64,000 bases of DNA from Protoeuglena noctilucae (taxonomy: Eukaryota), in the NCBI GenBank assembly GCA_958009085.1, contig OY253677.1:186001-250000 (forward strand). The letters run 5' to 3'. The notes beneath the pieces were generated by a model that saw nothing but the letters and a program-made list of their open reading frames with translations, did no database searches and was not told the DNA's origin. Positions 1-64,000 of this stretch are shown piece after piece; the first letter of the stretch is position 1; each line of letters begins with the position of its first letter. The position numbers and the translations under genes are program-made.

Positions 1-458
1 GTGCGGTCGATTCGCGCCGCAGACGGTCCCGCCAGCGTGCTCCGCCCCGAAAAGTGCCACGCGAGCAGACCGCTTGCCTGATTGATTCTCTGAAGATGCA
101 CAGGGGGAAAATCACATTCGACTCGAGTGCGGGGTTGGATACGACTGCTCCTGTGACCGGGCGCCTACAAAACGCCTTCGTAGCGCCGGCCTCCTATAAC
201 TACGCGGACAGCGACAGTGACAGTGCACAGTAAAGAGCACCTGCCGCACCTCAGCCTGGGCATGAGCGGCAAAGCGTGGTGAGAACTGCATGTCAGTGCA
301 ACAGGGGCAGGTGAAAGCACCGCCGCCACCCTCGGCGTATCCGCAGCGCCGTTGCGGTCAAGACAAGAGGACTTGAGGGGCTAACCCGAGGGTACTCGTC
401 AGGTGGCCTGCGTGTCCGGCCGCGCAGGTTTGCATGCCCTGGACACACATGCGCAGGG

Positions 459-3400
459 ATGGGCAAGGTGAGGCTGAGGTCCGCCTTTATAACCACGCGC
501 ATTGATTGTGCAGGATACCGGGAGCTGTCGGACGTCGGAAGGCACGCCGGACGCGCGCGATTTCAACCAGCCTGGGTGGTCCCACCCCACGGCCCCTCGT
601 CGCGACCCGCGACCCTGCGTGCCCGCAGAGACCTCCCAAACGCTCGGTTGAGCCTCCTCTGGGCGTGCGGGGCCTCGAGTCCTACTATGCCGCCGCCGGC
701 GGCCTCTTGCGTGGCCAGCAGGGGCACAGCGTGGACACAGGCCCTCGAGTTGGAGCTGGAGCACCCGCGCCGGCGCCCCAAGGTCAGACTGGCGGGTGCT
801 GAAATTCAACTGCTTTGCGCCATTGCTCGGTGGCCACCGTTCCGTCGCAAACGTCCCAGAGTGGTTCTCCCATCCCCGCCGCAGTCGGTCGGGACGCTGG
901 GGCGGCAGATGCTGGTATCCCCGCGTCCCCGCGCTTGGGGAGTAAGCGGGCCGCGTCGGCGCAGGTGGTGGGCGATTTGCGGGCCACGCTCGCCGTCCCC
1001 CAGCACCCCGCGTGCAGCCAGGAGGAGCCCGTTGTGACGTGGCAGGAGGCACGCCCGTGGGCTGGCGGAGCCGCCCATGCGTCCAGCAGCCCGGCCAAGC
1101 GGCTGCGGACGGCTCTTGGGGTCGGCCCGTGGGTGGAGCAGCCTGTCAGGGCCGTGGGACCTTTGAAAGCCACGCATGGCTCCCCAACCCGTGCCACCAC
1201 GGCAGTGGATGCGCCTGCCGAGGGTCGCTGGGGACGGCGTCCCGCCCCTCACCACACCGGCGTCTCTCCCGACGGAGCCGGCGTTCGCAGCCCCGTTGAC
1301 CGCGCCGGGGCCGCGCTTGGCGCGGGCGGGGGTGCCGCGCCGGGTAGCGCGGGAAGGGGGGACCTTTTGCGGGTGCTAGACGCGGTGGAGCGGATGGTGC
1401 GGGAGGGGCAGGAGGTGGACGAGGCGACGCTGCACGAGGTGAGTGTGTGTGGAGGGGGGAGGGGTTGTATCGATGAGAGCGAGGCAGTAGTGGTGCTCAT
1501 CGCGACACAACCAGGCTGCTCTGCCCTCGCAGCTTGGCTCGACTATTCTGCACTTCGGGGACGTGGTGACGGGGCAGACGCCCCCGGAGCATGCGGATGA
1601 AGAAGGGAAGGAGAATGTGCCGCCCTCCGCGGCGGATGCATCGGGTGGTGAGGTGGGGGAGCAGCTGGCATGTGCGACGGGGAGAGGCATGGGACCATCG
1701 CAAGACTCGTGCACGGCGTCGCGGGCGTGCCGGGCCGTGCAAGGGCTGTCAGCGGGGGCACACGGGGGCTCGCAGGCGCACTCGGGGGTCCCGCATGCCT
1801 GTGGGCCCGACAGGGGCGGGGCGGGGTCCCAGAAGCCACGGGTGTCCTTGGGGACGGTCGACCGGCAGTTACTGGTGAGTAGCTGCGCGTGGATGGGGCG
1901 TGCTGCGGGGTAGATGACTACCTGTCCGCAACACGCGTCCCTGCGCTCTGCCCCGACACAGGCGTTGATGGAGGCGGGGCTGCTGGACGGGCCGCTGATG
2001 GGGGGCACCGGGACCGCGCCACCCAGGGAGTGCGACAGCGGCAGGGCCTCCACGGCCACCGCAGCCACGCAGGCAGTTTTGCCCGCCCCTGCTGCGCCGC
2101 CCGTGCACCCCCGCCCGCGGTCGCCGCCCCCGCACTTCTTCGCCAGAGCGGCCAAGGCTCTGCCGGAGACCGCGCCGTTCGCACCTTCTTCATCCGCGCC
2201 GCCACCTCGCCCCTTCCGTCCGCGCTTCCCGCCCCTCTCCGATGTCAGAGTGGTGGTGGAGTCGGTGGAGGGGCCGCCCGGGGGGGACCGCCTGCTGGCG
2301 TGCGTGGTGGAGGCCACGGGGGCACGGGTGCACGTGGCTCTGCGCGGGTCGTGGGGCGACACCCCCGTCGAGCCGGGGGACGCCTGCCACGTGCTGCCGC
2401 CCGGCTGCCTGGGTAAGGACGGGGACGGGTGAGCTGGGCGGGCTGGCGTGGGCCTCGCTGCGTCACTGCCGCGACTGGCCCTCGCAGATCCCGACGCCGC
2501 GGTGGAGCGAGAGGGTGGTTTGATACGCTGGCGGGCGACGGGCAGCCGCGAGGACCCCTGGGCGGTGTCGGACGGGGGGGGGGCGCTGGTGCTGCTGCCG
2601 GACGCGCTGGTGGCGGGGACCAAGGTCGCCAGCAGCTACTGGTGAGGCAATGCATGGTCGAATCGGCTCACGCGGATGGGCCGCCCCGGGCTGTGCCGCG
2701 AGCAGTCTGCTGCCCTGCCCTGTGCCCCAGGTGCATGCGGCGTGCGGTGCTGGAAGACCGAGCGCAGTTGACGGAGCGCAACGCCCGCGCGGCGGCCGGG
2801 ACGCTGGTGCACGACCTGTTTGAGGCGGCCCTGGTCGGTGGGGGGGTGCCGGAGCCGGCCGAGGCGTGGGTGCGGCGGAGGGCGGTGGAGATCCGGGGGA
2901 GGCGGGCCGAGCTGTTATTCGAGGCGAGGGCGCATGAGTGAAAGCATCGTGCTATGCGAAAGGCCCGGGGAGGGTCGGATTCTGAGCCGTAGGCATGCCG
3001 CTGGTGGGGCGAGCGATGCGCGAAGTGCCTTGATCCCCTCCTTGCTGCAGAGCGGTCTGTCGGACGCGGATGCCCACCGCGCCATCGCAGCCGCGGGCCC
3101 TGCGGTGGCTTGCTTCTCCCGCGCGTGCCTGGGGGGCGGGGAGTTGGGCCCCGGTGCTTCGCTGCGGGGTGCGGTGGTGGAGGATGTAGAGGAGGCGGTG
3201 TGGGCGCCGACGGTGGGGCTGAAGGGGGTGCTGGACGCGACGGTGCGGGGGGCGGTGGTGGAGGGGAGGGAGGACGTGGGGGGAGGGGTGCTGGCGGTGG
3301 AGCTCAAGACGGGGTGGCGGATGATGCGGGAGCATTACACGCAGGCAAGGGGGGGCAGGGGATGTAGGTGATGCGGGAGCACCACACGCAGGCGAGGGGG

Positions 3401-6105
3401 GGCAGGGGATGTGGGTGATGCGGGAGCACCACACGCAGGCGAGGGGGGGCAGGGGATGTGGGTGATGCGGGAGCACCACACGCAGGCGAGGGGGGGCACC
3501 GAGGATGCGGAAGGGGCGCGTGCCTGGCTTGTCGCGAACTTCCTCTCCCTCTCACCTGACCGGCAGGTGTCCCTGTATGGCCTGCTCTTAGCCGAGAGGT
3601 ACGGCGTTGACGCGTCGCGCGCCTCGCTGCTGGTCTACCTGGGCGGGGAGGGGGGTGGCTTGACGACGGAGGCGGTGCGGATGGACGCGGGGGCCGTGGC
3701 GCAGATGCTGCAGCGGCGCAACGAGGTGGCGCACGCCGCGAGGGTGGCACGGAGGGGCGGGGGGCTGCCGCCTGTGCTGGGCGGTGGCGATGCGTGCAAG
3801 GGCTGCTCGTCGCGCGCGGCGTGCGGCCTGGTCCACGCCGCGGAGGGGGGCGGGCCTGAGCCGTTCGGCCCCCCCGGGGCGCTGGCCGAGGTCGTGGGTC
3901 ACCTGTCCCCGACCCACCTGCGCTTCTTCGCCGACTGGGAGCGGCTGCTGACGCTGGAGGAGGGGTCCGCGCCCCCGCGGTCCCACGAGCTCTGGGCCGT
4001 GGAGGCGCGCGAGCGGGAGCGGGCGGGGGCGGGCGTGGCGGGGCTGCGGGCCGTGGGGAGGGAGCCGCGGGAGGGGGGCGGCGTGGCGTACCTGATGGAG
4101 CGTGCTGGGGGGGCGGGGGATGCGGGGCCCGTGGCGCTGGGCCTGGGGGAGCAAGTCATCGTGTCGGGGGACGGGGGGAGCCGGAACGTGGCATTGGTGA
4201 GAGGCTGGGGGGTGCTGCGTGTCCACAGCATGGAATTGCAAGGTGGCAGCTGTGACCACGACACCCGCCTCCTTCCGCAGTGCCACGTGGCCCGGGGCCG
4301 CCTCGCCCGCGCAACGAGCGGCCTGCTGGCGGTGGAGTGCGACCGCCCCTGCCGTGCCCTCGACCGCGCCCTGGGCGCCGGGGACGGCACCGCGCTGTGG
4401 CGCCTGGACGCGGACGCCATCTACGGCACCCTGGCGCGCGTGCGTGGCAACCTCGTCGAGCTCATGGTCGACGGCGGGGACAGAGCCGCGCGGCTGCGGG
4501 AGCTGGTCGTGGATTTGCGGCCGCCGGGGCCCGTCGATGCGGCGCAGGGAGGGGCGGCGGCGGCAGTGCCCGGTCTCAACGCGGAGCAGAGGGAGGCGGT
4601 GCGGGCGGCGCTGGGGTGCCGGGACTACGCGCTGGTGCTGGGCATGCCGGGGAGTGGCAAGACGCGGGCCATCGTTGAGGTGGTGCGCGCGGCGGCGGCC
4701 GCGGGGGGTGGCGTGCTGGTGGCGGCCTACACCAACAGCGCCGTGGACAACGTGGCGCTGCGGCTGGCGGCGGCGGGCGTGGCTTTCGTGCGCGTGGGCC
4801 GCCCCGCCACCACGCATCCCGGCGTGCGGCCCCACCTGCTGGGGTCGGCGCGGTGGCCGGCGCGCACGGCGGCGGCGCTGCGGGACCTCTCCGCGCGATC
4901 GCCACTGGTGGTGCTGGCCACGTGCCTGACGGCCGCGCAGAGCCCCCTGGTGCGGCGGCGGGCATTCGACCTCTGCGTGCTGGACGAGGCAGGGCAGGTC
5001 ACGCTGCCGGCGGCCCTGGGGGCGCTGCTGCGCGCGCGGCGCTTCGTGCTCGTCGGCGACCACTTCCAGCTCCCGCCCCTCGTGGCCAGCGACGAGGCGC
5101 GCGCGGGCGGCCTCGGCACCTCCCTCTTCCAGCGCCTCTGCGACGCCCACCCGGGGGCGGTGGCCACCCTCGCGTCCCAGTACCGCATGTGCGGGCCCAT
5201 CATGGCGCTCGCCAACGACCTCGTCTACCGAGGACAGGTGACGAAGGAGCAGAGCGACGCTGGGTAGACGGCCTGCCTGCCTGCGTGTCCCAACCCCCCA
5301 GGTCGCCGTGCCCGCAGCTGCGCCCGGGTTCGCCGGAGGTGGAGGCGGCGCGGCTGTCGCTGCGCCCGCCCCTCCAGCCCCGCGACCCGCTCCCCGACTG
5401 GGCCGCGCCCATTTTAAGCCCAGAGCCCCCAGTGCTGCTGGTGGACACCGACGCGGCGTCGGGGTTCGGGGAGTCGGCGCTGGAGGGCGGTGTGGTGAAC
5501 GCTGGGGAGGCGGCGCTGGCGGCGGCGCTGGTGGCGGCGTGGGTGGCGGCGGGGGTCAGCGCGGCGGGGGTGGCGTGCCTGACACCCTACCGCGCGCAGT
5601 CGGCCAGGATGGAGGCGGAGATCCGCGCGCGGCTGGGGAGCGAGGCCGGGGGGGCGGTAACGGGGGAGGGTTTGAGCATGACGGTCGACAAGGCGCAGGG
5701 GCTGGACAAGGAGGTGGTGGTGCTGAGGTGAGGGGCGGTGTGGTCGTTTGCGAGCAAGGACGTCTCGGATGCGTGCCCTGTGGTGGCTGAGTGACCCGCA
5801 TGCTTGCCTGTGATCGCTGAGTGAAGGCCGCTTCCTGCCCGCGTTGCCCCCGCAGCCTGGTACGCAGCAACCCGGACGGCCACGTCGGGTCTCTGCTGAC
5901 GGACTGGCGGCGGCTGAACGTGGCCATGACGCGTGCCCAGCGCAAGCTCGTGATCCTGGGGTCCCCGGCCACTCTGCGGCGGGGTGAAGTGCCCTTCCTC
6001 ACGGCGCTGCTGGAGGCCGCTGAGGCGCGGGGGGGGCGGTACGCCCTGCCAATGGGGGCGGACGGCCTGTCGCTTTCGCGGCTGGGCAGCAGCGCAGCCG
6101 CGTGA
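459..6105 (+). CDS. DNA2: DNA replication ATP-dependent helicase/nuclease DNA2 (multi-exon)
   Basis: Spliced motifs: [42 protein letters not shown], Fe-[11 protein letters not shown], Walker [54 protein letters not shown]. Core introns include 2924-3050 (GC), 3345-3566 (GC), ~4196-4280, ~5238-5317 and ~5728-5855. The 5' exons from ATG 459 are less certain. Stop is TGA. Confidence 0.93.
3322..3498 (+). repeat. 47-bp tandem repeat (~3.75 copies) spanning a DNA2 exon/intron junction
   Basis: Unit TGATGCGGGAGCACCACACGCAGGCGAGGGGGGGCAGGGGATGTGGG starts at 3322, 3369, 3416 and 3463. The first copy carries a few substitutions. Confidence 0.95.
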
Positions 6106-6149
6106 GGGGTAGAATGTGATTCGTTTGAACGCAAAGCTTGCTGTGGCGT

Positions 6150-6162
6150 TGTAAACATTACA
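6150..6162. promoter_or_regulatory. Back-to-back TGTAA chlorophyte-type polyadenylation signals
   Basis: TGTAAacaTTACA gives TGTAA on + (6150-6154) and on - (6162-6158), between the convergent DNA2 and EF-hand gene ends. Confidence 0.5.
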
Positions 6163-6274
6163 GCCTGCCTGGGATTCAATGCGCATGATCATGAGGTGGG
6201 AATGAAACAAAGTTAGCTACCCTGCTCGTCGTGCTCAGCACCGGTAGGCAGTCTCGAGCCCTTTCAATCGCACC

Positions 6275-7715
6275 CTACAGCTCCTCTCCGTCGCCCCCGC
6301 TCTCTGGCGTGGACTGCGCCACCATGCGCTCCAGGTGCTCCGTCATGTCGGCCACCCCCTTCTCGGCCTGCTCGCGCGTCAGGCGGTTCTGGGGGCAGGA
6401 GACACCACTTGCCACATAAGCACTAAGCAGAGACGAGACCAAGGCCATCGTATGAACAGTAGCCGGTGTCTCGCCTGGGCCACGTGGACGAGGCGCATGA
6501 AGGAGGTGGCATCGATCCACTGGTCGGGGGCGAATCGCCCGCTGGGATCGAGCTTGAGGCCCAGCTCCTCGGCAATGTTAGCATCGGACGCGGCGGGGAA
6601 GCCCAGCTTCACGAGCGTGATGACTGCGTGGTGCAGTGGGGAGGGATAGCGGTCGGCCTGCATGCCCCTGCAGCGCGGGCACGGGCACGCCCAGCCGCTG
6701 GCACCGCCGAAAAGTCACCGGCATCGAGTGGCGCCTTGCCGTTCCTCTGCCCGGTGTTGGAGAGGGCGTCAAAGAGGGCCGGGAGGGACGCCCCGCCACC
6801 CGCATCGCTGCTCTGCTCGCTTGCAAGGCCGCTCATGTGGACCTCCCGCATGCTCAGCTTGCTCAGCGCCACGTTCTGCGTCAGACCTGACACGAGCTTG
6901 ACCCGGGACCGGGCGTTGAGCCACTTGCCCAGGTGCTTGAGAGGGTTGAAGTGCTTGAAGTGGCGGGGAAGGTACCCGTCCTCCAGGTTGGTGCCCGCAA
7001 CGGTGTCCATGTGGAATCGCTCCACTCCGCGGAACATGTCCATGAGGGCCTCGCGCATCACAGGCACGCACGTCTGCTCGATCATCGCGGCCCTGTCGTC
7101 CGACATGACGCGCGACTCCCCTTCCTCGAGCACCTGCGCGCCCGCACCAGGTGGCGGTGGGCAGGGCCGCCATGCCACGCGTCACGCACCAGCTGCCCGG
7201 CAGCGCTGCTGTCCAGCCTACCACGCATGCAAGCTGACTCGCGCCAACCCCCCTAACTCTCTTTCGCACCTTGGATACGAAGACGAGGATCTCCTCGGCG
7301 GGCATCTTGGCGAAGATGGACTGCGCGTAGGCACGGAAGTCACCCAGGCTCAGGTTGACGCCCTCCTCCACGCGCTCCATGATGAGCTCGGCCGCGCGCA
7401 GGGCTTCCCTGTACTGCCGCCGCATGCTGATCCCCACGAGGCAGGCGGCCATGATGCGCAGCTCCCTCGAGTCCACTGCGGGGGAATGCCAGCCAGAGTG
7501 CCTGAGATGAGATGACATGGCAGAGGAGGAAGGCGTCGCAGCCACCGTGAGCGCTCGTGCTGCGCCAAGATCCACACATGTGCGGCAAAGCAGGTCACTC
7601 ATCGCATAAACGCACCTGTCCCACTCCCGTCCCGATCGAACTTGTGAAAGAGGGCCTCAATCGCATCGTCGGCGTTGGCGTAGTCCCCGTCGTTGGCCTG
7701 TGCGGCAAGTGCCAT
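6275..7715 (-). CDS. EF-hand-containing protein (multi-exon)
   Basis: EF-hand LFHKFDRDGSGT|VDSREL is formed across an intron, and later exons have coding-like codon use. GC donor CAG|GCGAGA at 6474. The 3' end (TAG at 6275) is uncertain. Confidence 0.6.
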
Positions 7716-9584
7716 GTCCGACCGTTGCGAAACGCGCTGATGCCACAAATGTGACCTGCGGTGGACAAACCGGGACGCGTGGAGACTACCGCGGTGCACG
7801 GGACCACTGCTCATATCAAACCATGCCCGGGAGCCGCGCACACCGCATCTCCGCCTGCCGAAACTCGAACTGTTTCTCCTCATGACTTTTCCCAACCTGC
7901 GAGGTGAGGGAGGGGACGCGGCGCGTCCTTCGCAACGCGCCCGTTCCCTGCATGCGGCGAATGCCTGTGCATGCGTGCTCGCCTCTACAGCGTAGTCGGG
8001 CCGAAGAACGCCCGCCATCTCTCATTCCCCAAGCACTCGGCTTCCGACGTTCAGGCGCCCTTCGGCAGCTATGGGCAGTAGCCTGCTTGGTGGCAGCCAC
8101 AGGGCGGCAAGTTCCCTCAATTGATATCAGCGTTCTTGTCAGTCGCGTCAGCAGTAACTCTACTGGTGCTCTCCATGCGCGTCGGCCACACTGGACCTCG
8201 TTGGCCAGGTCGGTGCAGGTCATCTGGCGCTCTACCCGCAGTGTGGGAGCTGACAGCTGCGCCCCACGATCACGATCGCATCCAGCTGTGTCAATTGTGG
8301 ATTGCTGTTGTTCCAGGCAGCAACTTCTTCGCGATCTCTAGTTGTGAGTGAGTTCAGGGATCCGTTGTCGGCCACATCAGGGTGAGCTCGCAGCTGGTGT
8401 CCGCTCGTCCGCGGTCCACAGTCGGCACATGTGGCAGAGCTCGATCGCAGCGGCTGGCGCTGCTTAGATCGCCTCGGCGTGACCCAATCAGCCTGTTTAG
8501 CTGACGATAGCACGGGATGGTGAGTCCAGAGCGTCGGGGCAGCACATTCACATGACGGGTGGTCAGCGCGTTTTCTTACCCATCGATGACGGTCTCTAGC
8601 GTGCCTGCGCTCCGAGGGGTCCAGACAGACTCGGCTGATGCGATGCAGGGCAGCACCGCAAGCGTTTGCAGCCTGGGCACAAGAAGGGGGGCTCTCGAAT
8701 CTCGGTGCCAATTGCGTCTGTTGCATAGTCTTTCCCGGGCCGTTGCTTCTGCCCGGTGTGCATGGCCTCCAATGACGTTGAGGCCTCCCTCGGTGACCGC
8801 CAGGCGCAGAGCCCCGGCGGCCCATCCCAGCGATTCCTCCATCTAATGGGATGTGGTTGGAGCAACGCGTCAATCTGTTCCCCTCCTAGCCTCGCAGGGA
8901 ATGGCTGGTCAAGCTACCCACCTTGTCCCTCGCCGCAGGCCGCGTGAGGTCGTCCGGGTGGAGCGTGGTGGCGCGAAGAGCATCAGAAGGGCTTCGGGAG
9001 GTGAGGAGACTCATTCCGAGTTGCACCTGGCGCCGTCCCGGGTGCCTGCGAGCCTGCATACGTCCGTGCCCTTTTTGGCCAACACTCGGCCCCCCTCGCG
9101 GCGAAGGTGAGCCCCTGGTAGCGGCTTTTCTTCTTTTACGCGCGTCCAATCGCGCGCAGGTCCGCTTCGTGTCCCAGGTTCCTCGCTGGCGCTGGCCCTC
9201 TCCCCTCCTGCCCGGCTCCCGAGCCCCCCACCGGGCCGCGTCCTTCTCCTCGCTCCTCGGCGTGGGCGTTCCCTGTGACTGCGAGATCCCCTCTCGGCAA
9301 AGGCCCCGCTGGCTCGTCGTACCCTGGCGCGTCCTCCGGCGGCGCGTCGTCCGCCCCGTCCTCGCCACCGTCACCCTCGGCCTCACGCCGCGGCGCCTGC
9401 CCCACCCCCTCTGCGCTTCCGAAGCGCCCCTCACCTTCCACGTGTCCCACAGGCGAGGGGCGCTCGTCAGCTCAGCGCGAGACAAACGCCTGGTTGGGTG
9501 CATGCCCCTCCGTATCACCCCTGCCCACCACTCGGCTCTCGCAGGCCCCCGGCGCGCCGCCGCCCCTCCCTCGCGTGCCACGTC

Positions 9585-10868
9585 ATGATGCTCGAGCGCC
9601 CCCGCGGCCCCTCGCCGTGGGCCCCGGCCCCCATGGCCCGGGAGTCCTTCCGCACGGCCGCGTCGTTCGACGTCGACGTCGACGCCGACGACCGGCTGAG
9701 GAGAGAGACGCCCGTCCCCGTGCGGTGCTGCGGGTGCTGCTTCACCCGGGCCAAGGTGAAGGGAACCTGGTGCTGCATGGCGCACACGGCCGCGGCTTGC
9801 TCGTCTTGCTCCCCGCGACCTGTGCCCGTCCCCACCGCTCGGCTCTCCCTTGGCGCTGCGCAGGCGGAGCGCTTAGCGGAGGCGGCCATTTCCCAGGTGG
9901 AGGGCCTGGACGTGGAGGTGTTTGAGCTGACGCGGGGCACGGTCAAGCGCATCAAGCGGGCGGCCACGGGCAAGGGCGGCCTGGACGCGGTGCTGAAGCG
10001 CACGCTGTCCGGGGTCGGGGACGGCTCGGGCCTGGAGCTGTCCCGCGGGGTGTTACCCGGGACGTTTGTGCCCGTGTACGTGACGTCCGGCAGCAGCCAC
10101 CACGCGATCTTGGCCAGCGGGAGCAAGAGCCTCATGGGCCTGAGCCTGTACGACTTCGGCGTCTACGCGGACGTGGCGCAGGTCCGGGACTCGCAGCTGG
10201 CCGATCAGTACCGGCGCAAGGGCATCGGCCGCCCCCCCGCCGCCATGCACGAGGACATCCTCGCCCGGGGGGACTTCGGCATGACGGTGTGCCTGGGCGT
10301 GGCGCGCACGGTGCGGGCGAGCCTCATCCAGGGCATGTACCGGGGCATCTTCGAGCGCCGCACGGTCAAGGCGGGGGGCAGCACCGACGACCCGGGGCTG
10401 CGCCAGATCGTGGACGTGTTCAGCCCGGACAAGATGGCGCTAGTGCCGGGCGCCATGGACGGGGGCAGCGTGCGGCAGGGCACGGTGGTCAGCTTCACGC
10501 GCAGCCGCGACCGCGAGCGCCTCAAGGTGTGCGTCAACGGCCGCCACCTGGACACGATCGACTCGCGGGCCGTGACGCAGGCGCTGTTCGACATGTACGT
10601 GGGGACGCAGCCCACGTCCGAGGAGGCGCAGCAGGCGGCGTGGCGCGCGCTGGTGAGCGACGGGGGCACGGCGGGAAGCCGTGAATGTGTCGTGCACACG
10701 CCCTGCATGACAGCACCCATGAAAGTCCCTGCACCGCCTCTTGCAGTGCCGCATTATGCACCGGAAGCGAGGGGAGACGCACCACCCGCACTCCCCGCGG
10801 TCGGGCTTCAACTGGCAGGCCATGGACCCGGCGGCGGGGGAGACGTGACCAGGCGTAGGCTCTGCTGA
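9585..10868 (+). CDS. Chalcone-isomerase-fold (fatty-acid-binding-like) protein
   Basis: Motifs ILASGSKSLMGLSLYDFGVYAD and LKVCVNGRHLDTIDSRAVTQALFDMYVGTQPTSEEA are typical of the CHI fold. Probable intron ~9755-9863. Confidence 0.7.
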   Translation: MMLERPRGPSPWAPAPMARESFRTAASFDVDVDADDRLRRETPVPVRCCGCCFTRAKVKGTWCCMAHTAAACSSCSPRPVPVPTARLSLGAAQAERLAEAAISQVEGLDVEVFELTRGTVKRIKRAATGKGGLDAVLKRTLSGVGDGSGLELSRGVLPGTFVPVYVTSGSSHHAILASGSKSLMGLSLYDFGVYADVAQVRDSQLADQYRRKGIGRPPAAMHEDILARGDFGMTVCLGVARTVRASLIQGMYRGIFERRTVKAGGSTDDPGLRQIVDVFSPDKMALVPGAMDGGSVRQGTVVSFTRSRDRERLKVCVNGRHLDTIDSRAVTQALFDMYVGTQPTSEEAQQAAWRALVSDGGTAGSRECVVHTPCMTAPMKVPAPPLAVPHYAPEARGDAPPALPAVGLQLAGHGPGGGGDVTRRRLC

Positions 10869-10969
10869 CAGTGGCGGGGGGAGCAGCTGCGGGCCCCTTG
10901 GCGCTGAATAGCGTTTTTGAACACATCCGCACACTGCCGTATCTAATGCTACTCCCTTGCAACTCCGCG

Positions 10970-13250
10970 TCAGTCCAGCTCAGGTACCACGCCCGCCGCC
11001 ACTGGCATGCTCCCCCTCTGCGTCTCTCTGGCTACGGTACTGGGCGGCGCCAGGGCCAGGGCGATGGAGCGCTGCGCCAGGGCGCGGCGCACGTACACCT
11101 CCAGCCCCTCGGCAGGCGCCAGTGCCCGCGCGTCGTGGCGACTCAAAGCACGCAGGGCGCGGCCCAGCGCCTGGCCCCTGCGCCAAGCCGCCTGCGGGTG
11201 TGGCCGGGCACCGCATCGTCAGGTGGGAAGCGAGGCTGGCCTGGCCGAGGACAGGCCCGCAGCGTCGACACCCGCGACCCTCCACGCACCTCGAGGCGCT
11301 GCGTGAGGGCAGCCATGAATCGTTCGTGCGACTCGGCGTCGAAATCCTCGGGCGCCAAAGCGCCACCGTCCTCCGCCCCCGGTGCGGCCGATGCAGGGGC
11401 AGCATCCCCCGCCACCACCACGGCCGACGCCCCCGTCCCCAGCGCGGCTTCGCCCGCCCCAGCGCCCCGGACATCCGGCGTCGCGGGCGCCGAGGCGGCC
11501 CACAGAGGGTTGTCCACGACCGTCACGCCCTCCCCCGACGGGAACGCTGGGCCTGGAAAACCCACGCCCCCCGTCCCCCCCGCATCCCCCCCCGCACGCA
11601 GCCCCGCATCCCCATCAGCCAGCAGCGCATCCCGCTGCTTCCGCAGGACCTCTGCCTCTGCCTCCTTCGCCGCCAGCATCTCCCGCATCCGCGCCACCTC
11701 CGCGTCGGCACCCGCACCCGGGGGTGAGCCCACGGCAGGGGCACCCTCCATGCCACGCGCCTGGCGCGCCGCCTGGCCCCGCCCCCGCGGCGCCGGGGGT
11801 CCCTGCGCCAGACCCCGGCCCTCCATGGTAACCGATCGGAACGACTGGGACCGGAGAGGCCCAGTCCTGCGGGGCGCGTCCGCCCTGTGTGGTTGACAGC
11901 GGATTGGTCTGACGCATCCCTGCTTCTCTCAGCAGGTCCTGCCCGGAGACGCAAACGCGCCCCCTCCCTCGCTTTACTCACCCCACCACTCACCGTGCCG
12001 CTTCCGGCTCCTCCCCCCGCACCACCTTGGCCATGAGCGCCTGCATGGACCGGTCGTAGTGCTGCCGCTGCTCACGCATGTCCTCCCGCAGCCGCTCGTT
12101 CTCACTGCGGTGCAGAGGGACAAGCAGACTCTTAGGGGAAAGGCAGACGCATCTTTGGTCCTTTCCAGTCCCTCTGCTGTCCATGCAGCCACGGCCACCC
12201 ACCGCATCTGCGCCTGCAGCTGCTCCTTCAGCTCCGCCAGCGCCGCCGCCACCTCCGCCGCGCCCCCCGCCTCCCCCACCCGCGTCTCCGCCCCCGCCTC
12301 GCTCAGCGCCGCCGCCAGCTCCTGCCACACCGACTCCTCCCCGTCACTCACGCTCCCCGCGCTCCCCGCCCCTGCGCGCCCTCGACTCCGCGCCTGCAGC
12401 GCCCCCAGCAGAGTGCCCGCGCCGCGCAGCCCTGTCACCTCGATAGGCCCCTCAGGCAGCGCGTGAGACGACAGGTCGCCTGGGGCGTAGGAGAAAGACG
12501 CGTGGCCGAGGACGCTGCGTGGAAGACGAGAGACGACAGAAGCGCGCTGGATGCTAGTCCCGCAGGCGTGCAACGAGCCCCGCAGGCCATATCCCACCTG
12601 CTGTTGCCCCCCCGCGTTGTCGGGGGCGTCAGGACTGGGTCGCCGCTGGCAGTGCTGCGGGCCTGGCCGCGGGGCGACGCCAGGGCAGGGCCCGCCAAGT
12701 CCGGGTAGCGTGGGGGGACCTGCAGGACAGGAGGGCTCCCTGGGCTATTGTCGTGGCTGGCGTCGTCGCCACTGGCTCGACTCTCGCCGCTCCAGGCCGG
12801 CCTGACACGTCCTCCTGCCAGCCTCCCATCACCTTGACCTGCAGAGGGTCCTGGTCTGGTCGCTCCAGCCCCGCCCGCGGCCGCGTGCGAGCCCCGTCCT
12901 CCACCCCCGGCATCGAGATGCGTCGCGACGGCGGCCCGGACCCCCCAGGGGTCCGCTCTTCCTGCCCCAGCTTCACCGACGCGCTCCACCCAGTGGAAGC
13001 CGGCCTGCGGAAGCTTGCCTGTGGAAGCTGCCTTCGGGTCGCCGACGCGACCGGCTGGGGCCGGGTTCCGGGTCGGGAGCCGGAATCAACGAGAGTGGCG
13101 CCGCTGCGGGTGGCAGTAGAGGAATCACGTGCCCGTGCAGCGGATCACATCTGTCAATGCTGCGGCGCTGACCGCCTGGCAACCACACCTGGGCGGCGGT
13201 CCGGACGCCTGGCCCTGCGCGGCCTTGCGCGCCAGGAGCTCTTCCATCAT
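10970..13250 (-). CDS. Hypothetical coiled-coil protein (multi-exon)
   Basis: Coiled-coil-like exons (ELKEQLQAQMR, ENERLREDMREQRQHYDRSMQ, EVARMREMLAAKEAEAE) are flanked by GT..AG signals. Boundaries are uncertain. Confidence 0.45.
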
Positions 13251-13915
13251 GTTGCGGTACGAAGATGCCCCAGTCGTGGCGGGAGGGGGCGACTTTTGAC
13301 CCCGGAGACGCTTGGTACCTGACTTGCCCTGGCTGGACGCGGAGCCGGGCACAGGGGCGCTGGTGTTGCCCGGGGGCCGCGAGGACGTGGCGCCGTCATC
13401 GCCCGTTCGCCCAACCGATCTCGCCGATAGAGTCACCGATGGGTCTCTGCAATGGCAGTGTAAAAGCAGATGTTATACGCTGAGATGTTGCGCTGCGGCG
13501 AGACAAGCAATCTCGGGTGACCGACCTGGGCAGGGGCGGCCGCCCGGCGACGGCAGGCATGCCGCTGCTAGGCACAGGCGCGGGGGTCTGGGGTCGCTAA
13601 GAGTTTCAAATTGTGACTAGCTGAGTAGTCCGCGGCTCGCGGGTGTGTCTGCCGTCTCTTAGCAACACAAAGACGAAATGTGCCCCAATCTTTGCCCGGA
13701 TCGTCGCGAGTAAATTTGCCCTTGTTTCAGAGCGCCAGACAACTCCCAACACCGCGAACCTCCCATCCCGTCCATGCCACCCTCTGACCATTTGTCTCGC
13801 GGTGCTGCGGCGAGCTCAGCCTCAGTCTGGTGGCGGGATGCCCGCCGCTGCCTGCTAGGACCCTGCGGGCGCAAGCTCGTGCTCGTGTCGCTTGGTGCCA
13901 TCGCAACCGTGCAAA

Positions 13916-16235
13916 ATGGAGTCATTGTATTTATCATCCGTCCTGCACGCGGGCGCCCTCCCCATCACTTCGCCCGTCTGCCCAGAGCTACTCAGGTGTG
14001 CTGCCACTCGTCACACTTTTGCCCCCCCCTGCGCCGGGGTCGAGGTTTTCTTCCCGCACATTAGCGCCAAGCGCACTAAGTTAGGTCTTCTGCGCGAATC
14101 GTGCGGAAGCAGCGATTGATGAGGCCGAGACCGGCGCCGGCCTCATCGATTCTCCCGCATCCATGCTCGCAGAGAAGGTCCTTGGTGCCTCTCGCGGTTC
14201 AACATCCGCCGAAGGATCGGCGAGGGCTTCTGCAGCAAGGTCTACGCTTGTCAGGACCGCGCGAGCGGGATTTCCGTGGCGCTCAAGCTCTATAGCGCGG
14301 CCGCCGCGACGGACTACGAACAACTCCGCGAGATGATCGACAACGAGATCGCTGTTCACTCTTCTTTGTGCCATCCTCACATCCTGCGCTTCTACGGGGC
14401 CTTCCGCGAGGACGATTACCTCGCCCTCGTCCTCCAGCTCGCGCCCCAGGGCGACCTTCTCGGCGTCATGGGCCGTATACCCCGCGACGAGCACACCGTG
14501 TCGCGCCTGATCGCGGCGCCGCTCCTCAGTGCGCTGGCCTACCTTCACGGCCGCGGCCTGGTGCACCGCGACATCAAGCCGGAGAACGTCTTCGTGGACG
14601 ACTCGGACGTGTTCCTGGGCGACTTTGGGTTCGCGCGCAGCCAGCGTCGGGGAACCCTCCGCTCCGCCGTCGGCACCGTCCACTTCATGGCGCCGGAGAT
14701 TCTCCGAAACACCCTCGAGGGCGGGCGGTGGGGCGACTACGTGCCCCGCGACGAGCGCGTTCCGTATGGACCCGAGGTCGACGTCTGGAGCCTCGGCGTG
14801 GTGCTTTACGAGCTTCTTACGCGCCGCCTCCCCTTCACGGGCGACAGCCAGCAATCCGTCTGCGACGCCGTGCTCGCGGGCCCCCCCCCCCCCTCCCCAA
14901 GACCCTCTCATCTCTCTGCCTCGACTTCCTGTCGCGCATGCTCACGACAGACCCTGCGCGGCGCGCCACAAGCCGCGAGCTGCTTACGCACCCCTTCATC
15001 CTCGCCCACATCAGCCCCGTGTCGGTGAGGGCAGGCCACGTGTCTGGCAGCAGCTCACGCGGCCGCCGCTCGCTGTTGGGGTGCTTGGGTTCATGCGCCC
15101 TCCCTCGCTGCCCCCTTCGCAGCACTCCCGGCTGATGGCTGCTGCAGACTTCTCGGACTCCTCGGACTCTTGGTTGATGCAGCACGCCCGCACTGCTGTC
15201 ATGTCCCCCACTGCTTCCCATGCTCCCGGCTGGCTCCCCGCCCTCCCCGAAGCAGGGGTGCCTTGCAAGTCGACCCTGCCAGAGGACGACGGCGACGGTA
15301 CGTGATTCCATGGCACCTCTCTCGCCCAGATGATCCGTGACCTGCTTGCATGGCACAGTCTGACCATCCTGCGCCCTGTGTCTACTGCAGTCGAGCTCCA
15401 GGACCCAGCCGACCGCGGCAGCCCTCCCCCGCCACCGAGCAACCCCTCCAAGGGTTGCCAGGGTCGCGGCGCCCGGCCGCACCTGGCGGTCTTCTTTGCC
15501 GAGGGGAGCTCCCACGGCGCCGCTGTTCCAGACACGCCGTGAGGGGCCGCGCTTGCGACAGGGAGCAGGACACGATCACGGCATGGTGGCCATCCCCTGA
15601 CAAGACGGCAGCTCATCGCGCACTTGCAGGTCGGCGCTCGCTGCCTCGAGCCGGGGGGATGGGTCGCCACGGCTGCGACCCCGGCGCACGTGGATGTCCT
15701 GGGCAAGGGTGCTGCCCGGGGCGACGCTGGGCTCCGCGCTGGGATCGCCGCGCGGCCCGCGCGCGCCCGCGAGCATCTTGGTGGGGAGCCTGCACGACTC
15801 CAAGCCGGGCTCCCAGGAGCTCACTCCCGGAGTGGCCAGGGGCTCACGGCCGACGAGCCATTGCGCGTCCTCGGAGCGCACGTACAAGAGGCCGCCGTCG
15901 CGGTGAGTAGGCGGGATGAGCCATGCGTTATGGCTGACTGTGCTCAACGCATACTTCGAACAACCCTCCGCTCGATGCTGCCCAGGGCGAGCCGGATGAC
16001 GACGATGACCCGCACGGACCTCGGACAGGCCGGGGTCTCCGAGGCGACGGAGGATGCGGAGGCGCTTGAGAAGGTGAGGCACGCCGCGGACACAGAGTTG
16101 CTGCGTCGCGAAGGCGCGGCTGGTGATTGCGACCGCGGCGACGCCAACCAATGCTCCATTCCCTGCAGGCTGTTCCTGCCCCTTCCAGACGCCCTGGGCT
16201 TGGACTACTGCAATGCTTCCGCCCCAGCCGCGTGA
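13916..16235 (+). CDS. Aurora-like Ser/Thr protein kinase with long C-terminal tail; apparent frameshift in a C13 run
   Basis: IGEGFCSKVY, VALK, HRDIKPEN, DFG, GTVHFMAPE, DVWSLGV. Intron 13996-14172. Subdomain XI (DFLSRMLTTDPARR..HPFI) lies in another frame after the C-run at 14881-14893. The 3' exons are uncertain. Confidence 0.85.
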
Positions 16236-16777
16236 AGCCTGCTTGCAAATGACCGTCTTTTTTCTGTCACAACCACCCCAGCAAGTCACTGGCACCGAGC
16301 GTGCTTTCCATCACCACGTGGCTGGCCTCCTCTACCCCAACCCCTCCTCCTGATCTCCGCTGTGGGATCATTGGTGACCGCCCTAGCCTCCCCCACCTGC
16401 TGCCATGCATCATTTGCTGGCTGGTAGCCGCGCCCGGCCATGGTCCCGGGCAGGCGCCCCAGGAGGGCTCCCCATCTCTCCCACCCCAGCATAGTCAGCA
16501 TCCTGGTTGCCCGTGTGGCCTGCCTGCGCGCCTTTCCGGCAGCGCAACCCAGGCATGCGCAGCCGCTGCCCGAGCGATGCCATTTCGCGTCATTTCTGCT
16601 GTGATGTGCCACGTCAGGTCCAAACATTCCCCTTCACCTTCCCTGGGTGCTGGCTGCTTCAAGCGCTGCCCCCGAGAACCCACGACACGTGACCCCGAGC
16701 TAGCACCCATTGAACCCAGCGCCGTTCACAGTAGATCGAACTGAACACAATCTAGGCACCACGAAGTATGCGGACAG

Positions 16778-17897
16778 TCACAGGTGCAGCTTGGCCCGCA
16801 GGTCCGCATAGGCCACCACGCCCTCGAGCATGTCGTGCGTGGGGCCGACGAAGAAGGAGGGGGTGGCCTGCACGCCCATGGCGCGCGCCAGCTCCGACAG
16901 CGACTCCACCTCCTCCTTGTGACGGGCACTCTGGGGGTAACGAGCGAATGACGCGAGTCGGACACAGCAAGGCCGGCCCGGTCTCTCTCCTGGAGCTCAC
17001 TGCCCCTGTCCCTGCTCACCGTGAAGCACTGCACGAAAGACTCGATGTCAAGGCCGGCCTCCTCCGCCAGCCGCCGCAAGAGGCGGCCCGTGAAGACCGA
17101 CCCACCCTCGTCACTCCCCGCCATCGGCGCCTGGAAGAGCAGGTGCCGCATCTCCCAGTACTGCACCGGCGACACGTCAGGGGTGGACTGACGAGGACGG
17201 TGGCGCAAGCGCCGACCACGACCGGCCCATGGCAGCTGGGCTGTAGCTGTCGCGCAGCGCCTGGCCCTCGCCTTGTGCTGCTCCTGTGCGCACAGCGCCG
17301 CGTGGGCCGCCCGCAGAGAGTCGTCGTGCAGGAAGGCCACCGGGTGGGACTCGATGCGCACCTGCCCCGAGGCGCCGAACTCGCGCAAGAGCGGCTCCAT
17401 CGTCAGTCGATGTGCCTCGTGGCAGTGGTGGCAGAAGAAGTCCGTGAACTCGACCACGAAACGGTCGGACGTCTCAGGGCCCAGCGCGCGCCCCTCGGCG
17501 TGGAGGTAGCCCCGCGTGAAATGGATGCCTTCGATGGGTTGCTGCAGGCGGGGCCACGGAGCGGTGTCGCAGCGCTCGGGGGAGCAGCGGAGCGGGCCCT
17601 GCGACTCGCGCGCACCTCAGCGACCGCCCGGGTCGGGTACCCGCCCTTAATCTTCTCAAACTGCAGCCGCGACACCTCGTCCTCCTCTCCCGGCAAATGC
17701 GGGAGGGTCGCCAGCCATATTGGCATCAGGACCGCGGCGAGGACGGCCGCAGCGAGGAACACGTACGGGAGCCAGTCTGGGACCTCGAAGCCATGGCCGG
17801 GTGGGGCGGCATCGCCTCCGTCCGCGACGCCCTTCCTGACGCGTGGAAGATAGGCACTGGAATTAAGCGCAACGGGCCGGAAACCTGGCGAATTCAT
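16778..17897 (-). CDS. Membrane-anchored DsbA/thioredoxin-fold oxidoreductase
   Basis: TM segment YVFLAAAVLAAVLMPIWL, then VEFTDFFCHHC (CxxC), AAHAALCAQEQHK|YWEM and cis-Pro loop GVQATPSFFV. Three introns, one of them GC (17271-17161). Confidence 0.8.
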
Positions 17898-18229
17898 CGC
17901 ATACGAGCTGCAAAACGAGCCTTCCTTTCTTCACCGCCCTCACCGCGGAGTTGTGCTGGCGTCTGGACGCTGCCGACGATACGCTGTGCTAAACGAACGC
18001 TCCATGTCACTAGGAAATCAGAAGCATCGCAGAGAAAGACTCGGCGAGCATCCCATCTGTGCGGCTCTCACAGCGTGCATCCGGTCTATGTGTCACAGAT
18101 CATGGCGGAACTGGTTTCAGTGGACACTAGCAAACACGTAGGGCTTTTGGCTCTCGCAACAACCCCCGGCACTGACATCACTTGCACGTCTGACAGGGCT
18201 TCAACACGTGTCATGACTCCAAGGATCGA

Positions 18230-19134
18230 TCACCGCATAGCCAGGCCAGCGACCGACCGGGGGGCGCGGAAGCTCCCCAGCACGTCGGCGATGGCGCCCT
18301 CGAATATGCTGCGCTCCGATTCGAGGCACTGGGCCGTGACGGTGTAAAGCCGGTTGAATGTCCCGTCGAAGCGAAGGGCCACGAGTTCCCATATCCTCGT
18401 CTCCTCCTGCCCCGGACGCCGCAGCAGATACTCGATGCGGTACATGGCACTTTCATCGCCCCCGTCCTGCTCCCTGGCCTCCACCAGGCGGGCCTCCTGG
18501 ACGTCCTCGGGCTTGCGTCCCCACGCCTGGCGCCGCAGATAGGAGCGGTCGAGGCCGTTCACCAGCGTCTCCCCAAAGGCCGAGGCTGCGGGGACCACGC
18601 GGCCGTGGATCGATGAGGGGCGCCACCCGATGCACCGCTGGCATCTGCATTTGAAAGGTACCGTACCTGTCCCGAACGACCCCAGCGTCGTGAAGTCCGC
18701 TGCTACGTTGGTCACGAGGACGGAAACGGACGCGCGCCCCGGGTTGGCTGGGTCCGGGTACCACGCCGTGACGCGTCGGGACTCGTTCTTGTTGAGCGCC
18801 GATGCCGATCCCTGGCCGCTCTGCCAGCCCCTCGGCACGCGGATCGTCCAGCCGGCGGAGTCTGAGGTGGGGATCGGGATTCAGGCGATGTGGATGTTGC
18901 TTTACAGCCCGAACAACCTGGATATTGCTCCCCAGCCCCATCCTTTCGCAAGAGGAGCATGCGAGAGCACTCACCTGTAAAGAGCGTCGCCTCATCGACC
19001 TCTGCCCTCACCGACCGAGCTTGCAACACCGACCTGCGGAGGGTTGGCGTGTGACGGTCTCTTTGCTGACACGAGACGCGAGATCGCGCGGGTCTGAGAG
19101 CCTCACCAGCTCGCGACTTGTGCGAAGAGTACAT
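18230..19134 (-). CDS. PPD3: PsbP-domain thylakoid lumen protein (PPD3-like)
   Basis: WTIRVPRGW, VSVLVTNVAADFTTLGSFG, FGETLVNGLDRS, YRIEY, NRLYTVTAQ. Two GT introns. The start is uncertain. Confidence 0.75.
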
Positions 19135-19677
19135 CGCGCCGGTTGAACGTGCAGGAGGCGCGCGCGGGGCTGACCGGCACTGGCCGGAGCTGGCCCTGCC
19201 CAGCCACGCCTGCGAACAGCTGCCCGAGGACCATGGCAGGACCCTCCTCGTCTTAGGGTTGTGACTCCCGCGGAACGCTCCGCCTCTGCCGCCCACAACT
19301 CAAGTCCAAAAACTGGCGAAGGATCGTAAAGTGTCAGAAATACTACAGACGATTGGATTGCGTCGCTGTGTATGCTCTACTTGCACGATATACGGCGCGA
19401 ACCGCCAGGTCGCGCTAGGGCTGAAGGTGCAGCACCACTCCCCAGGTCTAGATGGCGTCGGAGATGGTTGGCAGGAGGCGATGACGCGCTCCCCGGAAAC
19501 GAAGGCCTCTCCTGCAGGGCCTGTAGAGGAAGGGCGCCTGGCGACCAAGCCATCTGCTCAGGTGCCACGCTCTTGCGGAGGCTGTCCCTCTCAATCGCAC
19601 GCGGTGAGCGTCACCCAATTGCTTCCCGGCCCATTTCCGTGCCACAGACGGCTCCGGGCGACCATGGCAGCCCCTCG

Positions 19678-21638
19678 ATGTCTATTCCAATTCAGTCCGG
19701 GGGCGCGGAGGCAAGGAGGCGCGGCAATACGGACTTTCAGCTCTTCCCCGAGGGTCCCCAGCTCCGCGTGCTCCCGGAATGCCCAAAGAGTCTCCGCCGC
19801 ACCCGGTATCAGCTGGGGGACGTCACGCCCTTCGCGATGCACGAGCACACCCGCGCTGGAGACATCTTCACAGGCGACGACTGGCCCAGCCGTACGCAGG
19901 TCCTCGTCCGCTGCTTCGACACCCGCCACTTGTCCCCAGCCGCGCAGGCGGCGCTGCGGGGGTACGCGAGGGGCGTGCAGGCAGTCACGCACCGTGCCCT
20001 CCTCACGGCGTGGGTCATTTTCCAGGACGGGCCCTTTGCTGTCTTCCTGCATTGCCCCGAGCCAGGGGCCGTCCCCGTGCAGCAGTACATCCGCGAGCAT
20101 CGCGACAACTTGAGCGAGTGGGACGTGCTGCGGACCGTGGTGCTGCCCCTCTGCCAGGCGCTTACGCACCTGCACTCCAAGGGCTTCCTCTACGGCCCCC
20201 TGTCAGGTGCGCCCCGCGCCGTCCGTGCGTGCCAGAGACCATGGGTGCTATCCGTGGTGCCTTACCCTTCCCCATCGCCCCGTCTGCGCCCCCAGTCACC
20301 GACCTGGCCTTGGTGGATGGCCCAAGCGGCCCACGCCTCAAGATGGGCTGGGACCCGACGCCCATGCGGCTCTTCGCGATGCCGGGGCGCTGCATGATGC
20401 GGAGGGGGGGGCAGGCGCAGGCGGGGACGTCGTGGCTCGAGTCTCTGCCCCTGGACGACATGATGACGTGCATGCAGGGCCTCCCACTGCCGGCACCCGA
20501 GCTCTTCTCAGAGCCACGCCGCGTGGGCCCGGGGACGGACTCGTGGGGTTTCGGAGCGGTGGCGGGCCTCTGCCTGGGCCTGGGCGCCGTGCGGGTGTGG
20601 TCGAACGAGACGGGCAACACGCGCGCCGTCATCAAGCTGCCCCAGGCGCTGTCCTGGGAGAGCAAGGACCTCGTGGCCACCTGCCTGCACAGGCGAGGGA
20701 GGGAGGGGGCGCGACCCGGGCGCAGCTGGGGAGGGCGCCATGCGACCATGCGGCAGCTGTGCCACGCCCTGTTCCCTTCCTCGCCCCGCAGCCTGCCGTC
20801 GCAGCGTCCGACGCCGGCGGCGCTGCTGTCGCACGCTGCGTTCGACATCTGCCGGCCGCGGTCGGCGCTGGCGCGGCTGGCCCCGTGCCTGGCGCCGCGG
20901 GTGCGCAGGGACCCCCAGGAGCGCGTGCCGGTCAAGATCAACGCCACCATTTGCCGCAACCTGACGGACCAGGGTGAGGGGGCGAGGGAGGAGCGGGGGT
21001 CGACAAGCGGGCATGGGGGGTCGTCGGGGCGCACGGACAGGGCACGGGCATAGGCGATGCTGTTGGGACGACGCAGCTGGCCAAAGGCTGGCCACCACGC
21101 CCGCACCCCCGCAGCCACGGCCGTGCACAAGGTGTGGTCGCAAGCAGAGGCGGAGGCATGCAGGGTCGCTGGGCCACAGGCGGTTGCGCAAGAGTCAGAC
21201 GGGAGCCAGCGGAACTCCGTTGGGTCGGTGGACGCGGCGTTCAGCGCAGAGCTGGTAGAAAGCAACAACTCTCTCCGCCCGAGGCCCTCCTCCGCCAACT
21301 CCCTCTACTCCCTCATCAGCGCCTTCCCCGCCACGCCCGCGGCCGAGGCCACCGCCCGGGCCGTGACCGCCTCGGTGCACCAGGCTGCCGCGAACCTGGA
21401 GACCGTCGCGTCGCTGACCCAGGTGTCCGGGCCCCACCGCTCGGTGCTTGGCCGGCATTTCTTAAAAGTGGCGCTGTCCAGCCCCGGCGGCCCCTCGTCT
21501 CCGGGGGACAAGCGGGGACCGCGCACGGCCCCCAGGGACGCACCCGATACCGACACCCCCGGAAACGCGAGGCGCACGGGGCCGCCATCCAGCCAAAACA
21601 AGCAGATGAGGGTGTTGCCTGCCATCGGGGCGCTTTGA
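19678..21638 (+). CDS. Kinase-fold protein lacking catalytic motifs (pseudokinase)
   Basis: VVLPLCQALTHLHSKGFLYGPL (HRD position), PAPELF, DSWGFG, LVATCLH|SLPSQRPTPAALLSH. Introns ~20207-20295 (GT) and 20693-20791 (GC). The last exon is uncertain. Confidence 0.7.
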
Positions 21639-21751
21639 GCTTCAAAGCGGCCCGTGGCAGTGTCTTGTTTGAGCAGCGGGCTCCGTTCCGCTTGGCAGCA
21701 CGCGCAGGCGGCCCAGCACTAGGAGAGCAGAGCAGAGGGTCAGACATCATG

Positions 21752-23951
<2,200 letters not shown>

Positions 23952-24278
23952 TCACGTGCCCGATGAGGAGCGAGCAGCGCCCTGACACCGCGCGCTGCAC
24001 TCCCCTGGCGATGGCAATGCGATGATGATGCAAAGACTTCATCCGCCATACCCAAGCACGGTGAATCAGAAGCTGAAAACCTGGTCTGTCACCCCGCGAT
24101 GCTGTCAGGCAGGCGTACTGGCGAGATGGAGCAATCGCAGCCGACACCTCGCTGCCACGTCTCCAATCCGTGCACTCCCGACGGTTATATGTCACGCCAC
24201 GCTCCTTGTACCACAGCATAGCGGCGCGTTCGAAGTTCTTTTGACATCACCATTCCAGCGCCCCCGGTCATCTGAAAG

Positions 24279-26230
24279 ATGTTCGATGAGGGTCTGGAGA
24301 CTCTGACGACGCGGGATCAGGCGAGTCGGATGGTCCAGCACGTCGCGCTTCGCCGGGGCAGCCGTAACGCCCCACTTCACGCGCGTCTCCCGCAGGCGGG
24401 GCTGGAGCGCGAGGTCTGTTTGCTGCTGACGATGGTCGGGGGGCTCAGGCAAGGGCGTTGTGGGCCTGCCAGCGAGCGCTAGCCTGGGGGGGCGAGCATG
24501 TCCCGTGACCTGCACGCTCCTGAGTCGCAGCCCGGACCGCCTGGCGCAAGAGCTCCGGTTGCGTCGCGAGCAGCACGTGGTTTACCTTACCAAGAGCTTG
24601 GGCGCCCTTTCGGGGTCGTACGTGTCCCTGGACGCCTCGCGCCCCTGGATCGTCTTCTGGTGCCTCCACGGCCTGGCTCTGGTGGGCGCCCCCGCTGCCA
24701 TTCTCGCTGCCCTGCGCTCCTGGAACACTGCTCATGACGCCGGTGGCCAACTTGACCCCCTTCATTGCAAAGAGTTTCTGCCGCCATCATCGCCCTCACC
24801 CCCTCCCCCCTACCAGCTGGGTGTGGAGGCCACTTCCCTCGAGACTCCCTCCACGGAGGCGATTGTGGAATTTCTGTCCCAATGCCAGCACCCCGAGGGC
24901 GGCTTCGGTGGCGGCCCTGGGCAGTTGGCGCACACGGCCACCACATACGCGGCACTGGCGGCGCTGGTCACCGTGGGTGGCCCCGGGGCGCTGGGGTCCA
25001 TCGGCCGGGAGTCGCTCATGGCCTTCCTGACCAGGATGTGCGTGGAGGACGGGGAGGGTGGCATGCGCGTGCACGAGGGCGGCGAGGTGGACATCCGGGC
25101 GTGCTACACCGCCGTGGCGGCGGCAGCGCTGGCGGGGCTGGACGTGGGGGAGCTGGGGCGGCGGGGGAGGGTGGCGGCGTATGTGGCGGCGTGCCAGACG
25201 TGGGAGGGGGGCCTGGGGGGAGAGCCGGGGAACGAGGCTCATGGGGCATACACTTACTGTGGGCTGGCGTGCCTGGCCTTGCTGGGGGAGGCGGGGCGCC
25301 TGGACCTGCGGGCCCTGGCGCAGTGGTGCGTGCGGCAGCAGGGCGGCGTGGAGGGCGGGTTCCGCGGCCGCACCAACAAGCTCGTGGACGGGTGCTACTC
25401 GTTCTGGCAGGGGGCGCTGATGCCCCTGCTGCAGCGGGTGTGGCCCGAGACGGCCGCGCAAGGGGGGGTGCCGCGGGGGCCGGGGCTGCAGGGGGATGCG
25501 GCACGGGCGGCCCGCGCGTGGGCGGCGGCGGAGGCGGTGCTGTGTGACGCGCCCCTGGGGGAGGTTGGGGCGGACGTGCAAGCGGAGAACCACTTGATGT
25601 GGGTGGCGGGGGAGCGGGCGGCGCGCGGCCACGCGAGCGCAGCGCCGCCGGCCGACGCGGACGCGGTGCGGCGGGCGCAGGAGGACGTGACGGTGGCCGA
25701 CAGCATGGCGCCTGAGGTGTTCGCCCAGTGCGCCGTCCACTGCAGCACGCGTGAGGGGCCAGGGCTGCCGTCTGTCGTTGCCCTCGCAACACGCTGCAGC
25801 AGCCGATGACCATCTGTCGTCGCCCACGCAGGCATGGAGGCGCGGGATCCCCATGACACGCCCGTTTCCACGAGGCGCTGGGCGGATGCCGCGGCACTGC
25901 AGGGGTGGGTCCTGGCCTGCTGCCAGCTGGAGAACGGCGGCCTCCGCGACAAGCCGGGCAAGCATCGCGACCAGTACCACACGTGCTACTGCCTCTCCGG
26001 TCTGAGCCAGGCGAGGAGGTCCTTGGAGTGTGTGCGGCTGGGCTGTAACTACGCACTGCGCTGCGGCACGGCCACCCCTCCCGTCTCCTCTCTGCTGACC
26101 CCAGTCTCAGCACCACTCCGGACTCTGCCTTGGTCCCGAAACCAACGCCCTCTGCCGTGCCGACCCCGCCCTCAACGTCGTGGAGACCAAGCTGGCCGCC
26201 TCCAAGGCCTTCTGGGCCGGACGCGCATGA
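24279..26230 (+). CDS. FNTB: Protein farnesyltransferase beta subunit
   Basis: LDASRPWIVFW, GGFGGGPGQ, GEVDIRACY, EAHGAYTYC, GRTNKLVDGCYSFWQ, LRDKPGKHRDQYHTCYCLSGLS. Five introns, three of them GC (24321, 24449, 26011). Confidence 0.93.
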
Positions 26231-26356
26231 CGCTAGGCGCTCGCATCTGGTCACTCGCAGATAATAACGCGCGCTTTCAAAACGGTCTGATGACGATAAT
26301 GAGGATGCGGACGCAGCGTCACAGTCACGCGCTGGCAGCACCGGGGACCGCGCCCC

Positions 26357-27399
26357 TCACGCGGCGATCTTCTTGGCGATACCCGCGAAGTACTAACCGT
26401 GGTGGGCAGCAAAGCGCAGCTCCATGTCGGACGGCTGGCGGGAGCCGTCCGCGCCCGCGAATGTGCCAGCGCCGTAGGGGCTCCCCGCGTGGACCGTCGC
26501 CGTGTCGAACATCTCGGCGCCGAAGCTGTACCCGGTGGGGACGTAGATCATGCCCATGTGCACCAGGAAGGGGAGAGTGGTCAGGGCAATTGTCTCCTGG
26601 CCGCCCTGGGGCGTGCCCGTCGACACCACGATGGTCGCCGGCTGCAAGCGGGGTGGGGTAGGTGCTCCCGTGAGAACTACCGACAGGAAGAGGCAGGCGG
26701 CCGATGCGTGACAACCCATGGAACTCGCCTTGCCGGTCATGGCGCCCTTGGACCACAGCTGCCCGCACGAGTCGAAGAAGGTCTTCATTTGCGCGGGCAC
26801 CATGCCGTAGCGGCCGTTGCACCCGAACACCACCGCGTCGTAGGTGGCCATGGTGGCCGCGTCGATCACGGGGTCGCTGGCCTTGGGCGGCGCGTGCATC
26901 TTCTCCAGGATCTCGGCGCTGAGCGTCTCGGCGACCTGAAAGACGTCCGCGTGGCAGCCCTCGACCGAGTTGATGCCCTCGGCGACCTTGTGGGCCATCT
27001 TGGCCATGTGGCCGTACGTCTGCGGGCGCCCGGACGTCGCGATCCGCGTAGGTGCGATGCAGAGGGCAGGAACACCTCGAGATGGTTCCGGCGTGTCGAG
27101 GGTGGCGGGGGAGCGCGGATGCGGGCTGAAGTGGGGTCGCGCCCCTCTCACCGAGTAGTAGATGACGGCGACCTTCATCTTCTTGACTTCCTGGGGCTGC
27201 TCAGCCTTTGGATGGTCCTCCTCGGGGGGCGGGCTCCTGCGACGCAAGGGGCGGGCGAGAGGCTTCCGCTCGTTCACCAGACGCGTCAAGGTTACTGGAG
27301 GAAAAAGCACAACGGACGGATCGCCAAGTATCGTCGACGCAGCGAGACTTACCTGGTGGGATGGCGCGCTGAGGACCGGCGGATACCGCAGCAACTCAT
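26357..27399 (-). CDS. wrbA: NAD(P)H:quinone oxidoreductase, WrbA/FQR1 flavodoxin-like; contains an in-frame TAG at 26393-26395
   Basis: VIYYS|TYGH, QVAETL, GRYGMVPAQMKTFFD, TGK|PA (GC intron 26728-26642), STGTPQGGQET, GSPYGAGTFAGADGSRQPS, then HHG*YFAGIAKKIAA-TGA. A probable first exon begins MSCC at 27399. Confidence 0.9.
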
Positions 27400-27816
27400 G
27401 GGAGACGCCTGCTTACAAATTGTGAGACCGTGACGACCGTCGCTCGGTTTCAGGGGCCCGAGAGAGAAATCTGGCAGGGTTTATTAGCCTAAGATAATAA
27501 CCCCAGACCCTCAGCTAAGCCTTCCCCCGGCACCGATCGGCCGGCGCGCCGCGCTAAGGACAAGCATAGGAGTGCGCACAGACACCGAGATATGCAATCC
27601 GACTTTCCCGGCGAAAATGTGTTTTCTGGCGCGGCCGTGCAGCACAACTTTGCTGTTGCCGGCACCGCGCAACTGGACCCGAGATCTCGCAGACACGCGA
27701 GCGGGTGGTGCAAGAGGGAGCACAGCGAACGTCTCCGTCGGTCTCTTCCTGCTTGGCCAGAAGCCGCGTCAAAAGGACCGGACTGAGTCGTCTTAGCAAA
27801 GCGAGTGGGGGTTGGG

Positions 27817-30800
27817 ATGATTGACCGAAGGCCCGTCCTGCTGGAGGACGGGTGGGCCTTGGTGGAGACGACGATCCAGGCGAGGACCCGCGAGGAGTCT
27901 AGTTGCGCAGCGTTGAGCGAGATGCGAATGCGGAGAGCGAGGAGCGGCGCCCTGCGCGACGCGGGCCCCCGGCCGTCCGCTCCAGCCCCTTTTCGACGTG
28001 CGCGAGTCCAAGGCAAATCCTTGCCGACCCGCGGTCGGTGCCTGCGGCCCCTGCGCATGGCACAGATGTTGCAGATGACAAGCCGGTCTCGCCAGCACCG
28101 TCGCGGCTCCCCCCGGCGCCCGCGGAGGGTGCAGAACACGGCCCTTGGCCTCGTGCGCGCAGAAGATCCAGGCGGTGCTCGAGAGCCCTTCGGACAAGAA
28201 GAACCACATTGATGCGGAGACGTGGGCCAACACGTACAGCAAAATCTACGAGCTGTGCACGCAGAAGCCCCCACACGTGAGCGCCTCGGTTCTCCTGCCC
28301 GCCGCGCCCCTCCGCGCGCCCCGTTGCCACATCCTCGGACCCGATCTCTCTCGCAGGACTACTCGGAGCAACTCTACAATGCCTACCGAAACGAGTTCAA
28401 GCGGTACATCGAGAAGACGGTCATCCCCGCGCTGTGCCGCGCCAAGACGGACGAGGGTTTCGTGCAGGCGAGGAGGCCTGCGCCTCGGAGTCCTTGTCCC
28501 TCCGCCTCACCGCGCCAGCGATCGCCCCGGCCCCGGCTGCGGCGCTGACCCGCCTGCCCCGCCCCGACCGTCCGTCTCCGCGCCGCAGGAGCTCATCCGG
28601 CGGTGGGATAACCACGTCACGTTCACGCGGTTCATGGGCAAGTTCTTCAACTACCTCGACCGCTACTACGTGCCCCGCCACCAGGTGGACCCCCTGCGGC
28701 TGGTCCCCATGAAGATCTTCAAGGAGCTGGTCTACGACAGCGTCAAGGGGAGGGCGCGGACGGGGGTACTCAAGATGGTGCACAAGGTACCTTGTGGGGA
28801 GGGATGGGACGCGGGGTGCCTGCCGCGGTGCTCCCTCGAGGCAAAGACGGAACGGCATGGGGCACGGGTGCACCCACCGCCCGCCAGCCTAGCCTGCGAC
28901 CCTTCTCCGGGTATGGTGCCCGCAGGACCGGCTGGGTGAGATGATTGACGGCGGGCACATCAAGGCGGTGGTGCAGGTGTTTGTGCAGATGGGCCTGGGG
29001 AACATGGAGGTGTACGAGAAGGACCTGGAGGAGCAACTCATCCAGGAGGTGTGTGGGGAGAAGAGGGGCGAGGGGGAAGGGATCGCAGCGTGCTTTGCTG
29101 CAAGCACAGAGGCCGTTGGGCACACCGCAACGACGGCGTCGACTCGTCCCCACGCGTCGCTCCCCTCCCCGCCGTCGCGCGCAGACGTCGGAGTTCTACC
29201 GCGGCCGGGCGTCCTCGTGGCTGGCGGAGGACAGCTGCCCCGAGTACCTGAAGAAGGCCGAGGCCGCGCTGCAGCAGGAGGAGGGCCGCGTGCACCGCTA
29301 CCAGGTCGAGTCGTCCAAGCGCCGCCTGCTGCAGTGCGTGGAGGAGGAGATCCTCTCGCGGCACCGCAAGGAGCTGCTGGAGAAGGAGAACTCGGGGTGC
29401 GCGGCGCTCCTGGCCAACGCGGCCACGGACGACCTCCGCCGCATGTTCACGCTCTTCGCGCGCATCTCCGACGGGCTGGGGCCCATGAGCGAGATCTTCA
29501 AGCAGCACATCCAGGCGAGGGGTGGGCGGGGAGTGCAAGCGCAAGCGCAAGCCCAAGCGTCGATTGGTGCACGGGATCATGGGGCTCCGGCGTTTCGTCG
29601 TCGAGGTGGCTCGGCAGGGTCGGTCTTTTTGGAAGGGCACTGCCTTGGGCCATCCGCCGAGTTTGTCCGCTTTCCCGCAGGGCCAGGGCACGGCTCGCCT
29701 GCGCGCGGTGGCGGACGAGATTGCCGAGCGCAAGGGCGACGACAAGGGCCCCAAGGCGGCGGCCAAGGACGCGTCCCTGCAGCTGGAGCTGGAGCTGGTG
29801 CGCAGCGTCATCGACCTGCACCAGCGGTACATGGAGTACGTGTCCGGGTGCTTCAGCAGCCACACCTTCTTCCACCGCGCCCTCAAGGACGCCTTCGAGA
29901 ACTTCTGCAACAAGCCCGTGGGGCAGGCCTCGTTCGCCGAGCTCATGGCCACCTTCTGCGACACCATGCTGCGCAAGGGGGGAAGCGACAAGATGTCGGG
30001 TGCGCACCCTTGCTCTGGGACGACCACGGCCGCGCGGGGGTGGCGGGCGCGCGTGTGCTGGACTCGGCCCCACCTCCCACCTCCCCCTCCGCAGACGAGG
30101 CGACGGAGGAGGTGCTGGAGCGCGTAATCAAGCTCATCGCGTACATCTCCGACAAGGACCTCTTCGGGGACTTCTACCGCCGCAAGCTGGCGCGCCGGCT
30201 GCTGCAGGACAAGTCGACGTCGGAGGAGCACGAGCGGCTGGTGCTGTCGGCGCTGAAGGAGCAGTGCGGGGCGCAGTTCACGCAGAAGATGGAGGGAATG
30301 GTGCGGGACCTGCAGCTGGCCAGGGACAAGGGTGAGGGGCATGCGGGGGCGAGCGGCGCGAGAGGGAGCGGTGGTGCTGGCACGGTTTGTGTGGGCGATA
30401 GAGCATGGTCTCCTCTCCGTCTCTCGCCCGCAGCCAGTGACTTTGACCAGTGGCGCAGCACCACGGGCACCAAGCTGAGCATCGACGTGGGCGTCACCGT
30501 CCTCACCACCGGGTTCTGGCCGTCGTACAAGACGTCCGACTTCAGCCTGCCACCGGTGCGATGCGGGTTAAACGTGGCAGCGTTGCTCGCCGCGGCGCGG
30601 CACCGACACCCCCGGGCGGGTGGCAGGGGGTTCAACAGTCGCGCTCTGTCTCTGTTCCTGACGCACCCCAGCCATGCGTGGCCGTCGCAGGAGATGGAGC
30701 AGTGCGTGGAGGCGTTCCGGCAGTTCTACGACGCGTCGAACAAGCACCGGAAGCTGCAGTGGGTGCACACGCTGGGCCTGGTGACGGTCAAGTCGCGCCT

Positions 30801-31467
30801 GGGCGGCAAGTACTACGACGTGATGACGGCGCCGCAGCAGGCGGCGGTGCTGTCGCTCTTCAACGACGAGGAGTCGCTGGGGTACGAGGAGATCCAGCAG
30901 CGGCTGGGCATGGCGGACGAGGAGCTGCTGCGGAGCCTGCACTCGCTCAGCTGCACCAAGTACAAGCTGCTCATCAAGACGCCCGAGTCCAAGAAGGTCG
31001 ACAAGACGGACCGGTTCGCGGTCAACGACGGGTTCAAGGCGAGCGGGCGGGCTGGGGCGGGCTAGCGGGGGCTACGTGCAAGGGTGGAGATGGGGCGCTG
31101 TGGGCGGCCGTCGACACCGCTTCCCTCGGCCCCAGGAGGATGTGAGACAATGCTGCGCTTCCCGCGCCCCTCGCAGGACAAGATGAAGCGGATCCGCGTG
31201 CCCCTGCCTCAAGTGGAGGACCGCCGCAAGGTGCTGGAGGAGGTGACGGCGGACCGCAAGCCGGCGATCGAGGCGGCCATCGTGCGGGTGATGAAGATGC
31301 GCAAGGTCCTGCAGCACCAGCAGCTGATGATCGAGGTGCGGCAGCAGATGCAAAGCATGTTCGAGCCGGAGATGAAGCTGGTCAAGAAGTGCGTAGAGGG
31401 CCTCATCGAGCGCGAGTACCTGGAGCGCGACGCCGAGAACCCCAGCCTGTACAAGTACCTGGCATGA
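27817..31467 (+). CDS. CUL1: Cullin-1 (plant/algal type), 11 exons
   Basis: IYELCTQKPPH|DYSEQLY, FFNYLDRYY, EDSCPEYL, HRALKDAFENFCNK, YISDKDLF, FTQKMEGM, VLTTGFWPSY, IEAAIVRVMKMRK, LIEREYLERD..YKYLA. Four of 10 introns have GC donors (27880, 28468, 29515, 31039). Confidence 0.97.
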
Positions 31468-31837
31468 GGGGGCGGGAGGCGAGGGAGGCGGGCGCGGGGT
31501 CGGGATGAGCAGGCTAGGTGCTGGAAGCGAGGCGTGGGTTGCGTGTGTGGATGGGTGCCAGATGCTGACGCGGGGACGCCCCTCTTTGAAAAAGATCGAG
31601 GGCGAGAGGTGGCACGCGGTCATTACCGGGTCGGGCCACGGAAGGGACCAGGGGCCAGGGGACCGCGACAGGTAAACACAAACGTGGCACTGACACCCGA
31701 GTTCCGCGTTGAAAAGGCGGTTCTCCGAGGGCACTGCGTCAAAACCGGAGCCATTCTCCTGCACGTAAGGAAGTGGACAGCAACCTCGACGAGCTCTCTG
31801 CACCAATCTACTTGTGTAGCAAGCGCAAGGGCACCGA

Positions 31838-33335
31838 ATGCTCGCGAGCCAGACACGTCGGCTGGCCCTGGGCCTGGCCCAGCAGCCGTGGTCTCTGGCG
31901 TCCAACGCGGGGATGGCCCCCGCGCTGACGATGCGCCTCCACGGGGCGCTCGCGGGCACGAGGGTCAACGAGGCGGGCACGTTCGCTGGGTTCGCGACCC
32001 AGGTGCGCAAAAGTCTTCTAGCGCCACCCCGCACAGACTTGTCCAGCAATGTGGTTGCTGTCGCCCCAAAAGTGTAAGCTCTCTTGCCCGCGATCGCGAG
32101 GGCTGGGCCAAGGGCAGTTGCGCAATTTGCAAACGCCTCTGGTCCCGTCACGGCAGTGGAGGCTTTGGACGATGAGATGCTCTACATAGTGGTGTGCCTT
32201 CTGCGCCGATTGCGGTTGCGGAGGCCGTGCGCGCAGGGTGGCACCCCTGGGGACCACAACAAGGGTGACCCCGCCCTCAAGCCCGAAGAGATGCACAGGG
32301 GCATGAAGCGGCAGATCGCGGGGGATGACTACTTGCTTATGCACCCGGGTAGGTGGCTGCGGGGGTCGCCGGGCCGCGGAGGCCGCGGAACGTGCTTTGA
32401 CAGTTTCGCCCTGCGAACCCCGCGGCGCTCAGGCCCTGCGCCATTCGCTGTCGAGCGCAGTGTATACCAAGGAGTACGTCGAGCGGGTCAAGCCCTCGCA
32501 CCGCCCGCCCGAGAACCTCTCCGACCGCGTCGCGCTGCGGACCATCCAGCTGCTGCGCAAGGGCTTCGACCTGGCCACGGGCTACGGCGCCGACATGGAC
32601 GAGAAGAAGTGGTTGCGCCGCTTCATTTTCCTCGAGACGATCGCCGGCGTGCCGGGGATGATGGCCGGCATGGTCCGGCACCTGCGGTCGCTGCGGCTGA
32701 TGCGGAGGGACCACGGGTGGATCCACACGCTGCTGGAGGAGGCGGAGAATGAGCGCATGCACCTGAGTGAGTCGCCGGTGGCGTGCAGTGCCTCGCTCCC
32801 TCGTACCCTGACGTGCCGCGCCCGACCCCATCCCTGACCCCTTGCCCCGGTGGTGCTTCCAGTGACCTTCCTGCAGCTGCGCCAGCCCGGCATGATCTTC
32901 CGCGGCACGGTGCTCATGGCTCAGGGCATCTTCGCCAACTTCTACTTCCTGGCCTACATCGTCTCGCCCAAGACCTGCCACGCCATGATCGGGTACCTGG
33001 AGGAGGAGGCCACGGCCACGTACACGCGGGCCATCCACGACCTGGACAGCGGCCGCCTCCCCCAGTGGTCCAACATGCCGGCCCCGCCCATCGCCGTCAA
33101 GTACTGGAAGCTCGAGGAGGGCGCCAAGGTGCGTTACGTGACAGGCTGCGCTGACGAGTGCTGTTGACGCACGTGCATCGGCGTGACTGTTGTGGACTGG
33201 TCCTTGCAGATGCGCGACGTGCTGCTGGCGGTGCGGGCGGACGAGGCGTGCCACATGCACGTCAATCACACCTTCTCCAAGATGAGGCCCGACGAGCCCA
33301 ACCCCTTCGACAAGGGGGCCCACGAGGTGTCCTGA
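31838..33335 (+). CDS. AOX: Mitochondrial alternative oxidase
   Basis: N-terminal presequence-like exon, then FLETIAGVPGM, LEEAENERMHL, GYLEEEA, VRADEACHMHVNH. Four GT-AG introns. Confidence 0.96.
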
Positions 33336-33479
33336 GCCAGGCGCACGCCGCAAGGACCGGGAGGGGTGTGACTCACAGCTGCGCTGCGCTGGCATTCTTG
33401 TTGAATTTCAACCACCGGCGCGATCGCTCTCTGGCATGGTCTCACATGTCCGGCACCGGTCACAACCGCCCGCGCCACC

Positions 33480-36400
33480 TCAGTCGCTGAAGTTGCTGTC
33501 GTCCGTGTCACCCCCACTGGCGTCCGAGTCGCTGGCCCCGTCCGCCTCCTCCTCGTCCTCATCGTCGATCACGTACTGCCGCGCCTTGGCTGCAGCCGCC
33601 CGCCTCTGCCGCTGAGCCGGGGCGGGGGCTGGGCCGGGCGACTCATCCATCCCCTCTGCGCCCTCGCTGCCCTGCGAGAAACACGCGGGGCAGCGTTGGT
33701 CCCATGCCACGCCTGGAACTGAGAGTCAGCCCAGAGGACCGCGCCAGCCTGCGGCGCCCCTCACCTCGTCACTGTCCTCCAGGATCGTGGCCTTGGCGGC
33801 GCCCCGAGGGAGCGCCCGGGCTGCGGCGACGCGGCTGGGCAGCGAAGCCATCTGCACAGCCCCCGCCGCGGGGCTCTTGAGGCGCAGGCGCTTGCCCCTC
33901 GGCGCCACGGACGGCGTCTCGGGGGCCGGGGAGTAGAGCTCCCCGGGGGAGCCGCTCGACGAGGGTTTGGACACCGGCGGAGGCGCCTGGGCCTTGGTCC
34001 TCGCGGCCGCGCCCTTGGCGGCCGGCTTGCGCTTGGCCCCTGCGCCCTGCGCCGCAGGGGGCGAGTGCGGCTTCCAAGACCGGTCCCAGGGGCAGAGGTG
34101 CCCACCCACCCAGTCCGTCCCTGCCACTCACCGTGGCCTTGCGGGCCTGCGCGGGCTTCAGCGGCGACGTCGCCTCGAAGTCCCCGTCCGTGTCCGAGTC
34201 GGTGAACTCGGAGATCTCGTCCTCGTCCGCCTCGTCGTCGTCGTCACTCTCGCTGACGTACTTGGTGGGCTTCCGGGCCGCCGCCCGCCCGCTGCGGGGA
34301 ACAAGCGAGGACGGGCAAGGGTCAACGGAGGAGTCCAGACATGCTCACGGGACATGGAGCCCCGCCATCGCCACCGCACCTGCCCCGCTGAGAGGTGGCC
34401 CTGGACGGGGCGGCGTGCTTGGCTGCCGCTGCCGCCTTGGTGGATGCCCCCGCGGAAGCCGAGGCGGTCGCCCCGCTGGCCACCTGGATGGCAGCCACGC
34501 GCCCCGCCAGGCGAGCCATGAGCGACCCGCTGGTCTCCGCGTCGTCGTCCAGGGCAAGGGCGAGCGACGGGGCTGCTGCCTGGACCGCCGCCTGCGCATG
34601 GGGGCGGGGTCCGCGGCTGAGCTCGCTGCTTCGCTGCCTAGCAACAGTGGCGCCCTTGCCACGCCCCCTGGCCCTTTGTCCCACCTTGGGAGCCGCCGTT
34701 GTCTTGGGTGCCGCCGCTGCCTTGGGTGCTGCCTGCGCCTTGAGCGCCGTTGGCCCAGTCGTCTGCGCTGGAGCCTTTTTGACCTGGGCCTTGGGTGCCG
34801 CCTTCGCCCTCGCCTGCACCTGCACGCGATCCCAGCAGCGGCCCTTGAGGTCCCACCGCCACACACCCACCACCGCCCCACCCAGTCCCCTTGCGTCCTC
34901 ACCTGGAACTCCTCGTCGCTGCTCTCCTCGCTCTCCTCGTCCTCCTCATCGCTGCTGCCCCGCGCCTTCTTCCCCCGCTTCTTGGCCCCCTGGCCGCCAC
35001 CCCGCGCCTTGCCCCCCTTGGCCGCCGCCCTCGCCCGCGCCGTCTCCTTCTCCAGCGCCTCCGCCTCGTCCTCCAGCGCCCTCAGCACCTCCTCCAGGCG
35101 GTCCAGGTCCTCCCCCCACATGGTCTCCGCGCACGTGCCCCGCAGCCGCTCCACCTCTCTCTCCTGCGCACAGCCAGGGCCCACCCCTCACACGATGCCA
35201 CGGGCCCCGTCCGCCCACGGCAAGGCCCGCCCGGCCTCGCTGCCTCGTCACCTGTGCATTGGCGTCGCCCTGCAGCTGCTCGACCTTCTCCATCGTGAGG
35301 CTCCAGATGGGCATCGACAGCAGGTAGTCGTACGACGCCCCGACGGCAACCGCGCCGTCCTCGTCGCTCTCCTCCTCCGCCCGGGCGGCCGCGCGCGACG
35401 ACTTGGGCAGCCTGCAGAGGCGGGGTACGGCCGGAGAGACGGTTAGGTGAGGCGCGGTGTCTGGCGTCGGGCAAGGCATCCAATGCCGTCCGCACCTGTC
35501 AAAGCCCTGGGCCTCGAGGTCCGCCTCAATGTCGGCCCTCCTGCGGTTGTTGACCTGGAGGCGCCCCCGGATGACGGCCAGGATGAAGCGGACCTTATTG
35601 TCCAGCCGCCGCATCTCCGCCTCGGCCGACGCCAGCAGGCTCATGCGCCGCCGCTCGTAGTAGCCGAGCCTGGGGCCAGGGACTCGCAAGATCAGCGTCG
35701 CCACGAGTTGCACTCTTATCTGAGGTGCTGCGTGTTACTGCACCTCGCCCCTGTGTCCCCCCCGCGCCTCGCCTGACGGTGTAGAAGTCCTGCAGGATCT
35801 CCTCCGGCGAGTCGTAGCGCTTGATGCGTCCCTTGCGGTCGAAGAGCGTCATGTTGGTGGTGGAGATGGTGGTCGACAGCTTGAACTTCTTGTGCAGGCC
35901 CGTCGCCAGGGCCTCGGCCATCTGCTCCGGCGACAGGGTCACCGTGAAGTGCACCGACGTGTCTGTGTGGTGCTCCTTGTAGTCCAGGATGGCCGGTCTG
36001 TCGTCCTTACCCTCGGGCTTCACCAGGCCCTCCAGGAACTCCTTGTAGTCCTGAGTCCACTTGCGCACCGGCAGCTCAGTGATCTCCACCGTCGCGTCGT
36101 CCACCTGCCGGATGCACCCCGTAATGGTGAACGAGTCCCCCGTGCCGCCCTTGCCCTTCTTCTTCTTCTCTTCCCGCGTCACCGTGCCCCGGAAGCCCCG
36201 GAACCACGGGTCCATGGGCGCCGGCTCCCTGCCCGCCAGCATGGCGCGCACGTTGTCGATCACGTCCCGGGGGTTGTACGTGGGCACGGAGGTCGACCAG
36301 CCCGTGCCGATGCCCTCGGCGCCGTTCACCAACACCATCGGGATCGTGGGGATGTACCTGCGGCAGAGGTAGATAGCCCTAGCATCGTCGTCCCCAATGC

Positions 36401-39400
36401 TGACGGCCCCGTCGAGCGCCGCCGCCCGCCACGTGGCGGAGAGTGATCGCCGAAGCTCAGCGCCCACGTGTCGCTTTGCGGTCCCGCCCGCTTGCCGGGC
36501 GGGGTCGGTGTCCCGCCACTCACCACTCGGGCTCGATGGTCTGCCCCTCCTCGTTAAGGTAGCTGAGCAGCGGGTCGTCGGCCTCGGGGAACACGGCGCG
36601 GGCCGCGGGGGACAGGCGCGTGAAGATGTACCGGGGAGACGCGGCGTCCTTGCCGCCCTGGAGGCGCGTGCCGAACTGCCCCGACGGGACGAGCAGGTTG
36701 ACGTTGTTGGAGCCGACAAAGTCCTGCGCCAGGCCCACGATGGTGGCGGCCAGCGACGCCTCGCCGTGGTGGTAGGCCGAGTGCTCGGCCACGTAGCCCG
36801 CCAGCTGGGCCACCTTGATGTCGCTGGGGGCAGGGCACAAAAGCGGTGTTGGTTGTCAACAGCACAGAGCATCCGGCTGGGGCAGCACGCGGCCCCTGCG
36901 ACCCTATTGCGGCTGCGTTTGCAAGTAGAGTGCCCCACCTCTTCAGGTTGCGCTTGAAGCACGAGTAGAGGATCTTGCGCTGCCCGGGCTTGAAGCCGTC
37001 CATGACCGAGGGGATGGAGCGCTCGAGGTCGGCGCGGGAGAAGAGCACGAGCTCGCGGTGGACGAAGTCCGAGAGGGAGATGCGCTTGGCGGCGTGGTCG
37101 AGGAAGGTGCCGGGCTCGAACCGCTCCAGCCACGCCTTGCGCTCGTCCACGCGCTTCTTGCTGAAAGCCATGTCGATTGCCTGGCCGTCCTCGTCCTTAG
37201 ACCACGTGAACTCCTTCACGTGCTCGTCTGCGGGCCCCAACGGGCGAAGCGTGGGCACCGTCATGGGCTGGGTCCCGGCCCACCCCGGGGCGTTCCCACG
37301 CATGGCCAGCCGTGCCGCGCCACACGCGCTGCGCTTCACCCAGGTTGGCGAAGTAGTCCTTGGCTTCCTTGGCCGTGGATGTCCCGAGACCTTTGTAGTA
37401 CTTGATGGACCAGCCGCGCAGGTTGTGCCCCAGGGACTCCTTCCACGCGTCGTACTCGGGCAGCGTGTAGAAGGCCAGGGACTTGGCGCCCTTGGTGGCC
37501 TTGACGATGGGAGTGATGAACTCGAGGAGGAACCCAGGGACCTTGAGCAGGGAGGGGAAGAAGTGGTGCAGGTAGTTCATGATCAGGCCCTTGATGTGCG
37601 AGCCGTCGTGGTCCTGCGGTTGGCGATCACAGGGCCCTTCAGCGCGCATCTCACAGCCCGTCGCCCGCAGACGCACTGCCGCGCGCCCTCGCCTGGTCCG
37701 TCATGATCATCAGGTGCCCGTAGCGCAGGGACTTGGCCGACTCATACACCTTGCCGTGCTGGAATCCCATGATCTTGTTCAGGTTGGTGATTTCGGCGTT
37801 GTTCATGATCTGCTGATGCGTGGCGTCGCGCACGTTCAGCAGCTTGCCCCTGCGGCGCGGGAGGCGGGGGTCAGGTCGTGCACTCTGCGCGAAGGTCCAG
37901 CGGTCACGAGGGCTGCGATGGGTCGAGGAGTGCCGCACCGGAGGGGGAAGACCCCGTACTTGTCCCGGCCGACGACCGAGAGCCCCGAGATGGCAAGGGC
38001 CTTGGCCGAGTCCCCCTCGGTCAGGATGAGCGTGCACTGTTCCGAGACGCGCCCGCCCGCGTCGTTGGCGTCGTCCAGCTTGGGCACGCCCAGCAGCCGC
38101 TGTCGCTTGGCACCGTCCTGCTTCTTGAGCTCCTTCTGCATCTTGAGCTGGTTCCAGGAGAGGACGCTGTCCACCACCCCACAGTCCATGACCTGCGGGC
38201 TCGGGACGCAACACGCCATGCCGTCTGGGGACGTGCCAGGTGCACGGAGACGCCCCCACTCGACTCTGCGCCACGCTATTACACGCCGGCACCGCACCCC
38301 GCCGCACCTTCTTGAGGAACTTGTCCGACAGCTCGCACGTGGACCCGAACTTGTCGGCCTTGAGCGTCAGGCACTCCTTGGTCTGGCTGTCGAAGGCGGG
38401 GTTCTCCACCATGGCGTTGACAAACAAAAAGAGGTGGTTCTTGACCTGGAACGGCTTGAGCGTCCTGCGAGGGCAGCGGGGGCTTGCAGGACCTTGTAAG
38501 ACTCTTTGCAAGGCCCCCATGCGTGTCCGCTTCCCACGCTCTGAAGCCCTCCTCCTCGTCACTTAATCTTGTGCTTCTTCTTGATGGCCTCCATCAGGTA
38601 CTTGACGATGCCGTCGGCCACATAGTTGACGTGCGTGCCCCCCTTGGACGTCGAGATGGAGTTGCAGAAGGACACCTGGTTGAACTGCACGGAGGGTACG
38701 GAGCGGTCATCGAGCAGCCGTGCGAAGCACCTTTTCAGATGACAAAGGCACAGGGCACTCGCCACCCATCCCGGCGACCTCGAGGCCGACTCTTAAAATG
38801 GTCACGCTTCCCAGGCCGAGCACGCACCTGTCCCTCAGACACGGACACGCAGACCTCCCACCGGTCGTTGACCTTCTCGTACACGCGGGCTGCTCCCTCG
38901 CCCGGCTTGCCGAGGTACAGGCTCACTGCGTGCAGGCGCAGGTAAGATATTTGACACTGGCAAAGCTGCAGTGTCATGGCCCCGGTGCTGCGGAGCCCGG
39001 CCCCGGCCCGCACTCGCCGTAGTCCTGGAAGGTGTTCAGGGGGAGCTTCTCCCCGTTGAGGAAGACCTTGGTGGTCTTCCCGAGGATGCCGGCCAGGTCG
39101 TACACGCGCTTCTTCATCAGCGCCACCATGTCCTCGTCCAGGGTGGCCATCCCGAACTTGGCCAGGTCGGGGTGGAAGGTGATGCACGTCCAGTTGTCCG
39201 TCGGCTTGCACGCCTTGATCTCCGGCTCCCCCTTCTCGGACATGTTGCCACGGAACACCTGACGGTATCGGCGCTGGCGCCTGGGACCAGTCAGTCGGGG
39301 CACAGTCAGAGCCGGCGGCATCCACGACACGCGGATGCCGATCGCAACCCCCCCAGCGGCCGCTCACTTTCCGTCGCATGTCTCCACGACGAACTCTGTC

Positions 39401-40059
39401 GAGAAGATGTTGGCCAGCTTGGCCCCGTAGCCATTGCGTCCCCCCGTCACTTTCTTCTCCGCGTCGTCGTAGTTGGACGATGTGAGAAGGTGGCCGAAGA
39501 TGAGCTCCGGCACGTAGACTCCCTCCTCCTGCAGTCTTGACGGGGCACGCAAGCGTGAGCCCGCTGGCCTCCCCGCCCAGGTGGGCGCGAGTCTGCACGG
39601 CTGCCCTCGCCTTGTGGACCTCCACGGGGATCCCGTCGCCGTTGTTGAACACGCGGATCGTGTTGGTCTCGGCGTCGATGTCAACGCGCACTGTGTCCAT
39701 CGTGGCGTCGCGCACCTGCGAGCAGGGGCCCACCAGCGTCCCGCCGTGCGCATGGGACGCAGCGGCGGTAACTTCCCGGCGGCGGAACCGACCTTGTTGT
39801 CCGCGGCATTCACGAGGATCTCGTCAAAGATCTTGTACAGCGCCGGCGTGTAGGTGATGGTGCGGTGCACCAGGCCCCGGGCGCCGTCATGCACCCACAT
39901 CGCCTGCGTCTGCGGCTCTGTGGAGCCGACGTACGTGTCCGGCCTCAGCAGGATGTGCTCCAACTGTGTCTTCTTCTGGTACACCTCCTCGATGGTCTTG
40001 GACCCCTTGCCCCGGGCGGCGGGGACGTTCACGTCCCGACCACCCAAGAGCGACGCCAT
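33480..40059 (-). CDS. TOP2: DNA topoisomerase II (about 21 exons)
   Basis: [102 protein letters not shown]. About 20 introns, four of them GC (39610, 39017, 37692, 35772). Confidence 0.98.
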
Positions 40060-40947
40060 TTTTGCGCCGGCTCTCTGCGCTGGGGGGAGATGGCCTGGTC
40101 CGAATCGCCGAGCAGAGGCGCGGGAGTCAGCATAGCGCACAAGGAGCCCCGACACCGTTCGTGCGCACGCGTAGAGGTACAAAAGCGTGCCATAGGGTTG
40201 AGCATACAGTCAGATGACTGTATCGAGCGAGTACAACGGCCGCGGGTCGGCCGCGCGGCTGGGGAAACCAAACGAAGCTTGTTGTTGACGTTCGCGCCCC
40301 CAGAGCCACGCTGCCCTCGGCGGATGACTCCGGGCCCAGAAACCGAGTCCTACATGTTCAAGAATACTCTGAGGCTCCTGTTCGGCCTCACCGTGAGCTG
40401 GGCTCGTGGCCGCGACTCTCCAGAAGCACTGCGTGCTCAGGGGCGGTCTGAGACAGAGCGCGACAAGTACGTCCGCGGACTTTAGCTATAACACAGGCAC
40501 AGATGCACTTGTGCGCCTGACGTGCGCGCCCCAAAGGGCAGGGAGGGCCGAGACAGCCCTACGTCGACGACCGGGTGCTCGTTGCGGTTACGACAGCTGT
40601 GCGTGGAAAACAAGCAGTACTTGGGGCCATCCAGAACACCGGCATTCGAGCCCCGTGCGCCGCTCTGGCAGAAGGGACTGGCACGCCAGTTCCGTTCGTA
40701 TCTCGAGCCATCGACGGCTCCGGCGCACAAAGAAGAAGTCGATCGCGAGCTCTTCTGCGCTGTGTGTGGCAGTGGGCCGCGAGTTTCGATCTTTTCGAGG
40801 CGACTCGTCCATCCAGGCGGAAAAGGCCTGCCCCATGGTGGCCTGTTGCTGTTACTGAGAGACATTCGTTGTGTCGGCGCGCGATACGCACGGCAGGCCC
40901 GCCCACCTGTCCCACCTGTCCCATCAGGCGGTGCTTCGACGGCGTGA

Positions 40948-43466
40948 ATGGCGCAAGTGGGCGTAAGCGAGACCTTCGATCTCACGGAGGACGTCCGCAG
41001 CGATGCGGGCAGCTTCAGCGACCTGCTACTCCCCCAGCAGATGCTGGAAGGACTGGGTGCGTGCTCTCCTGGCAGGATCGCGCTTCCAGCGCAATCGCAA
41101 CCGAATCCAGCGCGTTGCTGCTGCTCATCACGGCGCGCTGGATCTCCGTTCTGCCCCTCGCAGCTGCCGCGGGGTTCGTGAAGCCGTCGCCTGTCCAAGC
41201 TGCAGCGATCCCCCTCGGGCTCGTCGGCTGCGACCTGATCGTGCAGGCCAAGTCGGGCACTGGGAAAACGGTGTGCTTCGGCACCATCTCGCTCCTCCGG
41301 GTGCACCCCGGCGTCGCGCAGCCGCAGGTGGTGGTGGTCACGCCGACCCGTGAGATTGCCAGCCAGGTCGCCGACGTCATCCGGAGCATCGCGACGGGTT
41401 ACCCGAACGTGCGCGTCGGATGCTTCATCGGTGGGCAGGTGCGCCCCGCACCGGCAGCAGAGCACCATGCACTGCGCCGCTCTGTCCCCAACGGATGGCC
41501 GCACCCCTCCGCTGCAGTCCTTGGGGGAGGATGAGAAGACCCTCGCGGCCCCCGGAGGATGCCACGTCGCGGTGGGCACACCGGGGCGACTCCGCTCTCT
41601 CCTCGAGGCGGGGACGCTCGCGTCCCTGAAGGTTCGCGCTGCCGCCCGGGGCCCTCCGCCGTTTCTCTGTGGAGGCCGCAACAACGACGGATGCCGCCTG
41701 CCTGCCGCAGGTCCGCACGCTTGTGCTCGACGAGGCGGACAAGCTCCTCTCCGACAGCTTCCTGGAGGACGTCATTGCCATCTACGACGCCCTGCCCGAG
41801 CGCAAGCAGGTCCTGGCATTCAGCGCGACGTTCGAGGAGTCGCTGCTAGAGGACTGCGCGGCCCTCATGCAGCAGCCCAAGCGCATCCTGCTCTGCCAGG
41901 ACACGGTCTCCCTGCGGGGCATCCGGCAGTACTTTGCGGTCGTGGACCCCCCGGGACCCGACCGTCGCACCCGCGCGGGCGAGGGCCTCCTCCGCGCCAA
42001 GGCATCGCGACTCCTGGCCCTCCTGTCCGCCACGGCCTTTTACCAGGCCGTCGTCTTCTGCAACGCCCCGTCGTCCGCCGAATGGCTCACCGCGTGGCTC
42101 ACCGACCGAGGCTTCCCCGCCGCCTTCATCTCCGGCGCCCAGACCCAGGCGGACCGCACCGGCATTCTGCAGGCGGTGCGGTCTCTGCACGTGCGGTAAG
42201 GCGCGGCATGCCCCGTTAGCACGCCAGTGTCTGGTCACGCGACACGGGGTCACGAGTGCGGGCTCGCACCTGCAGAGTGCTTGTCTCGACGGACCTGACC
42301 GCCCGGGGCGTGGACCTCTCGGCCGTCAACCTCATCGTCAGCTTGGACGTCCCCGCCGACTCGGCCACGTACATGCACCGCGTGGGACGCACGGGGCGGT
42401 TCGGCAGCAAGGTGCGAAGGGGTCCGGCTGGCCGCCTCGGGTCTCAGCGGAAGCCCAGTAGGCTTCGGACCGTTGTCGTTTGGGTATCTCTTGGGGCGTG
42501 GTCCCGATCCGCGTGGACCAGCGTGCCACGTCACCCCGTGCCGCGTCGGTGCAGGGCGTGGCCGTGTCCCTCATCACGCCGGCCGAGCTCGGGCGCCTGG
42601 AGGTCTACGTGAGGGATGTGAAGGGCGGGGAGCTGCTGCCGCTGCCGGACGCCATCCCGGCGGACTTCTTGACGAGCCGGGGCAGGGACGGCGACCCGCC
42701 GCCCTGGGAACGCGGCAGGGGCGCTCTCGGGGGCGGGCCTGGGGCAGCGGGCGGACGAGGCGCCCGGGCGGCACATGCGACGGCAGCGAAAGTCGAGCCA
42801 GTTGCTGCTAAAAGAGCCGGTTGCCACGCGGGGGGTGAGGACGCGGGTGTGGGCCGCCACCGCTTCGGGCCGTCGGAGTCACGGGACTGCCAGGAGCCAT
42901 TGGTGACGAGCGCGTCCAACAAAACGGAAGAGCGTCACGCCCCCCGGGAGCTGCGGCGCGGCAACTCGCTGATCGGCGACCGGGAGGTGCGGCAGGGGAG
43001 CGTCATGGAACGGCTGGTGCAGCGCCTGCGAGAGATCCAGGCGGACAGCGAGGAGCGGGACGACAGCGCGGGGGCGGAAGAGAGGCGGGTTGGCGGGGGC
43101 TTGCAGAGGGGCAAGCAGGGGCGGGCGCAGGGGCACGGGCGTGGAGATGGGGCAGCTAGGCCTAGCAAGGACCAGTCGCCTCGGCAGGGTGGCAACGAGG
43201 GCGCGATGGGCGGGATAGGTGCGATGGGTCCGATGGGCGCGTGGCCGTCTGCTGCGTCGTTTGGCGGATGGTGGGGGGACTGGAAAGCGGGGGCCGTGGG
43301 CTTGCCTGCGGAGGGGGCCTTTCCGGGCGGAATGACCCCTGCATGGGGCCCGTGGGCCGCCATGATGGCCACCTGGGAGTGGGAGTGGTGGCGCTGGCGC
43401 CATGAGTGGTACAAGTGGGCCATGGCGCAGGGGCAGGCGCGGCCCAGGCGCCCGCTGGACGCGTGA
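40948..43466 (+). CDS. DDX20: DEAD-box RNA helicase DDX20/Gemin3-like
   Basis: [63 protein letters not shown]. Five GT-AG introns. Confidence 0.85.
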
Positions 43467-44195
43467 CGGCCACGGCAATGTGCGGCGTCACTCTTTCCTC
43501 GTTAATGGTTTCATTCATTCTCGGCACGTGCGTGTTCCCAGGCCCGGTATCTTCCCAAGGTATCCGTGTGGGCGTAGTGCTTTGTAGGCTGTCGCAGCGT
43601 GAAGTCGGCAAGCGCGCTTAGACAATCCTGTTGGGTTGAAGACTGACATGGCGCATTAGGTTACCTCGCTGCCACGGCGAGCACATGTGTTTGGGCTGTC
43701 GGCGATGAGCCCGCCGTGGCTCTGGCACTTTGACTGGAAGGCATTGAAAGACGCCAGTTCCCAATCCCTTACGCGACTGTCCACATGCATTTGAGCGCAA
43801 GAGGGGACAAGTGAGACGCTAACGCCGAATTGTGCACCTGCCTGTGGGGAGAAGGAGCGGCGCCATCGGAGGGCGCACCGCAAGGTCAGTTTGGGAACGC
43901 TTGCGTGACGTATAGCTAAATCCGACTGCGGCGACCGGCGGGGACGCGTCGTCCTGCGCTCCAGGCCTCCGAGCAGCGTGCACGACATGCACCTTGAGCA
44001 TAGCCGCCGGGCGGCGACAGGGGCCAAAGAATCGGCGTTCCAGCACTCTCATCGCTTTTTTTGATAGAGTTTCTTTGCCGTGTGGACACTCCGCGCTGCG
44101 CTGGGAGCCCAGAGGCTGACATTCTGAGGCCTGCTTTTCGCAGGCTACAAGCGCGCGCCCTCGGACGCCCAGGGCGGACGCCCGGGCCCGCGACG

Positions 44196-45570
44196 ATGGG
44201 CGTCGCAAAACAGGGCTCGAATGCGACGGTCGCAGCGGCTCAGGCCAAGCAAGTGGTGATCGACGGGACGGTTTTGCTTCCCCACGACCGCGACAAGCGG
44301 CCGCTGAACGAGGAGACCACGGCCAACCGCGGTCATCTTTTGTTGGGGAGGTGAGGATGTATAGTTCGCGAGTTGGACCCGAAACGCGCGCCGCGCGGCA
44401 GGCTGGTGACTCCACCGCCCTTCCATGTGGCACAGGGCGGGGCAAAAGGCCGCCCAGCCGCCCGTGACCCCCCCGCGTGTCATGGGGACCCGCGTGGCGC
44501 CCGTACTCGAGGACATTGACTTGAGGCCCCCGGGGCCCCCGCTCCAGCCGGCGGAGGAGGCTGGGACGAGCGCTGCGGGAGGGGGCCGTGCTCTTCCGCC
44601 GCGGGCGCGGGACCACTCCGCGCGGTTCCGCCGCACTCGCACGCTCAACAGCATCGCGCTGCCGAGGACCAAGTGAGCGAATCATTCGCATCATCTTGGT
44701 GACGCTGACCATGGCATGTTGTGGCTTCAACATGATCCCTGCGTGCCCCTGCTCCTCCTCAGGGCTGAAGATGGGGAGGATGACAGTGCAAGGGCGGGGC
44801 GAGGGCCGTGGAACCCCGAGGCGGCGTCCCTGGTGGCAGAAGGCAAGTCCTACGAGTCCATCCTCAGTCTGCGGTTGCAGCAACAGTGCGGGTTGGATGG
44901 GCAGGACTGGGTCTCGGTCGACATCCATCAAGGGTGAGCCGTTGCCGACGGGTGCCAGGTCCAGCCATGCATATGCGTCCATCTGCTGGTGCAATGACCG
45001 AAACGTGCCATGCGCACGCAGGAACGGAGCCCCGCCGGTTCGGACGCCTGCGGCAGTGCAGATGCCCCTCGACGGCGGTGCCCTCCACGCCCATCTCCCC
45101 TCGTTGCCCGAGGACGCCAGCCCAGGCCCCGACGACCTCGGAGAGAGTGGGGAGCTTAGTGGGGACCTCACTGCCGCGCTGCGGACTTGGCAAGGGTCCG
45201 CGTCGCCTGGCGCAGTCGCCCCCGCCCGGAGAGCCTTCTCTCACATGGAGGGTATGCTCAGGTATGGGCTTGATGTCCTCCCGTCGACAAGCCCCGACAG
45301 TACAGCATGGCATTCCAGCCGCCTCATCGTATCTCATCGAGCACAGTTTTGCGGATGCCCATATGCGCCCTCTGTGCTTCCTCTTTGCCTCACCTCCTGT
45401 CTCGCCGCAGGCCCTTTTCGACGGGTGGGCAGCCCCGCGCTTCCGCAGGGTCAGCGGGTCAGCTGGACTTGACGCCGGCAGGTCTCTACGATGCGGTCGT
45501 CACCCAGCTGACCACTTACAGCCGGGAGACGCTCACGAGCTCCGAGTCGGGCATTAGCGCGGCGCACTAG
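44196..45570 (+). CDS. Hypothetical protein (5 exons)
   Basis: A chain of in-phase exons joined by GTGAG/GTATG..CAG introns. No recognisable domain. Confidence 0.4.
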
Positions 45571-46272
45571 CGACTGGGGGTACCCTTGACAGAAACATCT
45601 CGGTTTACGCTTGACGAACGAGCCTGCTCGCGCTGAACATGAAATAGTGAATGGCCACAGCTCCGCACGCGACAGGCCGCGGGCGCGTGCATTTCAAAGA
45701 ATTGGTGTAGGCGCGGGTGAGGCTTCCTGCAGAATTTCGGCACCGCGTGAATACGTGAGGTGTTGGTGCGGGGTTCAGCTGGCGCGCGGATGACGGCGGC
45801 TAGCCGCGCCGTGCCTGGCCCTTGCGCAAACCGAACGAGGCTCCCCGCTTCCAGCCCCATGGCCGAAGCGGTGGCCTGTGCTGCCGGTGCACTGCTGCTC
45901 GTCCTGGTTTTCGCAGGAGCATGGGCCAGACCGCGAGCACCGCTGCTGCGGAAGCGGAGGACGGCCTTCCTCTCCCGCAAGCGGCGACGCGACCCGAATC
46001 GGAGAACAGGGCTGGCGTTTCTCCACATCCGACGCTCGCCATCGATCAAGCGGATTCTTTGGCTGAGCTCAGTGCCCTCGAGGTGCTCGCTGCGGGCCCC
46101 GCGACGGCACACGACGTGACCGGCGTGGACGCAGGGCGTCGGGCATCCCGCGAAGGGCGCACCGATCGCGCGAGCAGCGAACGACATGCGGCGACTAGCA
46201 TAAGGTGAGGCGCTCGGAGCCCAGACCGTCCGGCGCGCCGCGCCTGACACCAGCGGGGCAGCACGCCTCCAG

Positions 46273-49200
46273 GTGTTGCTCACCAGCCCTGCACTCCCTG
46301 GCCCCAGCGAGAGCCAGGACGGCGTGGCGGCGCAGACAGCAGAGCAGCACTCTGTGCTCGGATCTTCGCCAGGAGGCCATGCCCGAGCGGCCGAGCGGAG
46401 GGGGCCTTCCCGCCGTGGGGCCAAGGGCCGGCCTCAAGCGGACGCTAGCCCTGGCTCGCCCGGGGCAGCGTGCGTCGTCGCCGCGGGGCCCGAGCGCGGC
46501 CTGAGGGACGAGGACATCGATCGCCTTCTGGCGGAGGCGCAGCGCCTCGGGACGCAGGCGCTCCGGGAGAGCACGCGCGTGGACCGGGTGCTGGCGGGGC
46601 TGCCGGCAGACGGGGACGAGGCGCTGGACACGGCGCGGCTGACGGACACCATCCTGGGACGGTACGCGCTCGGGGGGGCGGGGGAAGGCGCGGGGGTGGG
46701 GCCGGGGCCGGGGCAGGGCAGCCGCGGCCAGCCGGGCAAGGCCCCAGGGAAGGACGGGGGTGCCGACAAGGGGGCCCCGCGGCGGGGCGCGGCGCGGGCG
46801 GGGCCGCGGCGGTCGACGTCCGCGGCGGTGTCGCCGTCGCCGGGGGCGCGGGGATCCTGGGCTGGGATGCGGGCCGCGGTGGGGCGGGAGGTGTCGCGGT
46901 CGACGGGGCGGGGGGTGGGGCCGCCCGGAGGGGACCGCGTCGCTGCGCGGGGCGCGGGCGGCACGCTGTCCGCCTCCCCGCCCCCGGGGGCGCTGGGCGG
47001 GGCACGGTGGGGTGGGACCCTGGGGCCCCTGAGCGACGGGACGGGCCGCGCGGGACCCCACCGGCCGTGGAGGGTGGCCACGAGCGCCGCCGATCGGAGA
47101 GGTGAGAGCGGCGCGCCGATGCATTTCCGTTACCCGAAGCAGGCGACCGCCGCGCTGGTCGCGCAGTCGCCTGCACCGCCGTGTATGGCCCTCCCTCCCG
47201 CAGCCCAGCCCAGCACGGACGGCCGCCTCCGCCCGAGCCCCTCCCCGCCAGCCTCGCCCCCGCCGGGGCTCCACACTCCGCCCGGGCGCTGGCCCCTCGC
47301 GTCGCCCCAGGACTGGAAGGCCCGCGCGCGCAGGCGCAGTCCCGGCCCGGACCGGGGCGCCACCCTTGCCAGGGGCATGGCTCTCACGGCGGCCGCGGCG
47401 CCAGGCACGCCCCCTCGCGCCACGTGGCCTGACGCGGCCTCCCCCACCTCCCCCGCGCCCACGGACGCCCCCCTCGCCCCCCTTGCTGCCCCCTCTGCGC
47501 CCCGGTCCCCTGGGCGCGGCACGGCCCCCAGCCCCAGCCCGCCCCCCGCGCGGCGCTCGGGGTCGGACAGCGCATCGGGCTCTGGCGCGGGCCCTCCGCC
47601 GCGCGGCGCGCTGGCCTGGGCCGACGCCGTCTTGGGGACCCCTCCGCACGGTGAGGCTACGGCTCAGCACCCCCCCTTCAACTGCGTTCCTTGTTGGATG
47701 GGACTTGGCGCATTGTTTTGGTACAGTCCCGACAGGAACTTTTGCGCATCTTAACGCATCCTCTGCCCCATCTGCGCAGGCGGCCGCCACCCCGGGGGCT
47801 ACGCCCGTCACGTGCGCCCCCCCGGGACCAAGGCCGCGTCTCAGAGCACCACGTCGTCGGCGTCGACGGAGCCGGTGGCCAACGGCGCCGCCGCCGTGGC
47901 CCAACCCCCCGCGCGCAGCGACCGCACCCCTGCCACGCCCACCCCGCCACTGCCATCCCCTGGCATGCGCTGGGCGCACCGGGCGTGCGCCCGCGCCCCA
48001 TCCAAGGCCGCCGCGGGGGACTCCCGCCCCGCGCCTCCCTCTGCGCCCCACCGCCCCCTGCCTGCGAACCCGTCCTTGAGCATGGCAGCAAGGCCACAAG
48101 GCCCCCCCTCCAGCACCGGCAGCCGCGGCCGCTCGCGCCCGGCGCCCCGGGGCTCGTGGGACAGCCGCGTGGGTCCCCCGGGGGACGCCGAGGCGCGGGC
48201 GGCCACGGCGCGGCGCCTGGCGGCCGTGCGTGCTGCCTACTCGGGGGGACCCCCGGGGGTGGCGCGGACGCGGTCGCGGTCGGCGTCGCGGGCGAGGACG
48301 CCGGATCCATGGGGCGGGGCGGGGCGGGGGGCGAGGGAGGGGCGGGGTGGCCAGGGCGGTCGGGCGCAGTGGGGCCCCCCGAGCCCCGAGGCCATCGCGC
48401 ATCTGCGGGAAGAGCTGACGCGGGTGCTGGGGCGGGGGCCGGAGGGGGGGCAGCCGGCGGCGCACGGACACCCGGGGGGCGCGGCTGTGCAGGATCGGCG
48501 TCGCCTGGCCGAGCCGGCAGCTGGGAACGACGGCGCAGGTGAGGGTGTGCTGGCATGGAGGGTGACGAGGCACGGTTGGACAGGCGTGGTCGTTGCCCGC
48601 TGGGATGTGGCCACAGCGACCCTGCCCGTCCCTTCGTCCCCCGCAGAGGGCGATGCGATGTTTGCACGGCTGCTGGACGACGCAAGGGGAGAGCCCGACC
48701 TGCTGTCATCGGTGCCTCCGCTGGTCGACTTGGAGCGCATGGCAGCGCCCATGCAGTTCGACGACGGGGGAGAGGACGAGGCGAAGGCGGAGAGGCAGGC
48801 CGGGGTGCGGGCCCGGGTGGGGGAGGGGACGGGGACTGCGCAAGGTGTGGCGGGCACCCGGGGCACGCCCTTTGGTGGGAGGAGCCGGGGAGGGCTGCGG
48901 TCGGCGGTGCGCGGATACGCGTCGGGGGCGGGGGCGGTGGAGGGAGCCAGGGCCGGGGCGCGCGGGGCCGAGGGAGGCACGGCTGCCACAACGCCAGTCA
49001 TGGCGGGGCCCGAGGGGGCCGCGGCGGGTGCGGGGGCGGGCGGAGGGCCAAAGTGGACGCCGGGGGTGGGCGAGGGGAAGCGGAGGAAGGACGGGGCACC
49101 AGCTGCGGGCGATGGGGGAGGCGAGGGGGGCCGGGGGAGGGACGGGGCGGCAGCTGTGGGGTTGGGAGGGGCGGGGAGGGACGAGGCCCGCCGAAGCGCG

Positions 49201-49377
49201 GCGGCCACGGCGCTGGCGTCCGCGTACCCCTTCAAGCGCCTGGCGCCCGTGGCGGCGCCGCGCCCGGCGTCGGTGCGCCGCGAGCGGGTGGCAGAGAGGC
49301 ACGCGCAGGAGACGAGGGAGCTGGAGCTCTTCTTGGAGATGGAGCGGGCCACGGGAGCCGGGGCGGGGGCGGGGTAG
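46273..49377 (+). CDS. Hypothetical low-complexity Pro/Ala/Gly-rich protein
   Basis: Two long ORFs are joined in frame by intron ~47651-47779. Helical patches EDIDRLLAEAQRLG and ERHAQETRELELFLEMERA. The start is uncertain. Confidence 0.5.
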
Positions 49378-50865
49378 GCGATGAGTTCGCACAGCGCCTG
49401 CCGATTTGGATTGCGTCGCTAGGTAGTCGTGAGCAATGCTTGGTTCAATGGTTGCGCCGCGGCTCGCGATGGGCAACTGCCAACGACAACGGGTATTGCA
49501 AGCTAGGAGCCCCCCTCGTTGGCCAACGTGGCGTGGGTTACTTGTTGACGCCTTGCGACTGACGGGATGGTGGGACGGTGGGAGTCATGCGAAAGCAGCG
49601 CCGGCGTGCAGGCGACCCTTGCAGCACGCAAACGGCTGCATGGTGGTGTTCGGCGCGGAATGCCATGGCAGGGCCCCAGGAGGGGTGAGAAAGCCCACAC
49701 GTGCTGCGTTCTAGTCTGGATGGGCTGAGCAGCGTGTGGGGGGGGGGGCGGGTATCTGGTGCTGCTCTCAGACGGAGTGCATGTCTGATCTGAGCTGGGT
49801 GGAGGAGCAAGGTCTGCGGAAGAGCGCTGTCGTTTTACGGCGCGATCGGACGGCCAGGCTGTCGCAAGGTGGGTGCAGGTGGCAGGTCCTAGCGGTGAGA
49901 AGGTCTACTAAGGTGGGGGCAAATGCAGGGCAGGAAGCACGCTGAGTCTCAGGGGTCCTCCAGTGAAGGGGCCGCGCCCGGCTCAAGGGAATTGACGCAG
50001 CGTGAAGGCTGCGATCGGAGGGAAGCAGCCCCCAGGAACCCCGGGAAAGGGAGGGGCGAGATCGGTCGACGCAGGAATCGATCCGGAGGGAGGGTGAGCT
50101 ATTGGGGCTTTGCTAGCGCTGCACCCTCCGGCGAGCTGACTAGAAGGACTAGACAAGCGGGGAGCAGCAGCTGAGGCAGGGGGACACCTCACTCCTGGTC
50201 CCAGGCAATGCAGGGACTGGGAAACGTCACAACGTCATATCGCGCACAAGCACATGCGGACTCCCAAAGCGAATGGGAGACCGCGACTAGCGGGTGGCAT
50301 GTCCCGCGGGACGGTACAGGTCTCTCAGCACAGCCAACGGCCGTGCATGGGAGCGCAGGCCACAGTCGACCCTTGCACAGGATGGTGCAGGCAGGTCGAC
50401 ATGTGGGGATGGGAACAGAGCATGCAGGGGTTGGGAGGGGTGGCAGGTGAAAGGGACCTCGTGCCGCAGGACTGTACTCCGCGTCCAGTGGAAAGGTCAC
50501 GACAGGCAACTAGCACCAAGCGCTGTGCCAATTACAGCGCTCGTCCGCCGAGAGGAGCAGCAAGGACCCCGGCGCGCATGTGAAAAGGACGGCGTGGCCG
50601 CAGCTCAGTACGCGGCGACAGGCATTCTATCGTGGCGTTGCAAAAACGGGGGCGGAGGAACGAACGGGAGGGGAAACGGAGGAGGAGGCGGGCCCATGTG
50701 GGTTTGCGGAGAGATGGGAGGGCTTGGTAATGAGTGGGGGGCGGGGAAGAGAAAGGAGGAGCCAAAAAGGGCAGCCCCGGTGGAATCGGTGCGGGTTGGA
50801 ATGGAGCGGATGTGGGTTGCCGGATGGGGGGGCGCGTGGGGTGGTGGAGAGGGTCCACGGGCCGC

Positions 50866-52426
50866 TCAGATCATTTGCCTGCGGCTCCGCACGAAGCGCG
50901 TCTTGACAATGGCCTGGCCCGAGGGCTGGTAAAAGTGCGTCATGAGGTACGCCCGGGCCTGCGCCTGGAGCTGGAGGCCCGGCCAGTGGCGCTGCGTGCG
51001 GGCGCCCAGGTCCACGATGACCCTGCCGGGCATGTAGGCTGCGGGGAGGGGACGGAGTTTTTGCGTGAACGCAGGCCATGGCACCTGACGGGCGGGGGCC
51101 GCCATGCGCACCGCCCTGTCCTCCCTAGTCACCCGTCGTCCCCTTGCGCGCGCGGGCCAAGACCGTGCTGGGGTCCAGGGGCAGGGCGCGGTTATGGCGC
51201 AGGTCGGCCACGAAGCGCAGGCCGCTGGTGATGAGCTGCCCGTCCGAGAGGGGCTCGGCCATCCACAAGATCATGGCCTGCAGGTTGCCAGGGCGGGTGC
51301 GGGGTCGTGAGCAATCTCGCCATCCCGACATCTACCCGCACGTGCTCCACGTGGCAGAGCGCTTCGCCGACTAGTCCCGCCGCCCTCACCGAGATGACGA
51401 CGTTGCTGGGGCTGAAGAGCCCGATGCCCTGTGCCAGCACGGTCGGATCCAGGATCAGCCGCTCCAGCTCAACAATGTCGGACTTGCGAATGCCGTTGGC
51501 GCTGAGGCCCGACCCCGCCAGGAGCATGCTCATCGTGTGGCGCACGGCGCGCACGCACTGGGGAGTGCTGTCCTGGCAGGCCATGAGGTGGCTGACGCAC
51601 AGCTCTGGCGCCACGTGCATTGCGTTGCCTGCGGACACATGCGGGGAAAGGCTGAGTGAGCTCCCACATCTGCTCGTGCGCTGCAAGCCTTGACAAGGTG
51701 CAGCACTCATCGTCCAGCCCCACGTCACGCACCCGCGTCGTTGCCACTGATTGGTAGCCCCACACCGCCGGCGGGGGGCGTAGGGACGAGCGACGGCGTG
51801 AGGACCGGCTCGGGCAGGTAGCAAGGGCTCGGCTGGATGTCAGCGCCGATGTAGCTGGGCACGCCAGCGAAGAACCCGGGGTCCACAGTGGGGCGGGCCG
51901 GGGTGTGCTCGGCGGAGACCGAGACGGAGGACGCGGCGCGGATGCGGGCCGCGATGTCGCGGCGGGCCTTGGTCCGGACGGCCGCGGCACGGGCGGAATC
52001 CTGGCTGCTGCCGTGGCGGTCGGGCGTACCCTCGGCAACCCCACCGTCGACGACAGGGAGCGGGGAGACGGGCCAGGGGAACGGGCTGTTCAGGTTCACG
52101 CCCAGGGCGTGCATCTGGGACCCGTAGGCGAGCGTGGTGTCGCGGGGCCCGCCGTAGAGTTTCTCGGAGGGCATCGGCTCCTCGCCCGTGACGTCCTTGG
52201 GCGGGTACAAGTCGAAGAGTGGGTTCGAGGCCGCCTCCAGGGCGTCGCAGCCTCCATCAGCGAAGAAGCTGTTCCTGGTCAAGAAGGCGTCGTCCGGGAA
52301 CTGCGAAGGGCGCAGCAGATACTTTCCCTCCAAGGTGAGAAGCAGCGCGCGGGCGCCCGCCCGGCCCGCTGGAAGGGCGACGCTGGCGGGAATCACCATA
52401 TGTCCCAGGTCTGACGTGTCCTCCAT
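50866..52426 (-). CDS. Hypothetical protein (multi-exon; may extend 5' to ~53188)
   Basis: Strongly coding-like exons (LLTLEGKYLLRPSQFPDDAFL; DIVELERLILDP; LQAMILWMAEPL; YLMTHFYQPSG). Stop is TGA at 50866. Confidence 0.55.
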
Positions 52427-53304
52427 TGCGCAGCGACCGTTAGGTATCGACGGGGTCGAGCGGGAATAATATCCTTGACCTGCGGGCGACGGAAGGGGGC
52501 GGCGCGCTCTCCCAGGGTGCTCGACATCTGCAGAAAGACGCGTGGTGAGGCCTGCGGCCCCCCTGGGAGCCGCAAAATCAAAAACACTCCCCCGCCCCAG
52601 GAGCGCGCCCGTGCGCCCGCGTGAGGCGGAAAGGGCGCGCGCGCGCGCAGGAGGCCATAAAAAAGACGAGGGGCAGGAGCGGGCGGGGCGGAGCGCGGCA
52701 ATCGTCGGCACGGGAGGTGGCAACAACCGCGCGGCCCGGGCGCGCGGCGGCAGCCCGGGTCGCCGTCCGCATGCCTCTATCGAAGCTTCCGGTCATTTTC
52801 GACCCGAAGCGAGCTCCCGGCGACCCGCACATGCAAGAGCTCCCGTGGGCTCGCGTAGTTCACGTGCCCGGCCGGGTACGACGCCCGTTCGGCGAACGTG
52901 CGAGGAGATGCACTAAAGAGAGAGATTTATGTGCCGTGGGGCGGTGCAGGTCGGCCGGGGCGCGATGCCGTCCTCACCGCGGGTCGAGTTGTCGTTAGGC
53001 GCTGGGGAGGCGCAGGCGGGCTGCCTGGCGCGCTCGGCGATGATGGGTGACGCTGCAATGCGAATTCGCGGCCGGCTGGCCGACCGGAGGCACTCGAACG
53101 CGAAGATATTTGCAAGTCTCAGGTCGTTGCGGCGCCAGTCGCACGGAAGGCCGCGCCTTCGACGTGACAAAGCCATTTTCTGCTTCATCTACCGCAAATA
53201 TGCACTGGGATCAGGCGGCGGACCCGTCACAACCGCTCTCGAAGAAGCAACAAAGCAGGTATCGCCCCGCTGCAGCCACGACGCTCCCGGCAGCGCCGCT
53301 CGAG

Positions 53305-54798
53305 TCACGGAAGCTCCGTGACGATGAGAGGAGGAACCAGCGAGTCCATGGGAGGCGACAGAACGGCGGAGATGTTCTCCACAAGCCGCAGCTCCCGGGC
53401 CTGGCACACGGGCGCCGTCCTGCATGGGCGAATCCGGCCGCATGTGGGCGGAGGAGCAACGGCCCGCGTCTCCTCGCCGCAGCGAAGGCGCTGCACTGGC
53501 CACCGAAGCCCCGTGTGTCCGTCTCACCGCGTGGTCGCGGACGCGGCTTGACCAGCGCGAGCGGCCGTGTCTCGCACGGCGGCCTGGAGCGTGGCTACGG
53601 CCCGCGTGAGCGCCCCAATCATGTCACCCGGCAAATTGTGCAGCCACGCCTGCGAGGAGGGCATGCAAGCACACGTCGTGGCGGCGCCGGACCAGGCCGG
53701 CTGCGTAGCTGCCAGTGATGGGGGATGCGGCTCGCCAGGAGGAGGGCGGAGAAAAAGTCCCCCGTGCCCGTGAAGTACGCAGGGATCTTCGGGAAGCGCA
53801 CGGTGCACCGCTGCGGCTTCCCAGGCGACTGGGGCTGCCTGGTCGAAGCAAAGACCACCAGCTCGTCGCCGCCGCTCCCTGACGCGATTGTCATGGACGT
53901 GATGACCACTGCGGACGGTGAGAGGGACGCGGGCCCGAATGACGGCGGACGCAGATGGCCCAGGAGACTCGGCAGGGCTGGGCCCGCAATCAACTGGTGC
54001 CTTCGCTGCAGCCAAGTCCGCCACCCCTGCAATGGTAGGCACCTGTGTGGGGTCCCCGCGCGTGGAGGGCATCGCAAGCCTGCTGCGCGCTCGCCAGCGA
54101 CGTGATTTGCACGCCGGTCAGCAGCTCTGCCTCGAACTGGTTGGGCGTCATGATGGACGCGGAGGGGACTGCCTTGTCGCGGTAGGTTGCCACCAGATCA
54201 GAGGAGACATACTGCGACGATGGGGATTTGGACAAGGTGCGGGCGACTGTGTGGGCGAGGGAACGGCACCCCCGTGGCGCACATGCAAGAGAAAGCCACG
54301 CACCAGGCGCCCGTCGTCGCCCATGACCGGATCGCACAGATACTCGAAGGACGTGTCTCGCGAGCAGGACGCCCTGCGGGGGCGGCGGACATCTGCCGGC
54401 TCGCATCCATCCCTGCGCGGGCTTGCCTTACGATCGGGAGCGCCTTCCGCGCCGTCAAGTCACCGCAGCTCCTGCGCGACAGCGACGGCCTGTTCCAAGA
54501 GCGACACGGAGCCGATGTAACCCGTCAGCATGTGCGTGTAGTCCGCGAGCAGCCCGTTCTCACGCAGGCCGCCGAGGATGTCAGCGAGCTGAGTGCCCCC
54601 GAGGGCAGGGACGCCCCCGGAGCGGAACACTGGGTACCCCGTGTGGTTGGAGAACTGGACCGAGTTGACGGGATCCACGTTGAAGCCCAGGACCTGGAGC
54701 GGGAGAACCGCGCACTTGTTTCCCACGTAGCCCGAGACGACGTGGGACTGGATGCTCAGGACCCTCGGAGGACGACCATCATCGGGCGCGCCCCGCAT
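53305..54798 (-). CDS. PDXK: Pyridoxal kinase
   Basis: RVLSIQSHVVSGYVGNK, NSVQFSNHTGY, LTGYIGS, CDPVMGDDG, TPNQFEAELLTG, FTGTGD, ELRLV. One intron needs the GC donor CTG|GCGAGC (53735-53650). Confidence 0.95.
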
Positions 54799-55096
54799 CT
54801 CAGTGCCTGGGCCGACGCGCGGCCCGGCGACCCGCAGAGGCGCACGCCCTGCCGCCCTCGTCGCTCTCCTGCCCAAAAAGGGTCAGCCGCCGCACGTTGG
54901 CGATCGCAAGGAATCTCTGGGAGAAACTGATCGCCTCAGGAGAGCCGCAGGAGGGCCGTCGCGCCGGGTTCCTGCGGTGTCGACAGCGCCAGTAAGTCAA
55001 CCAGTGTCACTCGGCCCTGAACAAGGGCGACTGCCTCGCCGTGGAGCGTCTGGGCTGTTACCTTGCGACAGGGGTGCCCATGTCCGGCTCACGGGC

Positions 55097-56822
55097 ATGC
55101 ACCGCTCCGTCGCAGGGGTCCACCAGGCATGGAGCCGTCCTCGTGCGTCTTTTGCGCGCTTGCCGGGCCATTTGGCGCGACGCATAGCAGTAAAGGCTTC
55201 TCCCTGCGATAGCGCCTGGCAATCCGCCGGTTTGGCCCTCGGTATCGACGCAGAGGGCTACGTGACCATTCAGAGCCCAGGGCGGGCGCCCGAGCACCTG
55301 GTATCGCTCGTAAACGCTGCACGGGAGCGCGGCCTGCAGCTTCCTCTAGCACTCTCCTTCCCCAAGGTGCTTCCTTGATTGCCATCCGCGTAGCGACCTA
55401 CCAGCCTAGGGCCTGCTGCAGACTGCCTGCATGCACCCGCCCCCAGGCCGCGAGAGCTTCCGCTGAAGAGCTCCTGAGCGTTTTTCTCGACGCATTGGCG
55501 GACCTGCCGGTCACGTGCACGCTGGCCTTCCCTCTCAAATGCAACAGCGACCCCGAGCTCATCGCCGTGAGCGGCTGGCCCCGCGCGCGGTGCCCTTCGG
55601 TCAGACCCGCTGGGCAGCAGCCTCTCGCACCCGGGCCTTTCTTTGGCCCCCACAGACCCTGGCGTCCACTCCTGGCGTTTCCTTCGAGGTCAGCACACCA
55701 GGCGACGTGGCGCAGCTCCTGTCTGCCCACCGCGAGGGGCTGCCGCTCAGCGGTCGCACCATCACGTGCCACGGGGTGAAGACCGCGTCGTACGTCCGCG
55801 CCCTGCGGGAGGCGCTCCTCCTTGGCCTCGACCTGACCGTGTACGTCGAGAACGATTGGGAGGTCGCAACGGTCTGCGAACTCGCCCACACGCACGAGGC
55901 CAAGGGCGCGTTGTCCCTCGGCCTGCGCCTCATGGCGCCATTTGCGAAGGAAGATGGGTCGATCTCCGCGGAGGCAGCCAAGTTCGGGCTTGCTTTCGAG
56001 GACGCCGTCGCAGCGGCCCTTCACGTCCGGAAGGCGGGCCTGGAGGACGCCCTGCGCATGGTGCATGTGCACGCGGGCAGCAACATCCAAGGCACGCGCC
56101 TTGGACAGGGGCGTGTGTGCCTGCGACCGTCGCCGCCATTACATGAACAGCCGCAGTTTCTCGTTCCTGCAGACGCTGACCACATGTACCGGGCGGTCCG
56201 GTCCGCGGTCGAGCTGTTCCAAGAGCTGCGGTGCCGCCAGGGGTTCCACGGGCTGGCGGGCGTCAATCTCGGCGGCGGCCTGCCCGCTGGGGCCGCGTCG
56301 CGACCGGATGCGCCGGGGGAGGGCGGCCCGCCGACTGCGCGTGGCATGGCCCGCACGGCTGCCGAAGCGCTGGCGGGGATTCGGGAGGCACTCGGCCCCG
56401 GCGGCGTGGAGGTGGTGGTCGAGGCCGGCCGCGCCGTGGCCGCACATCACGTGGCGATTGTGGTGGAGTGCGTGGGCGTGCGAGGCATGGGCACGTGTGG
56501 TGGCACGAGCCCGTTGGCCATGGCCATGTGCGACTTCTCCGTCTTCAGCGCCGTCCCGGACGCGTGGGGCCTCGGAGAACGCTTCCTGGCTCTCCCCCTG
56601 TGCGGGCTGCACCGCCCCGTCGCCTGGAGCGCCCGCATCGCCGATGCGACGTGCGACTCGGACGGGGTCCTGCCGGGCACCGTCGACTTCCCGGAGGGGT
56701 TCTTCGATCATGGGGACGCGCTCCCCCCCTGGGTCGGGGTTTTTGCGGTCGGCGCATACCAGCGCATGCTGGCGGGCCGGCACAACAACATCGGGCCGCC
56801 GACGCTCGTCCACTTTCACTGA
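55097..56822 (+). CDS. Divergent arginine-decarboxylase-like PLP enzyme (fold type III)
   Basis: GLQLPLALSFP, AFPLKCN (PLP Lys), CHGVK, KFGL, HVHAGSNI, NLGGGL, EAGRA, SVFSAVPDAWG, ADATCDSDG, GAYQ..GRHN. Introns ~55366-55446, ~55567-55655 and probably 56092-56172 (GC). Confidence 0.8.
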
Positions 56823-56827
56823 CGCCC

Positions 56828-56891
56828 GAGTTCGAGTGGCACAGGCGTTGAACAATCTAGAGTTCGAGTGGCACAGGCGTTGAACAATCTA
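56828..56891 (+). repeat. Perfect 32-bp tandem duplication
   Basis: GAGTTCGAGTGGCACAGGCGTTGAACAATCTA at 56828-56859 and 56860-56891. Confidence 0.95.
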
Positions 56892-57681
56892 TTGACGCGG
56901 AAACTGGCAGTAAAGAATGCGGCAGGGTAGGGGGCGAAAGAGTGACATGGGATAGGGATGGAGGGACGGGGCGCGACTGATCGTGAGACGATGGGAGGCA
57001 ACAGGCAGCGAGCAGGCAGCGTCCGGAAGATGTGCGGAGGGCTGCTCGAGATCGTGTGCGAGGGCCATGAGACTACGCCCGGCCTCCGGTCTAAGGCTAA
57101 GGGAGGGGTGGGAGCGTGAGGGTGCAAGGGAATACAACCGCCGCGTGCGCCAGAGCTGCGAGCGAGAAGGGCCGGTGTGTGATCCCAGAGACCCCCATGG
57201 GGCAACACGGGGTGGAATCGACTGCCATAGTGTGGGGTGGGCACTACCCAGAGGAGGCGCAGCGGGGCATCGAATGACAGAGCTAGCTAGCTCCCCAGCC
57301 TGATTGTGTGGTGGCAACAGGGCCCGTGCAATGTGGGACGAGTGATAGCCTTGCCAGGTCCCGCACGCGCGACCCACCTCAACGGTCGGGCTGCTTCTGT
57401 GAGATGCCCGGCCCGCTCGACCTGCTCCACCCTGCACCAGACACACGCCCCCCCACGTGCGCCACACCTCCCCAGCACCCGAACGGCTGCCACCGACCCT
57501 GCGCCGGCGCCTCAGGGGTACCTTCGCCGCCTGCGCTCAGCGACACCGTGGGAGTCGCCGTCAGACCCACGCTTGCGATTGCCCATGCCCGCACCCATCC
57601 ATGTTGAAGTAATGCTCCATGATTGAACAGTACTTGCTGACTCCCAGTCCTCCGCCCCGCGCCCTCACCATGCATGTTTGG

Positions 57682-59281
57682 TCAGCCGAGCTGGCTGCCA
57701 CTGCGCTCGGCCCGCAGCTGCCGCACCACCTCTGCCAGCCCCGGCTCCCCACCCGTGTTGACCAGGACAGCACCACGTTCAGCCAGCCGCAGAACCACCT
57801 CGCCTCTGTGCGGCAAGTCCCATGCAGCAGCGCATATGGGCGTTCTGCCCCACCTGTCCCGCACCTCCAGATCTGCCCCTGCATCCAGCAGCACGTCCAC
57901 GCATGCGGCGTGCCAGACCCGATGCAGGGGCGCCCAGCCAAACGAGTTAACAGCGTTGACGTCAGCCCCTGCCGCCAACAGCAGCCGCGTTATCTCTACT
58001 GCCGCCTCCTCTGGGTGGCATTCCACCGCGCAGTGAAGAGCGGTACGAGCTTCCCTGCTCCTGTGGCCGACTTCAGCCTCAAGCTCGATGAGAGAGCGCA
58101 CGGCGTCGACACGGCCATCAGAGCATGCGCTGTGAAGTGGAGACTTCTTGTTTTCATCGCCCTGGACGCTCACCCCATGCGCCGCGAGCCACCGCACCAC
58201 CTCCCCATTCGCCGCGTAATGCATCGCGGAGTGTGCGCACTTGTTCATGAGAGTCACTTCGACCCCCAGATCTACCAGGGCCTCCATGACGGCCAAGTTG
58301 CCCCTTCGTGCTCCAAGATGGAGGGCTGAAAAGCCTTCGCCATCCACTGCGTTCACGTCCGCCCCCGCCTCCGCCAGCCGCCTCACGATGCCCGGCGTCG
58401 GACGACTCTCGCACACCGCCACCAACGTCTGATCCCGGCCATCGCACCGAATGGTGGCCAACGCCCCCGCCTCCAGCAGCGCCTCCATCACCGCCTCGTG
58501 ACCCCCATATCCGGCATGCACCAACGCCGTCCACCAACCTCCATTTTCACCACCTCCCTCCGCATCCACCTCCGCCCCCGCTGCCAGGCACGCCTTCACT
58601 GCCTCCAGGCAGCCCCGCCCCGCGCAGTACGTCATCAGCGGCAACGCTCGGTAAAGCCGCCGGTTGACGTCCGCCCCCATCTCCGCCGCAACCCGCACCA
58701 TCCGCGCCACCTCCTCGTCCCCCAGCGCGTATGCCCACTCCATCTTGCCGTCCGCCCCGCGCCCAACCGGCCGCCGCGCCCGCACCGCCACCATCAGCGG
58801 CGACTGGTCGACGCCCTCCTCAGGCACGGCCCATGACATGCCGTTGACGTCCGGCGCCTCCATCACCAGCACCGCCAGCCACCACAGCCCCAAGCTCGCC
58901 AGGTGGTGTGCGTGGGACCCGCCAAAGACGCTCACAGCCAGCGGGCCAAAGTTGAGTACGTGATCGCTCGTGCCGAGAATGCACTCGGTGACGATCTCTG
59001 TTTCGTCCACCTCCGTGGCCCGGATGCCCCACGCCCTCCACGCCTCGTCCACCTCGTCTCGCATGTCCCTCGACACCGCACGCGCCGCCGTCGCGTCGCG
59101 CAGGGGCACCATCCGCAGGATCTCACGATGCAGCTCCCCGGGCAGGTCAGCCCACCCTGCGCAAACGATTAAGCCCACGTGGGGTGCCCTAGCTCGCCAT
59201 CCTGGCAAAGGAATGCACTGGATGGCCTCGCTGCAGCGCCTTACCCACGATCGTTGCCTCCGCCGACGCCGTCATCTCCAT
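57682..59281 (-). CDS. F-box plus ankyrin-repeat protein
   Basis: F-box WADLPGELHREILRMVPLRD followed by several ankyrin repeats (GADVNAVDGEGFSALHLGA, GADVNAVNSFGWAPLH, GRTPICAA). A short first exon, intron 59244-59157, then one ~1.5 kb exon. Confidence 0.85.
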
Positions 59282-60249
59282 GCACTCCAACAACCGGCCT
59301 CCACCGGCCACCTCCTCGCCCCGCCTGCGGAGGGCACGCCCGCCGTGCACCATCACACGCATGCCCAGACACACTCAAAGAGCTCAGGAGCAGCGTCAGA
59401 GCCCTTCTGCCCGGCGTCCTCCTGCCAAGTAGCTGCGCATCCACTCACGCGTCCTGTACCCGGCCCCCTCGGCCCCGGAACGGTGCGGCACGGACGAAGA
59501 TTTGCCGAGTCGACGCCTCTCTTGCCCACGACTTCACCCTCCCAGCCCCCCACACCCTGAGGTTGTCAATGGCAACTTTACCATAAGACCACGAGCTCGG
59601 CATGGTGAGGAGCCTGGGCGCCACATCCGGCGGTGTCAGTGGCTGGCACGGGGTGGCCCTGTGCGCCCTCAAAGAAAGTGCGCGGCGCGGCGTGCGCCTC
59701 CGCACAATACATGCCCCGCACAAAATACAATACTCAGCGGCAAATTGTCTGTCCGCTTCGTGGAGATTCATCGACTCGCCCGCTGTTCCAGGCGACGAAA
59801 CCGCATTAGGTGACAAGCGATTGATCAAGCGTTCTATCTGTCACCTTCACAACGCGCCCGTCTTTTCTGCTGCTATCCACGGAAATCACGGAATCAGAGG
59901 GTTTTGGGGTGGCTGCATCTCAGCCGCTCGGCCTGGGCATGAGAGCGCTGCTTGATGTGCTCAGTGTAGACTTGGTGTTCATTTCAAGAGGCTCGAAGCC
60001 TGCGTGGGACGCTGGGGCGCTGGGTTGCTTTTGCGCGCTGCGCCCTGCGTGCCTGTGGTCCTCAGCTCGCGCATGGCGATCCCGGCCCCTGCTGATGGAC
60101 TTGCGCGATTCCTCAATGCACCTGCACCGGCGGTGCTTTGGATCTCAGAGGATCATAGGAGCTGGGCCCCTGCGCCGCAGGGCACAACACGAGCGAGCCA
60201 GCAGCGGTAGGACAGCGGTGGGAGAGCCCTCCCTCGCGGGGAGCGGATC

Positions 60250-63200
60250 ATGGCCGGGGAGGACATGGGCGCCAGCCAGGTCAACTCGGAGGTGTCCCTC
60301 CCGGAGGGCCGCTCCTTGAAGGCGTCGTTCCATCGCCAGACGCGGGCGATTTCCGCAAGCAGTGGATCTTCCAATGGCGCAACCGAGGGCAAAACTTCTT
60401 GTGCGTTGCCGCGCCGATGCTGCAGCGACGCCCTCCGGCTCGGTGCATTAGGGTCGCGAAGGATTCCACGCTACGCCTCCCGCAGCCTGCTCTTCACCCC
60501 TATCTTCTTCTGCATATCCATGCTCATCGGCCAGAAGATCGTGAACATTCTCCTGTCCGGATCGGACCTCCACTGTGGCCAGAAGTGCACCGTGTGCTGC
60601 AACGACGCGGCCAAGACGGACTGCTACGACGTGACGGGCGACGCCTACTGCGACACCACGTACCAATACTGGTGAAATGCGGCACCTCCTGCACTCGCTT
60701 TTGCTTCTAAGGGGCAGCTTCTGAACGGCACTGCGCGTCGCCTGCTCCGGCGACAGAGTTGGCATAGCCACGAGGGCCCATACGTGCCACGCATCCCGGC
60801 TCAGCACACCGAGGGCTTCGTCCCCGCAGCAAGGAGCGTGACCCCAACATCTCGGGCATCGCGTACTCGGACCCCTCCCAGGCCGGCTTCTGCGCCGTGG
60901 AGTACCCTGCGCCGTGGCCCGTCGTCTACCACGTCCCTGAGGTGCGCGCTGGTGCCCAGGGTGCTGACTAACCCTTGCCGAGACGGGTTGCCCCAGGATC
61001 AGCCCTCTTGCCCCTCGCAGGCCAGCTACCGCGCCTCCCCGGACCGCCCGGCCATCGACATCCTCTACACGGGCAGCGACGCGACCCAGGCCCAGAGCCA
61101 CACGGCCAACATGATCCCGGCCTTCGCCGGCGCCTCCACGACGTCGTCGCCCAACGGCCAGGACCTCGCGACGGCCATGACGACCTCGGCCATCACCACC
61201 GTGACCGCCGACGGCCCCACGGTGTACGCGCTGAACAAGGGCATTGCGCCCGCGGTCATTGCCCAGCCGTCGCTCGCGCCCTTCCTGGCGACGGTGGAGC
61301 AGACCCCGGGGGCGTTGACGTATCAGGAGGACAAGGCCTGGACGGGGCTGTCGAAGAAGAACGCCGTCGGTGTGGTGACGAACGACTGTTCGGCGCTGGT
61401 CGCCTGGGCCGAGACCCAAGTCAACGCCACCACTTGGAACGGCTGGAACTATCAGGTGCGCGGTGGTGATACTGTGCCGTCTGCGGTGGCAGACGGACGC
61501 GCGACGCGACGCAAGAGCGGGAACCCTCCGTGCGCTCTCAGACGGACGAAGACCAAGGGGAGACCTACTGGACCACGGTCCTGGATGCCAAGTACCTCTC
61601 GTGCATTGACGCGTCCCCCAAGGAGCTGGCGTCCGCGTCAGGCGAGTCGCACGGCCGGGACGTAGCATGCGTAGCTCACACCTGAGGAACGGACCCTGAG
61701 AGCTTTGATCCGCCTGGCATGTCCCAGACTGTACCGTGGGAGCCCACGCCACCTTGTCGTGCCCCGCAGCGGTCAATGCGGCGCTCTTCTGTGGCTACCG
61801 CCAGGCGTCGGGGTCGTGCGGGCGGAGGCATCCGGAGGCCGAAGAGTACCCGGCAGCGTTCGACTGGCGCGACTCGGGGCCATCGCGTGCAGCCTTCCGC
61901 GTGTGGCTCAACACGACGACGGACAGCAGCAACAATGGCGCACCCGTGGTGCCCCTTCGCGTCCTCAAGCCCTTCGACCTCGCCCTCCAGTCCTGGCTCA
62001 AGACCCACCTGGGCCCCGAGTACTCCGCCACCACGGTGAGGGCAGAGACGCTGGCAAACTTGCCTGCCTACTCTCCTCACGCTTCGTCTCAGGTCTTGGG
62101 ACAGCCGCACACAGCTGACTGTCCAACGATTCGCCGCGCGCATCCACTGTCTGTTTGTAGTGCGCTCTCTGCTGGACTCTGCTGGACTCTGCTGCAGCAT
62201 CGCGTGGCTTGGCTGGGGTCCTGCGAGTGGCTCTCGCTTGCCGGTCCGCACGTCTCTATGACGCACCCCATGCGGCCCCTGTTCCGTCCGCAGCTGTACA
62301 TCAAGGAGATGCCCAAGGGGGCGAGCGATCTGCGGCTGGACTTCTCGTCCCTCCTGGGCCCTCTCTTCTTCCTCTGGGTGCTGGGACTGCCCTTCCCGGG
62401 TGAGGCAGCCACTGGGTGTCGGATACCGACACAGGCGCGTGTCCCTATGCTTGTCCCTCTGCTTCCTGTGGGTGCTGGGCTTGCCCTTCGGCGCTTCGCC
62501 AAAGCGTGCTTCGCTCCGCCCGCCCCCGCAGTCATGTTGCTGTCGTTGGTGTACGAGAAGGAGAACCGCCTGCGCATCATGATGAAGATGCACGGGTTGT
62601 CGGACAACAGCTACTGGATGGTTTCGTACATGTGGTGGATCATGATCACCATCATCTACTCCCTGTTCCTGCTCATCTTCGGCAACATCATCAACCTCAA
62701 CTTCTTCCGGGACAACGACTTTGGCATTAAGTTCATCTTCGTCATCGCGGCGCAGCACGCCCAGGTCGCCACCGCCTTCCTCCTGTCCTCCGTGTTCAAG
62801 TCCAGCCGCACCGCCACGATCTTCGGGTACATCTGGATCCTCGGGTCGGGCATCTTCGCCGCAAACATCATGAACACGTTCATCGACGAGGGGCGCAAGT
62901 GGGTCCCGGCCATCGAGCTCATCCCGACCTTCGGCATCTACCGCGGCCTGTACGAGATGTCCCAGTACGCATTCCGCGGCCAGTACCGCGGCGGGAAGGG
63001 CCTCACCTGGTCCAACCTCAGCGACCCCAACAACGGCATGGGGCGAGTCATGGGGGTCTTTATGCTCGAGTTCTTCGTAGCCATGCCCCTGGCGTGGTAC
63101 CTCGAGCAGGCGAGTGGGGGAGTGAGAGAGTGGAGGGGCAGGAGGGGGCATTGTTGCCTGGGAAGGCACACCAGCGTCCCCACCTTCTCGCCTGGCCCCG

Positions 63201-64000
63201 CAGGTGGTCGACGACTCCACGGGCGTGCGCCGCCACTGGCTCTTCTTCCTGCAACGCAAGAGGAAGGACGGGTTCGAGAAGGACACCGCGACCCCCACCG
63301 TTACCGCGAGGGAGCTCCTGGGCGGGGAGGATGTCATGGCGGAGCGTGAGCTTGCCCACAACCTGAGCGAGGTGCGCGGATGCCTGCGTGCCATGCCAGG
63401 CACAACGTGTCGGTGTTAGCGCTCGACTGGTCTTGATGACTGGTGGCATTGCAGGGCCCCTGTGTTAGGTTGCTGTGTCTACCTTGTCTGCAGGAGGACG
63501 CGTCCGAGTACCCCATCATCATCAAGGACCTCCACAAGGTGTTCCCGGGCCAAGACGGCAACCCTCCCAAGATGGCGGTCAAGAGTCTGTCCATGGCTGT
63601 GCGGCGCGGGGAGGTGCTGGGCCTCCTGGGGCCCAACGGGGCGGGTGAGTGGGCGAGGAAAGGGAGTCACGGGTTGCGATGTATGCCAACCACGCATGCC
63701 GGGCCAGCTCACGTGCGAGGTTCAGTCGTTGCAGTGCCTTGCCCGGGCGTCCTCTGTTTGGCAGCCCTGCAGCCGTGCCCCGTCCTCGCCCTCTGGACTC
63801 CCTCTCTCTGCCGCCCTTGTTTGCAGGCAAGACGACGTCCATCCACATGATGGTGGGCTTCCTGGAGCCGTCGGGCGGCACGGCGCTCGTGGACGGCATG
63901 AGCATCCGCGAGGACATGGACGCCGTCTACAGCAGCATGGGGGTATGCCCTCAGCACGATCTCCTCTGGCACAGCCTCACGGGCCGGGAGCACCTGGACT
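60250..64000 (+). CDS. ABC transporter subfamily A (plant ABCA-like), partial at window end; apparent frameshift near 60350
   Basis: FRKQWIFQWRN, LVYEKENRLRIMMKMHGL, ELIPTFGIYRGLYE, AWYLEQ|V, Walker A LLGPNGA|GKTT, GVCPQHDLLW..LTGREHL. GC introns 61642-61769 and 63110-63203. Confidence 0.93.

Follow-up and report, generated by a model that had tools for sequence, protein, structure and literature searches.

The 64-kb window analysed in this study (a term used here for the whole stretch of DNA) carries genes for DNA2-like, thioredoxin/DsbA-like, FNTB, FMN_red/WrbA-like, cullin, TOP2, pyridoxal kinase, Orn/Arg decarboxylase-like, PsbP-like and ABCA-like proteins, besides a weakly kinase-like gene, a gene earlier called UGM and one of unknown family. 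A gene inventory was drawn from a comparison of stop-free ORFs with Pfam, which is too coarse for the definition of junctions, where per-exon Pfam searches were more useful, and a simple GC3 filter proved too noisy for picking coding ORFs. Across the window the GC content ranges from 0.65 to 0.72, with values of 0.60–0.69, 0.40–0.47 and 0.93–0.95 at the three codon positions of its genes (thus a GC3 of 93–95%) and of 0.69 in its introns. An Rfam scan of the same 64 kb returned no families, snRNAs included. The assignment to a green alga made in a preliminary description of this DNA agrees with the best protein matches of TOP2, FNTB and DNA2, which belong to chlorophytes and streptophytes at identities of up to 61%, a placement based on best matches and not on a tree, and with the presence of the PsbP-like gene. 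Mamiellophyceae do not appear among the listed matches of these three proteins and no named protein exceeds 61% identity. As judged from sequence, a Prasinoderma-like alga would be compatible with the GC content and with a similarity that is about the same to chlorophytes as to streptophytes. Of candidate organisms, Pseudoscourfieldia marina (57% GC, 0.2 introns per gene) and the Mamiellophyceae and Chloropicon genomes tabulated with it do not fit, and Nephroselmis pyriformis (64.2% GC) and Prasinoderma coloniale (69.8% GC) are conceivable.

The same description had placed GC 5' splice sites at 22 coordinates, and the corresponding sequence is present at every one of them. These introns and one further candidate are listed below with the evidence for each.

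2924..3050, + strand: GC-AG intron (GCGAG) of the DNA2-like gene; homologue scoring, de novo parse, length fit to Pfam Dna2
3345..3566, + strand: GC-AG intron (GCAAG) of the DNA2-like gene; homologue scoring, parse
6389..6474, - strand: GC-AG intron (GCGAG) of a gene of unknown family; de novo parse
6624..6739, - strand: candidate GC-AG intron (GCAAG), absent from the earlier list; de novo parse
17161..17271, - strand: GC-AG intron (GCGAG) of the thioredoxin/DsbA-like gene; parse, Pfam, DsbA alignment
20693..20791, + strand: GC-AG intron (GCGAG) of the weakly kinase-like gene; de novo parse
21984..22075, - strand: GC-AG intron (GCGAG) of the gene earlier called UGM; RNA
24321..24395, + strand: GC-AG intron (GCGAG) at the FNTB N-terminus; parse at penalty -9, no homology support
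24449..24530, + strand: GC-AG intron (GCAAG) at the FNTB N-terminus; parse, at the laxer penalty -9 only
26011..26104, + strand: GC-AG intron (GCGAG) of FNTB; RNA joint 26006>26101 in three runs, absent from the DNA run
26642..26728, - strand: GC-AG intron (GCGAG) of the FMN_red/WrbA-like gene; RNA joint 26641>26729 (CT..GC on the + strand) in three runs, absent from the DNA run
27880..28162, + strand: GC-AG intron (GCGAG) of the cullin gene; homologue scoring (marginal), parse
28468..28588, + strand: GC-AG intron (GCGAG) of the cullin gene; homologue scoring (narrow), parse
29515..29680, + strand: GC-AG intron (GCGAG) of the cullin gene; RNA joint 29511>29678 in three runs, which only GC..AG fits
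31039..31176, + strand: GC-AG intron (GCGAG) of the cullin gene; RNA contig pieces 30690-31036 and 31175-31560
35670..35772, - strand: GC-AG intron (GCGAG) of TOP2; eight homologues (1271 vs 1096 for the best GT), parse
37614..37692, - strand: GC-AG intron (GCGAG) of TOP2; eight homologues (2127 vs 1943 for the best GT), parse
38926..39017, - strand: GC-AG intron (CG/GCGAG) of TOP2; homologue scoring (narrow), parse
39529..39610, - strand: GC-AG intron (GCGAG) of TOP2; eight homologues (1908 vs 1800 for the best GT), parse
53650..53735, - strand: GC-AG intron (TG/GCGAG) of the pyridoxal kinase gene; structure alignment, parse at penalties -9 and -12
56092..56172, + strand: GC-AG intron (GCACG) of the Orn/Arg decarboxylase-like gene; Pfam, parse at penalties -9 to -15
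61642..61769, + strand: GC-AG intron (GCGAG) of the ABCA-like gene; de novo parse
63110..63203, + strand: GC-AG intron (GCGAG) of the ABCA-like gene; structure alignment, parse

Splicing was observed in RNA of marine metatranscriptomes (runs X1, X3 and X4), whose contigs were compared with the window between 20.5 and 40.4 kb. Each of the 15 junctions listed, out of 49, has a single canonical placement, which is GT-AG in ten cases and GC-AG in five, the latter at 22075, 26011, 26728, 29515 and 31039. In all three runs, RNA at these five claimed donors is joined at the exact GC and AG boundaries and not at a nearby GT, with no GT placement within the ambiguity of the alignment, and the joints are absent from the DNA run X10 ('organism A'). 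At 22075, contigs of X1, X3 and X4 join position 21982 to 22075, for which GC..AG on the - strand is the sole canonical placement. The same holds for GC..AG at 31039, where the unspliced public ORF P0241 has an alanine (GCG) at the same codon. The nearly identical proteins P0241 (100%) and P0121 (99%) were themselves rejected as splice evidence, both being unspliced ORF calls on public contigs. RNA cover of TOP2 is thin, with a word depth of 0–4.3 from 35108 onward, and an RNA contig with a loose end at 20813, whose terminal 12 letters are absent from the window, is uninformative for the donor at 20693.

Junctions of conserved genes were scored against homologues with fixed anchors and ungapped HSPs, using eight sequences for TOP2 and seven for DNA2. 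A clear margin over GT was obtained at 35772, 37692 and 39610 of TOP2 and at 3345, where the score of 576 compares to 401. Four other junctions rank first by small margins. The one at 2924 reaches 874, followed by 852 for the next placement and 846 for the best GT, against DNA2 homologues that are divergent (33–53% identity), and a chain run did not decide it. At 27880 the scores are 475 and 468, and at 28468 they are 1076 and 1035, the lower value belonging to an in-frame GT donor at 28462, 6 nt upstream. At 39017 a score of 1737 competes with 1701 for a GT at 39013, located 4 nt downstream, whose acceptor at 38922 is GAG. The CAG end shared by all 35 verified acceptors in the window favours the GC reading at this ambiguous site.

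Alignments to profiles and solved structures are consistent with exon boundaries at four further sites. PF02784 (Orn_Arg_deC_N) covers its positions 38–165 before the intron 56092..56172 and 170–247 after it. Solved pyridoxal kinases align with the exon 53736-53906 to its last residue (chain 186–244), and the intron at 53735 drops out of the parse at penalty -15. ABCA4 equally aligns with the exon 62534-63109 to its last residue (chain 672–859). At 17271, positions 5–76 of Thioredoxin_4 are followed by a 47-residue exon and then by positions 124–146, and the alignment with DsbA extends as far as residue 88 of 90. Searches of solved structures with the exons that follow 53735, 63110, 20693 and 17271 gave no match, and the exon preceding 20693 returned noise only. 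The de novo parse is the support for 6474, 20693, 24321, 24449 and 61642. The donor at 24321 is retained at penalty -12, but with a wrong acceptor, and the exon after 24449..24530 opens the Prenyltrans profile at position 1. In total, 13 of the 22 sites depend on narrow homology margins, on coincidences with boundaries or on the parser.

Collectively, the data confirm that introns which truly begin with GC make up about a quarter of the total in the 64-kb window, a fraction that refers to this one window and not to the whole genome. Nine GC introns and 26 GT introns are verified by RNA or homology (n=35), and the de novo parse assigns 19–25 GC and 55–65 GT introns overall, although this evidence is partly circular, as the GC matrix of the parser was trained on nine AG/GCGAG-like sites. 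At penalty -12 and for genes scoring at least 45 it contains 23 GC and 55 GT introns, for genes scoring at least 34 it contains 19 well-formed GC and 65 GT introns, and at -12 it retrieves 21 of the 22 claimed and 34 of the 35 verified introns. The earlier estimate of about 20 in about 80 is thus fair by RNA, homologue and parse counts. TOP2 alone contains 15 introns by homologue scoring (11 GT and four GC) and the cullin gene ten, and two to four GC introns are found in each of TOP2, the cullin gene, FNTB and DNA2.

The GC donors are distinguished by their flanks. The consensus AG/GCGAG(G/T) and its variants, as proposed earlier, are recovered in 19 GCGAG sites, two GCAAG sites (3345 and 24449) and one GCACG site (56092), and AG precedes the GC at 20 of the 22 sites, with 39017 (CG) and 53735 (TG) as exceptions. 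The full flanking motif AG/..GAG is found in eight of nine verified GC donors compared to one of 26 GT donors (Fisher 3.3e-6), and in five of five compared to none of ten in the RNA-verified subset (3.3e-4). The proposed compensation by the exon-end AG is reflected in its presence at 8/9 GC and 12/26 GT donors, GAG at +3 to +5 in 9/9 and 9/26, and A at +4 in 9/9 and 14/26. On average, GC donors match the textbook consensus at 5.67 of seven positions and GT donors at 4.50 (Mann-Whitney 2.9e-4), the latter being degenerate (GTGAG, GTGCG, GTGAC, GTAAG and others). Conversely, donors flanked by AG/G.GAG are mostly GC, by 8 to 1 among verified and 17 to 5 among parsed introns. The verified acceptors follow a C/T-rich tract, and pyrimidines make up a similar share of the last 20 nt in GC (0.64) and GT introns (0.62), without a significant difference. 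No difference in length between the two classes was found. Consensus-like donor flanks, a pyrimidine tract and a YAG acceptor are traits of U2-type GC-AG introns. GC donors are also said to have stronger flanks in the 2001 work of Thanaraj and Clark.

In light of these features, we think it likely that the GC-AG introns are ordinary U2-type introns, in which a change from T to C at +2 is tolerated where the flanks match the consensus and has become fixed under GC pressure. Where the flanks are fully complementary, one C-A mismatch with U1 would be cheap at +2 and the position nearly silent, and the pressure towards G and C behind the high GC3 may also fix T-to-C changes at such donors. Weakly flanked donors would keep their T and strongly flanked AG/G.GAG donors would mostly become GC, and we propose that mismatch tolerance and GC pressure together account for the observed division. 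The relaxed recognition of +2 invoked in the preliminary description is overstated in this respect, as a C is found almost only where the other contact positions conform to the consensus, although the GC donors as such are real. A directional preference is known from mammals, where 298 GT-to-GC conversions compare to 40 in the opposite direction (Churbanov et al. 2008, PMC2490688). In mutation accumulation lines of Prasinoderma coloniale the equilibrium GC content was reported to be only 53.3% (PMC11884799), and if the value of this possibly related species applied, the drive would be biased gene conversion or selection instead of mutation.

An alternative that we regard as improbable is an altered spliceosome, with a change in the U1 5' end, the U6 ACAGAGA box, a U1 snRNP protein or a Prp8-type protein, that is blind to the difference between T and C at +2. 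It would account for a GC-AG fraction 20–30 times above the typical 1% and for the 8:1 excess of C over T at strongly flanked donors, and base modifications or U1 snRNP proteins have been proposed by Iwata and Gotoh, who call the cause of GC-AG abundance 'an enigma' (Iwata & Gotoh 2011, PMC3033335). The same source describes a weak correlation between G+C and GC-AG outside three species and lists Micromonas RCC299 with 64.1% GC yet only 2.7% GC-AG introns, about tenfold below M. pusilla at similar GC content, which suggests that GC content alone is insufficient. However, the requirement for near-perfect flanks appears as if a normal U1 and U6 still read +2 and would not be expected of a position that no longer matters, and the U1 5' end was found to be canonical (AUACUUACCUG) in both published GC-AG-rich algae, Aureococcus and Micromonas pusilla (Iwata & Gotoh 2011, PMC3033335), for which reason a change in an snRNA would not be needed.

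It is very unlikely that the GC donors are artefacts, either of nearby GT donors that are truly used or of an assembly carrying C for T at +2. GT alternatives within 4–6 nt exist at two sites (39013 for 39017 and 28462 for 28468), and the parser makes some false GC calls, with six further ones that are doubtful and look false, besides merging neighbouring genes, building low-scoring antisense models and placing zero-length exons near 53650. The heptamer AGGCGAG is itself expected about 16 times by chance in 70% GC DNA. Against this stand the five RNA junctions and the 32 observed copies of the heptamer (16.5 +/- 3.9 expected, with none of 100 shuffles reaching 32), whose excess of about 15 agrees with the 17 copies at claimed donors. 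A decoy dinucleotide offered to the parser alongside GC attracts 0–5 introns, with GC keeping 21–24, and the decoys, GA included, do not rise above background as donors in the window. The 8–22 decoy introns obtained when GC is disallowed arise because the decoys rescue real GC introns. A consensus error, which the preliminary description had named as a possible refutation, is countered by the independently built X10 DNA contig, which matches positions 20500-40400 (20 kb) without a difference at a depth of 126.6, although X10 may be the source run of the assembly itself. RNA and DNA stem from different samples, environmental metatranscriptomes and 'organism A', and the +2 base is read in the latter and not directly in the cells that produced the RNA. 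At nine sites the artefact reading is largely refuted.

Introner elements are known from Micromonas pusilla and Aureococcus, the two best-known GC-AG-rich genomes, and one GC donor region in the window is tandemly duplicated, where a 47-bp unit repeated 3.8 times at 3322-3498 provides intron 3345..3566 with three further tandem copies of exon end and donor. Mobile introner-like elements supplying their own GC splice site have nevertheless very little probability, since no repeat family with shared sequence along its length emerged from an all-against-all comparison of 86 introns, which gave seven pairs with matches of 13–18 nt. Matches elsewhere in the window exist for only three introns, in one case via the intron's own tandem repeat, and GC introns resemble one another no further than about +6. 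Minor-spliceosome (U12-type) introns, which may have non-GT termini, are practically dismissed by nine of nine verified GC donors that read GCGAG and not the ATCC-type minor 5' site (PMC3033335), by the CAG acceptors behind C/T-rich tracts and by a fraction of about 25%, far above any reported load of minor introns.

The trait is a further case of a pattern published for very GC-rich algae and no new kind of splicing. GC-AG introns average 1.3% over 61 eukaryotes, compared to values of 39.6% for Aureococcus, 22.2% for M. pusilla and 7.7% for Chlorella sp., in a link to genomic G+C (PMC3033335). In a later study the share is 14–17% in Aureococcus strains, about 14% in Pelagomonas and 0.32% in the lower-GC Aureoumbra, and its abundance in pelagophytes is deemed 'likely attributable' to high GC content (bioRxiv 10.1101/2024.10.30.620910). 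A G+C content of about 65% or more and a GC-AG share above 10% are both found within the window. Aureococcus anophagefferens and Pelagomonas calceolata resemble the studied alga in their very high GC content (69.5% in Aureococcus), in 14–40% GC-AG introns and, as pelagophytes, in short introns of about 100–180 bp. In contrast, they are intron-poor stramenopiles (with 0.4–0.9 introns per gene for Aureococcus and 0.19 for Pelagomonas), whereas the studied alga belongs to the green lineage and is intron-rich. Micromonas pusilla CCMP1545 (Mamiellophyceae) is also a marine green alga of about 65% GC with abundant GC-AG introns (PMC3033335), but it is a different organism and no close relative, with 0.91 introns per gene (PMC13213038), far below the studied alga, whose window is devoid of an introner-like family. 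The ordinary U2-type GC-AG subclass of animals and plants has the same boundaries and donor flanks nearer to the consensus, but is far rarer, and the link to alternative splicing proposed for it in the literature has no evidence here. The preliminary description had named Emiliania, Aureococcus and dinoflagellates as GC-AG-rich lineages, all of which appear in the literature, but had omitted the green algae. Dinoflagellates and Emiliania/Gephyrocapsa huxleyi are reported to have many non-GT donors (PMC11347168; PMC4028052; PMC5029490), while in the window GC alone replaces GT. We found no report of abundant GC-AG introns in a prasinophyte other than Micromonas, and the stem 'splic' is absent from the main text of two papers on Prasinoderma coloniale (one of them PMC11884799).

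Our study adds an intron-rich case from the green lineage to the few genomes in which GC-AG introns are common. Gene finders that are restricted to GT or assume a prior of about 1% for GC would mis-model about a quarter of all introns here and hence most multi-intron genes. The division between strong flanks with C and weak flanks with T provides a simple quantitative prediction that is testable genome-wide. It is conceivable, though we remain doubtful, that the window represents an unsampled or deep-branching marine green lineage, rich in introns, with GC-AG at no less than a quarter of introns genome-wide, the highest share in green plants and algae, and with C preferred over T at +2 by 8:1 given the full flanking consensus. 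If true, the trait would have arisen independently for a third or fourth time in such a lineage, which would be suited to reveal whether GC pressure alone suffices, and it would offer a natural system for how U1, U6 and Prp8 read the +2 position.

The use of GC donors in the window is supported by RNA at five sites. Of the words sampled from positions 24000-33900, three marine metatranscriptome runs contained 0.40-0.49, and DNA runs of 'organism A' contained the complete set. RNA contigs from three runs (X1, X3, X4) and DNA contigs from one run of organism A (X10) were aligned to positions 20500-40400, a region of 20 kb encompassing 14 of the 22 GC donors proposed in the preliminary description. 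The 15 joints listed of 49, 13 assessed as joints and two as contig pieces, were evaluated by enumerating all placements within the alignment ambiguity, and each showed exactly one canonical placement, resulting in 10 GT-AG and 5 GC-AG introns. The latter are listed below with one further candidate.

GC-AG introns at donors proposed in the preliminary description, and an additional candidate (slash, exon-intron boundary)
21984-22075, minus strand: GC-AG intron, donor at 22075, RNA joint
26011-26104, plus strand: GC-AG intron, donor at 26011, RNA joint
26642-26728, minus strand: GC-AG intron, donor at 26728, RNA joint
29515-29680, plus strand: GC-AG intron, donor at 29515, RNA joint
31039-31176, plus strand: GC-AG intron, donor at 31039, RNA joint
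6624-6739, minus strand: further candidate GC-AG intron, aacg/GCAAGGC ... CACCACGCAG, absent from the preliminary description, predicted by the gene-structure parser only

The X10 DNA run is devoid of spliced forms and its contig is identical to the window across 20 kb, with 0 differences at a depth of 126.6, which argues against the C at position +2 being a slip of the consensus; X10 may be the assembly's own source. RNA and DNA samples differ, and the +2 base of the RNA-producing cells is deduced from an identity of 95-100%. In the window and in the X10 DNA, the WrbA/FMN_red-like gene carries an in-frame TAG at 26395-26393 (minus strand), followed by 11 in-frame codons (YFAGIAKKIAA) and a stop. 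In the RNA of X1, X3 and X4, a T for A at plus-strand position 26395, the sole base difference listed over 20 kb, replaces this TAG by AAG (Lys). Possible explanations are a nonsense allele in the sequenced strain, editing and read-through, which are inseparable since RNA and DNA originate from different samples. One RNA contig (25536-27019) spans the convergent 3' ends of FNTB, whose stop codon lies at 26228-26230 on the plus strand, and of the WrbA-like gene on the minus strand; the two transcripts thus adjoin or overlap each other within about 165 nt. A gene at 31838-33335 (plus strand), situated between those encoding the cullin and TOP2, contains four RNA-confirmed GT-AG introns, and its exon translations (LETIAGVPGMM, EEAENERMHL) resemble those of a putative alternative oxidase.

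Further support is provided by homology. For TOP2, FNTB, the cullin and DNA2, homologues were retrieved and, between adjacent ungapped tblastn segments, the joined peptides resulting from all in-frame GT/GC...AG or AT...AC pairs, and from the assumption of no intron, were scored against several of them. In TOP2, this procedure identified 15 well-defined introns, 11 with GT and 4 with GC donors, the latter with clear margins at 39610, 37692 and 35772. At 39017, the GC donor scores 1737 compared to 1701 for a GT donor located 4 nt downstream, use of which would require a GAG acceptor, whereas CAG ends all 35 verified acceptors. In DNA2, the junction 3345>3566 is decisive (576 vs 401) and 2924>3050 ranks first, albeit weakly, as do the cullin donors at 28468 and 27880 with narrow margins; firm GT introns were found besides, three in DNA2 and two in the cullin gene. 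The DNA2 locus also harbours a 47-bp tandem repeat (3322-3498, plus strand, 3.8 copies, 96% matches), whose unit comprises the exon end and the GC donor CACGCAG/GCGAGGGG. Its copies 2-4 fall within intron 3345-3566 and provide three spare GC donors, with 3486 in frame with the donor used.

In per-exon Pfam searches, the Orn/Arg decarboxylase profile extends to profile position 165 in the exon preceding the donor at 56092 and continues from position 170 past the intron, and the thioredoxin profile fits around 17271 as 5-76, a 47-residue exon and 124-146. In a search of solved structures, pyridoxal kinases align through the last residue of the exon ending at 53735 and ABCA4 through that of the exon ending at 63110. 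The profiles also delimit a GT-AG intron in FNTB (24682-24816, plus strand, 135 nt), with Prenyltrans positions 1-41 upstream and 46-241 downstream. As this intron is in frame and lacks a stop, both gapped tblastn and ORF calling read through it, one such unspliced ORF call being the public protein P0121, with 99% identity.

Upon inspection, all 22 proposed coordinates carry the sequence ascribed to them, with GCGAG at 19, GCAAG at two (3345, 24449) and GCACG at one (56092), and AG precedes the GC in 20 cases, the exceptions being 39017 (CG) and 53735 (TG). In the window, whose G+C content is 65-72%, the heptamer AGGCGAG occurs 32 times compared to 16.5 +/- 3.9 in shuffled sequences (0/100 reach 32), a count that involves no gene model. 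The proposed donors account for 17 of these copies and thus equal the excess.

For a de novo census of both strands, a Viterbi parser combined a second-order coding model of period three, fitted to the tblastn segments, with an intron null model and with donor and acceptor matrices built from the 35 introns verified by RNA or homology. The coding GC content of the three codon positions (0.60-0.69, 0.40-0.47 and 0.93-0.95) differs strongly, which makes the reading frame easy to see. At a penalty of -12, the parser missed one verified intron (34/35 recovered) and one proposed donor (21/22 recovered), the latter being 24449, which appears only at -9, and genes scoring at least 45 contain 55 GT and 23 GC introns. 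This support is partly circular, since the GC matrix was trained on AG/GCGAG-like sites; in a control where decoy dinucleotides with the same flank matrix were offered beside GC, eight decoys attracted 0-5 introns each and GC 21-24. Genes scoring at least 34 contain 65 GT and 25 GC introns, 19 of the latter being GCGAG or GCAAG introns of at most 400 nt and six appearing false. The resulting GC share of 19/84 (23%), which agrees with the initial estimate of about 20 in about 80 introns, would be lifted slightly by 24321, 24449, 53735 and 56092, located in poorly parsed genes. The census is unreliable at 43000-50000, where many open frames on both strands show no Pfam match and yield only low-scoring, unstable models.

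The verified set of 26 GT and 9 GC introns, in whose selection the motif played no part, reveals a pronounced contrast in the donor flanks. In all nine GC donors, positions -1, +3 and +5 are G and position +4 is A, and in eight of them position -2 is A, whereas GT donors are variable (A14/C9/G3 at +4). Hence, AG/..GAG flanks surround 8/9 GC compared to 1/26 GT donors (Fisher 3.3e-6), and 5/5 compared to 0/10 in RNA-verified introns alone (3.3e-4). Conversely, strongly flanked donors carry C at +2 in 8/9 cases of the verified set and 17/22 of the parse. GC and GT introns do not differ in length (median 92 vs 100) or acceptor pyrimidine content, and their phase-0 shares (13/19 vs 33/65) are not significantly different. 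An all-against-all comparison of 86 introns detected no common family, and the GC introns are thus not introner-like copies; a minor-spliceosome 5' site was found in none of the verified introns.

Splicing most likely proceeds by the ordinary major spliceosome. Tolerance of a C at +2 given consensus flanks is the known rule for the approximately 1% of GC-AG introns elsewhere, and the single C-A mismatch to U1 would be tolerated if the exon-end AG and positions +3 to +5 match the consensus. Distinctive here is the frequency of GC-AG introns, which we attribute to the strong G/C drive seen at silent sites. Within consensus flanks, position +2 would be nearly neutral and would have been driven to C, whereas weak flanks would enforce retention of T. 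In this scenario, the junctions, the contrast in flanks, the composition and the absence of a repeat family are observations, and we infer that +2 is close to neutral, in which direction it changed and what drives the change. A high GC content may not by itself explain everything, since two studies report 2.7% GC-AG introns for Micromonas RCC299 at 64.1% GC (PMC3033335) and a mutational equilibrium GC of 53.3% for Prasinoderma coloniale (PMC11884799). In light of these data, we retain as an unlikely alternative the proposal of the preliminary description that +2 recognition is relaxed, perhaps via changed U1/U6; canonical U1 5' ends are reported alongside high GC-AG shares in PMC3033335.

The supposition of a green alga is supported by a PsbP-like gene in the window and by the best matches of TOP2, FNTB and DNA2, which, setting aside unspliced ORF calls on public contigs, are from green algae and land plants at identities of at most 61%; the named proteins matched include no close sequenced relative. 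The alga is distinct from Micromonas pusilla and does not match the compact genomes of prasinophytes tabulated in PMC13213038. A Prasinoderma-like alga would be compatible with the GC content and with the comparable identities to chlorophyte and streptophyte proteins (P. coloniale: 69.8% GC, 'equidistant' best hits; PMC7455551), which offers no more than a lead. A literature search found abundant GC-AG introns unreported for prasinophytes other than Micromonas, and 'splic' is absent from the main text of two P. coloniale papers (PMC7455551, PMC11884799). The phenomenon itself is already published. GC-AG introns are reported to account for 39.6% of introns in Aureococcus, for 22.2% in M. pusilla, likewise a green alga, and for 7.7% in Chlorella sp. 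(PMC3033335). In a further study, their share is 14-17% among strains of Aureococcus and reaches about 14% in Pelagomonas (bioRxiv 10.1101/2024.10.30.620910). The present case adds another example. The abundance of GC-AG introns is real and provides a useful caution for gene annotation.
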